A stretch of DNA of 64,000 nt from Mytilus californianus. Lineage: Eukaryota. Under the pieces are notes generated by a model. It was not told where the DNA came from. It worked only from the letters and a program-made list of their open reading frames with translations, and ran no database searches. The position numbers and the translations under genes are program-made. Below are positions 1 through 64,000 of this stretch, in pieces; positions within the stretch are counted from its first letter, which is position 1; each line of letters begins with the position of its first letter. The stretch spans positions 68,448,001 to 68,512,000 of the forward strand of contig NW_026262745.1 of assembly GCF_021869535.1 (NCBI RefSeq). Reading direction: 5' to 3'.

Positions 1-3000
1 TAAAACATAAACAAACACAGTTTTTCCCATCATCCTTTATTCTACAATAGTAATACTCGCATATGACAGTGAAAATAAACTGTCTGGATTCGCACTTTAT
101 ATATACACTGAACAGTGAACCTTATAACGTAATTATCACCCCGTTATTTTTCAAAGTTAAAACTACCTGACAACTGTGTGCTGTCTGTTGTCGATACATT
201 CATACATCCATGAATATGATCACACCTGAAATACGTAAGTTTCAGTCATTGTTCACATTAGAAAGTACAGAAAAGGGTTCGTGCTGCAAATGTTACGTTA
301 ATTTTTTCAAAATTAAATTGTTGCCTTTCAAATATCTTAAACTTATGTTTCATTGACCTTTTTTTTATTAACAATGAATTTATAATGTAAAGTGGATAAT
401 GTTACAAAATAATATCAACAATAAAGATGTCATGGGTTCTTTTTAATTGATAAAAAATACATTTCAGTAAGAAAATCATTATTTGAGGTTCTTACAAACC
501 TTTGATTTGCTGTACATAACAGACATTTATCAGCACATCGATATCCGTATCTTTTTCCAGAACAAGGCTCGCATGGCTCACCTTTTGATGATGTGTATCC
601 TATATCACATTCTTAAAATAAATGTAAATTTAGTGTTTATCATCATTTTTATAATAAATAAATGTATCAAATACTTTGTCGATATTTAATAATCTCACCA
701 GAGTCATGTCATTTTCTTTTGGCATTTTGTGTATCTCCTGTTACTAACAGTCCTGACTAGACATTATTACGAGTGGCTCTGACATCTCACGGAATTTTTA
801 TTACTTGGAACGTCAGGGCTCAGTCCCTATTGAAAACAAGTAAATTGCTAACCCAGACTTTGAGCTGAATTTCTTTTTTCTAAATAGCAAATAATCCATT
901 TCCTAGTTGACAAATCACTCATCGTTCTATTCCTTATTTATTTTACTCAAAGAAAATGTACTTTGGATTCACGTTCTAACCTTCAAACAAGCAATATTTC
1001 TCTCAAGAGATGATTTACTACCACATTGTTTCGTTTTACTAAACGTTATATGTATAAATCAAAGGGAATATATGAGTAAAACAAATAACTTTAAAATAGG
1101 TCGATATAGGATGTATGGACAGAGTTAGTGCCTCCTTCACGGCAAGCATCAACCACAATGGGAAGGTTGATTTGGCCAAATGGTAATGTACGTTATGCGA
1201 TATTGCATAATTTTGGTTTATGAGGATGTAAGACGGCGAAAGTAATTCTATTTTTCAGTTGAGACATACAACAACAATAAATGACAATGGATAGTGGACA
1301 AGCACAATGATTGATCCGGTAAAAACACCAGATAAAAAATCAAAGTTCTGATAATAAAAAAGTGAAATATGTGAATGTATTGTGAGTTACATTTATATTC
1401 ATCAGTTTTGTAAGATTCATATGACATTCAAGTTCCCTGGAGAGTTATTTACCCGATTGAAACTACAACTAAAAGCCAAGACTTTTAATGTAATATGCTT
1501 TCTCTAAAACAATTAGAACATTTACCTTGAAAAACCATCGTCACCAAATTTTTTGGGATGAATAAGCAAACAATATTTTTAAAGAGCATACAGTGTACAT
1601 ATGAGAAAGTCTTTCAACACATTTTTGTTGAACAATTTGGTTTATTCCAGATTTGCAATTAAAAACTGTAAATGATCTTACCAACACATGCTGTGCCTAT
1701 TTTTTCATAGCAGTCACAACAAAAATAGTCTTTATTATACACAGAATCTTCATTTGATCTGTAAATGATAAAAAGATAATATATTTGTATTTTCAAACGA
1801 AAGTGATGCACGATAAAAGAATAGATGAAAGAGGTGAAATTTGATGCATTTCAATGTTGTTTTTAGCTATTATTATACATGTTATAGTCTTCTCTTTTGT
1901 CATCCCAGAAGATGGTAGCTTTGTTGTGTTGAATCAGTGGTCAAGTGCCTAATTTACATATCTTGTGTGTGTCCACTGGTTTTCCTAATCACATTTTTCC
2001 TAATGATATCACCACTTGATCGATACAGCCATACACAAATTCAAAGTGTTTATAATTTGAAGTGTCATATAATTTGTTAATAATAATGCACTTTGTATTT
2101 GTTTTTCACGTTATCCCAACAAGTTCAATGCTGAAATATAATTATTGAATAAAAAAAACCTTGTGTAATATAAATTCCTTACCTTCGATCAACACCATGG
2201 AAACATATGTTTGCATAGCATGAAAGAAAAAAATAAACATTATACATGAATATCCAAATTGCCATATTGTGCGCAGTCACAGACTATAGTCATAAAGTCA
2301 TAAGCGAGATGTCAAAAAATCCCAACTTTTGTTTCCTGATACAAAATTTCAAGTGTTTTTTTTAATCAATTGAATGATCAATTGAAATTGTTACATGTTT
2401 AATTGATATATGTAATGTAATTGCATCTCGCTCCAAAAAAAATACCCCGCAATTTCATCAATTTACAACCTTAAAAGTGCAATTATTTCTAACGATTTTC
2501 AATTTACATGTTAGATAAATAGATGTGACCTTTTAATAATTGAGAAGGTTTACATAACTTACTGTATAACATGTATACATGTATCGGTTTAAACGTTTCA
2601 GTATGTTTATTTACCAGAACATAATTTGAACTGAATTTTGTCTGACAAAGGGAAGTAAAACCTTAACGTAATAATTTTCCACATCACCGATCAAACATAA
2701 ATAATATATGTATGTCAGAAAAGTTGGAGACGTACCAGTTAGGACGATTTTAAGAATCTAAGACTCCAACAGTTACTCCCTCGGACAAATTTGATCTTGG
2801 ATAAATATGCATGTTGAACATATTGTACCGTACACATTTACCTCGTTTTATTTTCTCTGCTATCCGCTTTCATTGTGGCATTTATATATATGACGGTATA
2901 ACCAGAGCAAAATCATTTAGCTTACAGTAACTAAGGAAAACTAAATCACATTCAAAAGAAAACGTTTTACCGTACATTTCAACTCACAACCCCAGAAATA

Positions 3001-3155
3001 GTGAAGCGTTTAATACTATATATAATTATTTACCATTTTTACAGAGAGGTTAAAATGGTTAAACTTTACAGAATCACGCTTATCACAAAAATGAAGTTGT
3101 CGCCATTAGTAACAATTATACTTTATACGTAATTAAATTTTATCATTTATTTCAG

Positions 3156-3227
3156 AACAATTCAAATTAAAACCTCAACTTTAGTATCACGAAAAACCTA
3201 CGTTTTTTTTAGAACAATTAAATGTAG
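3156..3227 (+). other. Possible 5'-UTR exon of gene 1; a further upstream donor is possible at 235
   Basis: Acceptor ttatttcag| and donor TAG|gtatgc; ATAC|gtaagt at 235. Splice motifs only, no coding support. Confidence 0.25.
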
Positions 3228-4234
3228 GTATGCAACGCATTGTATACCAAGTGACTATAAGTACAAACGACAATTTAAGCGTTATTTCCATTGATGTCAC
3301 TACAAAAAAGCGTGAAAAGACCAACGTTCTAATATATTTCAAGATGTTTTCCGAAATTCCAAAACAATGGAATGTGTTAAGGATTTTTCTGTCGAACAAA
3401 AGGGCTTATCATGCATTTTGGAATGACATTTCATAGGCAGGTACCAAAACTTTTATGTCTGCTAAGTGTTAGTTAATTATTATTTTTTTTTTTTTATTAT
3501 TTCGGTATGTACGAAACACATCTACCACCTGTATGATTTATGACGTTAATATATTTAAAACAATCACCTGATATACCTGCAGTTTAATACAATCAAGTCA
3601 TTTTATTTTGAAATATATTATATTACTGGCTGGTTAACTTCAATCAAAATCAATAGGCGAGTAAAACTGTATGAATAAAGAAGCATTGTAACGATTTCAT
3701 ATATCAACTGCTTTCAATAATTAATCGTGTCATATAATCAATACAAAGTAAAACGTAAATAGCCTTGTAAAGATTTTATCTAAAACTTTTTCAATATGTA
3801 TTATACAGGGATTTAATTAGAGAAATATTGAAGACATGTTTTTGGTGTTTTTGAAGCAGGTAAAGTAGAAAACTACACATTCAAACAATTCTTTTGGGAT
3901 CATTTTTTTTTAATTCTATAAAGAAATACAAAGCATTGACATAATTTATATGATAAACGTGTCTGGTAAATTTTAAGTTTACATGTTATCAAAACGTATT
4001 ATTTTAAAGTCGAACATCTCTCCATTAGAACGGATGTATGACAATTTTACCTTCTTGATGTCCTGAATGTGCATACGATATTAAATGTGGTGTGAGTTTA
4101 AATTTCCGATGTTGAGGTCTTTATATCCCGAATCTAGCTATAAAACACTAAAATAAGTATCACACATCATTAACTTTTGTAGAATTTCCGAATAGGACTC
4201 TCTTCTTTATTAATTTAATGTCTTTTTTACAGAA

Positions 4235-4258
4235 ATGCTAATTTGTCATGATATCCAG
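4235..4258 (+). CDS. Gene 1 exon 1 (start codon, MLICHDIQ)
   Basis: Acceptor ttttttacag ends at 4232, ATG at 4235, donor CAG|GTGATT at 4259. Phase 0 joins ILLLLVIIDIGMG to give a signal-peptide-like N-terminus. Confidence 0.55.
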
Positions 4259-4706
4259 GTGATTTGCTTTACATGTTTTTGCAAGATCAAGCTACGACGA
4301 TTAAATCATATAAGTTGCGTCACGTGATCAAAATGAAGATTAAACAGTGATCTTATGTACGTTGTTCCATATTTCAGTATTTTCCTGAATTCAATATTTT
4401 ATAGAATATCGGGTCAAGGAAAACATACAGTTTTCGTTTCATGTCTCATTCTGTGATAAAGATAAAGATACAAGTTAATCCAGAGAAGCACTTCGGACGC
4501 TTAAAAATTTCATAAGGTGTGATTTACATTATGGACTATTATATTATTGGGAGTTCAAGGTAATCATTAGAGTAGTTTCTGCTGATATATTTTATATCAA
4601 TTCGATGTGTGCACAAAAATGAGATTTTTAAAGCTTTTAATATTGAAAACACATTTATATGTTGTCGAAGGCCATATAAGGAACTCTTGTCCGTTCATGT
4701 TATTTC

Positions 4707-4742
<36 letters not shown>

Positions 4743-7700
4743 TTTTGACATTACGTCTGGCTTGTTTTTATAAATATCGAATTTTAAACATTAAATCCTA
4801 TTGCAAACGTTTCAAGCTGTCAGTTGTCTAAGGACTTCGATTTTAGGCCGATCTGTCTCAAAGCAAAATGTCCAGCTACGATATGTGTCGTTTACGCTAC
4901 ATTTTCGCTTTATATCTTGTTGAAAAAATTATGATGCATGACTATTATTTTCATTTTTGCCCCGCGAATCCCCTTTCTAAATGATCACCATCAATTTTAT
5001 CAGCAATCAAAACCGGATTTCAAACTTTTTGTGAAACTACGTACTCAAGGACTTGTGTGAATCAGATATGGATACTTAAAAATTCTAAACATCTGTTGGG
5101 AGTACATACAATCTAAGTTTCTTTCCTATTTAAAAAATATCAAAACATTAACTTGTCTAAAAACAAGTATTCCACATTCAAAACTAAATGACAAATTACA
5201 AGAATTAGTTCTGCTTTGTTTAAAAAAAAGACAACGACCAACGTACATACAATAAAATAATAAATGGAAACGAGGAATGTGACAAAGAGACAACAACCCG
5301 ACCAAAGAACAGCAAACAGCCAAAGGCCACCAATGGGTCTTCAAAACAACGAGAAAATTCCGCAACCGGAGGCGGGCTTCAGCTAACCCCTTTACAAAAA
5401 TGTGTACTAGTTTAGAGAAAATGGACGTCACGCTAAACTCTGAAACATATAAATGAACTGAAATTAAAAAACATACAAGACTTACAATGGCCAGAGGTTC
5501 CTGACTTGGGACAGGCACAAAAATGCGGTGGGTTTAACATGTTTTGTGAGATCTCATCCCTCCCCCTACACCTATAGCCAATGTAGAATAAACAAACACA
5601 CAGCAATACGCACAAAAAACTCAGTTTAAAGAAGTCTGAGTCCGATGTTAGAATAGGTAACAAAAGAAAAAAAGCAAAATGACACTGATAACATAAACTA
5701 ACACAGGACTACTAGCAGTTACTGACATGCCAGCTCCAGACCTCATTTAAACTGATTGAAAGAGTATGTCTCCATCATATGAAGATCAAGCACAAATCCT
5801 CCCGCTAGGGGTTTTGTATCATACAATTATAATTTTGACTTACATTTAGACATTGATAATGATGGTCAGTTGAGAACAAAACTTTACGACTAAATTGATG
5901 ATTTCAGCTTTCCAAATATGAACTTTACATTTATATGCATTTGTTCAGCGCCTGCATATGGAGTATAAATCTCCCATTTAATATGATAGCTCAGAATTTG
6001 CATTTCCTTTCATGATTTCCTTGATATTTTGACATTCCACCAGTTCATGTTTTTCTCTGACTGCTGATGACGTCTTTACACTAAATCCCAGTCGGAAATG
6101 TACTGATTGATATTTTAGTCTTAGATACATGATTTTTTTATTAGTCGTTTTTGGTTTTGAAATAGCTATCAGTAACTGCGAGTACTCTCAGATCTGTACT
6201 TAGTGTCTTTTTTGTTGTTTAAGATGAGGAGTGGATAAATACCCTGCCATGTCCGGTCTGTGTTTTTTTTTTTTTTTATGTTTTACTGCTTTGTATCGTT
6301 CTGATGAGTTAAGCCTTTTTCAACTGATTTTTATAGTTTGTTCCAATGTTGAGCTATTATACCACTGTCCTGTGTTTAGTTGGGGGGGGGGGTGTTGAAC
6401 GCTCATAAACCTGTTTAACCCCGCCACATTCTTCAAGTGCCTGCCCCAAGGCAGGAGCCTGCAGTTCAGTGGTTGTCGTTGGTTCATGTCTGTCATATCT
6501 ATTTTTCATTTCGAGGCCTTTTATAGCCAACTATACGGTATGGGTTTTTCTCATTGTTGAAGGCTGTACGGTTGCCTATAATTGATTACATCCACTTCAT
6601 TTGAACTTTGGTGGATAGTTGTCTCATTGGTAATCATACTTCATTTCCTTATTTTTACATATTACCTGAAAAGGCAGTACGAAAAATATGAAAACTTAAT
6701 TGCTTTAAAATCGAATGTGATTTTCATCGAATTTCCGATTCAACAGAGGTAAATATTGTTTTACGGTGCACAAATAGAGTCGTATATTCTATATTAATAG
6801 ACTTAAACAGAAGTCATACATCTATGAAATTACGCATCAGTGTTTCTTTTCGTTTCAAATTTACGCATGGTTTATATCCGCTGCATTGTAAGGTTTCAAT
6901 TCGATCAGTGGTTTCCCTCTTTTCATTTCTGGAGAACATATCAAATGACTATATCTTTAATTAAAACAATGTACAAGGCTTAGGAACAGCTATATATCAT
7001 ATGTCCAGTCCAGAACTCACACAATTTTGTTTTAGACAATGTATACTTAAGCTCATAAAACTGTTTCTAATAAACGGCAATCTATATCTTATATGGCACA
7101 GATACAACGCTATCGAAACACATTACCATCGTAACAAATTTAGTCAACAGTAGTTTACCAATGTTCAAATTCATAAATCGATTAAAAGGATTCAAATTGA
7201 GGTTAAACAAAAACTTAGGTAATTAAATTAACTCTAAAAGGAGCACCGGTAGGGTAAGCATCTCCATGCTATACATGCAGTGCCACCTTGCAAATGCATT
7301 CTCAGGCAAAGCTTTACAAGTGAAAATAGTGTACACTTACAGATTAGACGAATATTTTGGATTCAATTCACATGAGCAATACGTAGGATGCTACATGTTC
7401 AGCTAGAACTGCTTAACCTATGGGATCACATGAGTTAGGGTTCGTTTTCTTCACCCGTTAACTTTCTGTATTTTGTTTTGCTATAATTGTTTCAATGACG
7501 ATTGACATTAAGTATGTTCTCTCTTTTTTCTCACTATTTGAAATGTATAGTCTGTTAGACCTTCAGCAAAAATCAATGTTGGTAATGTCTAATGAATACC
7601 AAAGTGTCAAATCACTATAAATGATAGGAGGATACCTAATTAAAAGCGAAGTGGAATTATTTTTAAATGTGTACTTTGTTAGATTGCTAATAAGAATTAC

Positions 7701-10700
7701 TAGATTTTAAATTATAAAACAAAAACATAAAAAGTAATTACTTCACATTCATTAAATGTCTACTTCCATATCTGATATCTCCCATTTGAATTATAGTTAT
7801 CATATTTATTTTGTTCTATTTAACTTGAAATTTCTAGATGACATGTGTCAGGTATTTTCAAAACGCGTTAATGGTAGCTGGTACAATAAACTACTATTAA
7901 TAAGCTTTTTTTTATGTCAGTTTTTATATATTCAATATAGTAGTAACTATCTTATCATTTCCAAGGTACTCGTATGATTTCGAACGAAAACACAACCTGT
8001 CTTATAAAGTTTATGTTTTAGCTAATGACTGATGTTACCGTTCTCAGTGCATCTTAAAAAAATTATAAAGAAACCACCAAACCTAGTAAGTACGACATAT
8101 ACGCGTTTCATCTTCACTAGGATCAACAGTTGCACTCGAATTGACAATTATGGTTAACATCAATTACGAATCAAAGACGAAGAACAATGAAAACCACAAA
8201 AAAAACAAATGCGGTGACAAATCATGTAAAGGTGACCTTGGGTAGAAAACCTTCTAAATGAGAAGGTCCGGTAAGGGCTAGTTTTGACCTAATATTCGAA
8301 GTACATTTAATGAAAGATTTTTGACATTTTTTAAACACTTTAGTGTCTACTTCAGTCGATTCAATTCGTTTATGTAAAAGATTTGAACTGATTTGGTCAT
8401 TAAAGACGCTCGAAATTAAGCTTAGATATGAAAAATCAATAAAAAATGCCATAAAACGTCATTTTTCAGATGGTTTTTGTCTAAAATAGAAATGGCTGCA
8501 ATTGTGTTCAGTATCAAACTTTATATATGTTATGTATTATTACCAAATACAACATATATTTAAATATTAAGACTGACTCAAATGCGGCCACTTCCATTTC
8601 AGACAAAAACCGTCTTAAAATTAGCACAAATGCTAAAATTGTGAAGATTTCAGTAATATTGCACGTATTAATGATGCTATTACCTGATGCATGTGCATTG
8701 TGTTGTCAAAAACAGCCCATATTTATGGAACAGAAGTGCCCTTTTTTCCAATAAATAGCTAAAAGTTAACATTTCAACCAATTTGTAAAAATGCTACATT
8801 TTGGGCCAAAAAAGGGGTCTTACCGGGCCTACTCCTTTAACATTCTTCAACAAAATATTTACAGAAGAAGACTGTACCACTCGTATTTCATGTAACAAAA
8901 AGAAAGACTTTTAAAGTTTCCGAAAGTGTTACATATCTTACGATAAAATGTGGTTGTTTGTTATTGTTGAATGCATAAAGAAATGTTCATCATACATAGA
9001 ATTATTCGAGTGCACCGACGACTTTTGCATTGTTCAAACAAATATGAATGCAGAATTTTGATGATTTAAAATAATTTATAATATTATTGTTGTCGGATGG
9101 TATGTTTGCTCCGTGTTTTTAATTGGGTTTTCAAGTTTCAGACACACAAATCTATCAGTTTTATATAATAAAAAAGAAAACCTATAGTTTTTTGAACCAA
9201 TTTAAAAAAATAATATTTCTGTTGCAAAGAAGTTTTTATCATACCTGTCAACCTCTTACGATGGCAAAACATTTTTAGTGTAATTAACTGGTCATAAGAG
9301 TAAATAAATTCTGTTTTAAGGGATTTAACTAGACAAAAGCCATACTTGGTCCATTAATAACGCATACGAAGACCTTAAAAATAAGTTTAAAGCCTTACAA
9401 CTATTTATAAGAAAAAAAATGTCAAAATGACCACAGGCGCTTGTTGTATAGACCCCCCTTTCTGTGTGTTTAATTTTTATTAATTATTATGAGTAAAATA
9501 TTCAATTTTCTATGTTTGTACCACTTATCTATTACTACTGCGTATGTCTCGTCTATATTTCGAGTGAATTTACCATCACTGTTACAACCCCTTATTTTAC
9601 TATCCATACTTAAAACAACATTTTAGTATGGATATCAAACCATGTCAGAGGAGATGCAATGATTAAGTGCATACTGGATAGGATTAAGTCCAAAGACCCG
9701 TTACTTTAGAAAATTTATGGACCGCAACAAACTTCGTCTGACATGGTTTGTTTGATACACATACTATTGTGTAGATTTTTGAAGTACGTTTCACCGATCT
9801 GAGTATTTCAAATATCATTGATTTCATAAAAATACTCAGAAAGCAAATACTATGATTGATAAGAATAGTATTTAGATGATGATACGTCAACCTTTGTTTT
9901 GCTAAACTCATGTGAGAAAACAGGGTATTTCTGTTCTTCCCAAGCGGCTGGTCTTTGTATTAAAGTGACACCTCACATCCACGTATTCCAACATCAATCC
10001 GAATTCCGACAGCAAAAAATCTTATTCGGCATATCTTGCATAAAATACACCGATTAAATGAATAGGATTTAGTAAAAATCAATAAATATTGGTTTAACAT
10101 TGATAACATAATGCCGCCATGTCGGCCAATCATATCTCAGATTTGTACTGTCACAGAATTTATTGGACGCTATATCGATTATTTTTTAGTACCTATGGTA
10201 CAAAAACAACACACTTATATAAAGGATACGTCTGATCTAATATACAAGTTGGAAAGGATTAAGCCTAATGCAGATTGCTGGCTGTGTAGCTTTGATGTAG
10301 TATCAATGTACACTAATTGCCAGATTAATGAATTATTATCGGCAGTTAGAATTTCGTATGATCAGTTTGATAAATCAGATTACAAAATCAAATGCCCACC
10401 TACGGATGATTTAATCTATCTCCCCAGATCAATTTTAGAGAACAACATTTTTGATTTTAATGGACAGCTTTATAAGCAAAATATAGGCGCCGCGATAGGA
10501 GCAGTGCCAATCCCGGAAATCTGTGATATACTCATGTATAAAATTATGAAAGAAATTCTTTCAAAGTTTGAACATAGAAAAAATATCTTTTTCTATGGAA
10601 GGTATCGTGATGATATTATATTAATATATCACGGCGACTGGAAGGAAATAAAGGATTTGTTAGAGTTAGCAAATAGTCCTCATATGTTCCTGAAATTCAC

Positions 10701-13700
10701 ACTAGAAATTTTATCTAAAAAAATAATATTTCTTGATGTTAATATTTTCAAAAAAAACTAGGTTTTTTTAATGAAAATATCTTGGATGTGAAAACACACT
10801 TTAAACCGACAAATGCCTTCCTTTATCTAGATCGTAAAAGCTGTCACAGTCAACACGTGTTTGCAGGGTTTATCAAGGGCAAAGTTATCAGATACATTAG
10901 AACAACAAATAATGATGTTGATTTACAATATATTTTGTTACAGTTCAGATTGAACTTAATAAATAGAGGATACAAGGAGATTGAAATCGGAAAGTACATA
11001 AATGAGGCATTATAATGTAATAGATCTGATTTAATAAAAAAAAAAAAAAGCCAAAAAACACACAAAGGAAATGCCTTTAGTATTGGCAACGAAATTCAAT
11101 CCATGCATTCATAAATTAAAACAACGCATTAGTAAACATTGGTTTGCAACGAAATATTTTTTTCAGGCAAACCAATAATAGCTTATAAAAAGCATAAAAA
11201 TATAGCAGATCTATTGACAACGACAAAATTAAAATGAATTGATAAGTAAATCCCTGATGATGGCAGGCCTACAATGCTTAAACCCATTCATAAATGTTAT
11301 ACATTTATCATTAGCATATAATACAAAAACCGACGAAACACTAGATTAGTGTCGGATTGATGTAAAGCAATTGCAAGTCTAGTAATACTAGCATCATGTG
11401 ATCAATATTTTGTAATATAATTACAATAAAATACTGATGGTATGTATACGGAGTCTTCCGAATAAGATTTTTTTGCTTTCGGAATTCGGATTGATGTTGG
11501 AATACGTGGATGCTAGGTGTCACTGTTATACAAAATCCTGAGGATGATTAAGGGGGCCCCGTAAATTTTAGGGAATGGAAAGGGAGGTATTCAATTTTTC
11601 AATACTCCAGATGGGGGGGATAATAGGCATCGAAAAAAATTTACAAGATTTAAGCTGTTCTGTATTTCAAACATGAACAAATTGTAGCTAATTTGATGAA
11701 TATACTCTAAATCAGTATCTGATTATTCAACAGAAGTGTCTAACACTTAATTCAGATGTCATATCTATAAATATAGTGTCATAATGTTTGACTTCAAACT
11801 TCATTATAACTTTCCATAAAATATAACACTTATAATATTAAAAGTTGTTTCCTTACATGATTTAATAATCGCAAAACTCATGATTGAGCATAAATTTCGA
11901 TGGTTCAAGATGACATCTAGGAGTTAAATGTGGCATTTTTAATGCGTCTTAACGTGAATAATTTTCCTTTATGAACTCAGGGTATTGTGTCAGGCCACCC
12001 ACTCCCAACGCTTCCCCTTACAATAAAAAAATGTTTTTTGGAGGAAAGACATACATTTTTTCTATAGTTAACTTCAATATCTATGCTATCATCCTTTTCT
12101 TACCCTTAAAACTCATTAAGACCCCTTTTGGAACCCCAATTTTTAAAGCAGAGTCTTGGATATTGAGTGCATCATTTTTTCTTTTGTAGAAAACATTGAA
12201 TTATTAAAGTGAGGAGTTAGATACAGATACAGGTAATATCTTCTTTAACCTACATGGAGACGATGCGAATTACTATACTTCAACCAGCGTTTTTATGTTA
12301 GATTTATACATTACTATGTATAAAACAGCAGCTCCCGTTTCGTACGATTCGTCAAGTTACGCTTTCGTAAGTTCGTTCGTCAATATCCTGGTCATCTCTA
12401 TTACGCGTATGTTGAAATTGTATTTATTTAAATTATCTATTTTTTTAGATATTACTGTTGTTAGTGATCATTGATATTGGAATGGGAATACAATGTCCGG
12501 ATTCATCGCAATGGAAATTGAGGACAAAAGGAATTTGCAACACGGTAGAGCCGTGGTATTATTGTTTATTTGATGAAAATTCTTTGAAGTATAAAGAGTT
12601 CTGCAGAAACAAACAAGATTTTCATAAGCCAGGTATTGTGATTCCGTGTGTATGTGGTTTCTTTTTATTCATATATTAGTCTGTGTCTGCGATAATTTAC
12701 ATGTTATATTTATCTATATTATATTTAGTATCTTTTGACAACATTCTATTCAAATGATAATTACTTTTTAAAAAGTTCTCCCTTTAAAAGAATGTCACAA
12801 GGCCGTTAATTTAATATAATTAAATCAAGGATGTTCGCTGCTTTGTTTCCAAATAATAAGCTTTTGAAAATTCTATTAGAAATTGATAGTCTATAAATAA
12901 CGGAACAAAAAAAGAAGATAAAATTGAATGGTCCGTATCTTTGTTTTTGAGACATACATGTAAGCTTTGGAAAATTGTGCGGGAAATGATTCTTTCTAGA
13001 TTCTATAGTATATTGCACACCCTTTTTCTATCAAAAACCATGACAAAATAACAAGAATATTTTCGATTTTTACTAATGCCTATATGAAATAAAATTATGA
13101 AACGAAAAGTAGGGGTTAGCGGGCAAAACGTTTTAATGGCACTACATGGTAAATTCAGAGGATTCTGAAATATTACAAAAAGTAAAAAACAAGACAGCCG
13201 AACATCCTTAAAAAAATAAAAACAACGTTATAAATTTATTGCATCCGAAGCGTTTTTCTGGATTTACCTTCATCAGGAACGCTGATCCATCTAAGGTCAA
13301 CTTTGCCTGAGGGAGTTAAAAACCTTATTTTCTTTATAATTTCAACATTTATCAACGGACAACTTTAAAAAGGTTTGTATTAAATCAGGTCAGTACCGAA
13401 TTACCGACTTCTGGGCTGATGATACCCTCGAAGGCCTGCTTGTCCTCAAACAGAGGTATCGGCCCAGTGCTGTAAAAAAAGAAACAACACGTTATACATT
13501 CCATGCGTCCGAAGTGCTTTTCTAGATTTACTTTCATCAAGAACGCTTACCAGGCCGAAAATTAGAAAGCCAAGGATGTTTTAGAATCGAAATAGTTGAA
13601 GAGCTATATGATCAAACAGGACCTACAAAGATATCCAAATTTATCTAATGTCAATATTGCCTGAAGGAGTTGAAACCTTAGTTTTTGCATAACTTCAAAA

Positions 13701-16700
13701 TTTACAAACGGACAATTTTAGTAGGTTTTTTATTAATCACTACAGAGCTGGTGATACCCTCTGGGAATGATAGTCCACCAGTGAAGGAATCGGCCCAGTG
13801 CTGTACAAAATTTAAACAGCACCTTATAAATTTCATGCGTTCGAAGCGTTTTTCTAGATTTACCTTCTTCAGAAACGATCAAAGCCAAACATTTGAAAGC
13901 CAAGGACGTATAAGCATAATATGTTTTCCCCCGCAAAAACAGCTGCCATATATTTGAATCTCTAAAACTTGTGACGTCAATACGAAAATTTTATTTTTAT
14001 TCGGCATCAGTATAAGCATACGCATTTAATTTACAGTGGACTTAAAAATTATTGTTCAGTTTTTTCTGCTGAAAGAGCTTAGTTATAACTTCAAAATAAA
14101 TTTAGGCGCAGGAAATAAAGTCACAATGTCAAAGCTGAATAAGAATTTCAGTCTTCATTATAGTCAATTGATCCAGTTCAAACTTTGAACGAATATTACG
14201 ATTGGGGAAATTTACAGTAAATGTCGACAACCAATGAGTAAAAAGTAAAATAACAATAAAACCAAACTCTAAGGAAAATTTAAAACAGAAAGTTCCTTAT
14301 CAAATGGCAAAATCAAAAGATCAAAGACATCAAATGAATGGAAAATAACTGTCATATTCCTGACTTGGTAGAAGCATTTCCTTATTCAGAAAGTGGTGGA
14401 TAAAATCTGGTTGTATAGCTAGCTCAACCTCTCACTTGTATAAAATTCCATTATATTCCTAACAATGTGTGAACAAAAAAAACAGACATACTAGGTACAA
14501 ATGTCAACAATAGGGGTACAGCAGTCAACATTGTGTTATAATCTTAATCACTTACTCACTATAACACAAACAAATATGTCAACAAAGAAAAACAAAATGG
14601 CATATGGACAAAGCACTTAGGCAAAAATGAAAGACAAGAATACAAAAATTGACCATAGCACAATAACATAATGACAGGATGTATACGTACCGAGCCACGC
14701 CAAAAGGATATTACCAAAAATAAACTAAACAGTAAAGGTTAATAATTTACAAAGATACATAAAAGAACACTATAACACGTAATAAAGATGTTGAAAAACG
14801 TCAGTAACTAGAATCTATACTTCAAGACCATCATGTAATATTTGTGAAGTTGATACGGAATAATTATCAACAAGGTCTTGGTATCTTCCGATGAACTTAT
14901 TTTAAAAAGGACGAGACGTTCTTTGACATAACCCTGGTTCATCCACTTTCTGCTCAGACACTGGTGACGTTTTGTGAAGTCTGAGTAGCAGCTGCAAGCT
15001 CTTAAAAACCGAATGAGTTGGGAAGTGTATATTCTATATGTAGGTGAAGTTGGTATATTGCTACTAAGGCGCGGGGGAAATTGATATTTCAAAATAAAAA
15101 TCATCTCGTTTGTCATAGATTATGGTACTGAGATGATCGCTTATGTCGTATTCGAGGTAAAAGTCTAAAATCAGGCGGAGGAAGCCATGTCCGATATTTC
15201 TTTGATTTCTAGTTCTGGAGGATATATCAATGGAACCCGACATAAAATTTTGGATTGTAAATGGAAAGAACACCATCAATATATCTGAATGTGAAATTAA
15301 ATGTTCTGGCTTCTTTCATCTTCTTGTTTTTGACAAATATTTGAAGGAACTCCCACTCATCTGAAAATAATTAATTACATACAAAAATGTCCACTTCTTT
15401 TATGCTGTCATCAATGTTTTACACAAAATTGAAAGAAAAAATAAACTTATTCTTATTACAATGTAATGAAATCATGACAATCGGATTGGTATACGTAGCT
15501 CTGACGTAGAAAATGACACTGTTTGTGCTCATGAATGTAAACGAGATCCGCAATCAACAAAATAGCGATAAATTTAAAACTAGTTACTGTATCTTATGTG
15601 TAAAAGTATCCTAAGGAATGTATTTATATTTATACATAGAAGAAACGAGTATACATTTTTTAGACAAACCATTGTTTCGGTAAATAACAAACACTGTGAA
15701 CTTCTCTTTAATTTTCAACTTTTCGTTTTTGAGAGTAAATATACCATCAGCACAAGTTTATCCCGTTTGCATAACTCCGTTGATTAGATATTCGAACTTT
15801 ACATTGGAAACCGTTTTTGAGCATAATTTTAATCTGATACATTTGCAGGAAAGAAATCTTTTAACTTTGAGATGCACAGAAAGTATACACATCTTATATG
15901 CTATTTCAAAAATGACATAATTAGGTATAGTTTTATTGTAACTAAGAAACCTTTTTTAAAGGGAATTATGATGGGAAAAGAAGACCTGTAATTTTCAGTA
16001 ACTTTGAGACATATATTTTATATGCAATCGCTTTTGGAACATTGTCGAAACTCAAATAACTTATTTCAACGAGCTGGAGTCAACACTTGCCAACATCCGT
16101 TTATTATATTTTTTTGTTTTGCACTATCAATAATACGTTTTCTGTGTAAGATCTGGTTAAACTGTTTGTCGTTTTTCTTGTTTTACTTGATACTGTCTGT
16201 TTTAATTGGACCAATGACTTTTGATTGCTGCCTTTTCGACAAATTGTGAGCTTTTCATTACTTTGTAGCAACATTTGAGCAGCGCCTACATATGTAATAC
16301 ATTTCTCTAAGTTGATACGATATTCCAGAGCCCAGTTGATACGATATTCCAGGGATTGCGTTTCCTACCATGATTTCCTTGATAGAGGGTTGATGCTCAC
16401 AAGAAAGGTATCAAATCAAGAAATTATCCGTTCGTAAATTTTACGGACGCCATCACGAGATGGTTGACCGTTATGGATTATCTGTTTCTCAGATGACGAC
16501 GGATATGTTCCAATCGTCGTAACCACAATCCCGTCCTCATTTTCTCTAAGTGTGACCTACCGAGTTAGACTTATCACCGCGTGTATATTTACATGAGCAA
16601 CACCACGGGTGCCAAATGTGGAGTAGGATCCTCTTACTCTTCCAGAGCACCTGAGATCACCCCCGGTTAATGGTGGGGTTTGTGTTGCTCGGTCGTTAGT

Positions 16701-19700
16701 TTACTGTGTTGTGTTTTCTTTATTATTATTTTTTTTTTTTTTTTTTTTTTTTTTTCGTTTTTTTTTTTGTTTTTTTTTTCTTTGTCCATTTACATATCCC
16801 TTTGGTGTCTTCCGCCTCTCTTTTTTTTTTATTGCATATACATGTAACTATTTTTCTTGAACTTAAGCACACTCATATTAAGTTTTTCTACGTGCTTTTC
16901 AGTGACAAGTTAGCTGCATATCTATACAAAGTTTTTTTAAGGTTCCCTTCTGGCTCTTTTACTGCTAATGCCAAAATTGAATTTAATTTATCACTAAGTC
17001 AATTAAGATTCCTCTGTGGTTTTTCAATTTTCAAACATGAGCTTGTCTTGCATCAGTGATTATATAAGTTTTTTTGGTCTATTTAAACATGTAAACAATC
17101 TTCAAAACTAACTAAGTTCACTCAGGTTTAGACCGTTTAAGTATATATTATGTTTAAAAACTACTACAGTAACTGTGATCATTCATAAAATGACTTACGA
17201 TTGCTATATATTCCATTGTGTTTACCTTGTTAGGATATAAGTATGTAGTTAGTGGAAATATCAACGGAAAACCATGCAATGTAGTTAGGTTTCAGCCATT
17301 CAAGTTCAAAACAGATGGAAACAGTAGATGTGTCTTCCAAAAGTCATTATGTACTGAAGAGGGTCAGGTTGATTTCAATAATGGCACAACGGTATCAGAC
17401 AGTACTTGTCGGTGTGATTTTACTAGAGGATATGCTTTTGTTTCTACACCAAAAGATCTTTGCTTCTGTGTCCCATCGAATGAGGATTGTTCATGTTTCA
17501 AGAAACCGTGTAGAGAAAATGAAATACTCACCCCTGGTATGTTTAATTATTATAAGAAACCAAACAATGTGAACCATTTGGTTGTGATTTTGAAAAGATG
17601 ATATTTGGTTTAGTTTTTTTCCCATTTTCTAAAGCACAAAATACTTGCAAGACAAGGAATTAGATTTATAATCACCTCAGTTCATACGGTAAGAATCTAA
17701 ATGCTTCCGTAAACTTTTACAGAATAGATGGCAAGCGGAGACAAATAAATACTAGTTAGTTTGCGACTACTGAGGTTGACGCGTTGGACGAACATTCTAA
17801 GAGTTTCCCTATTTTTAACGACACTATATCAATAAAATGCTTTGAGAACATTATACATTTTTACCACTCTTAGTAAAGATTAAGAGGAAAACCAAGAACG
17901 TTTCTTAAAATGAAACAAAAATACTTCTTGTAGTTTTCAGTGAAACAATTGAAACCTAGTGCATGTAATGAAAACAGGAAAAGTTATCATAAATCACAGT
18001 ATAACAACTTTTCTATTACGTCTTATATCCGTTACCAAGGCAAAACAATATTTGTGAAAATATTGTTTGATCTAGTTTTATCAGACCTTTTCAACCTCGG
18101 CACTGACTAATGTCCCCTACAGTTTATAGGGGAAATTCGGTTATCGTTTCAAAATAAATATCATTCAGGAATAACATTACATAATCTATACAGCTTGCTG
18201 TTCGGTGTGAGCCAAGGCTTCGTGTTGAAGGCCGTACTTTTACCTATAATGGTTTACTTTTACAAATTGTGACTTGGATGGAGAATTGTCTCATTGACAC
18301 TCATACCACAACTTCTTATATCTATATATTTGCGGAATAAGAATATTATTTAGAAGGAGAAAGAGACGTATATCGAGCAAATGGTTTGTTGCAGATTTGT
18401 TTACTATTTTCCTTTCTTTTCTCTCATCACATAGCACATAACTCATTTTTTTAATTTCTTTTAAATGTTTTGTAGAAAGGGAGACAAAAGATACGAAAAG
18501 GATATTAAAACTTAAAAGTTGATGACAAATTGACAACGCCATTACAAAACAAAAGAACCAAAAAACTAACAACAGTACACACTAACCCACCAAACAATGG
18601 GGGTGATCTGAGGTGCTCCAGAAGGGTAAGCGGATCTACTTCCACTCCACATTTGGCACCTATCGTGTTACTCGTGGTTGCTTAGTACAAATTCGGTACT
18701 AAGTCTAGTTTGGTGGTGTCACATACGACACAATGTATGAGGACAATAGAACATGATCATGGCTACGACAATTGAACAAACCCTTCGTCATTTGTGAAAC
18801 AGTTATTCAAGAATGGTAAACCAACTCGTAAGGACTTTGCGAAATATATAATGTAATGTGACTGTCCGTCTGTCGCATATTGTCAAAACTGTAGATCTTG
18901 TGTTTCTAAACCGATCTTCACCACAGTTGATGTGCACATTCATTATATTAAGGAGTAAAAGCTTATTGAGTTGAAAGATATTTACAAGTGTGGTTAGAAA
19001 TATGAAATATAGCTAAAATCATGCGAACAAGCCCTTTAAATAAACTTATAAATTGATATATTTCCAAGGATCGCCAATTAAAGCGTTTCCGCGTATGTCC
19101 AATGTGACCCTTTTAATGTGTATCACTTTTAAATAACGAGCAAAAAAGCACAAATTTAGTTTATGTTTTTTCTTTATGGTGTTTTTATTTAAACAATATT
19201 TATTCAGATAAAGCATCACAGAATGATATAATACAATTGGAATTAATATTTAGGATTCAGAAACAAGCAAATTTGCTTTTACAAATCTGTCTCCTATGAT
19301 GTTATTTAGATATTAATTAATTCACACTTCAACTATTTCTAAGATATAATCTTTACTTGGCTATTAATCTCCTTATTTTCATAAAGACAACAAAAATTGA
19401 TAAAACGCAACCTGTTGTTATCCCCTGAAAATTTTGACGAAAGAACAACGTGAACATAAACGTTTACAACTGCATACCCGTGCGCATTGAACCATAGATA
19501 AATAAATTATTTTTTATTACAACATCAATGTGTTTTTGTTTTTGTTTGGGTTTTTTTTTTTTACATTTTCCTCGAATTCAAAAAAAACAGTTAATTTACA
19601 ATATGACGTCAGATGCTGATGTCAGTGTACATGACGTTATTGGGTATGACAGGTATTAAACAATAATACTTGTTAGTTAAGTACCTGGTTATTTCTGACC

Positions 19701-22700
19701 ATTGAAACCAAAATCCTCTTGAACAAAATTGCCAAAATCCATTGTGATCGTTTTATCTTATGAGGGAAAATAAAAATTTGGAAAATACAATATTTCCACG
19801 ATTCGGATCCTATTATATATAGATGTATTCGTATACTAGCATCTAAAGATACATACTAATTATTTGCAGATTATGAATGCGTAGAAACAGATCATCTGAT
19901 TGGTGGTTTCGCCTGTCCCGTAATAAGGAAGCAAAGGTAAATTAACGTGACTGTTAACAACAAATTTGAACATATTTGAACATTAAACTTCTACACATAA
20001 CTAATATTATATTGTTATGATTATATGAAGACAATAATATTTGTTCCAAAACAAGTATATTTCTAAACTTCAAATGTTGATAAAAAAAACATGGTTACAT
20101 GTAGTCCGCTGTTTACGATTCAAACCAGGGTTTTCGGTGTTCAAAACTATATTGACCCCGTCGCATGAGTTTCCCTGGTTTACTCTTATACCTCTCATTC
20201 AGTATAATTATAATTGAAACACTTTATCATTTAAAACTTCATTATTGGTATATAATTTTCTTTTTGTTTTGCAGGCTACCTGATATTTCTTTAAAGACTG
20301 AAAATGATATTACAAAAGTTGTGCACCGAGGTCAGTTAGCAAATACACGTTGTCTATATTTTCATTTTTTCCCTTCTTTAAGCTTTTGAATAGTGTTCAT
20401 GTGGTGTTAAAGATTCATAGAACAGGCATATACACTGGATTTGCATACGACTAGAGTGTTTTCATCAATGTTGATCGCTTTAATACGTGCATTAATCATA
20501 ATACCAGGCAAAAAAATCACGGACTGTTAGCATTATAAAAATAAGAAGATATAGTATAATTGCCAAAGAGACAAGTCCTCACCAGACATTGGGGTGTATG
20601 TAGATGAATAATTAATTGAAAGTACTAACACGTGCATATTGTTAAGCTAACACATGCATATTGTTCGTTTTGTTCCTCTTTTTTTTAAATCTCAAAATCT
20701 CAAAAGTATTATGGCGTTAATATTCATGGACTCTAAAAAGGAAAATTTTCAGTTAATTTTAATAATAAAAGAATTCGCTAACGCAAGTAAACATCGTTAT
20801 CATATATACTCTTCACTTGAAATTCCATATTTTTTTGACATAATAATTGAAAATGGGCCGATAATATAAAAGAATACGCATACAGAAAGGACACCGCCAA
20901 ATCGTTTACATTAAGATTAAAATTGTTTGGACGTGCAGCATTCAAAGGAAAGTCGTTTCCAATACCAAAATGTAACATAAAAATGAAAATTTAATTTCAG
21001 TGATGATTTTCATTGATTTATTAATATTAAAAACTTTTAATTTCTGTTCAAAACATTGAACATGTTTAATCACAATGTGTATGTTTCAGTTGCATTCTTT
21101 GAAGATGATATTAAAAAATGAGATTAACATAATATTGAATTATTGCTACTATTTTGTGTGAACATATTTTAGTCAGAAATTATGTGCAAAAGAATCGGAC
21201 GAAAGTTTTGCAACTTACAAAGGACTTGTTCAGTTATTAAACGCATAAAAATACACACGCATCAGCAATAGAAATATAAAGAAATCTTCTAAATGTAAGA
21301 ACAAACAAAATCAATTGTATGAACTAAAAATGAAGTGAATAATCATACCGAATGATTGAGTTGTCTACTGAAGTATATTTCAGAAAAAAAAAAGAAAAAT
21401 GGCAATCAAAGTATCAAAAAATCAAACAGCAAAGCAAAAAAAAACAACAAGGAAACACAAGGATATTTACCATGGCCTCACACTGTACGAACAAAAATTG
21501 AATTCAAAAGATTGGTAACTGCACATACGTGTCATGTCTACATCATGATTGTCAATAGACATGTATAGTTTAAAATGTTTAAGGGTGCACCTTTCCTATG
21601 CAGAACGGTTGGTACGAAACATCTGTATATGATAAAAAAAAAAGATACATATCATGAGTGCTAAAACGACTGACATATCGATCTGTTTATTCTTCTAGAA
21701 GCATAAAGTTATATTCAGTTTCAGTTTACTGTGTATTGCTCCATGCTTAGTTTTCTGGATCTATTGTCTGCTTTTTAAAAATTTAGATTTTTCACATATT
21801 GAATGCTAGCAAAATCATGTCATGTTCTGTTGGTTAAACTTGTTTTTATGCCATGATTTATATCATTTTGCCTTTTCAGGAACTATACGTATACCAGAAA
21901 GAAAGAACATAGTTTTTTGTATTCCTTATTTGTAAGTAAAACCCGTTAGTGTTCCAATATTCAGTTTGATCAAATTTAAACGTACACATGTATTGATAAA
22001 AAAGATCGGTTGACATAATCGTATCTCAGCTATTCTGGGACGTATTCACAATGATGTTCTTTGGTGAATTGAGAAAAATAGAATATTAATATGTTCAATA
22101 AACTTTAAGTATAGATAATTTTGGCTTATTTTAATATCAAACTGTCAAGCCATTGAGTAAATACTTCAAATCAAAGACGTCATCATTCAATGTGACCGCC
22201 ACTACATTAACATGTTGACCAACGTAGACATGTTTTTCCGTTTTTTTAGGTACGACTATTTAAAAAATGTAACTTTAAAATTAAATTAATATTTGATTAT
22301 TTTTGTTCATATCAGCTCAGATACACGTATTTGTCTTAAATAAACGCAATTCGAATCTAAACTTTGATTGAATTATCACAACTTGTATTGTCATTGGCAT
22401 TGTAGCACATTTCATTTCGTTTAAACTCTAGACACATATTGATGAAGTCAGAAAAATATCCAACTGTCAGCGAACGCATGATTATACAAAAGTGTAGACA
22501 GTCCATCAAAGAATCGAACACAAAAATAAAACGGAACTAAGCGTTTTAAATCTTATCAATTCGTTAAATAATTTGAAATAAATAATTATATGACACTGTC
22601 ATGTATGTGTCACAAGAATACAGGAAGCGGTAGCAAAAGAGGAAACAGCATTTATATGGATTTATGGTCCCACTTTAAGAAAATTGCAGCCGTAATGCCT

Positions 22701-25700
22701 GAACACGCTATTAAGTTGATACAAGACTTTTAGTTATCAATTTTAAATGATTTAAGTATGAAATGAAAAAGAACATCAACAGGGATACCATAGATACGTG
22801 ATTTCAATAATAATGAGTTCGTTGTTGGACTCCTTCATCTTTTTAGGATATCCTTAAAAAGTAATGCCCTGGAAAAATGTTGCTTCCATTTGTATAGAGA
22901 TGTTTTATATATTGATATAACAGATAAGAGATTTGTGTTTTCGTTATAACATCAGTGTTAAAGAGTGAAAAAAGATATCAAAGGGACATTCAAACTCATT
23001 AACCGAAACTTACCGAAAATTCAATGGCATCAAAATGAAAAACGATCAAAAGTCAAACAACAGTATACAAAACACAACATAGAAATCCAAAGACTGAGCG
23101 ACACAAATCCAAGCAAACATTGGGGTTAAATTAGTTATTAAATGCTTTTCAGGTAAATAGTGCTTACTATGATAGTTAACACCATTGCACATTGTTTGTT
23201 AAAATATTACTGTTAATGACTTCAAAATATAATGTGTATGGGACCAATACTTATTGCATATCAATGTACGATCAAAACAAACTCTTGTAACACCTATCTG
23301 AGGGATCCATTGAAGCTCTATTAGAAGGCTACCTTTCTGCCTCTAAGAAACACATCCTTATTTTGTAGTGGCATTCCAAAAATCCTGTTCTTGTGTCATG
23401 TCAATGTTCATTGCAGAACCTATCTACTGTATTAATTGTTTCAATAATCCCGTTCTAAATATTTGCCACGTTCAGCAAGCAACACTTATCAATCAATTAA
23501 AATGATTAATATATTTGTCTAGAATGTGTCTGATTAATAATTGATCAAAGCGTTATCAGTGGTTTAGGATATTAAAAATGAAAATTCTAATGCAATTATT
23601 TTTATCAATGGTTCTGATTGGATGACGGTACGCGTAAAATTCTCTATCTCCCTGTCTGTAACTAAGGAATCCGACATTTTGAATTCCGGAATGTGTTGTC
23701 ATGTATTTTCTCCAATAATAACCGGTAGCTTTACGGTCGGAAATATCCATTTACCTGTCTCCGCTATGCCTCGCCAGGTAAACTCAATTTGCGATAGTAA
23801 AACTACCAATGGATGTCCGCAAAGCTTCAAATACAATGCAGTTATCTGTAAATTATTCTTGATTAATTTCAAATTACGTTTATGTAGTAATGAGTTCAAA
23901 TGAAATAATACATTTTGTCTATCTTGCCAGTATAGATCTTTACTTGGAAACTTATTTTAATGACCATTTATTAATAGTGGCGTTCATTTCGCTGAACTAG
24001 TATACATTAGTGTTGAGGGGCCAATTTACGCCTGCCTCTTGGTGAGGGATATTCTCGTTACGTTGGCCACCCATTGTTGGCTTTAAGCTGTTTTCTACTC
24101 TTTTGTCGGGTTGTTGTCCCTTTGAAACATTCCCCGTTTTCATTCTTTATAATATCAATGAAAAAAATTAAACAAATGAAACAAATATAAAAAAAATTGC
24201 ACCTCTTGTTCTTCGTATAAATGGATTTACTTTCACCCTCAGATTCACTGAAACAGTTCCTTTATTACTAATGAAAAAGTAAAATAACAAAAATACCGAA
24301 CTCCAAGGGGTTAAAACGGAAAGTTCTTTATAAAATGGCAATATCAAAAGCTCAAACACATCTGACGAATGGAAAACAACTGTCATATTCATGACTTGGT
24401 ACAGGCATTTCCTTATGTAGAAAATGGTGGATTAAACCTGATTTTATAGCTAGCTAAACCTCTCACTTTTATGACAGTCGCATAGAATTCCATTATATTG
24501 ACAACAATGTGTGAGCAAAACAAACAGATATAATAGGTGAAACGTCAAAACTTGCGCTACAGCAGTCAACATTGTAATATAATTTTAATCACTATAAAAA
24601 CACATATCTATTTCAACAAAGAAACCCAAAATTGCAAATAGACAAAGTACATAAGCAAACATGAAACACAAGAACTGAAAATTTACCATAGCACAATAAC
24701 ACAATGGCGAGATGTATAAGTACTGATCCACGTCATAATTATGTAACCAAAAATGGATAAATTGTAAGGTTAAAAATATCCATGGACAAATTGAATGAAT
24801 TTACAATTATATTATATGAGTGGTCCCTATGCTTTGTTTTTAACCATAAAAACACAGAAAATATTGTAAAGAAATGTCAAAAACCAATTTCTAAATACAT
24901 TTAATATTTTTTTTCATGTTAATAACATGTAATTTTTTTTTATTTCAGTTACAATAGTCGTGACTATAATTTTGATGTTTTGCGTTCAAATCGTTGGTTA
25001 TTGTAGTAAGTTTTCATTTTATTTCATTATCTAAATGGCCATCTGTTTCAATTGAAAAAAAAAGTCATATTGGCTGAGGTTTACATATATACATGTTGAC
25101 ATTTGATCGACTTAATTTTTACTCCATATCAAACTCTTTATCTAGGCGAAATATAATTTTGAATAGTTAACGACAACCCTCGTCGAATACTTATTCATGT
25201 TATTTGAATCTATTGCATTTCCAAAAGTCTGTTTTATTAACCAATTTACAACATGAAATGGAACTTCATACTAAGCATTATTAGTTATCCGAATTTGATA
25301 ACTTTGAACTCAATTTGAAAATACTAATAAAGAAAAAAACATAAACTTAAAAAAGATAAATTTTGTTAAATGAGTATCCGTCCATGGTTATGTGTGCATC
25401 AAGCGCCTGAGAATCCAGACTCATCAAAATGTCAGGATAGAACACAATAAATAAATTCACAGATCAGACGATTTTATATTCTCTATTTTAGGATATATGA
25501 CACCACAAATATGTGTCCTTTGAGTTTAGACACCAGTACGTCATGTCGTATCAGTCAATTATGTCTTGACGCTAAAAAGTATTAATTTATTTGCTTCTTC
25601 TATAACTAAAATCAGTGACATAGTATTGTTGGTGGAGGAATATGGACTCTGCATTCATAGTTGGCTGTGCAAGATAACATATATTTGGATTTACTGAAGT

Positions 25701-28700
25701 CGACCTTAAACAGTGACATGGAATGATATTTTATAGCCAGATTTTGTATTTTCAGAACCACCAAAGAACTATGTTCTTCGATATAGTTTGATTAATGTTT
25801 GCATGGACTTATTTCTGTTGTCCACATATATAAAACTTCTTTAGTTCACTGATTTGGATAAAAAGAGAAGACTCTATTTAGTAAATGTCCACAGGGCCTG
25901 CATGTTGAGTCTATATATCCCAGTTGATTTCATAGTTCAGGTTTTGTATTCCTTACAAGAAGTCATGCTTTCGAATTTTGTACAGACGCCCTTATTAATA
26001 ATTTCACACTTATAGAATGTCCGAAAAAAAAATAATCATGGATATGTTCCAATTATTTAAGCCACAATTTCCTTTTTCTCCTCTGAATTTGACATTACCA
26101 AAAGCGACTTATATCCGATTTTTTTTTTATTTACCATGACATGCATGAGCGTCGCTATACACACCAGAGAAGACGCAAATTACGCAAATGGCTATAAGAA
26201 TCGAGTTTGATTAGGTTCTCAATAGATTTGTATTAGACTATTTGAATTTTTATATTTTATTCATTAAATATGTAAGAGGTAACTGTATTATATTTAAAGA
26301 TTTGCGGACGTCCTTTTGCATTTTTACTTTCGCAAATTGAGTTTACCTGGCGACGCGTAGCAAATACAGGTAAATGGATATTTAAGAAAGTAAATCTACC
26401 AATGGACGTCCGAAAAGCGTTAAATACGATACATTTATCTCTATTCTAAAGCAAAATAAACAAATCATTTAATTTAAGTCATAATTTCGGTGTAAAATTC
26501 TCATTTAACGAAATTTCCGCGAAACTAGGTTAGTTCATATGTATTCTTCCTGTATCACACTAACACACCAAGCTTTTCTGCCTTCTTGTACGTCTCAAAA
26601 TGTTATATAACTTGATAAAAAAAAGATTTCAAGTTAGGTCACCAACAGCGAGATAGAGTATTTTACTCTGATTGTCATCCAATCAGAACCGTGTATACAA
26701 AATAATTGCATTCGAATTATTTATAAAAGTCACGTTTGATATTATTGATAACTTTAATTTTTACTTCAAGAATTAATTAATTGAAACTGCAAATTGATAG
26801 TAAGCGCAATTGATATGGTGCGTAGCAAAGCTTATTACAACCACTAATTCCCGTATAACAGGAAATAAATCTTTTGGTGCAAGACAAGGATGTCAGTTGC
26901 AAATTATTTACAGACAATGAGAAAAAAATTCAAACGTTTTTACGATACCAACAATCATTACATTGAGATTTTATATCATATTATTTATTTATACAGAAGC
27001 TAACTTGTATACTGAGTATGTACTAGTATATGAACTGACGAATTTTTAAGAAGTGAACGCTAATGTGATTGCATTTTATAATAACACCTCCATGAGTAAG
27101 GGCAAAAACAGTTCACGGGGACTCGGTGCTTGAGTGGACTAAGTATTCATCTACTGTTTTATTTGTATTTTAAAACTGACGTTGTGCGTTCGAACCTAGC
27201 ACTTGGTAGGTGCGTTCGACTTTATTCTTACAAGTCTTAATTGTCAGTTTTCCTGACGGAGGATGGTGGTTCTCTCTGGGCGCTCCTGTTTTTTTTCTGC
27301 GAATAAAAACTAACGGTATATAACCAATAGTGCCGACAGGTGACGTTATACACAAACAATCATTCCATCAATCAATATTTGAATTACGCAAAGAAGTCAA
27401 GTGTTATTGGAAAATGCTAATTAGTTATATGTAAAACACAAAATTGATGTATCAGAAAACACTCCATAAGCCCGGCAACCAACAACCGACTCATGTGGTA
27501 AAATAGACGTACACACAAAGACAAACAACAATATTAACAAGGAACAAAACATGCTCCAGACAGACCAGGTTGTTTGTTTAACCAATTGATCATGCTCACA
27601 ATTATTAACGTTTTTTCAGCCGACCCGATTTTATTTGTCTGCGTCCTATCATATTCAATTTAAAAAGTAAGACACATCTGTTTAGTTTGAAACATCAATT
27701 TAAAACTTTTTAGGAAAGTTCGTAAGGATGAATAAAATCATCAAAGACCAAGTTGAAGACGGCATCCAGATATATATAAAGGGTATGTTATTGATATATG
27801 ATTATACGTTTTATTGTTATATAACAAGTGCATGCATATCTTATTATCATTATGGTAGTATTATTTTTTATGAAGGAATGAAGGTTATTTAATCATTGTT
27901 GCTTTTCGTTGACTTAAAGACACTTATGTATTGTTCAATATACATTCAGTATAAATACATCCAACAAATGAGAATAAATATGAAAATATAATATTGGTAC
28001 GGGTTTTTTTTCTTAAATATCGCGGTGTATCGTGGTTCAAAATATATTGCTGTTTATTTGTTTTCATTTCATTGCTGTTTAAGTCTGTATAACTTCAAAA
28101 CAATGGTATAGTGCACTTTTTTATTGCTTCTTTATACCAAATATGACATACCTAATAGAACAACCCGTAATCGGATGGATATTAAAGCGAAAACATTTCA
28201 ACGCGTATAAAAATGATAAATTGAAAAAAATACAGGGTTAGGGGGTGCCCGCCAACATGTTTACTAATAACCTTGCCACATTCTGTATGTGCCTGTTTCA
28301 AGTCAGGATCCTGTAATTTAGTTGTTGTCGTTTGTTGTTTTATATCAAATTCGTTTTTTGTTCATTGTTTTGTACATAATTCAGGCTGTAACGTTTCTCG
28401 TTGAATTGTTTTAAAGTTATCTTCGGGGCCTTTTATAGCTGACTATGCGGTATGGGTTTTGCTCATTGTTGAAGGCTATACGGTGAGCTATAGTTGTTAA
28501 CTTCTTTGTCATTTGCTTTCGGTGGAGAGTTGTCTCATTGGCAATCATACCACGTCTTCTTATGTTTATATTTGATACAATTCGGAAGTTGCACAACCTT
28601 AATTTTTAGCAGAATCAGATAATTTCAACTTTCATACAAAAAACTGTTGTATCAAAATATCGTGACTGGATATGTGTCAGGTATGTATTGGAATAATTTG

Positions 28701-31700
28701 TTTTCTATATAAATGATTGTAAAGATAGACGTTTTTTTTTTTTCAATATGTTAAACAAAGTGTCAATTTTAAAGTACAATTGAATATTTTTCTGATTTTT
28801 TGTCAACAGAATATATGCAAAGACAACACACTGAGGACCTTTTACCTCCTGAATTAAAAGGTATATTCTACATTCACAAAATAACAAAAATTAAAATCGT
28901 CATGACCAAAACGGACATTGATAAATATTATAAAACATTGTACACAAAAGACTGTGGATTCATTATTATTCGTGGAATACCAATGTTCGTGGATTGATGA
29001 AAAATTGAATTTTCGTTGATTTTTGATTTCATGGTTTTGCCACATTCTGCATACAAGCCTATAGAAAATTTGCACGAAAATAAATGTATTCACAGTATCA
29101 GATATAAACATGATATAGAATAAGTAACAATATCAAATTACTGTTCATTTGCTGTATATCATGTATATAGGATTTCAAGTTAATGTTACTGTCATAATGT
29201 CAAATTCATGTACTAAACTATTTTTCATCACTTTAACAAGTTAATTTAACAAAAAAAACATAGTTTATCTATTATTAAAGTTCTCATCGAATGCAAATGT
29301 AGTAATCGACACAAACATCTGTTTATTCAAATATTCATACAGACAAACTATGAATGGGACTCATTCCTGAAATGTGTCACTGAAATAAGAATACACGTTA
29401 ACATATTTAACGATAACTTCATTATGATACGTTTTATTCAAACTTCACACACAGTTACTAGTAATTATTTTTAACTGTTTAAAACACCACTGACAAAACT
29501 GATATTTCTCGGCATACCTGTCTGTGTCACGAATTTCTACGATTTTATTTCTCCAATCTCGGAATGGCAAACATAAATTATTCGTTTAATGGAAATCATG
29601 GAATTTTCAAATTCGTCTAAGTTCTCATGTCCTTCTATTTTTTTTTTTTCATTTGTCACTGTAGTCAAATTCTGTACGGTTGAAAAAAAAAAACCTTCTT
29701 ATCATGTGACAAATAGCATGGATTTTTACCAGTTTTGATAGATTTCTGTGGTGCCTTTTTTATCAAATCATCTGTAAATTTTACACTTTTTCCCTCTTTA
29801 ATTTTTACAAGACTATTGGTGTGGTACGTGTCTACTGTCTAACTTCCCTTGTTATTGTTATTAATAGGCACGTTTCCGGTTAAGGTATAACAAGTGTTTG
29901 AACTCTCCGAATTATCCCCTTTCTTTACCTCATCGAATTCAGTATCTGCATCTCCCAGTTATTTTAGCTTTCACTTATACAACGTTCATAATCATATAAT
30001 TGAAATGAGTTAGAATCTTGTCATAGTTTCAATAGCTTATCGTCTTTCCCAGTAATTGATCTTGCTTTATGTTTGACACCTTTGTTTATCTGAGCGGCAT
30101 TGTTTCTTGTCTGGCCAGATCAGTGATTTTAGACTTTTTATTTGTTCAATGTCATGTTGTATAGAATTACAGACAAATAAATAAACTTACTTTTCACAAA
30201 TACATATTAACACCAATTCAGTGGCATACAGTGTTGTTCCTGTCATGTCGTATGACGTGACCACTTTATATAATCGAGAAATGTCCATCAATAACTGTCA
30301 GTATTAATAAAACATAAGTGTTTTAAAATACGATAAGTTCCGTATATTGATTAAATCGTTGTTTCATATACAAATGTACATGTTTCATATACATGTTTCA
30401 TATACATCCATCACATCATTAAAATATTATACGATTTAGATTTGATATACCTTCTTCGACATTTATAAAAAGGAGTATGACAATATATATTTACAGGACC
30501 ACTTTAAAAAAAAAGACGACTGTGTCGTCCATAGAAATTACAATTCATTTGAAAGCATTCCTGAATTTATACATTTTATTACTCATATTCTAACTGCATA
30601 CACCATATAACATACATTATCCTATGTTCATTGGTATCAACATTACTTTATTGAAACGTGTCTATAATTATAAGTTTAATTTGCAAAATTGTTCGTCTTA
30701 AACATGCATAACAGAAAGTATAAATGACTCAATCGAAAATGTTCTAATATGTACAATTCAGAAAAACATGATCAACACATCGACAACTGGAGAAAAGACG
30801 AAGAAAAGTTTATTGAAACAGAAGCAAGTAAAAACGTTGAAGAACGACTCAGGAAAGATAAATGCGTTCTAGTAGTTGGTCGTTCCGGGAATGGTAAATC
30901 GTCAATTATCCGCCATCTAGCACTCAGTATCCAAGCTGAAATGTCTTATCAAATAATGCCAACAGTGAAATCTCCATCCGATATACTTGCATTTAATGAT
31001 CAGAAAAGAAACCAAATATTCATTATAGATGATCTATTGGGAAAAGACATGATTAACGCGCAGGCTGTGGATGAGTGGTCTGCTGAAATAGATAAAGTTT
31101 TAATGTTATTGAATACTGATTCACGATGTAAAACTGAGAAGGAACCAGACGGCAATGTTAAATTTCTGTTTGCTACTGGTGTAGATTTTTATAATGATAG
31201 TATGTTCCATCGCCTTAATCCTATTAAAAAATATGCCTGCGACATTTCCAATTGGCCTTTGAATGACCAAGAAAAGCTTGCAATGATTAGGAATTATATT
31301 TCCCCGGAATCAGAATCAAAACTTACAAAAAAACTTAATTCGGACGAAGCGTATTTTCCATTATTATGTAAAATAGCTGAAGGAAGAACAGCAGAACATA
31401 TTATCAGGTTATTTAGTAACCTTAATGATTTCATTAAGCAAGATCTGTTAGCCTTGAAAGAGACCAATCATCTGAAATTCTGTATTATAACCTTATGCGC
31501 GATATTAAATAACAACTTCGTAGAAGACTTACTTACTGATGGTTACGATTTTGACACCGAAAGAAAGATTTTTGAAAATATTTGCATGGAATTCAATTTA
31601 GGATCTCAAAAAGAACCAGTTAAAAATAAAATAAGAGAACAATTAAAGAACCTTGAAGGTATGTACTTGGCCAAAACAGAGAATTATTATCATTTTATTC

Positions 31701-33304
31701 ACTCTAAAGTGTACCGTACCGCAGTTTTGGTATGTGGCCAGGCTTTTCTACATAATTTTATCAAATTCGGCCGAAGCTCATATATTGCCGAGAGATTTTG
31801 TTTTAAATCGAGTATTACAGACAGAAATCAAGATTCTGTTATTATAATAGATGATGAGAATACCGAAAAAAGATATTTCGACAGATTAATGGCAGATTTA
31901 GAACAAGGGGTTACATACAGTGCATTTCATAACAGTCAACTTCGGCATAAATCATACCGGGATAAATTTTGTTTGTATTGTCAAAACAGAAAACAGAAAG
32001 TTAGTGAACTTTTAAAACATTTTAATGCTTACAGTGAAACTCTAACGAAAAATGTTTCATTTGAAAATAAGGAAGATTATGAAGATTATATTGATTTTAA
32101 AAATCAACATCATTTTTCGTCACACAAAATGCGAAAACCATTAATAGAATCTGCATGGGAAGGATACGCTGACATTATTCAAATGTTATTGGATTCTGGT
32201 TGCAATATAAATGAAATTGACAAATTCGGAAGAACCGCGTTATTTGTTGCGTGTTTTTGCGGAAACGACGATGTAGTTGATGTATTGCTGCGAAATAATG
32301 CCAACCATTCGTTGTACGATCAAATTGGACAGTCTCCATTATTTGTAGCATCCAGAGAAGGATACCATAAAATAGTCCAGGTCCTTATACAGAAGTCCGC
32401 TGATCTGAATCTATGCAACGTAAATGGAGATTCACCATTACTGATAGCCTCATCTGAAGGTCACTTGTGGACTGTTCAAACGTTATTACGGGAAGTACAA
32501 GATTTTTCGAAGTGCAATAATCTAGGACAAACCCCAGTTTTTCTGGCATCTATGAATGGTAGAACCGATGTTTTGAAATACTTATTTTCATCGCATTTCA
32601 GTGAATATATTTCTAAATTTGACAATGAAGGCAGATCCCCTTTGTTTATTGCATGCATGGGAGGACACCATACAGTAGTTCAATTCCTTCTAGAGAATCA
32701 TGCCGATATTTCACAGTGTGATTGGAGTAAACGGTCGCCATTATTTATTGCTTCTGCCGAAGGACATGCTAAAATAGTTAAATTATTAGTTCAGAACAAT
32801 GCTAATATAAATCATTGCGACGAGGAAGGTATGACGCCATTATTTATCGCCGCTGAGAAAGGCCGAACAGAAATTGCCAGTTTTCTTATTGATAGCGGAG
32901 CCAATATAAATATAACGGATAATAAAAGGCGCAGCCCATTTTATGCAGCTTGTAGGAGAGGGTTTATAAGCATAGTTCAGTTGTTGCATGAACATAATGC
33001 CCGCACTTCCGATTGCAATAAATGGGGAGGTTCAGCCTTGTTTGCCGCATGCAGGGAGGGTCATGTCGATATTGCTAAATTTCTTATACATATAGGAGCT
33101 AACATTTCTACACCGGATTGTAACGGTACCACTCCATTGTTAGTAGCATGTGAAAATGGAAATACCGAAATAGTAAAGTTTTTAATAAACAGTGGTGCTA
33201 ATGTTAATGATTGTGACAACGATAAAAAGACTCCTTTAAACGTAGTTATTGCTGGAGGATTTACTGATGTGAGAGAACTTTTGTTGAATAAAGGTGCGCT
33301 TTGA
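4235..33304 (+). CDS. Gene 1 (whole model): predicted type I membrane protein with signal peptide, Cys-rich TNFR-like ectodomain, TM helix, STAND (nSTAND3-like) NTPase and 12 ankyrin repeats. Exons: 4235-4258, 12449-12632, 17234-17536, 19870-19936, 20275-20330, 21880-21931, 24949-25005, 28810-28860, 30762-33304
   Basis: Manual splicing with canonical AG/GT sites. Intron phases are consistent at every junction except exon 6 to exon 7 (1 nt off). With that corrected the CDS is 3336 nt, or 1111 aa. Confidence 0.7.
4711..4739. repeat. (AT)n microsatellite; others at about 38909-38929 and 42555-42590
   Basis: Direct dinucleotide run. Confidence 0.9.
5252..6660. mobile_element. Nested repeat cluster: family B (+, 5252-5830), RT-thumb fragment (+, 5836-6030), PLE-like tail and family A (-, about 6385-6657)
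   Basis: gaatgtg(t/a)caaagagacaacaacccgacc motif, also at 43966-44050, 54827-54977 and 24035-24150. The RT fragment translates as DLHLDIDNDGQLRTKLYD...SAPAYGV. Confidence 0.75.
8258..8836. mobile_element. MITE with TIRs (AGGYCCGGTAAG) and an internal inverted repeat; TTAA at the right flank
   Basis: 8264-8275 is the reverse complement of about 8818-8829; internal inverted repeat at 8468-8500 / 8583-8615. Confidence 0.65.
9964..11524 (+). mobile_element. Degenerate 5'-truncated Penelope-like retroelement (RT and thumb, 3' pLTR with hammerhead, inverted pLTR piece at the 5' end)
   Basis: HKIHR (about 10035), RPIIS, SFDVVSMYTN, YKQNIGAAIG, RYRDD, FLDV, KPTNAFLYL, IAYKKHKNIADLL. Several frameshifts and stops. 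66-bp inverted repeat at 9964-10029 / 11458-11524. Confidence 0.88.
11249..11358 (+). ncRNA. Type I hammerhead ribozyme motif with an enlarged stem II
   Basis: AATCC-CTGATGA (11254-11260)...GAAA (11335-11338), ACACTA-GAT-TAGTGT-C (11353), GGATT. Stems I and III pair fully; the base of stem II is non-canonical. Confidence 0.65.
12449..12632 (+). CDS. Gene 1 exon 2: signal-peptide core and Cys-rich N-terminal domain (ILLLLVIIDIGMGIQCPDSSQWKLR...FCRNKQDFHKP)
   Basis: Acceptor tttttttag| and donor CCAG|gtattg. Open frame matches ORF 12458..12679 and has 4 Cys. Confidence 0.8.
13190..13910 (-). mobile_element. Tandem array of about 2.5 diverged 260-330 bp units, each with a minimal hammerhead-like motif (PLE pLTR / retrozyme-like)
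   Basis: Minus-strand GCGTTC-CTGATGA-AGGTAAATCCA-GAAA-A(A/G)CGCTTC-GGA(C/T)GC variants at 13241-13282, 13505-13546 and 13837-13878. Confidence 0.65.
14243..15290 (-). mobile_element. PLE-type RT thumb fragment plus long 3' tail (family D)
   Basis: Minus frames give IYDKRDDF and SSNIPTSPTYRIYTSQLIRFLRAC. The tail recurs at 24275-24760, 40680-40850 and 63495-63915; the RT part recurs at 41800-42300. Confidence 0.8.
16280..16800 (+). mobile_element. PLE-type RT C-terminus plus 3' tail (family C), ending in a long T-rich run
   Basis: QLIRYSRDCVSYHDFLDRG...[14 protein letters not shown]; local 19-bp duplication at about 16310/16334. Related copies at 18470-18840, 34840-35010, 56895-57410 and 58875-59268. 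Confidence 0.8.
17234..17536 (+). CDS. Gene 1 exon 3: TNFR-like cysteine-rich domain (CTEEGQVDFNNGTTVSDSTCRCD...EDCSCFKKPC)
   Basis: Acceptor ccttgttag| and donor CCTG|gtatgt; 303 nt, phase 1-1; 10 Cys. The C-x-x-x-G-x(5)-GT-x-x-SD-x-x-C pattern resembles TNFR CRDs. Confidence 0.85.
18470..18840 (-). repeat. Family C tail copy (degenerate)
   Basis: Similar to 58875-59250. Confidence 0.65.
19870..19936 (+). CDS. Gene 1 exon 4 (DYECVETDHLIGGFACPVIRKQ)
   Basis: Acceptor tatttgcag| and donor CAAAG|gtaaat; phase 1-2; continues the Cys pattern (TPDYEC). Confidence 0.75.
20275..20330 (+). CDS. Gene 1 exon 5, stalk (RLPDISLKTENDITKVVHR)
   Basis: Strong polypyrimidine acceptor tttttgttttgcag| and donor CGAG|gtcagt; phase 2-1. 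Confidence 0.65.
21880..21931 (+). CDS. Gene 1 exon 6, juxtamembrane/TM start (GTIRIPERKNIVF...); frame conflict with exon 7
   Basis: Acceptor ccttttcag| and donor TTT|gtaagt. The exon is 52 nt, one more than needed to enter the TM frame of exon 7. Confidence 0.55.
24275..24760 (-). repeat. Family D 3'-tail copy in gene 1 intron 6
   Basis: High similarity to 14243-14700. Confidence 0.75.
24949..25005 (+). CDS. Gene 1 exon 7, transmembrane helix (TIVVTIILMFCVQIVGYC)
   Basis: Acceptor ttttttttatttcag| and donor TGTA|gtaagt; 57 nt; the phase-1 frame is strongly hydrophobic. Confidence 0.7.
27116..27330 (+). mobile_element. Degenerate tRNA-derived SINE
   Basis: A-box-like TGCTTGAGTGG, B-box GTTCGAACC, and central GGTGGTTCTCTCTGGGCGCTCCTGTTT resembling conserved metazoan SINE central domains. 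Confidence 0.55.
28245..28568 (-). repeat. Family A repeat copy in gene 1 intron 7
   Basis: Reverse complement of 53775-54100. Confidence 0.75.
28810..28860 (+). CDS. Gene 1 exon 8, cytoplasmic linker (KYMQRQHTEDLLPPELK)
   Basis: Acceptor ttttttgtcaacag| and donor AAAG|gtatat; 51 nt, phase 1-1; joins in frame to EKHDQHIDNW of the last exon. Confidence 0.75.
30762..33304 (+). CDS. Gene 1 terminal exon: STAND P-loop NTPase (nSTAND3-like), helical/winged-helix region and ankyrin repeats
   Basis: 851-aa ORF 30749..33304. Walker A GRSGNGKS (30878-30901), Walker B IFIIDD (about 31015-31033), GxP-like YFPLLC, WHD-like YHFIHS. Acceptor tacaattcag| ends at 30761. Confidence 0.93.
32135..33301 (+). 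repeat. 12 tandem ankyrin repeats (about 33 aa each) at the C-terminus of gene 1
   Basis: Recurrent G-x-[TS]-[PA]-L-[FL]-x-A-x-x-x-G-H...L+..GA.+N motif, from PLIESAWEG to TPLNVVIAGG. Confidence 0.95.
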
Positions 33305-33325
33305 CAATATATCCCTAGCAATGAT

Positions 33326-33343
33326 AATAAAAAAAGAAATAAA
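33326..33343 (+). promoter_or_regulatory. Candidate polyadenylation signals of gene 1
   Basis: AATAAA at 33326-33331 and 33338-33343, just after the stop, followed by T/G-rich sequence. Confidence 0.45.
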
Positions 33344-33789
33344 ATTTGTTTGCAGTATTGAACGTTAGACTAATTAATTGATCACTTGAATGTAAGCAAG
33401 ATATATCAATTTATTGATTTATTGATTAATTGATTGTTGGTTAATATGCTGTCAGATCATCCATGCATCTTCACAATTACCATTCCCATGACAATTTGTT
33501 AAAATGATATCGAGCCAAAATGCCGTCTATACATGTATATATAATAAGGAGATGCAAGTGTCTCCCTACTTCTAAATACAATGGCCCAGCGATGGAGTTA
33601 ATACCAATTTAACGTGTTTGAATATAATCAACGGTCTCTGACCACCGACCTCCAAAAATTGTAGCAAGAACATAAGCTGGTGTGACGATATGGTCAATCC
33701 AGAAAGCAGTTTCGGACGCACTAGCGGTTTTGCATCTGGCACAGCATGTTCCTTCATGTTTAATGACTTTTTGTAGCAAGGAAGCAGTT

Positions 33790-34700
33790 AATGCTATGTT
33801 GATGCGGTTTTAATACGATACAGCTAAAAGCGAGTAATATTTTTTTCAGAAATAGTTTTTATCTTATGTGCAAGAGCACTATCCTCATCTGTTTCAATAC
33901 TGCTGAAATTTTAGTCAAATAATCCCAATCATGATCTTTAAGAAGCATATGTGTGTCACCTTTCTTTGTAATAGTTCTATCAAGCATTACACCGTAAGCA
34001 CTTTACGTTGTTCACATAGTTGAATTCCATCGCTTTACAACTACTTGTACAAGTTCATTCTGTACACTCATTTGTGCTGTTTTCGTAGTGGAATGTTTGA
34101 AATGTCTCACTAACTTACAGGCGCGTGAAGTTACTTTGTACAGTAGTGGGTATTTCCAAGCATAGTTTGACAATGTTTGAGTCAAATATGAATGGTATTA
34201 CTAAATCAATTCAAATCCTGAAAGTCATTTTTTTCTGATGCACAATTCATGACTCTTTGATTGCCATGTACAGAGTTCACAATACTACCGTCCAATTCAA
34301 ACTCTGAAACTGTAGATTTTAGCCGTTCTGGAATATATATGCCAGTATGGCGTTCAGGCATTTCACGAGTAACGATAACATTTGACTGTAAAGTCTAGTC
34401 TGTTCTGTAACTGTTAAAAAACTTTTTGTAGCATTCGATGTCTTTGTATCAAAAGTAAGAGATAAGCTGTCAATCAAATTTAACTCTTTAAATCAAATTT
34501 TATTTTTGTAAACATGAGTTCTCTATTCTAGAGTATTTCTAGATGGAATGTAAAATTCTGGAGCTATTATTAACATAAGTTTTGAACATCCCTTTTCTTC
34601 AACAATACGAATGGGTAAGTAATCTCCAATACTACCATGATAGCTGCTATGGTATTTGTTATAACTTCAAATTGAGAAGATGAAAATCTTCTTGTTCTCC
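33790..34700 (-). pseudogene. Fossil hAT-superfamily (Ac/ZBED1-like) transposase, heavily disrupted
   Basis: Minus-strand pieces in order: GDYLPIRIVEE, APEFYIPSRNTL, SLTFD (catalytic D region), RHTG, CKLVRHFKHST, KRWNST, DWDYLTKISAVL. Confidence 0.8.
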
Positions 34701-34839
34701 GCGTATTAACAAAATCTAAAACTAGCGATCTTTTCTCTTGAATGATTTAGCATATTACTCGTACCACCAGTATACACTAATTCCATTTTACAAAATTTTA
34801 CATTTAACTATTTTTGAGTCAGTCGGTATAACGTTTAAA

Positions 34840-35010
34840 CCAGATCACCCCCAGTTTTTGGTGGGGTTCGTGTTGCTTAGTCTTCAGTTTTCTATGTTGT
34901 GTCATCTGTACTATTATTTGTCTGTTTGTCTTTATTTTTGGCCATGGCGTTGTCAGTTTGTTTTCGATCTATGAGTTTGACTGTCCCTCTGGTATCTTTC
35001 GTCCCTCTAT
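34840..35010 (+). repeat. Family C tail copy (young)
   Basis: Near-identical reverse complement of 58875-59045. Confidence 0.8.
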
Positions 35011-36129
35011 TAAAGAATAACGAAGCCTTGGATAATGGGGGTGGCATACATGTATTTACATGTTGGTACACACGACAAGAAATCAAAGTTAAGTAATGAA
35101 CTAAATCGTAAAATTTAATCCGCTAACAACTGTTCAAAATATATGTATGCTAATTATGTAACAGTTATCCATGAGGACGCGATGTGTCAGTGTACGATCA
35201 CTCCGATGGCCAGAGGCCGAAGGCGATCTTACACTGACACACCAAGTCCGAATGGGGTAACTATTTTACATCCCAGCTGTTCTACATTATATATATAAAA
35301 CATTTACGCTCCATAAAACCTAGTTTTGAACGCCACACAATCATTATAATTTTAATAATATTCTTTTTATATTACTATATAGTATATTAGTATAAAGTGT
35401 ATTACTATATAGCATATACCCTTTATGAGCCCCGGACACACTGTTTGGATATGTTAAATTAACAGATAGTTTACTTCTAGTCGTCCTGGTGTAGGGGTAT
35501 GAACCTTGGATTTATATGCTTAAGGTCTTGAGTTCGATTCCCAGCAAAGACTAGATTTTTTCTACATAAATGTTGATAGTTAGCCTTTTCCGTAATAGTT
35601 ATACACGGAGGCCGATGTGGTTTCTTATCCAGGCACACGGAGCAGTATCCCGAAGTGTATAACTAACTTACATCCGATGATAAACCCTATATTTGTTTAC
35701 ATTGAATATTAAATGAAAAAGAACGGATATCATTTTTATTAACAATATCAAACCATGATTAATAAGATTTTTTTTTAAATGAAACCCCACTAGTAACCTT
35801 ACTTTGACGATCTTCATTCAAAAGTGAGTAGATTATACAAATGTCAAAGTTGCCGTGTTGTATATTCCCGTCATATCCAAGTGCTAATATGGATCAGCAG
35901 GTCAAGGTTGGCCGTATCGTGCATTCTTATTACAAAAAAAAGTATACCATGCTCCTTGTATGCAGTTGTCAATATGGACGGGTATAAGACGGACGACATT
36001 TTGAGTCAGGCGTTGGATTTGGCAGAAGAGACTGAAGATAACGCAATATTTATAACCCAAAGAACTTACAAGTTTAATGAAGGTAATCATAAATGTATTT
36101 TACATGTAACGGTTTTATAAAAAAAAAAA

Positions 36130-36433
36130 GCCCCCCCCCCCCCCCCCCACCCTCTTCTCAACATTAACAAACATTCATATTCGAACATTCTGAGGGATAG
36201 GTGTGTCTGGAATAGAAACCCGACGACCAGAAACGCTTAACATACGAAAATACAAATTGCATATGCAAGAACCCTTTTGGGGGGCAATCCAAAAGGAGGG
36301 GGGTGTTCCGGGGGTTGGAACCCCCTTTTTTTACGATCAATGCTTTTGAACGGGGACATATGGCTAGAACCCATCCCCCCCTTTTTTTATCCTGGGTTGG
36401 CACCCCCTTTTAAATATGGCTGGATCCGCCCCT
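36130..36433. mobile_element. G/C-tract MITE copy with poly-C run
   Basis: Colinear with 60240-60378. Confidence 0.6.
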
Positions 36434-37329
36434 CGGTGCCATCATTAGTCTTCAACAATCCAAACAAGACTTAGTCCATATGAAAACTATGTTTTTTTTA
36501 AATGTATGATTCAAATAAAAGTTCTTTACATATATGTTCATTAAGACATTGCCATATGGGATTAAAATTGTAGCTTAAAGCAAAGGAGTTTTTAAATGAT
36601 TTTTTTATTCAAAAAAGATGCTAAATATTTTTTTCGCTATTGGAATTTCCTGAAATATGTTTTTTTTAATATGTCTTGAAACAACTTGTAGGGAACACTA
36701 TTAGTAATCTCTTTATGTTCATGCTATCAAAAAAAAAACAATTTTTATTATCATGAATAACAATGGACTATATTTTCGGGATGTAGAAACAGGGGTTTCT
36801 AGAACCCCGCTCGTCACACCCTGTGGTCAAAATCCATTGTTATTCGTAACAAATGATAGATCTATTAAATTTACACTTATTCCAGAAATAGAAACTATGA
36901 AGTATGTCAATAGAACTGGGGTGTAAATATAAATATTTCTAAGTTTTATTGTCACGGAATTTAACATTGTCGCTATTTGTTACAGAACAAAGGAAAGCAT
37001 GCATTTATAACAGGGTTTTTCGTCGTTCCTGTTATATTTAGAATTCTGGGGGAAAGTCACTGTCTAAAGTCAACAAAACTAAGTTAAGCTTTACGATGGT
37101 TTATATATAACTTCTCCAATAGTGCAATACATTAATTACAATAATAGATCAACGGTAATATTCCAAAAATATAAAACAAATGGTAATGCCAATAAATGTT
37201 TTATACTAAACACAATGAAGATTCAATATTTTTCAGATTCAATATTTTATTTAAGTCTCACCACATACAATTACATATATTTACACAATAAAATATTCAT
37301 ACAGGTACATAAAACATACATGTATAACA

Positions 37330-38110
37330 ACAAACTTTAAATTCATATAGTATGTGCCAATCTTAAAGGATTTATGAGAGACTGTACAAGCAATACTGTT
37401 AAAAAACAATTAGATATTGTACATATTATATATAATATATATTTGCTTATGAATATCATTAAAATACAGCATAATCAATTATATAAAAAACCATTTCTTC
37501 TAATTAAAATGCTATAGCAGGTTCTGGTAACACTTTCAAAAACTTTATCATTATTGAATAAAAAGATTAACTTTTTATTATCTGATAAAATGTTAAAATC
37601 CACATTGAAATTTGTAACTTCATAAAACAATATATGTCTAAGATCTTCATATAGTGGACATTTCAATAAAACATGTAGTTCATCTTCAATACTATTATTA
37701 CAATAAAAACATGTTCGTTCGTGTATTTTTTTCTTTCATATCTACCCGTTTCTATTCTAAGGGGAGCAACTCCACATCTAAATTTAGCAAAAGAACTCCT
37801 AAATTTAAGAAGTGGCATTTTACATTTTAAGTAAGGTTCAGTACAATAATCATATTTAAATAGCTTATAAGTTCTTAATTTATTACCTTGTGCGTACGCA
37901 GATACTCTATTACTCCAATCTATTTTATATTTATCAAACATTATTGTTTCAAATTGTACAATAATATTCTTATTTAATACATTAGTTTCATAGTTACAAT
38001 AGCTATCAAAATTATGATTTTTAAACATTTCCATAACTCTATGGCTCCAATTCTTAATTCTACCTCTAGCTTTTTTAATTGACCATTTGAAAACCTTAAA
38101 CTTTATTCTA
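37330..38110 (-). mobile_element. 3' end of a non-LTR retrotransposon (LINE) ORF2 with C-terminal Cys/His domain
   Basis: NKLRTYKLFK...EPYL...FAKFRCGVAPLRIETGRY, followed by a frameshifted EDELHVLLKCPLYEDLR. Confidence 0.8.
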
Positions 38111-39458
38111 TCATGAGTCATATTTGAAATGAATGTCACTGTAAATGCACGGCGTCCGTACAGCTTGACCGCTGGTATCCAACTGACCATTTACATAGAA
38201 ACGATCTAATATGAATTACGTAATCTTACTTAATTATAACTACATGTAATAATGAAGTTTGTCACTTAATGATTCGAACAAATAATACAATTTAGCACAT
38301 ACATACAACTTCTCGTCCAATCAAATTGCTTATATTTGCCTTCTAATTTTCATAGTACATACATTTCCCGTGTACTAAGTAACATTGCATGAATGACCAC
38401 ATGGGTAAGATTTCATTGTATCGTAATCAAGATATTTAAAACAAAAATTGCCACTGGCTATTTTGAAATAAAATGCTGTGTTCCAAATTAAATTAAATAG
38501 TTTGTAATTAGTTTTCACATTGATTTATAAATATCCTGCTATTAAAATCTTTCGATCTAAAAAATGTTTTTGACAATTGCAAATTTCTTTTATTTAAATG
38601 AAGGGTAATACATATGGTTCTTTATACCTTGATTAGAGTACAACGATATCTTAAAATTATGATAATGTATCATCCATGCAATTACTTTGTACACAAAAAA
38701 TTGTGTACTATGAAACCTTGTGAAGGGAAATAAAAGCAACTTGGTGATAATGTTTTAAACTTTCTTAAGGAAGGTGATCTATTTCGTCATGAATTGATTG
38801 ATTTATTGATTATTGGTTGCTTAATTTCCAGTGGCAAATATTTCATGCATGTTCAGGACGATGTCATGAATTGAAAAACTGTGATTATGTCTGAAGATAA
38901 TGTGCCACCTATATATATATATATATATAAACATATTCTGTTAAATCTTTTAGTTTTTACTTTGAAATAATAAAAAAAAAAAAAAAAACACACACAAAAC
39001 CTATAATCTCTGATCTATTGGTAGTTGTTTTTTAATGCCTATCCGCTAGACTATATCTATGGGGACAAACTATCTATATGTTTCAAATTTATTATAGCTT
39101 TAGTTTTACTGTGAACTTAAAAAATGTTTTCAAAACATGTAAAGTTTCCACTGCAATTTAATTATTGCCTGCTTTTGGTCAATTTATTTGGTCATCTTAC
39201 CATGTAAGAAGAACATGTATAGTAAAACACCGCTTTATATCAATATACATACTTACACCAGCAGCTACAATATTTTCATTCTGGAGTCAAGGGCCTTTTG
39301 AAATAACATATTTTACAATGATACTAGTGAGTAGATTTACAAAACTTCGTTAATGAGCTCCGTTTTACAAACACCTGTGATACAAGTAGTCAGCCAAAAT
39401 AAACTATCAATAGACCAATTAAAAGATTACTCGAGTTGTAAATATGTGCTAAATTGGA

Positions 39459-39548
39459 TAGTCTATGAAAAGGTATATACTATGAAATTAAGAGCTCGGG
39501 GCAAGCCCCTCGCTCTAAATTTCATAGTATATACCTTTCCATAGACTA
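39459..39548. repeat. 90-bp near-perfect palindrome with TA at both ends
   Basis: 43-nt arms with 4 mismatches and a CAAG loop at 39502-39505. Confidence 0.8.
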
Positions 39549-41230
39549 ACCTAGACTAAAAAACATATATATGATAACAAGAAATGGACAATGCTAGGAT
39601 TAAAATGGATTAACTTTTATACATGTAAGCTAACAATTTCGAGAACAATAGTCGCTTGCTTTTAGATTAAGTTTGAATTTCCACGAAATAAATCAAAGAG
39701 GAAAATATCGCTGTCACACAGAACAAAAAAACTCAAGCTAGGGAGATCTGGTAGGGGTGATCCGGCTCAGATTACCCCTGGTTGAACAAAGGAGCTGGGA
39801 TGAATGTTTACTTTATATCTTGCCCGGAGCTGATACACAGGAGTCTTTCGGTATATCAAGATAAATTATGGTGCAAAAATAAGTAAATGTGGTCAAGTAT
39901 TGCAGTTGATCTCATATAGTTTCGTGAAGGAAATTTTATCAAGAAGACACATGCAACGTCAGTAATTTAATCAATCATAATGCAAAATATTTGAAAAATT
40001 AAACTATCGGTCAAAATGGTTTAATCTGGGAAAAATCAGGGCTTAAAGGTACACCATTTTTCTTTACAAAACTACAAAAGGCAAATTGCTCTTCGATTTT
40101 AGAGAAACAAAAATGTAAACAAACATGATTTTTTTTCAAATTTTTAAAGCATAAACTTCTTTTCTCTTAAAATTATCGTTCATGTTACTGTTAAAAATAC
40201 TTCACAGTTATTTTGATTCAGTTTAATCAGAAACTTTAAAAAAATGGTAATATTTGTAAATATTTGGTATTTCGGATCGTGAAAGATCAGGTACCGCATT
40301 TTGATGATCGTGAAAGATCTGTTGTCGCTTATTCGTTATTGCAAAAAGAATTACGAAAACGATCAAATCTTACTTTAAACAAATGATAATTCATATATTT
40401 ATAATTTGTATAACCAAAAAAAATGGATTTGCATGACTTATTCCGCTTTACGTGTGTTTGTGAATAGGGCTATTATTGTGCTATGCCATTGGATTTGATT
40501 ATTTGATAATACCACACCGACTAGTCTAACCGACCTGCATAAGTTTTTATGTCGTTTGAAATGTTAAGATTGTCTCGTCTGATTTCCATAAATGTGTATT
40601 CACAGTCATATCTATAAAACGAAGATCCTTGTTGATTTTTGTAAAATTTGGAAAAAAAACATTGTTAAAAATATCAGCAGGAAAACAACTGTCATATTCC
40701 TGACTTGTCACTTTTCATACGTATATGGTGAATTAAATTTGGTTATCTAGCTAGATGATACGTCCACATGTATGACAGTTATTTAATGTTCCGTAATATT
40801 GCTAATTTGGTTGAGCAACACATGCAGACATAATTGGTTAACGTGGCCATATCTAAGATCCAGCAGTCCAAACTGTGTAGACTTACAAACAAAACAACTT
40901 TATTTTACGTTCAAACGCATTCACAATAAAAACAAACAAACACACCACCAAAAACGTTTTGTAGTTATTTTACATTATTAAAACGGAAATTTATGTATCA
41001 ACAACACATAGTTTTTTAAGAAAAACCTATGTATTAGTAATTAGTGATTTGATGTTTTAAGTCAAATTTAAGAAGGTTTTTTATATACAAATACTCACGT
41101 TTTTTGAAAAAATTCAATCAGTAATATTTTAGACAATGCATTTTTTCTTCGATTTTCAGTTATCATGGTTATAGTTCAATAAATAAAATTTTAGCAAAAT
41201 CTGTGACATAGCCCATTTACTGTAACTTGA

Positions 41231-41542
41231 CCTTAAGTGTCATGCAATTATAAATATTTTCGTTTGCTGGAGATTTAATCTGGTGCACACCAGTTTGAAA
41301 AATCGTGCACACGACCTTCAAACTCGTGCTCATCACTTTCAAACTGATGCGCATGACTTTCAAGAACTGTTACCAACAACTTTGAAACTCGTGCACGCAC
41401 TGGTTTCAAAGTCGTGAGCACCAGTTTGACAGTCGCTGTGCGCAACAGTTTTCAAATGTCGTTCGCACGAGATTAAAAAGGCGTGCATACGAGATTGAAT
41501 CTCCGGCAAACGAAAATATTTCTATTTACTTGGCACGTAAGG
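41231..41542. mobile_element. MITE with about 30-bp TIR cores and an internal array of about 21-22 bp TCGTGC(A/G)CA units
   Basis: aaatattttcgtttgcYggagattYaatct at 41252-41281, with its reverse complement at 41492-41521. Confidence 0.7.
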
Positions 41543-41639
41543 GGCTCCTTATATGATGACATATACATTCTGCCGATAAAATATGAAAAAAAAGTCAAAT
41601 ATATATAAAATTAAACAAAATAAAAAACAACACTATAAA

Positions 41640-42300
41640 AACCTCAGGTGTCCGAATCGCATATCTGGAACGTGGGGCCCAGTCACATAAGGAAAGCCAA
41701 AAGCCAAAAACCTGAAAGCTGGATGCATGTATACCGAACCACATCTAGAGGCAAACGATCAAATGGAATATACTAGTACAAAGACAAATAAAGGTTAAAC
41801 TATAAAGTAGATAAAATGCTACACAGAGTCAGCACCTTGAATCTATAATTCAAGACCATTCTGTATTATTTGTTATGTAGACACCGAATATAGTTTTATT
41901 AGGTCTTGGTACTTTCTAATGAACTCTTTGAGAAAAAGGTCGAGATGTTCTTTCCCAAAATCCTGACTCATTAATTTTTTGTTCAGGCACTGATAACGTT
42001 TTATAAATTTTAAGTAGCAGCTGGAAGCTCCTTAAAATTATACGAATTGAGAAATGTATACTTTGTACGCGGATGAAGTTGGTAAATCGCAGATAAGGTG
42101 AGCAAAATTTATAATTTCAAAATTGAAATCATCTCGAGATGACCGCTCGCTGTAGTTAAATTCGGACTATATGTCTAAAAATGAGACAGAGGAAGCAGTA
42201 TATGTGGTGCCTGTAATCTCTAATTCATGACCATTAATGGGACCCAATCAGAGAGGTTTGTATTGTTAATGGAAAGAACATCTTCAATGCACCAGTATGT
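41640..42300 (-). mobile_element. Second degenerate copy of the RT-thumb plus tail element
   Basis: Visibly colinear with 14690-15290 (tcaagacca...gtagcagctg(c/g)aagctc...aaaatcatctcg). Confidence 0.65.
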
Positions 42301-42555
42301 AAAATTATATTGATATACATTGTAACTTCTTTGATCTAACCCTTACGCAAACATACAAGTACACAATAAGAAATTTCCAGGGGAGGACCAGCAGACCCCT
42401 CTCGACTCAATCATTTGTGGATGCATTACTTATTTACATAATATACAAAGATATGTACTTTTCGACAATTTATGCTTCTGGAGGTCTGATTAACTTGGAT
42501 GCCTAGTTGCATGTAGCATTGCCTTTTAAATTAAAAAAACGGGTCTAAATATGGG

Positions 42556-42590
<35 letters not shown>

Positions 42591-45500
42591 CACAAATATA
42601 TCACCAAAACAAAATAAAGCATTAGTTTACGTTCTTAGTAAGTAATAACATGCTTCAACCAATTACAAGTACATACATATCAATTTGTAACTGAAACGCT
42701 GTTTTCTGATCATTGACTCTGGTCACGCCTTGTCTTTCACGATCAATCTTGATTAAAAATCAACAAAAATATACTTTTTTCAAAAAATAATATGAACTTG
42801 TTCAAGGAATAACTTACATTTAATTTACTGGACTATCTGACACAATAAAGATTGAGTTTCAAATATATCATGATATATTGGAATGTAACCATTATAGATA
42901 ATATAAAACGTGATTTTTGTTAATGATTCGCATAGGATTGTGTGTCGCCATTTGTGTTTTCTTTAAAAGTACTGCATTTTTTCTTTAACTTAGTACACAG
43001 CATCATTAAGGAAATCATTTTGACAGACATTTTTTTTTCTTATTTCTTCCGCCATTTGAAAATAACACAACAGCTGATTTTTTAAAAAATGTTGAAGTAG
43101 AATTACACGTAATTGCATTCACGTTCCGATACAAGATCTTTCACGATTCGATCGTAATGCTGGACCACCGTTAGTTATTCTTTCACGATGATTTTTTTTC
43201 GATATACCGAATGACAGCCGTCATTAAATACGACGTCTTATCGCCAATTACAAGTAAATGCGCGGCATCACACTTATTTATCAGTTAGGTTGTTTCTTCG
43301 TTATCTTTATGATGACTTACGGTTCAACTCTATTTTCATACATAAAGTTGAACATGTTTCTTTCTTATAAAAACTCGACCGATGCGGTCATAATTAAATA
43401 TAGTAAACAAACATTTCTTTCGTGTATGTTTTATTTATTTTTTATTCAATATTTGGGGAAGATTATAATTTTAATCGTTTTGAATTCATGCATTTGATAA
43501 ATTTGAAAATTAATGTAACCTTTTATGAAAAAGCAATTACCAACAGTGGATAAATTGGTAGATAACGATTTGCTAAACGTCCAGTGGCAAATATTTAAAG
43601 ACTATTCGAGATGAAAACAGTTCAACATTTATTCTAATAGGTAAACAGTTTGACAACAGGAATGATCGGTGGCAAATTCGGACTGCCACTTGAAATTCAA
43701 GATATGCCGAGCAGAAATTATGCATCATGAAGCTAGGGAAAATATATGCTCTTCTCGAATATAATTATGCTGATTTTTATGTACGATTTCTCCCGAATAG
43801 GCGTTCGTTTGAGTGTTTGAGTATATATACAACCTACACACTTAACGGACGTCCTTTGTGGAGAAGTCATAATCTCGGGCGGAGCGGAAGAGAATTCCTT
43901 TTTTTTTAGTGAGACACTCCATCTAAGCTAAACGTGTAATACCTAGGGAATAAAATGAAGTATATAAAATTGAGAATGGAAATGGGGAATGTGTCAAAGA
44001 GACAACAACCCGACCATAGAGCAGACAACAGCCGAAAGCCACCAATGGGTACATACAGTACGTGCAGCAATATGACATGATAAATTTACATAAATTTCCA
44101 TGATTATAAACAATAATATGTGTTTATATTAAAAAATGTTAGGGTTTACTCCATACGGCCTAGGGTTAGCGTTAGGTCTTCTGATAAAACAAGATTAATT
44201 AAATTTAGTGGTAAACTAAAAAATATGTAACAATATGTATAAAAAGAAGTGTTTAGTTTACGTTGATGAAACTGTAACCCACCGATAAAACAAAAGCAAA
44301 ACAGGTAGATGGATTAGAAAATGACATCGCTTCAATAAGCGCGGATAGCGAAAAGACACAACAAAATGAACATTTATTTTAAATCATCCTTAAATTAGAA
44401 TCAAATCAATGCCCCCTTCCCCCCTTTTGGGGGAGGGCTACATAAAGGAACATCACGGTTCGTAAACGGAGCGACCAATCTGATTAAAATTCATATCCTG
44501 CATCCACGCTTTGCTTACATGAATCTGACAACACTACGTCCTACTTTCTGTTCGAATGACTATTCTACCAACCAATGAATTCGAAACATCGGTCTTAAAA
44601 TTTTTGAAGGTGTGTATCATTACGACGAAACCCGAGGACCCGAAACTTGTTTTAAAAAGAAAGTAGAATAGAGCGTTTTCAGATTTTTAAGTTTATCGTT
44701 TTATTATTACACTAGTAATTTTTGGGGCCCTTTATATCTAGCTGTTCGGTGTGAGCCAAGGCTCCGTGTTGAAGACCGTACTTTGACCTATATTAGTTTA
44801 CTTTTATAAATTTTGACTTGGATAGAGAGTTGTCTCATTGGCACTCATACCACATCTTCTTATAACTACTTAAATGAATCTTCACTAAGAGATGCTGACA
44901 TATTGTGTAAAAGAAAGCAATAGTAGGTTCAATTTTACTCTAATTCTGAGATGGCTCAAGAAATAAAAAGATTCCAGAAAGAAAAATCAAACGTTCAGTA
45001 CTGCATGCGCTGTTGAAAATTAACTGACTGTATTGCATTTGAAATAGTAAGATGCGTTTTCCTATTTTTTTTTATTCGGCAATAAAACATGTAGATGTAT
45101 ATTTATGTGCATTGGTAGAACATACTAAATGTTATTTAGCATTCACTTCATTTGAACTTTGGTGGATAGTTGTCTCATTGGCAATCATACCACATCTCCT
45201 TTTTTACAATGTATATAAATATGATTGTTTGTATCTGATTGGTAGCTTAAAGTGAAAGGATGACCACGTATCTTGTTAATCCCTGTCAATTATTTTTAAT
45301 ACTATATATACTACAACTCCTTTGTTCATACATAAATACGAAGAGGTAAAAAAAAAGACAATGCAACATATATTTAAACGTATAAATATATATAGTCCCT
45401 AACCTAAATCTGTTGGAGGTCAACTAATTGTTTTTTTTTTTTTGTTTAGCTCCACATTGGTCTGATTGTTGATTGCTTAACGTCCAGTGGCAAATATTTC

Positions 45501-46214
45501 TCTTGCATGTTCAGGACGATAAGCTACTGTTACACATTGGTCATTATAAGCTAAAATTCCACTTTGAGCTAGCTTTCACTAAAAGTTCTATTCTTCATTT
45601 GGTACTTTATGTATGTTGTCTTTGTCTTTGTATTATGTGTCTATGTTCTTCGTAACTATTTGATAAGTGTAACTTAGCCTTTTCTACTTATTTTTACAGT
45701 TAAGTCGTATGTTGTTTTGTTACACCACTGTCTGAATTAAGGGTAAGGATTGAGTGAAACATGATTAACCGGTCACATTCGTAATGTTCCTACATTCGAG
45801 AAAAGACTTTGTATTCCAATGGTTTGTTGTTGGTTGCTATCTGCCATAAAGTCTTTTTTTTATATTTGAAGCATACATCGGGCCGCTGATTATCTCTACT
45901 AATTGGTTCACATTAAGCATTATGGGTCCTTTTATAGCTTACTATAATTTGTTTGATTTTACTCCATGTTGAAGATCGTACGGCGACCTGGATCGCTGAT
46001 GTATATATGTGTCATTGCAAACATACTAGCATGTCCTCTTATTTTTATATGTAGTGATCTATTTTGTCAAGTTCAATTGTTATAATTCGTTTTTGATGGA
46101 CTAAATTTGCTATTCTTAGACGAATTTTCTAATTTTACTTAATTGGGTTGTGCTGCGTAGTATTTCAATCAGGTACGCGGTGGTGAGTTTTGGCTCTAAT
46201 GTGTCATTTTGTCA

Positions 46215-47290
46215 TTCATGTCCAGTGTACAAAGTAATACCGATATTGTCGACATCGCAAAGTAGGCAATGTCGACACAATATTGTACAACGTTGTAGAT
46301 ATCGTTTCATACTCTAATCTACATCGTTGACATTGACGATATCGCGAAGTAGACAATGTCGACACAATATTGTACAACGTTGTCGATATCGTTTCATACT
46401 CTTGTCTACATCGTTGACTTTGACGATATCGCAAAGTAGACAAGTCGTCACGATGTTGTACAACGTTGCTGATATCGTTTCATACTCTTGTCTACATCGT
46501 TGACATTGCCGATATCGCTAACACATCACTCGTGTTTACATTGTTAATTTTGAATACAAAGATGTCGACATTGTGTTGTACTACTTTGTCGATATCCTTT
46601 CATCATCTTGTCTCTGCATGGTTGGCATTGCCGACATCGCGAAAAAGACAATGTCAAAACACTGTATTACAACGTAATCTATAATGTCAACATCGCAAAG
46701 ATGTTGAGGAGGAGGAGAAGGATAGAGATTTGCAAACATTAAAAAACTGTCCAAATAAGTTCTACTATTAAGAACATCGACACAGGCGTAATATAAATAC
46801 ATTATTTGAAATTGAAATTGATAAACTAAACACTTCTTTATTAAAAAAAAAAACGATATAGGCGATGTCAACGATGTAGACAGGAAAGAGGGACGATGTA
46901 GACAGGAAAGGGGGACGATGTAGACGATGTCGTCACGATGTTGTTAACATCGCGATATCGCGATGTCAACGATGTAGACAGCCAGAAAAACGATGTCGTC
47001 ACGATGTTGTCAACATCACGATGTCGGCGATGTCAACGATGTCGACAGAAAAGGGGGACGATGTAGACAACGTCGTCACGATGTTGTCAACATCACGATG
47101 TCGACAATGTCAACGATGTAGACAGGAAAGGGGACGATGTAGACAGCAAGAAGAACGATGTCGGCGATATCAACGATGTAGACAACAAGTAAGACAATGT
47201 TGCGAGCAGGTATAAATCATGAACGAAGTTGGCAATATCGGCGATATCGTCACTACATCGTGCACTGGATGTGTTAGCGATATCGGCAAA
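46215..47290. repeat. CpG-rich foldback-like repeat: 3 x 87-bp tandem units on the left, related inverted micro-repeats on the right
   Basis: ATCGC recurs at 46254, 46341, 46428 and 46514. gtctacatcgttgacat appears as its reverse complement repeatedly in 46860-47180. 46507-46527 is the reverse complement of 47268-47288. Confidence 0.8.
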
Positions 47291-47687
47291 TCTTTCGTCC
47301 ACAAACCTTTTGTTTAATTTTGGACACAGGCATTTCTTACAATAATCCGTAGTTTTGTTTTTATTTAAGAACGCTGTCAGTGTTTGTGTTTGAAATTTAA
47401 GATTGTGTTTTGGACAAATCTCGTTTCAAATATGTTGTCGTGCGTTGTTGTTTGAAATACATATTTGTCTATGTGTTAGTTATATCTGTCGTTCAATGAA
47501 ATGCCTACATGAGAAGCAAAAAGGTTGACATAAATCCGAATCAGATGACGAGAAAGACTTTCATTGTTTTTATTATTATCATTATCTTCATTATCATTAT
47601 CTTTATCATTATAATTACTACTGCTATGTCTAATCATAGCAGAATACTTATTACATTACGATTAAATATCAGATTATTGTATTTTAA

Positions 47688-48081
47688 GGATGTAGTCAGG
47701 TCAAATTTAAAAAAAATATATAGAATTTTAAATTAGTACTATAAATCAGAAGAGCATTAGTCGGAACAAAATAAGCTAAACATATTGATAGGTTATGGAA
47801 CTCCTTTTCAAGAAATTTGATTTAAAAAAGAATGGAGGGAAAAGGCTGACTTGGACTTTTACCTTATATTTACCATTGGCATTATTTGGGTCTCAAATCG
47901 TAAGAATAGAAATCTAGAATCTGCTTAAATTTTGGTAAACGACCTTTTATGAGCTATTCAAGTCTTATATGAAAAGAAAAGAGGGAGTTATGGGGCAAAA
48001 TATTGTACCCTGTATCATAGGAAAAAATCCAAGGAGTTCGAACATTTGAAAAAAATTCCTAAACCTGACAGGACTACATCC
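47688..48081. mobile_element. TTAA-flanked MITE (Kolobok/piggyBac-type target site)
   Basis: TTAA-GGATGTAGTC ... GACTACATCC-TTAA: perfect 10-bp TIR and TTAA on both sides (47684-47687, 48082-48085). Confidence 0.75.
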
Positions 48082-48846
48082 TTAATTCACTTTTCGAAAT
48101 ATTTATTAGAGAAGAAAATAGTAAACTTGTTTACATAATCAATAAAATACAAATCAAGTCAATGGTACTCCTTGACATAAATTTTTGAATGAAGTTTTAC
48201 AAATAGTCTATCATGTGTCACGTGTCATCTTGGATGAATGCAGAAACAACCAATTCAGATATGAAATGAAAGAGTATAACAATGAAGAGAATATCCGACA
48301 AAACAGCTGTTCGTTTCTTAAACTGACAATGCAATTGATTATCTAAAATATCATCATCCTGTGTGTAATTATATCAACATCGATCAGGTAAGAAAACGTA
48401 GTTGATTTATTAACATTTTGCGACATTTTTTTATGTTTTATTGTTTATAGCGGAATGGCAACACTAATAGATGCTTGTGGCCTAAAGTTTTACTGAAAAC
48501 TAAAACAACATATCTAGGTATTGCATCACATTTAATTACTAAAAGTTTTGCATTAAGGTTATTTTTTTTTTTATCTAAAGCTCAGAATGTCAAAGTTAGA
48601 AAATACATATTACCTATAAGCGTATTAAATGTAAAGGGACTTGCAAGAAGTTGACAACGTGGCCCATGGGGTTTACAAAATAACCGTTTTCAAGCTTAAA
48701 ACTTACAATTGTGCTAATCTGTGTACCATTTACGTTGTATGCTGTATTTGGTTTTGTCATGACTTTCATATAAAATGTCCGTGTTTGTGTAATTATTTCG
48801 CATTTGAGTTGTGGAGTTTTAATAATATCAAAACTGCTCGTCTTCC

Positions 48847-49340
48847 TTTTTTAGTTCACCTGACCCAAAAGTTCAAGTGACCTGACCTATTCTAATCCGT
48901 CGTCTAACGCCGTCCGTTAACTTTTACAAAAATATTCTTCCCTGAAACACCTGAACCAATTGCTATAAACCTGGTCAAAATCACTATTGGGGTATATAGT
49001 TTCATAAATCTGTCCGATGATCCCGTCTACCAGACAACATGGCCAACAGGGCTCAAAATAGAACATAAAGCTAACATGCTAGTTTGTCTATTATCTTGAA
49101 AACCACAAAAGACAGAAGAAATCGGACATGAAAAAAATGTTCAGAATGTTGAAATCTACGTGTGTCCATTTATATCAAAACTGTCCGACGACTTTTGCCC
49201 TTAAATTGTAAAGTTTACCAATTTAGTTCATATTTGCCTATTATCTGGGAAATTATAATAGAGCGACAGAAAGTTTTAATAGCAAAAATGACCAGAAGGA
49301 CAAGATGTACAACAAGCTCAGTATAGACGAAATGTCTGTT
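48847..49340 (+). mobile_element. Degenerate Helentron-associated (HINE/pearl-like) non-autonomous element
   Basis: Starts TTTTTTAGTTCACCTG, followed by a short ccgtc microsatellite core. Family assignment is from recall. Confidence 0.45.
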
Positions 49341-49679
49341 GACTCCTTATAAGAGTTATTTCCTTAAAATGACAATTCTTACACTTTTTAGTGTTTAAGC
49401 AAACGACTATAAAAGAGGGAATTATAAAAAAGTAAAACAGACCAGCAAGACACGATCAACAAATAGGTCAACAAAGCCAAAATAGGCAGTCAACTTCTTT
49501 TAGCAGTTGCTTCCCTTAATTGATACATGTACATGCATGTTAAAATGAAGATTGACTGACATATGAATATGAGTAGTAAATTGATAATAATGAACAAAAT
49601 AAAACATTGTCACTTTGATTGACACGAAGCACTATATTTATCTTAGAAATAGCTCACAAATTTAAGAACGTAAGGTGTC

Positions 49680-49711
<32 letters not shown>

Positions 49712-51048
49712 CTTGTCAAATATGAATTACAAATAACATTGAGTTAATATCATATTTTGATTACTAATATAATACTATTTAAAAATTTCAATAATATAAT
49801 ATTCAAAGATAACGTAGATTATTTATAAGCAGTAATCAATATCAAGTTTTAACTTTTACATTGACCATATTTCGTAGTGGCAAATGGAATTAAAACTAAT
49901 TCGCTCAAATACTAAATTCATTTAGCTAGGGAAAACATTTTCAACACTCGATGTTATGATCACTATACCCTGACAATGCTTATAGATTCGTGTTTGCTTA
50001 ACGCTACATATGTAGGACTACACCAAACAATTCAGATGTCATTTAGAACTGAGGAGATAAGATAACGTACATTTCTTATCTATTTTTTAACTTGATGATA
50101 TATTGATCGACAAATGCAATATAAAAGATGTATTTCAATCCGATAAATATTTTTTTTATGTAAGACGTAAAATTATCTATTATAATAGACACAAAATGAC
50201 AACAGCTTGTTGATAAAATGAACGTTATGTTTTGTCATAATTATACATGCATATTCAGGAAAATAGACACTATCAGTGATAATGTGTTAATTGTATTTGT
50301 ATGTACCTTACTTTGTGTTGAATCGACTGTGTCTCATTTGGAAAAAGGCTAGACTAAGTACTATACGGTATGGGTTTTTTCTCATTGTTGAAGGCCGTAC
50401 AGTTGCCTATAATTGATTACATCCACTTCATTTGAACTTTGGTGGATCATCATAGTTGTCGCATTGGCAATCATACCACATCTCCTTGTTTTTAAATAGT
50501 TCATAGGATTCGAATCAAGAGGAAAATATGTCACTAGCTTTAGACATTCTATTCTGGATATTCAATTCTATAATCCCAATTATCCTGTATTGTTTAACTA
50601 AAACCATTTACTATGTATCTCAAACTTATTTCCCCCCAAAATAATGGTAAATGCAATGTCGTTTATAAGTATAACAGTATATATCGCACGAAGAGCAAAT
50701 TAGAATTTGTATGTGCGCAATTTTTAAATCGACCCTAAGGGATTTATTTGGTTTTTTTTAAATCAAAGTGCATCAAAAGAGGAGATAACTCTTGCCAGAA
50801 TAAACCATGTAGATGCAAATTGACTAAATATTAACAAAGGTTGCATTGTTGGAATTATATACAGTAACTGTTTGAGATTTTTCCATTGGACAATCACGGA
50901 GCTGATGAGACTCTGTAACTGAATTCATGAGAACGGCAACTGAATATCTGAAAAGAATATTCATATTTGGTAATAAATCAAATGTGTCACTGTCGACCAA
51001 AGTTTTGACTTATTATTTTTTTTTTATTGTATTTTCAGGTCCCGAAGA

Positions 51049-51463
51049 ATGAATGTTGTGCGACTACTCCGACATAAATTATCGATTCCAATATTCTTGT
51101 TATTTCTAGTTGCAGTGCTGTGGTATTCTATTCTCCTGTTTGAAGATATGATAAGACCCCAAAACAGTGACACCGAGAATATGAATCTCTATGACGTAAA
51201 ATTAAGAAAAGCAATTGAAAGTATGGACAGACCGACACGTGAACATATAAAACCTTTGCAACCACCAGATGACCATGAAATACCGCAAGAATCTCTGTAT
51301 TTTATAGATAACGAATTTGAAAAGATAAATGAAAGTATAAATGCTCATAATATTAACTTATATGACAGTAAGCAGGAAGGAAAATACAATGGTGAAAATT
51401 TACACATTAAACCACCGTTGAAGGAGTTTCCAAAAGTTGATATCCTTGTCAAAGAAGAATTAG
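51049..51463 (+). CDS. GALNT: GALNT coding exon 1: cytoplasmic tail, TM anchor and stem
   Basis: [31 protein letters not shown]; acceptor ends at 51038; donor TTAG|gtaatg. Confidence 0.85.
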
Positions 51464-54400
51464 GTAATGCTTTCATCTTTTTAATTTATTCATTTGTTTT
51501 TAAAGTCGAATACTGTACAGTGGTAAATTATAAAAACCTAAACGTTTATAGTTGTGTATCCCTATTGTAGTCATTCTGTCATTCTGGTAAAATTTCGAAT
51601 GAAGAAATGTAACCCAATTTAGAATCTTTTTATTTACGTTAGGATTCTTACGCCGAGCAATTTAGTCTACACTATTATTAAAAAAAATCCCGCCAAAAGT
51701 TTCATTTGACACATAGGGCATCCAACACAGGCCGTCCTTGTTAAGATACCTTAACGTAGAGACATGCGAAAGACATCTAGAACCCAACAAACGTTTTTCA
51801 ACCAAATTAATTAAAATCCAAAGATAAAAACAATTAGACTTGAGTTACGTATAGAAACATGGATCATTGTAAATTTTTAAGTTTAGCTTTGTAAATTTAA
51901 TAAGTGTAGATATAAATGGCAAAGACGAAGATGCTTTAAAAGCAATACTTTGCATTATATAAACAGACAGCACACACACACAAAAACAGAAACACGTACT
52001 GTGAAATAATACCATATCAAAGAATAATTGCATTTAGTGACTAGATGCAAGCTCAAACATAATCAGATTTCTGTTTACTAGTATAAGAAAAATGCTCTTT
52101 TACACTCTCATATCTGCTAAGTTTAACAAAATTGACCTTTCATCTAGATTATCTTTTTTTAATTTTTAACATACGATACACACAATTTTTTTATTGATTG
52201 ATTGATCGTTGCGTGTTTATTGTCCAGTGGAAAGTATTTTATGCATAATAAGGACGATAGCAACTTAACAATTAATGCAATATATAGGTTCTGCAAGATA
52301 GGCCGACCGGGATGAAGGATTTGAAATCAATACTGCCACTGGAAATGAGGGTATGTTGAAAAGGAACATTTTTGTTGTTGCAACCGTCCTCTTACTGACC
52401 CCTCCGATAATTGTTCAAATGGTACTCTCAATTTATCAGGCATTGGATCCATGTCTCCATTTCGACAGGACGTGACTGTGTATGTATAAATCCCACGCAG
52501 CAAAACGAATGCTCTACTTTAGCAAGGTTTTACTGCCGAAACGGGAGAAATCCAGGGACGACAATAACTATATACCCCAATCAACCCTTAAAGTTTATTT
52601 TTTTAATAATTTAATTATAGATACATGTTAAAAATTAAAATAACATTTTGGCAAAATGAATAAACAACAATGTCTAGAACACGAAAGAGAATACTAGACC
52701 ATTACGACTTCACAAAAATGTTATTCAAAATAACAGACAATCTAATTCCATAGACATGCATATAACTTTCAAAACCAATTATGTCTGTCGCAAAAGAGGA
52801 AGTGATATTTAAGCTGCGTTTGAAGAGTAAACATCTCTTCTGCTATAAAACAAATAAGTGAAGGGATTTTTGTTAAAAAATTGTTTTTAAAGTATATGAA
52901 TACATCTATTTAAATTCTACGTTGTGATAAGAGGACTTGATTCATATTGCAGGAGAAAATGGAGAACCGGTCAACATTAGTAAACATTTATTAAATGAAG
53001 AAGAAAAGAAGGAATATAAAAATGGATGGAAAAATAATGCATTCAATGAATATCTCAGCAACCGCATCTCACTGAATAGAACTCTGAAAGACCAAAGAGA
53101 TGAAAAGTAAGTACGACTGAAATTAAATTTGAGAACGGAAATGTGTGTATTTGTCAACGATGCAGCACCCCTATGATACCAATGCAAAAGCAAAAGATCA
53201 ACTTTCTGTCTTTAACAATGATAAAGTGTCCAAACATATGTCAAGCTTTACAACTAGAAAAGAAAAGTTGTTAATAAATTTAACTGGATTTATCAAGATC
53301 TTTCTGAACACCAAATTCGTTAAAAGACAAAAGAAAAAACATAGCAGAGATCACCACTAATAAGGTTTTGGTCGTGGAAACCGATTTATTTCAAGATTCC
53401 GAGATTTTAAACAGGAATGTATCATCAATAAAGCACTGGCATTGTAAAGAATCAGAATTTGAAAATAAACTTGTAATAGTGCTGCTGCAGAAGATCCCCA
53501 TACTACCTTAAGACCCTTACCGAAGTGTGTGCCATGTACACAACAAAATTTAAAACATGTTCTCAAATTAATGTTAATTTCCAGGTGCAAACTTATCAAA
53601 TATCCTGAAGACCTACCTGACGTCAGTGTAATCGTTACATTCCATAACGAGGCTTGGTCTGTGCTCCTACGATCCGTCCACAGTATTATCAACAAAACTC
53701 CTAAGCATCTGCTCAGAGAAGTGATATTAGCAGACGACTGCTCTGATATGCGTGAGTCATCCTTACTGCATATAAAAATAAGAAGATGTGGTATGATTGC
53801 CAATGAGACAACCTTCCACCAAAGTTCAAATGAAGTGGATATAAGCAATTAAAGGCAACCGTACGGCCTTCAACAATGAGAAAAACCCATACCGTATAGT
53901 CGGCTTTAAAAAGCATTGACATGAAATATGTAACAATTCAATTGAAAAAACAAACGGCCTAATTTATAACAAAACAATTTACGAAAAACAAATATGACAA
54001 ACATGATTCAACGACAACCACTTAACTACAGGTTGCTGCCTTGGGACAGGCACATGAATAATGTGGCAGGGTTTAACATGATGTTTAAAGGCACCAACCC
54101 TAACCCTGGACATTGGTTTAACTGTACAACATAAGAACAAACTATAAAAATCAGTTGCAAAGAGCTTAACTCATTAGATCGATACAAATCAGAAAAAAAT
54201 ATCTAACAAAAACACAAAACGGAAAGACAAACAATTGCACACAACAATTCATAGACAACTAATAAAAGACTGATCAATACGAACTTCTTCCTTTCTATAG
54301 CTCGGGTGATGTCAGGTGCTGCGAAAGGGTAGATAGATCATGTTCTACTAAAGGCACTTTTGTTGTTCATGGTAAGTGCAATGATGGGTCTAATTCGGTG

Positions 54401-57400
54401 ACACCGATTTTCCATAACGGTCAACTATCTCGTGAACTCTTTTAATAATTGAAATTATATCGTATTACATTGTCAGCAGAACGACGTTGAATTTACCTTA
54501 ATTTGTGATGTAGAACATAATCATGCTATCACATGGGTATTTTTTCTAATAACATGACTCAAAAAACAGAACGGTCTTAGTATGAAGTTTGAAAAACAAA
54601 CAAAATTTTCCAACATAATTCAAACATCTGATTTCTTTTGATTTCTTTTGAAAAAAACGGACAATGACCAAACCTCCATAATGATCACATTGGTTACACA
54701 TACATGTAATCATAATTGTTACATGTATATAAAATAATCAACAACTGAGATCAAAGAAAGGCTGGTCAGGTTATCGATAACAAAAAGAAAAAAATACGAA
54801 AGCATTGAAAAACACCAAACATGCATTCTGAAGCCCGCCTCCGGGTGCGATATTTCCTCGCTGTGTTGAAGACCCATTGGCGGCCTTCGGCTGTTTTCTG
54901 CTCTTTGGTCGGGTTGTTGTCTCTTTGACACATTTCCCATTTCCATTCTCACATTCCCCATTTCCGTTCTCAATTTTATGGTAAAATTACGTAGCTATTA
55001 AAACTGAAACAGAGACAAACATTGATGAATATAATAATATAGGTTAGATAAATTAGCTGATTTACGGGTCCCAACGTTATGGAGACAAATGTTCAAATTC
55101 AAAATAAATCGATAATATGTAGGTGTGAAACGTGTCCAACTTCCAATACATTTGAAAATGTTCTCTATTCCTCGAATACAAATACAAACTTACCACCAGA
55201 CTAACAACCATTAAGATGACCATTTACTCCAACACAGAACAAAGCAATAAGTCGGCACGTTACACTGAAACAAAACATATTCAAATGCGTTCTTTTTATT
55301 CTCTACACTATTAATTGGTAAATGTTTCTGGTGGTTGCAAACATACACTCTCATGTAATAAATAAAAATAGTATGTTAAAATGCATCAACGCATTTTTTT
55401 AGGTGTGTAAGAATTGAACAAAACTCAATAAGCGTCCACCTTCTCGAATAATTCATGTGTTGGTCAATTTTCAGCTCACTTAGGAGAGCCATTAGAAAAA
55501 TATTTTGTGGACTACCAAAAGGTAAAAATTGTGAGAGCTACAAGTAGGGAAGGTCTTGTAAGAGCTCGACTTAGAGGATACCGAGTTGCAACAGGAGCTG
55601 TGCTGGTGTTCTTAGATTCACACATTGAATGCACTGAAGGTATAGAATGTCCAACATGTATTGAAAAAATACGAATGTATGGTATAATTGCAAATAAGAC
55701 ATCTCTCCGCCAAAGACAAATGACGTAGCTGTTAGCCCATATAGGTCACCGTATGGTGTTCAATAATGAGCAAAACCGATACCTCATAGGAAGCTACAAA
55801 AGGCCTCAACATGAATATGTAAAAACATTTTGAACAAGAAAACCAATAACTTGATTTATTTTTATTTCAACAAATGAAAAACCAATCAGACCATTGTTGT
55901 TTGAATGCAACATATATCTTTGCATGACAACAGCTATGTACCTTTGACGAAGAAAAAAATACGTTTTCTTTTACTTATTATAGAAGAGAGACTACTTATC
56001 ATTCGAGAGCATTTTAAGTCACTTCATTTGGTCTGTGTTCATGGAAATAAAGTGCATGTGTAACATGAATGAAAAGAGATGTGGGGGAAAATATAAATAA
56101 AACAGAAGAAAATAACCAAAGTACTTCTAGAATTCAATATATCATTTTTCTTGGGATCATACCTTCTATGCGTATTTCATGTATTTTTCATCGCACTAAA
56201 TATTCATGTTTCTTCTTTTCTTTTTTTTTAGGGAAGTTGCATTATGGATTCATTTTAATTTAAATTTTCCGAAACACATAAAAATATTAGGGTCGTACAG
56301 GCATAATACTTTTCTGATCTCTTCGAAATCAGCAAATGTTGCTAAAAATATATCATTTATTTATTGACTTATCAGCTTTACGTCCCGTGTGAAATGTTCA
56401 TTAATATAAAGGACGGCAAAAAATGTTAAATTCTGCGAAATTATCACAATGCCATTGCATTGCAAAAAAGAATCGTAATGTAGGTTAAGAAAATTATGCC
56501 TTAAAAAGACCATCTAAGGAAACGTCACAGAGATGGTGCAATGCGTCTTTGTATTTTATTACATCAACCGAGATACTCTCTAAATACAGAAGATCGTATT
56601 AATCGTCAGGATCTTGACAGGACGTTTAACGCATATTGTATATTAAAGATATAATAAATCGTCAACGTTTTATGATCAACCACTTCTGATTATTCTCTGT
56701 TTGAATTTATTAATCTATTTTAGACTTTAACATATTTCATCTAACCTTCAATATCGATCAGTACATTCTTTTCGTTTCAAACCAATACCACGGAAGGGAT
56801 ACATGTATCTGCATGAAAATACGATGTACACGTGAATAAAATTAAGATAAAACTAGAGATCATTGCTGTGCGTCATGAGCAGTACCGGAAAAAAAGAGGG
56901 GCGAAAGACACCAAAGGGGCAAAGTTGGAAACTAACCTACAATGCCATGGCGAAAAACGAAATACAACGGAAAGACAAACAACGATATACAAAACAAAAC
57001 ATCGAAAATTAAAGACTGCATGAGCAACACAAACCTTACAAAAAAACCGGTGGTGATTTCAAGCTCTCCGGCAGGGTAAGGAAATGTAATCCTGTTCATC
57101 ATGTGGCACCTGTCGTGTTGCTCGTGTATGTACAAACCCGGAGACAAATCTAATTCGGTAGGTCACATTGGAGGAAAATAGGATGGGATTGGGGTTACGA
57201 CAATTTGAACATATTTGTCGTCATCTCTGAAACAGATATTCCATAACGGTCAACACTCCGTAAAATAGACGAAAGGATGATATTAACCTCCCCACTTGAA
57301 ACTCTTGGTTCTTTAGCTTCCTTCTGAGCAGCAATCATATATCTAGGAAATCGTGATAGGAAATGCAAGCTCTGGAACATCGTATCAGCTGGTAGATATA

Positions 57401-60400
57401 TACTCATGATGTCAGACATCAATTAGTAAACGAAATCTAAAAGTGATAACATATGTTGTCCATTTGTTATTTTGTACCAGAAATTCACCACAACCGAAAA
57501 GTAGTTCATGTTGTATAATTTATAGGATGAATATTTACATGATCAACAATGGTCTCCCTTTGATATCGATGCATCTGGCAAATCAAATATCTTAATCGGA
57601 GAAAAGGAATATCTCGCAAGAGTTGAAAACTGAGATTATTTATATGTGAAAGGTGGTTTTTATGTTAAACAAGTACTTAATTTTACGTTTTCGAAATGTC
57701 TTTTAAACTTATGTTCACTCTTTGGCTAAAATTACTTGAAAAAAAAGCTTTAACTTTTTTTAGGCTGGATTGAACCTATGTTGGATAGAATAAGCAGAAA
57801 CTGGACGACTGTTGTTACTCCTTGTATAGATGTTATTGATGATGACACTTTTGGCTTCCGGTTCCAAGGTGCTAAAGATATGTTTGCCGGGGGATTTGAT
57901 TGGAAAATGGTTTTCATTTGGCATTCTTTACCGGAAAATGAACAGAAAAGAAGAAATTACGAAGATCATTTGCCGTACAGGTACATGTACACCAACTAAT
58001 AAAATGCTTGAATAACTCAACGTTATGTATTAAACATTTTAAGATTTGACTGTTATAAGCAAAATATAAATGCTTCAAAACTGATTCCTTATAAACATTC
58101 CAAAATATAAATTTTTACGAGGGACTCTAGTGATTTCATACATGTCTTATGTAATGTATGAAGAGTACAATCTTTGGTATTGGGATAATTTATCCAAAGT
58201 AATCTTTTTATGAACCCAATCATAAAACCATATTTATATGTTTTCCTCCTACATGTTTAACTTCATTGATTGTTGCTGTTGTCATGAGTTGTCGTCGAGG
58301 TGATTCACAGTTATCGTGTCGTAAAATACGTATTGTAACACGTTTGATGTGTATCATTTTTTTAGGAAAAGTATTGTAACATGTAAAATAAATATTTTTA
58401 TGTGAAAATGCTGTAACGTTTTTAAAAATGTAAATGCTTACGCTACAAAGTGTAGCAGTTAAAGGAAGGTGTTAAAGATATATAAGAGCATTGCAACATA
58501 TATTGAAATACATTTAACATTTACAGTGCTTGACAGGCAAATGTAAGGATTTTATGAGGAAAACTAATTAACCTTGGTCATCAAATAGTTCGCCCTTGAG
58601 TATCGATATATCACTAAAGAGACATACATTTTCAAAATGCTACGCTCTCTGCACGTTAAGAACCATAACAACAACTCTTCATGAGGGTTGCGAAGGTAGC
58701 GTGTTACAAGGCTAAATTTATATCCCTATTCCAATGTACCCTCTTTTGCCAATGGCAGTCTAAATACTCAGCCTTTCATCCCGGTCCATTACAGGGCCGA
58801 TTGTATGTGTATGAGATATTTTCCACTGGACATAAAGCAAACGACAATCAACCCTGAGAATATTGTAGCTATAAAAGAGGGGCGAAAGATACCAGATGGA
58901 CAGTCAAACTCACAGATCGAAAACAAACTGACAACGCCATGGCCAAAAATTAAAAGACAAACAGACAAATAATAGTACAGATGACACAACATATAAAACT
59001 AAAGACTAAGCAACACGAGCCCCACCAAAAACTGGGGGTGATCTCAGGTGCTCCGGAAAGGTAAGCAGATCCTGCTCCACATGTGGCACCCGTCGTGTTG
59101 CTTATGTTATTACAAATCCGATAAATAGTCTAATTCGGTAGGTCACATTCCTGAAATGGGAAGGGTATTGTAGTTACAACATAAGGAACATATCCGATAT
59201 CATCTGTGAAACGGTTATTCCATAACGGTCAACCAACTCGTGATGGCGTCCGTAAAATTTACGAAGGAGCTCATGTTTACATGTCTTTGTAGGTCTCCAA
59301 CAATGGCTGGTGGATTATTTGCGATCAGTCGTGCATACTTTACTTACATTGGAACATATGATGACGGAATGGACATATGGGGAGGTGAAAATCTAGAAAT
59401 ATCATTTAGGGTTTGTTATGTATTAAATGTTGACTCTTTACATTGCCATCATTAAGAGACAGTTATCAAAGTCTTTGAATTATATTATCAGAAAAACAAG
59501 ACAAAGTGAGAAAACTCATTTGGTCGAGTGTTGTGAAATTAAAAGGATAGATGTTAAATTTCTGCACCCTTATTAAATGTTTAGAGAAGGTTATTGATTT
59601 CGTCGTATCATTACACAGAATGTGATCACATTCTCTTCTTAAACTGCGAGGTATGATAAACGTTGTTCGTGCATTTGTTACTTTATTCTAACTTTTTTCG
59701 ATTTCATTCTGTTTCCCCTATTTTTTGGGAAAACACCTCCTCAAACATACTAGGCTTATAATTTTGAACGCAATACGCGCGTTTCGTCTACAAAAGATTT
59801 ATCAGTGACGTTAGTATCAAAAAGATTAGGAGGACACCTAAATTACGAAATTGAAAAGCATTGAGGAACAAATATTCCGAAGGTTTTGTTAAAGCCATCT
59901 AAGCAATACATGCTTACATTCTTTGGAAAAATATGATATCGCCAAAATGCTCAAGCTTGACTTTTCCAATTCGTTCTTAGCTGAATACTCTTCAGAACCC
60001 TTTAAGTCATTTTGCTCTTAACGTTTCCATGTACTTCTCATCGTTGGCTTTCAAATGTTTTGTGTATGAGGTTTTCCTGATGCAGGTAAATCCAAGAGAG
60101 CGTTTCGAACGCACTAAATGTTTCAAATGTTATTTTCAATATATATTAAAGTACATACATACTTTTCTATAAATCACCTAGATGTTTGTCACGAGTATAG
60201 TCGAATTAGGGTTCAGTGGCGCATCCAGAGGTGGGGTTAGGGGGTTGAACCCCCCCCCCTTTTTTTGGACGATCAATGCATTTGAATGGGAAAATATGGT
60301 TGGAACACCCCCTTTATCCTGGGTTGGGAACCCCCCCCCCCCCCCCCACTTTTTGAAAATGGCTGGATCTGCCCCTGTACCCGGGCCATTCCTTATTGTT

Positions 60401-60619
60401 AATTTCATGCTAATTATAATGTTTCAATTGTAGATATGGATGTGTGGTGGTACGTTAGAAACAACACCATGTTCTCATGTCGGACATATATTCAGGAAAC
60501 GATCCCCTTACAAATGGAGAAAAAATGTTGATGTAGTACGGAGAAATAATATCCGTTTATGTGAAGTGTGGCTTGATGAGTATAAACAGTACTATTACGA
60601 CAAAATAGGCATACAAACG
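51049..60619 (+). CDS. GALNT: Gene 2: polypeptide N-acetylgalactosaminyltransferase (GT27), gly-5/Pgant9-like, 3'-partial (lectin domain lies beyond the window). Exons: 51049-51463, 52953-53106, 53585-53751, 55475-55639, 57764-57980, 59293-59410, 60434-60619
   Basis: Type II TM N-terminus; [17 protein letters not shown]; [20 protein letters not shown]; REGLVRARL; DSH (DxH) metal motif; [11 protein letters not shown]; [11 protein letters not shown]; [16 protein letters not shown]. All junctions are GT-AG and in frame. Confidence 0.95.
52195..52410 (+). repeat. Dispersed repeat family G (gattgattg...gtccagtggcaaatatttcatgcat...aggacga)
   Basis: Related heads at about 38800-38865, 43570-43720, 45465-45520 and 58790-58850 (-). 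Confidence 0.6.
52953..53106 (+). CDS. GALNT: GALNT coding exon 2 (GENGEPV...[23 protein letters not shown])
   Basis: Acceptor attgcag| and donor GAAAA|gtaagt. Not called in the ORF track. Confidence 0.9.
53585..53751 (+). CDS. GALNT: GALNT coding exon 3 ([24 protein letters not shown]...ILADDCSDM)
   Basis: Start of the GT-A fold; ttccag| and |gtgagt. Confidence 0.93.
53775..54200 (+). repeat. Dispersed family A repeat (ataagaagatgtggtatgattgccaatgagacaac...acggccttcaacaatgag)
   Basis: Other copies at 6385-6657, 18190-18322, 28245-28568, 44722-44866, 45148-45205, 50365-50495 and 61000-61350. Confidence 0.8.
54827..54977 (-). repeat. Family B repeat copy with duplicated terminus
   Basis: Reverse complement of 5252-5395 and 43966-44050. 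Confidence 0.75.
55475..55639 (+). CDS. GALNT: GALNT coding exon 4 (HLGEPLEKY...REGLVRARL...[10 protein letters not shown])
   Basis: Contains the DxH motif; ttttcag| and |gtatag. Confidence 0.93.
56895..57410 (-). mobile_element. Family C RT C-terminus plus tail in GALNT intron 4
   Basis: Minus frame includes [16 protein letters not shown]; tail matches 58875-59268. Confidence 0.75.
57764..57980 (+). CDS. GALNT: GALNT coding exon 5 (WIEPMLDRI...[11 protein letters not shown]...)
   Basis: tttttttag| and |gtacat; conserved GWxEP and GGFDW motifs. Confidence 0.93.
58875..59268 (-). mobile_element. Family C tail copy ending about 25 bp before GALNT exon 6
   Basis: agaggggcgaaagataccag...cgtgatggcgtccgtaaaatttacgaagg. 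Confidence 0.8.
59293..59410 (+). CDS. GALNT: GALNT coding exon 6 ([11 protein letters not shown]...[11 protein letters not shown])
   Basis: Gal/GalNAc-T motif; tttgtag| and |gtttgt. Confidence 0.95.
60226..60378. mobile_element. G/C-tract MITE (CAGGGGCGGATCCAG-type ends); second copy at about 36270-36433
   Basis: Imperfect 15-bp TIR; shared core cgatcaatgc.tttgaa.ggg..atatgg.t.gaac. Confidence 0.65.
60434..60619 (+). CDS. GALNT: GALNT coding exon 7 ([28 protein letters not shown]...[10 protein letters not shown])
   Basis: ttgtag| and |gttaga; contains the catalytic His motif. Confidence 0.95.
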
Positions 60620-60730
60620 GTTAGATATTTTTTAATGTTTTGTTAGACATCAGGTTAATGGGAAACAACTCTTAAATTCCACTGGTCCATTTGTGTCAAC
60701 TATTTTCCTAAATATCATAAGCTTCATATT

Positions 60731-62732
60731 AGGGATTTACGCAAATTCTCGGTACCGACTGTTTACACCAACTTTGACAGGCAAAATAAAGGGGATCGTC
60801 TCAAAATAAAAAAAGTACGAAGCAATTAGCATTTCAAGGTATACATGTATGTTGCAAATAACTGTTAAGCAAGATTTTTCACAATGATTTATTCAATTCA
60901 ATTAAGTTTGTTGTCTGTTCAAAAGTCCTGCACAATTCTCCACAATATGTCTCAGCTTTTGTCTTGTATGCCTCCATAAAGGTTTTCGATTGATATAAAC
61001 ATGAGGAGATTTGATTTGATTGTTAATGAGACAACTATCCACCAGAGTTAAAATGAAATGGTAGTAAGCAATTATAGGCCACCGTACGGCCTTCAATAAT
61101 GAGATACTGTATAGTCTGATATAAAAATCCCCGATAGGAAAAATGTAAAACAGTTCAAACGAGAAAACTAACGGCCTAATTTATAACAAGACAATTTACG
61201 AAAAATAAATATGACAGACATGAATCAATGACAACCACTATGCTGTGAGCTCTTGACTTTGGACAGGCACATAAAGAATGTGGCGGGGTTGAACATGTTT
61301 GTAAACGCCGAACCCTTCTCTAACCCGAGACTGTGGTTTAACAGCACAACATAGTTGCGCTTGGGTTTACTCAAAAGACGTATACATGGCATGGTAGTGA
61401 CGATGACTAGAAAAATACAGTTCTCGCGGCTAATCTTGTGGCCTATGGTATTCTATTCCACCGACGGCGGCAGGGATATAAGTCCAAATATCGCGTTTTA
61501 TGCTCAATTCGTTCCGAGCAGGCCACTGCTCTAACGACTCCAAAGGTCTTTGTGGTATTGGTATGTTTTAATTTATGCTTTATTTGTGGCAACATTAACG
61601 TCGAAAATCAACGCGAGAACATGGTATGATGAATATGACTGAAACCACCATATATACAATGTAACCTGATTTTTGTGAGATAATTTGTAGGGTCTCTTAG
61701 TATCTCGTGCAAATAAGTCCTTGACAATCTGCAGAATATCTAGCATGTTTCAGGGGTTTCGCCGGTTGCAAGATATGTGTCTATAAAATGTTTTTTGCTA
61801 CCGTCGTTTACTCAATATATATGAGAAAATAGTGGAATTTGTAAAGCTTTATGATGGACAGATTGAGATTGAAGAATGCATTTAATATCAAAAATAAGAT
61901 ATAACGTACAATGTCTAGTCTTAAAAAGTATTTGAACCCACAATGGTATATAGAAATGCTCTTTGTCCACTATAAAAACTATGTCTAACAGCCCTATCCA
62001 ATTTTCAAAATGGCCATCGCAGCCTTCGAGCGGTCGACTTCTCTACTAAAACTACTAAATGTCGGCTCGAAATTAGATAGTAGAAATGCTCCTGGGACTA
62101 TCATCTACCAAAACTGAGACTGATTATTCCGACAAATTTTAAAACATAGCCACCATGGCCTATGATCGATTGATAGATTTTCGTCAAAAACTATATTATC
62201 TCTGGGTTGCCGTATTTCCAAATTGTTTTCGATGGCCCATGAAGGTTGTCTGATTGGCCCCTTCATACTCTAATTGGTGTCGACAGATTTTTAGGTAATT
62301 TGCTTCTCCCCTACCCCCTACAACCCCCCCTTTCATGGGTTAACCACCCATATCTCTATTTTCGTGTCTGTGGATCTGTGGAACAGGAAAATATATCTAA
62401 CGGAAAACTGGATTTTTCATTTGTACACAATGGCAATGTAGGTGTAGAAAAAAATCATTATCTGGCTTCATATACATATGTATGAGCTTGACTACATATC
62501 CGATTTAGGGGCTCCGATATAAATGTTCTGTTACTGAATATCTGGACTCAAATTTTCCTGCTTATTGTCGATAGAGTGATATTATGCTTCGTCCATGGGA
62601 CTCTAGTTTTATTTGCACAAAAATACCGTATGAATCAAGTGCGCCGTTAAAATCACATTTGAGATGACCCCTTTCATTTTATCTGTCAAAGTCGGTGTCA
62701 ATAGTCGGTACCGAGACTTTCCGTAAATCTCT
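60731..62732. mobile_element. About 2-kb non-autonomous TIR element in GALNT intron 7, with a nested family A repeat
   Basis: About 75-bp imperfect inverted repeats at 60731-60805 / 62658-62732 (gatttacg..a.tctcggtaccgact.tt.acacc.actttgacag). Confidence 0.65.
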
Positions 62733-63494
62733 ACTGACACATGTACAGAATATGTTAATTTTTAGTCTCATGAATATTTTGACAGCATTGAAGAAACTGA
62801 AATTACCTCCTTATATTGTATGTGTTTAGTCTCCACATGTTTCTTGTGAAGCCTATTAAAAAGAGATATTAATTGTACAAACTTAAATTGGTGTTATAGG
62901 TTTATAGTTCTATCATTTGGGACGATTCTATCAGTCTGTGTGTACCTTGTTTTAGTGGCTAATGCCTTGACACTATTGTAAGAGGCGGAAGGACTTAGGC
63001 ATTTATTTTTGCGGGATTCTGGATTTGGCCTTTACTTTCGCGGGAATTTGGGATTTACCCTTAACGGGACTCGGGAATTAATGATTGTTTTTTTTTTTCG
63101 GATCCGGAAAAGAATGCTTTATTTCCCCCTCCATCATGATTGAAACTATACACGTTGAATGTAAGTATCAGTATCTAATTCTAATTAAACTGAACCTCTT
63201 TAGAACCTATTTAGTCACAAATGTCCTTAACAGATTTTCAATTTCAATTTGGTGTTTTGTTAAGGCCTTTTAGTATCAGTGTATTTGCATTGATTTACAT
63301 ATGGTTTGAATCAGTTACCGAGTTCTCTTTCGATTATTTTCCCTGTGGTATATTCAAGCCAAATGTTCTCCGTCCGTTAAACTTTCATGTCTATTGTACT
63401 GACGTTGTTTATCATCTTAATTGCGTGTTGTAGTATAGGTTTCTTTTGATTTGTCTTTGTATATTAATAACCTTTACTGTTTAGTCCAATTTTG

Positions 63495-63915
63495 TTAATA
63501 TCTTTTTGGCGTGGCTCGGTATTTATACATCCCGCCATTGTGTTATTGTGCTATAGTCATTTTTTGTTTTCTTGTTTTTCATTTTTTGCTTATGTGCTTT
63601 GTCTATAGAGTGTCTACATGCCTTTTTCTTTTTCTTTGTTGACATAGTTGTTTGTTTTATAATGATTAAGATAATAACACAATGTTGACTGCTGTACCCC
63701 AATTTTATGACATTTCTACCTATTAAATATTATATTATTTGTTTTACTCACACTTTGTTGTCGATATAATGGAATTTTACGCGACTGTCATACAAGTGAG
63801 AAGTTTCGCTAGCTATAAAACCAGGTTTAATCCACCATTTATTGCCATTTGTTAATAAGGGACTTTCCGTTTTGAAATTTTCCTTAGAGTTCGGTATTTG
63901 TGTTATTTTACTTTT
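63495..63915 (+). repeat. Family D 3'-tail copy, opposite orientation
   Basis: Reverse complement of 14243-14720, with an internal deletion. Confidence 0.75.
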
Positions 63916-64000
63916 TGTTTTCCCTATAACGTTCGTTTATCTTCACTTAAAATCAGTATAAGAGTTGAAATCTTGCTGTACCTTATATTGTTCTAAATTT

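Follow-up and report, generated by a model that had tools for sequence, protein, structure and literature searches.

The window analysed here, a stretch of 64,000 nucleotides of the Mytilus californianus genome, carries on its forward strand a large exon encoding a STAND-type NTPase and ankyrin repeats and, upstream of it on the same strand, exons that would supply a signal peptide, an ectodomain with 16 Cys and a candidate TM helix (Table 1). The 16 cysteines are the total for the exons at 12449, 17234 and 19870, which together also encode one NGT sequon and are present as originally predicted, and the same is true of the hydrophobic exon at 24949-25005, of the linker exons at 27714 and 28810, and of the start of the large exon, which an acceptor at 30760-61 places at 30762. 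The predicted first exon has to be replaced. A candidate at 4235..4258 (+), reading MLICHDIQ and consisting of eight codons followed by GT, is used by no homologue or model and is without support; MFLVFLKQ, encoded further upstream, is the exact N-terminus of the RefSeq protein XP_052078391.1 (P0194), and the M. coruscus orthologue begins with MCLVFLKQ. In that orthologue a 12.7-kb LTR retrotransposon lies within intron 3.

Table 1. Exons of the locus and one further element in the window (position 1 is the first letter of the window)
Feature	Position	Strand	Content	Supporting match
Exon 1	3836..3859	+	Start codon and MFLVFLKQ, opening the putative signal peptide; donor GTAAAG	
Exon 2	12449..12632	+	Remaining putative signal peptide (ILLLLVIIDIGMG) and N-terminal 4-Cys module	tblastn of P0009, P0194 and P0193
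Exon 3	17234..17536	+	Cys-rich ectodomain core of TNFR fold (predicted structure): 10 Cys, NGT sequon	
Exon 4	19870..19936	+	Final Cys pair (DYECVETDHLIGGFACPVIRKQ); phase 2 at end	
Exon 4b	20275..20330	+	Stalk, 56 nt (LPDISLKTENDITKVVHR)	In RefSeq products P0194 and P0041; aligns with the P0014 stalk
Exon 5	21880..21935	+	Putative TM helix, first half	
TM exon	24949..25005	+	Putative TM helix, second half (TIVVTIILMFCVQIVGYC); entered in phase 1	
Exon 7	27714..27782	+	Basic juxtamembrane RKFVR, then start of the charged helical linker	
Exon 8	28810..28860	+	Linker (YMQRQHTEDLLPPELK)	
Exon 9	30762..33304	+	nSTAND3 NTPase (NBD, helical and winged-helix domains), ~12 ankyrin repeats, stop codon	
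Reverse-transcriptase fragment	10111..10761	+	Within intron 1, outside the gene	Weak RVT_1 match, E 3.4e-4

The exons of the window are colinear, with the same phases, with those of an intact M. trossulus gene (L001), the TM helix being split in phase 1 in both, and exons 4, 4b, 5 (N-terminal part), TM, 7 and 8 align in the same order with the intact paralogue P0014. Hydropathy peaks at 2.4 for MFLVFLKQILLLLVIIDIGMG and at 2.4-3.0 for the TM candidates, which are followed by RKFVR, and the helix is interrupted in the assembly. When compared with M. coruscus, dN/dS is 0.14 for exon 2, 0.07 for exon 3 and 0.28 for exon 9, and thus both the head and the STAND-ankyrin half are under purifying selection.

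In the open reading frame of the large exon (30749-33304), the nSTAND3 family (Pfam PF20720) is matched at residues 21-184 with 72.6 bits against a cut-off of 27.2 (E 3.8e-20), the repeats span residues 466-851, and both the Walker A (GRSGNGKS) and the Walker B (IFIIDD) motifs are intact, which bears out the original prediction of a STAND NTPase with intact Walker motifs followed by ankyrin repeats. Residues G45, K46, S47, D90 and D91 are invariant among 29 homologues. An AF2 model of the STAND-ankyrin protein was obtained with a pLDDT of 82.6, and a Foldseek search with the NTPase part retrieved MalT (E 2.3e-6), NOD2 (E 5.6e-6), CED-4, Avs5, NLRC4 and Apaf-1 with a probability of 1.0 over 380-490 alignment columns, and NLRP3 matched as well. 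ORC/Cdc6 AAA+ proteins match this fold too, as expected of a sister group. At the fold level, the NBD leads into helical and winged-helix domains, an arrangement shared with Apaf-1, NOD2 and MalT. Nevertheless, nSTAND3 and ankyrin are the only Pfam families reported for the window ORF, with no match to NACHT or LRR, and the exon 9 protein is NLR-like in architecture only, not a strict NLR (NACHT plus LRR). Likewise, no Pfam match to a Death-fold domain was found in the tail.

The proposed likeness of the ectodomain to TNF receptors holds at the level of the fold, as judged from a predicted structure (pLDDT 90.5), and the match is a moderate one. In a Foldseek search of the PDB the best 50 matches all belong to the TNFRSF (CD40 with E 7e-4, probability 0.95-1.0), and an exhaustive VIA search, run over 48,161 chains, placed only TNFRSF members and viral homologues of TNFR among its best 25, with Fas (Z 6.2) and HVEM (Z 6.1) at the top. 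Since the scores are only moderate (Z 6.2-3.4, 79-118 residues aligned, TM 0.3-0.6 with a target TM of up to 0.62), they do not settle whether the likeness reflects homology or convergence. Sequence searches gave no comparable result: the ectodomain of the window matched no Pfam family at E<=1, a profile search with the head found no TNFR among PDB sequences, and only one of 59 family members matched TNFR_c6 (E 0.009). A sub-threshold RANK_CRD_2 match (E 0.018) was seen in P0019, and UniProt annotates TNFR-Cys on one family member.

The junction of these two halves is where the reading frame, as assembled, is broken. When the stalk exon 4b is included, exon 5 (from 21880) reads TIRIPERKNIVF, which is the homologous frame because it aligns with the intact paralogue P0014, and this frame runs into a TAA at 21933-21935. 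The exon has a strong donor, GTAAGT, at 21932 and a weaker one, GTAAAA, at 21936; in the homology-supported frame it measures 52 nt (+1), compared with 81 nt (0 mod 3) in the paralogue. It is one base too long in the reference haplotype, and the frame is lost at, or immediately downstream of, a run of six T residues at 21913-21918. Frame arithmetic was carried out over six splice models of the locus. A nine-exon join of the kind originally predicted (model C) is open (1117 aa), but only with a non-homologous frame in exon 5, use of the weaker donor at 21936 and omission of the 56-nt stalk exon, which that prediction had missed; as that frame of exon 5 is without homology to the paralogues, we consider this join unlikely. 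Skipping of exon 5 (model F) also gives an open ORF of 1117 aa, with homologous frames and canonical splice sites only, and leaves a helix of 19 residues. A full-length product therefore requires exon-5 skipping, an allele with five T residues, or an assembly error. Poly(A) signals 3' of exon 5 occur at background density only and decide nothing.

Because one extra base breaks the join, the public annotation has two genes: LOC127716270, which encodes a secreted protein of 229 aa, and a separate ankyrin-1-like gene, whose isoforms X1 and X2 start at the ATG at 27728, in exon 7, and at the ATG at 24975, inside the TM exon, respectively. Separate genes for the Cys-rich exons and the large exon had been named beforehand as the outcome that would refute a fusion, and this is what RefSeq models here; these are computed models, not cDNAs, and the frame break may have forced the split.

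For the family as a whole the proposed receptor-STAND-ankyrin fusion stands; for this locus it is not supported as stated, since the frame of exon 5 is broken as assembled. Intact head-TM-nSTAND3(-ANK) proteins are present in RefSeq and ENA for M. trossulus, M. edulis, M. coruscus and M. californianus, among them LOC127714293 (P0197), an intact head-TM-nSTAND3 protein of M. californianus in RefSeq, and an intron-less Logan contig of 2307 nt (L004) contains an uninterrupted head-TM-nSTAND3 ORF of 673 aa. Given these proteins in four Mytilus species and the uninterrupted ORF, the architecture is real for the family. As introns in the genomic genes are kilobases long, uninterrupted Logan contigs, L004 included, are most likely spliced mRNA or cDNA. 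In proteins that combine the head with nSTAND3 or ankyrins, the TM helix lies ~90 residues past the CxCD motif and is followed by Walker A. Among 41 long proteins with the head, nSTAND3 is found in 11 and ankyrins in six, and HEPN, GIMAP, Roc-COR, TIR and dynamin-like domains are other tails on the same head; in a close paralogue, P0034, a CARD occupies the N-terminal effector position. An exhaustive profile search for the family, used instead of a word-indexed search with the P0019 head that matched only P0019 (a limit of the tool), returned 389 representatives at the 50 % cluster level, and all those looked up by name are from Mytilus. Our literature search found no paper on this Mytilus family, and a pearl-oyster paper on HEPN/NACHT does not describe its head. 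Related bivalve architectures, which the original prediction had suspected to exist, are present both in these Mytilus proteins and among oyster receptors (Kaur et al. 2021, PMC8195603), the nearest published account; with analogous receptors described in 2021, the receptor-STAND idea is not wholly new.

It could be argued that head, TM helix and STAND module are found together only because gene predictors fuse neighbouring genes in mussel genomes, which are rich in repeats. In fact, clearly chimeric models exist in the family: the N-terminus of P0014 is transposon-like, Ig arrays follow the TM helix in P0110 and P0174, and P0117 contains a kinesin domain. However, order and spacing are identical across independent pipelines and species, and both head-TM-nSTAND3 (P0127, P0047) and head-TM-HEPN (P0146) are encoded by uninterrupted ORFs on Logan contigs of 1.6-3.3 kb, and we regard a merging artefact as very improbable. 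That the locus holds two ancestrally independent neighbours, a secreted Cys-rich gene and a cytosolic STAND-ankyrin gene that never formed one unit, would agree with their separate annotation in RefSeq and in M. coruscus and with the many close STAND-ankyrin paralogues annotated without a head. Nevertheless, TM and linker exons lie between the halves on the same strand, in the order and phases of intact fusion genes, the secreted RefSeq model stops before the first half of a TM helix is complete, and of the 37 closest STAND paralogues six or more have a head or a TM segment. The uninterrupted ORF of L004 also argues against the intact paralogues being mis-joined models, and independence of the two genes appears extremely improbable.

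More weight is due to the view that the animal makes the full-length receptor, the extra T being an assembly error or confined to a single haplotype, or exon-5 skipping being the main splice form, and the pair of RefSeq genes an annotation artefact. With one T fewer, exon 5 would read NIVFVFLIF and continue into TIVVTIILMFCVQIVGYC, a clean helix of ~27 residues that matches NVWFTVIIVAG / NTVVLLAVLITIGMA of the paralogues, and the ORF left by skipping, the purifying selection on head and tail and the presence of the TM exon in isoform X2, which implies that transcription of the STAND gene extends at least that far upstream, point the same way. On the other hand, the strong acceptor and the consensus donor of exon 5 do not speak for skipping, RefSeq models each half with two isoforms and has no joint form, and in a collection of 5.8 billion sequences no protein joins this head to this tail at high identity, the near-identical matches to the tail being only headless forms of 851-897 aa. 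We consider this view unlikely, though a serious contender.

We favour, as reasonably probable, an account in which the locus goes back to a type I membrane receptor of a Mytilus family and has kept every exon of such a gene, but has lost the frame in exon 5 and yields two separate products. The family layout would comprise a signal peptide, a ~170-aa ectodomain with 16 Cys and a putative TNF-receptor fold, a short stalk, one TM helix over two exons, a charged helical linker of ~60 aa, nSTAND3 and ~12 ankyrin repeats. Since the homologous frame ends at the TAA, the two products modelled by RefSeq are the most likely ones for the reference haplotype; we infer that these would be a secreted, TNFR-like protein of 229 aa without an anchor and an N-terminally truncated cytosolic nSTAND3-ankyrin protein starting from a Met encoded by the TM exon or by exon 7. 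From this haplotype a full-length receptor of 1117 aa would come only through skipping of exon 5, which preserves the frame. Against this account, the run of T residues may reflect a mistake in the assembly or a single allele of a polymorphism, and the TM exon frame is still open, hydrophobic and homologous and the YC/RKF junction is conserved, which argues for a break that is recent, unfixed or spurious. For the intact members, the favoured account further supposes, by analogy with TNFR signalling, that an oligomeric ligand may cluster the TNFR-like heads, and that this would gather the juxtamembrane STAND modules and promote their nucleotide-dependent oligomerisation, with the ankyrin array either recruiting downstream partners as a platform or holding the protein in check as an autoinhibitory lid.

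In the accepted view, STAND/NLR switches sense their signals in the cytosol, whereas TNF receptors act as adaptors in death-fold or TRAF signalling. A broader reading, which we put forward tentatively as possible, is that a single Mytilus cassette of TNFR-fold ectodomain and TM helix serves as a general-purpose surface sensor that was exon-shuffled onto at least six intracellular immune classes (nSTAND3-ankyrin, DZIP3-type HEPN RNases, GIMAP/AIG1, Roc-COR, TIR and dynamin-like GTPases), the frameshifted locus being a natural split allele. If so, the STAND members would be membrane-spanning NLRs in which ligand clustering outside the cell directly nucleates the STAND oligomer without a death-fold adaptor, and the split allele would supply a soluble decoy receptor and a free cytosolic STAND-ankyrin protein. 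Mussel immune genes are known for presence/absence and allele diversity, to which such an allele would add a further layer. The family would allow one to ask whether externally imposed proximity alone fires a STAND oligomer, and would show how surface recognition can diversify without adaptive immunity, by shuffling one head onto many effectors. For annotation, the lesson is that a single-base frame break may lead pipelines to split a gene and name its tail "ankyrin-1-like", which hides the receptor.

Among known systems, cytosolic STAND and NLR proteins (Apaf-1/CED-4, NOD2/NLRC4, MalT, bacterial Avs) share the P-loop NBD, the helical and winged-helix domains and C-terminal repeats, but the Mytilus NTPase belongs to the nSTAND3 clade and not to NACHT/NB-ARC, its repeats are ankyrin and not LRR or WD40, and a TM helix with an extracellular domain occupies the N-terminal effector position. 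KIDINS220/ARMS is likewise an animal membrane protein with ankyrin repeats and a P-loop NTPase, yet its NTPase is of the KAP family with inserted TM helices, its ankyrins lie at the N-terminus and it is not known to have a Cys-rich ectodomain. The TNFRSF ectodomains (CD40, Fas, HVEM, 4-1BB, TNFR1, DR5), the best and essentially the only structural matches of the head in two independent searches, form an elongated stack of about three disulfide-rich CRDs between a signal peptide and a single TM helix, as the Mytilus head is predicted to do. In contrast, the latter adds an N-terminal helix and a 4-Cys module, has no significant sequence match to TNFR_c6 or the PDB, and carries on the predicted cytoplasmic side a STAND-ankyrin module of 1000 residues, in which Pfam reports no death domain. 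In the oyster Crassostrea virginica, a lineage-specific expansion of receptor-like TRADD-N proteins joins a constant Cys-rich ectodomain and TM helix to variable intracellular parts, namely STAND NTPases, HEPN RNases, AIG GTPases, ankyrins and Death-like domains, with a dyad of DED and NCOA6-type TRADD-N directly after the TM helix (Kaur, Iyer, Burroughs & Aravind 2021, eLife, PMC8195603). The Mytilus proteins differ in having at that position a linker of ~60 residues to the NTPase (~75 from the TM helix to Walker A); neither DED nor TRADD-N is found in the Pfam matches of the window ORF, P0019 and ten singly scanned proteins, nor does either rank with the 25 families seen most often in the 41 long members. 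In its choice of intracellular partners the Mytilus head follows the same combinatorial logic as the oyster receptors.

The region is about 32 % G+C and contains no N, and the 851-aa open reading frame of its large exon is 100 % identical to RefSeq XP_052078386.1, the Mytilus californianus "ankyrin-1-like isoform X1" (882 aa), in a 90 % cluster that also includes isoform X2 (897 aa) and the M. coruscus orthologue CAC5423013.1. Pfam places nSTAND3 at residues 21-184 of this frame (72.6 bits; cut-off 27.2) and ankyrin families at residues 466-851. Both Walker A (GRSGNGKS) and Walker B (IFIIDD) motifs are found, with key residues invariant across 29 homologues, and the ankyrin cores recur with a 33-residue period, nine of them matching the strict pattern and the spacing permitting about 12 repeats. 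An AF2 model of the NTPase (residues 36-495 of the RefSeq protein, pLDDT 82.6) resembles MalT (E 2.3e-6), NOD2, CED-4, Avs5, NLRC4, NLRP3, Apaf-1 and plant resistosomes over 380-490 columns; its Swiss-Prot matches are TTC41, NPHP3, CED-4, MalT and HET-E. The original prediction of an NLR-like STAND module with 12 ankyrins was correct. A NACHT-LRR identity for this protein was rejected, its Pfam domains being nSTAND3 and ankyrin.

Three Cys-rich exons upstream were located by tblastn, the queries being the N-terminal parts of P0019 (M. trossulus, 1167 aa) and P0009 (M. coruscus, 1018 aa), both of them longer paralogues. The best match of an exhaustive head-profile search was RefSeq LOC127716270, from this very locus (X1, 229 aa; X2, 210 aa), and its product defines the first coding exon, which replaces the one formerly placed at 4235, as well as an additional stalk exon. 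The 16 cysteines and single NGT sequon expected in the mature head were borne out by the spliced exons. A weak echo of the last-Cys exon (LQDYWCGTCLLSNFPC) in the intron preceding the STAND exon may be a decayed duplicate or a chance match. Elsewhere in the window, two stretches are retroelement debris, and a downstream gene looks, from its sequence, like a polypeptide GalNAc-transferase.

Exons of the receptor gene and other features, by window position
Feature	Position	Strand	Remarks
First coding exon, MFLVFLKQ	3836-3859		donor GTAAAG; RefSeq LOC127716270 product; MCLVFLKQ in M. coruscus
Reverse-transcriptase fragment	10111-10761	+	intron 1 of the receptor gene; RVT_1, E 3.4e-4
Cys-rich exon	12449-12632		homologous to P0019/P0009 N-termini
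Cys-rich exon	17234-17536		homologous to P0019/P0009 N-termini
Cys-rich exon 4 (last-Cys)	19870-19936		homologous to P0019/P0009 N-termini; ends in phase 2
Stalk exon 4b	20275-20330		56 nt; RefSeq LOC127716270 product; leads to phase 1
Exon 5 (first half of TM)	21880-21931		52 nt; donor GTAAGT
T6 run	21913-21918		
TAA codon	21933-21935		
Weaker donor	21936		
TM exon	24949-25005		contains start ATG of ankyrin-1-like isoform X2
Exon 7	27714		start position
Met counterpart of headless paralogues	27728		
Linker exon	28810-28860		
Echo of last-Cys exon	29805-29852	+	tblastn E 0.25
851-aa ORF	30749-33304		
STAND-ANK exon	30762		start position
175-aa ORF	37663-38190	-	C-terminus resembling a LINE RT tail; no Pfam match
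GalNAc-transferase-like gene	51049-53852	+	first exon at 51049 with type II membrane anchor
Exon of the same gene	53529-53852	+	...ILADDCSD motif; Glycos_transf_2, E 9e-8

The head sequence has no Pfam or PDB sequence match, and its proposed TNFR-like character is upheld at the level of fold only. An AF2 model built from 59 family members (pLDDT 90.5) was compared with the PDB by Foldseek, and the best 50 matches were all TNFRSF ectodomains (E 7e-4 to 2e-2, probability 0.90-1.0), among them CD40, DcR3, HVEM, 4-1BB, DR5, TNFR1, OX40, RANK and DR6. An independent exhaustive alignment against 48,161 chains was led by Fas (Z 6.2) and HVEM (6.1), the first 25 rows also holding 4-1BB, TNFR1, DR5, OX40, CrmE, CD27, TNFR2, RANK, OPG, DR6, EDAR, GITR, LTbR and p75, and only TNFR-type entries exceeded Z 3.3. 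The Z scores are moderate, but the match list is uniform, and as far as the fold goes we accept the head as a CRD stack of the TNFR type, whether by homology or by convergence. Its neighbours in AFDB and the Atlas are molluscan and, further off, "TNFR-Cys" proteins. The precomputed Pfam list of P0019 contains PF28177.1, which may be a newly curated family for the head or stalk.

In the M. trossulus genomic locus (L001), whose gene layout is common to the window, a core exon is followed by the last-Cys exon, the stalk exon and two exons that share the TM helix, the first (81 nt) coding for its first half and the next, which is entered in phase 1, for its second half; then come linker exons and finally the STAND exon. 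In the window, exon 5 is of a length that puts the entry into the TM exon in phase 2, not 1. The frame in which RefSeq reads exon 5 (TIRIPERKNIVF...) is alignable with P0014, a close paralogue that is intact (TIHIMEKDNTVV...), and is thus the ancestral one; beyond the T6 run it is no longer hydrophobic (CIPYL), and it ends at the TAA codon. Computationally, removal of a single T would yield VFLIF and an in-phase junction with the TM exon. Among six splice combinations tested two are open, each modelled at 1117 aa: skipping exon 5 keeps all frames homologous and retains a 19-residue helix, whereas omission of exon 4b combined with the weaker donor leaves exon 5 in a non-homologous frame. The latter appears to be the route by which the nine-exon join was originally predicted; that join is indeed open, at the cost of the omitted stalk exon, the non-homologous frame and the weaker donor. 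The window copy is a frameshifted example of a Mytilus family.

Comparison with the M. coruscus orthologue gave dN/dS values of 0.14 for exon 2 (dS 0.24), 0.07 for exon 3 (dS 0.22) and 0.28 for the STAND-ANK exon (dS 0.12), with flanking introns about 81-82 % identical, and these ratios indicate purifying selection on head and STAND-ANK alike since the two species split. As the TM exon is also still open and hydrophobic, the break is a recent event, a polymorphism, an error in the assembly or a tolerated change. The M. coruscus locus (CACVKT020009705.1) carries within intron 3 a Gypsy-type LTR retrotransposon of about 12.7 kb (33614-39118 of L002, a stretch of that contig; also L005) encoding capsid, RT, RNase H and integrase, and its head-to-STAND distance is about 45 kb versus 13 kb in M. 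californianus. In the frame of isoform X2 the TM exon reads TIVVTIILMFCVQIVGYC and is then spliced to RKFVR-MNKII... in exon 7. Many headless paralogues (P0004, P0010 and P0013 among them) are annotated from a Met at the exon 7 position (MNKII, MNQII or MEEKI); either a cytosolic isoform with an internal start is conserved, or annotators have repeatedly truncated these paralogues identically. The window haplotype is likely to yield a soluble, decoy-like TNFR-like protein and a free cytosolic STAND-ANK protein.

A profile search (E<=1e-3) recovered 389 representatives of the head family. Over the 41 of at least 360 aa, Pfam found nSTAND3 and Ig in 11 each, ankyrin in six, DZIP3-type HEPN in four, Roc in four (three with COR-A) and AIG1/GIMAP in two; AFDB added TIR and dynamin-N entries with the head. 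Spacing is regular, with a CxCD motif near residue 130, the TM helix at about 220-250 and Walker A at about 280-350. Named examples are M. edulis XP_071124951 and XP_071124008 (head-TM-nSTAND3-ANK), M. trossulus XP_063408958 (head-TM-Roc-COR), and M. californianus XP_052078634 (head-TM-AIG1) and LOC127714293 (head-TM-nSTAND3); all named members looked up come from Mytilus. Kinesin, Ig arrays or a transposon-like N-terminus mark some of the models as clear chimeras. Unbroken ORFs for head-TM-nSTAND3 and head-TM-HEPN lie on Logan contigs 1.6-3.3 kb long (for instance 232-2253 of the 2307-nt L004); since the genomic genes have kb-long introns, these contigs are taken as spliced RNA. A head or TM segment occurs in at least six of the 37 closest STAND-ANK paralogues; one of the 37 has a CARD at the same position, and one has HEPN.

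Ligand-driven clustering is how TNFRs signal, and induced oligomerisation is how STAND modules do. In intact members the TM helix and TNFR-like head stand where a STAND protein has its N-terminal effector, and we infer, as the simplest reading, an outside-in coupling in which head clustering would nucleate the NTPase oligomer, the ankyrin array possibly serving as platform or lid. Heads joined to RNase, TIR or GTPase tails fit a sensor head with interchangeable effectors.

Our literature search found no publication on the Mytilus head family. The section "NCOA6 clade" of Kaur et al. 2021 (PMC8195603) deals with about 50 proteins of C. virginica in which the Cys-rich ectodomain is constant and leads through a TM helix to a DED + TRADD-N dyad; the STAND, HEPN, AIG, ankyrin and other modules that come next are variable, and the authors propose receptor-like sensing. 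Judged against that section, the Mytilus family uses the same logic of constant head and variable tail; in contrast, its head is assignable to the TNFR fold, and the dyad is absent, as the linker comprises only about 60 residues. The Mytilus family is thus a variant of an architecture logic already described in oyster, set apart by its TNFR-fold head and the absence of the dyad.
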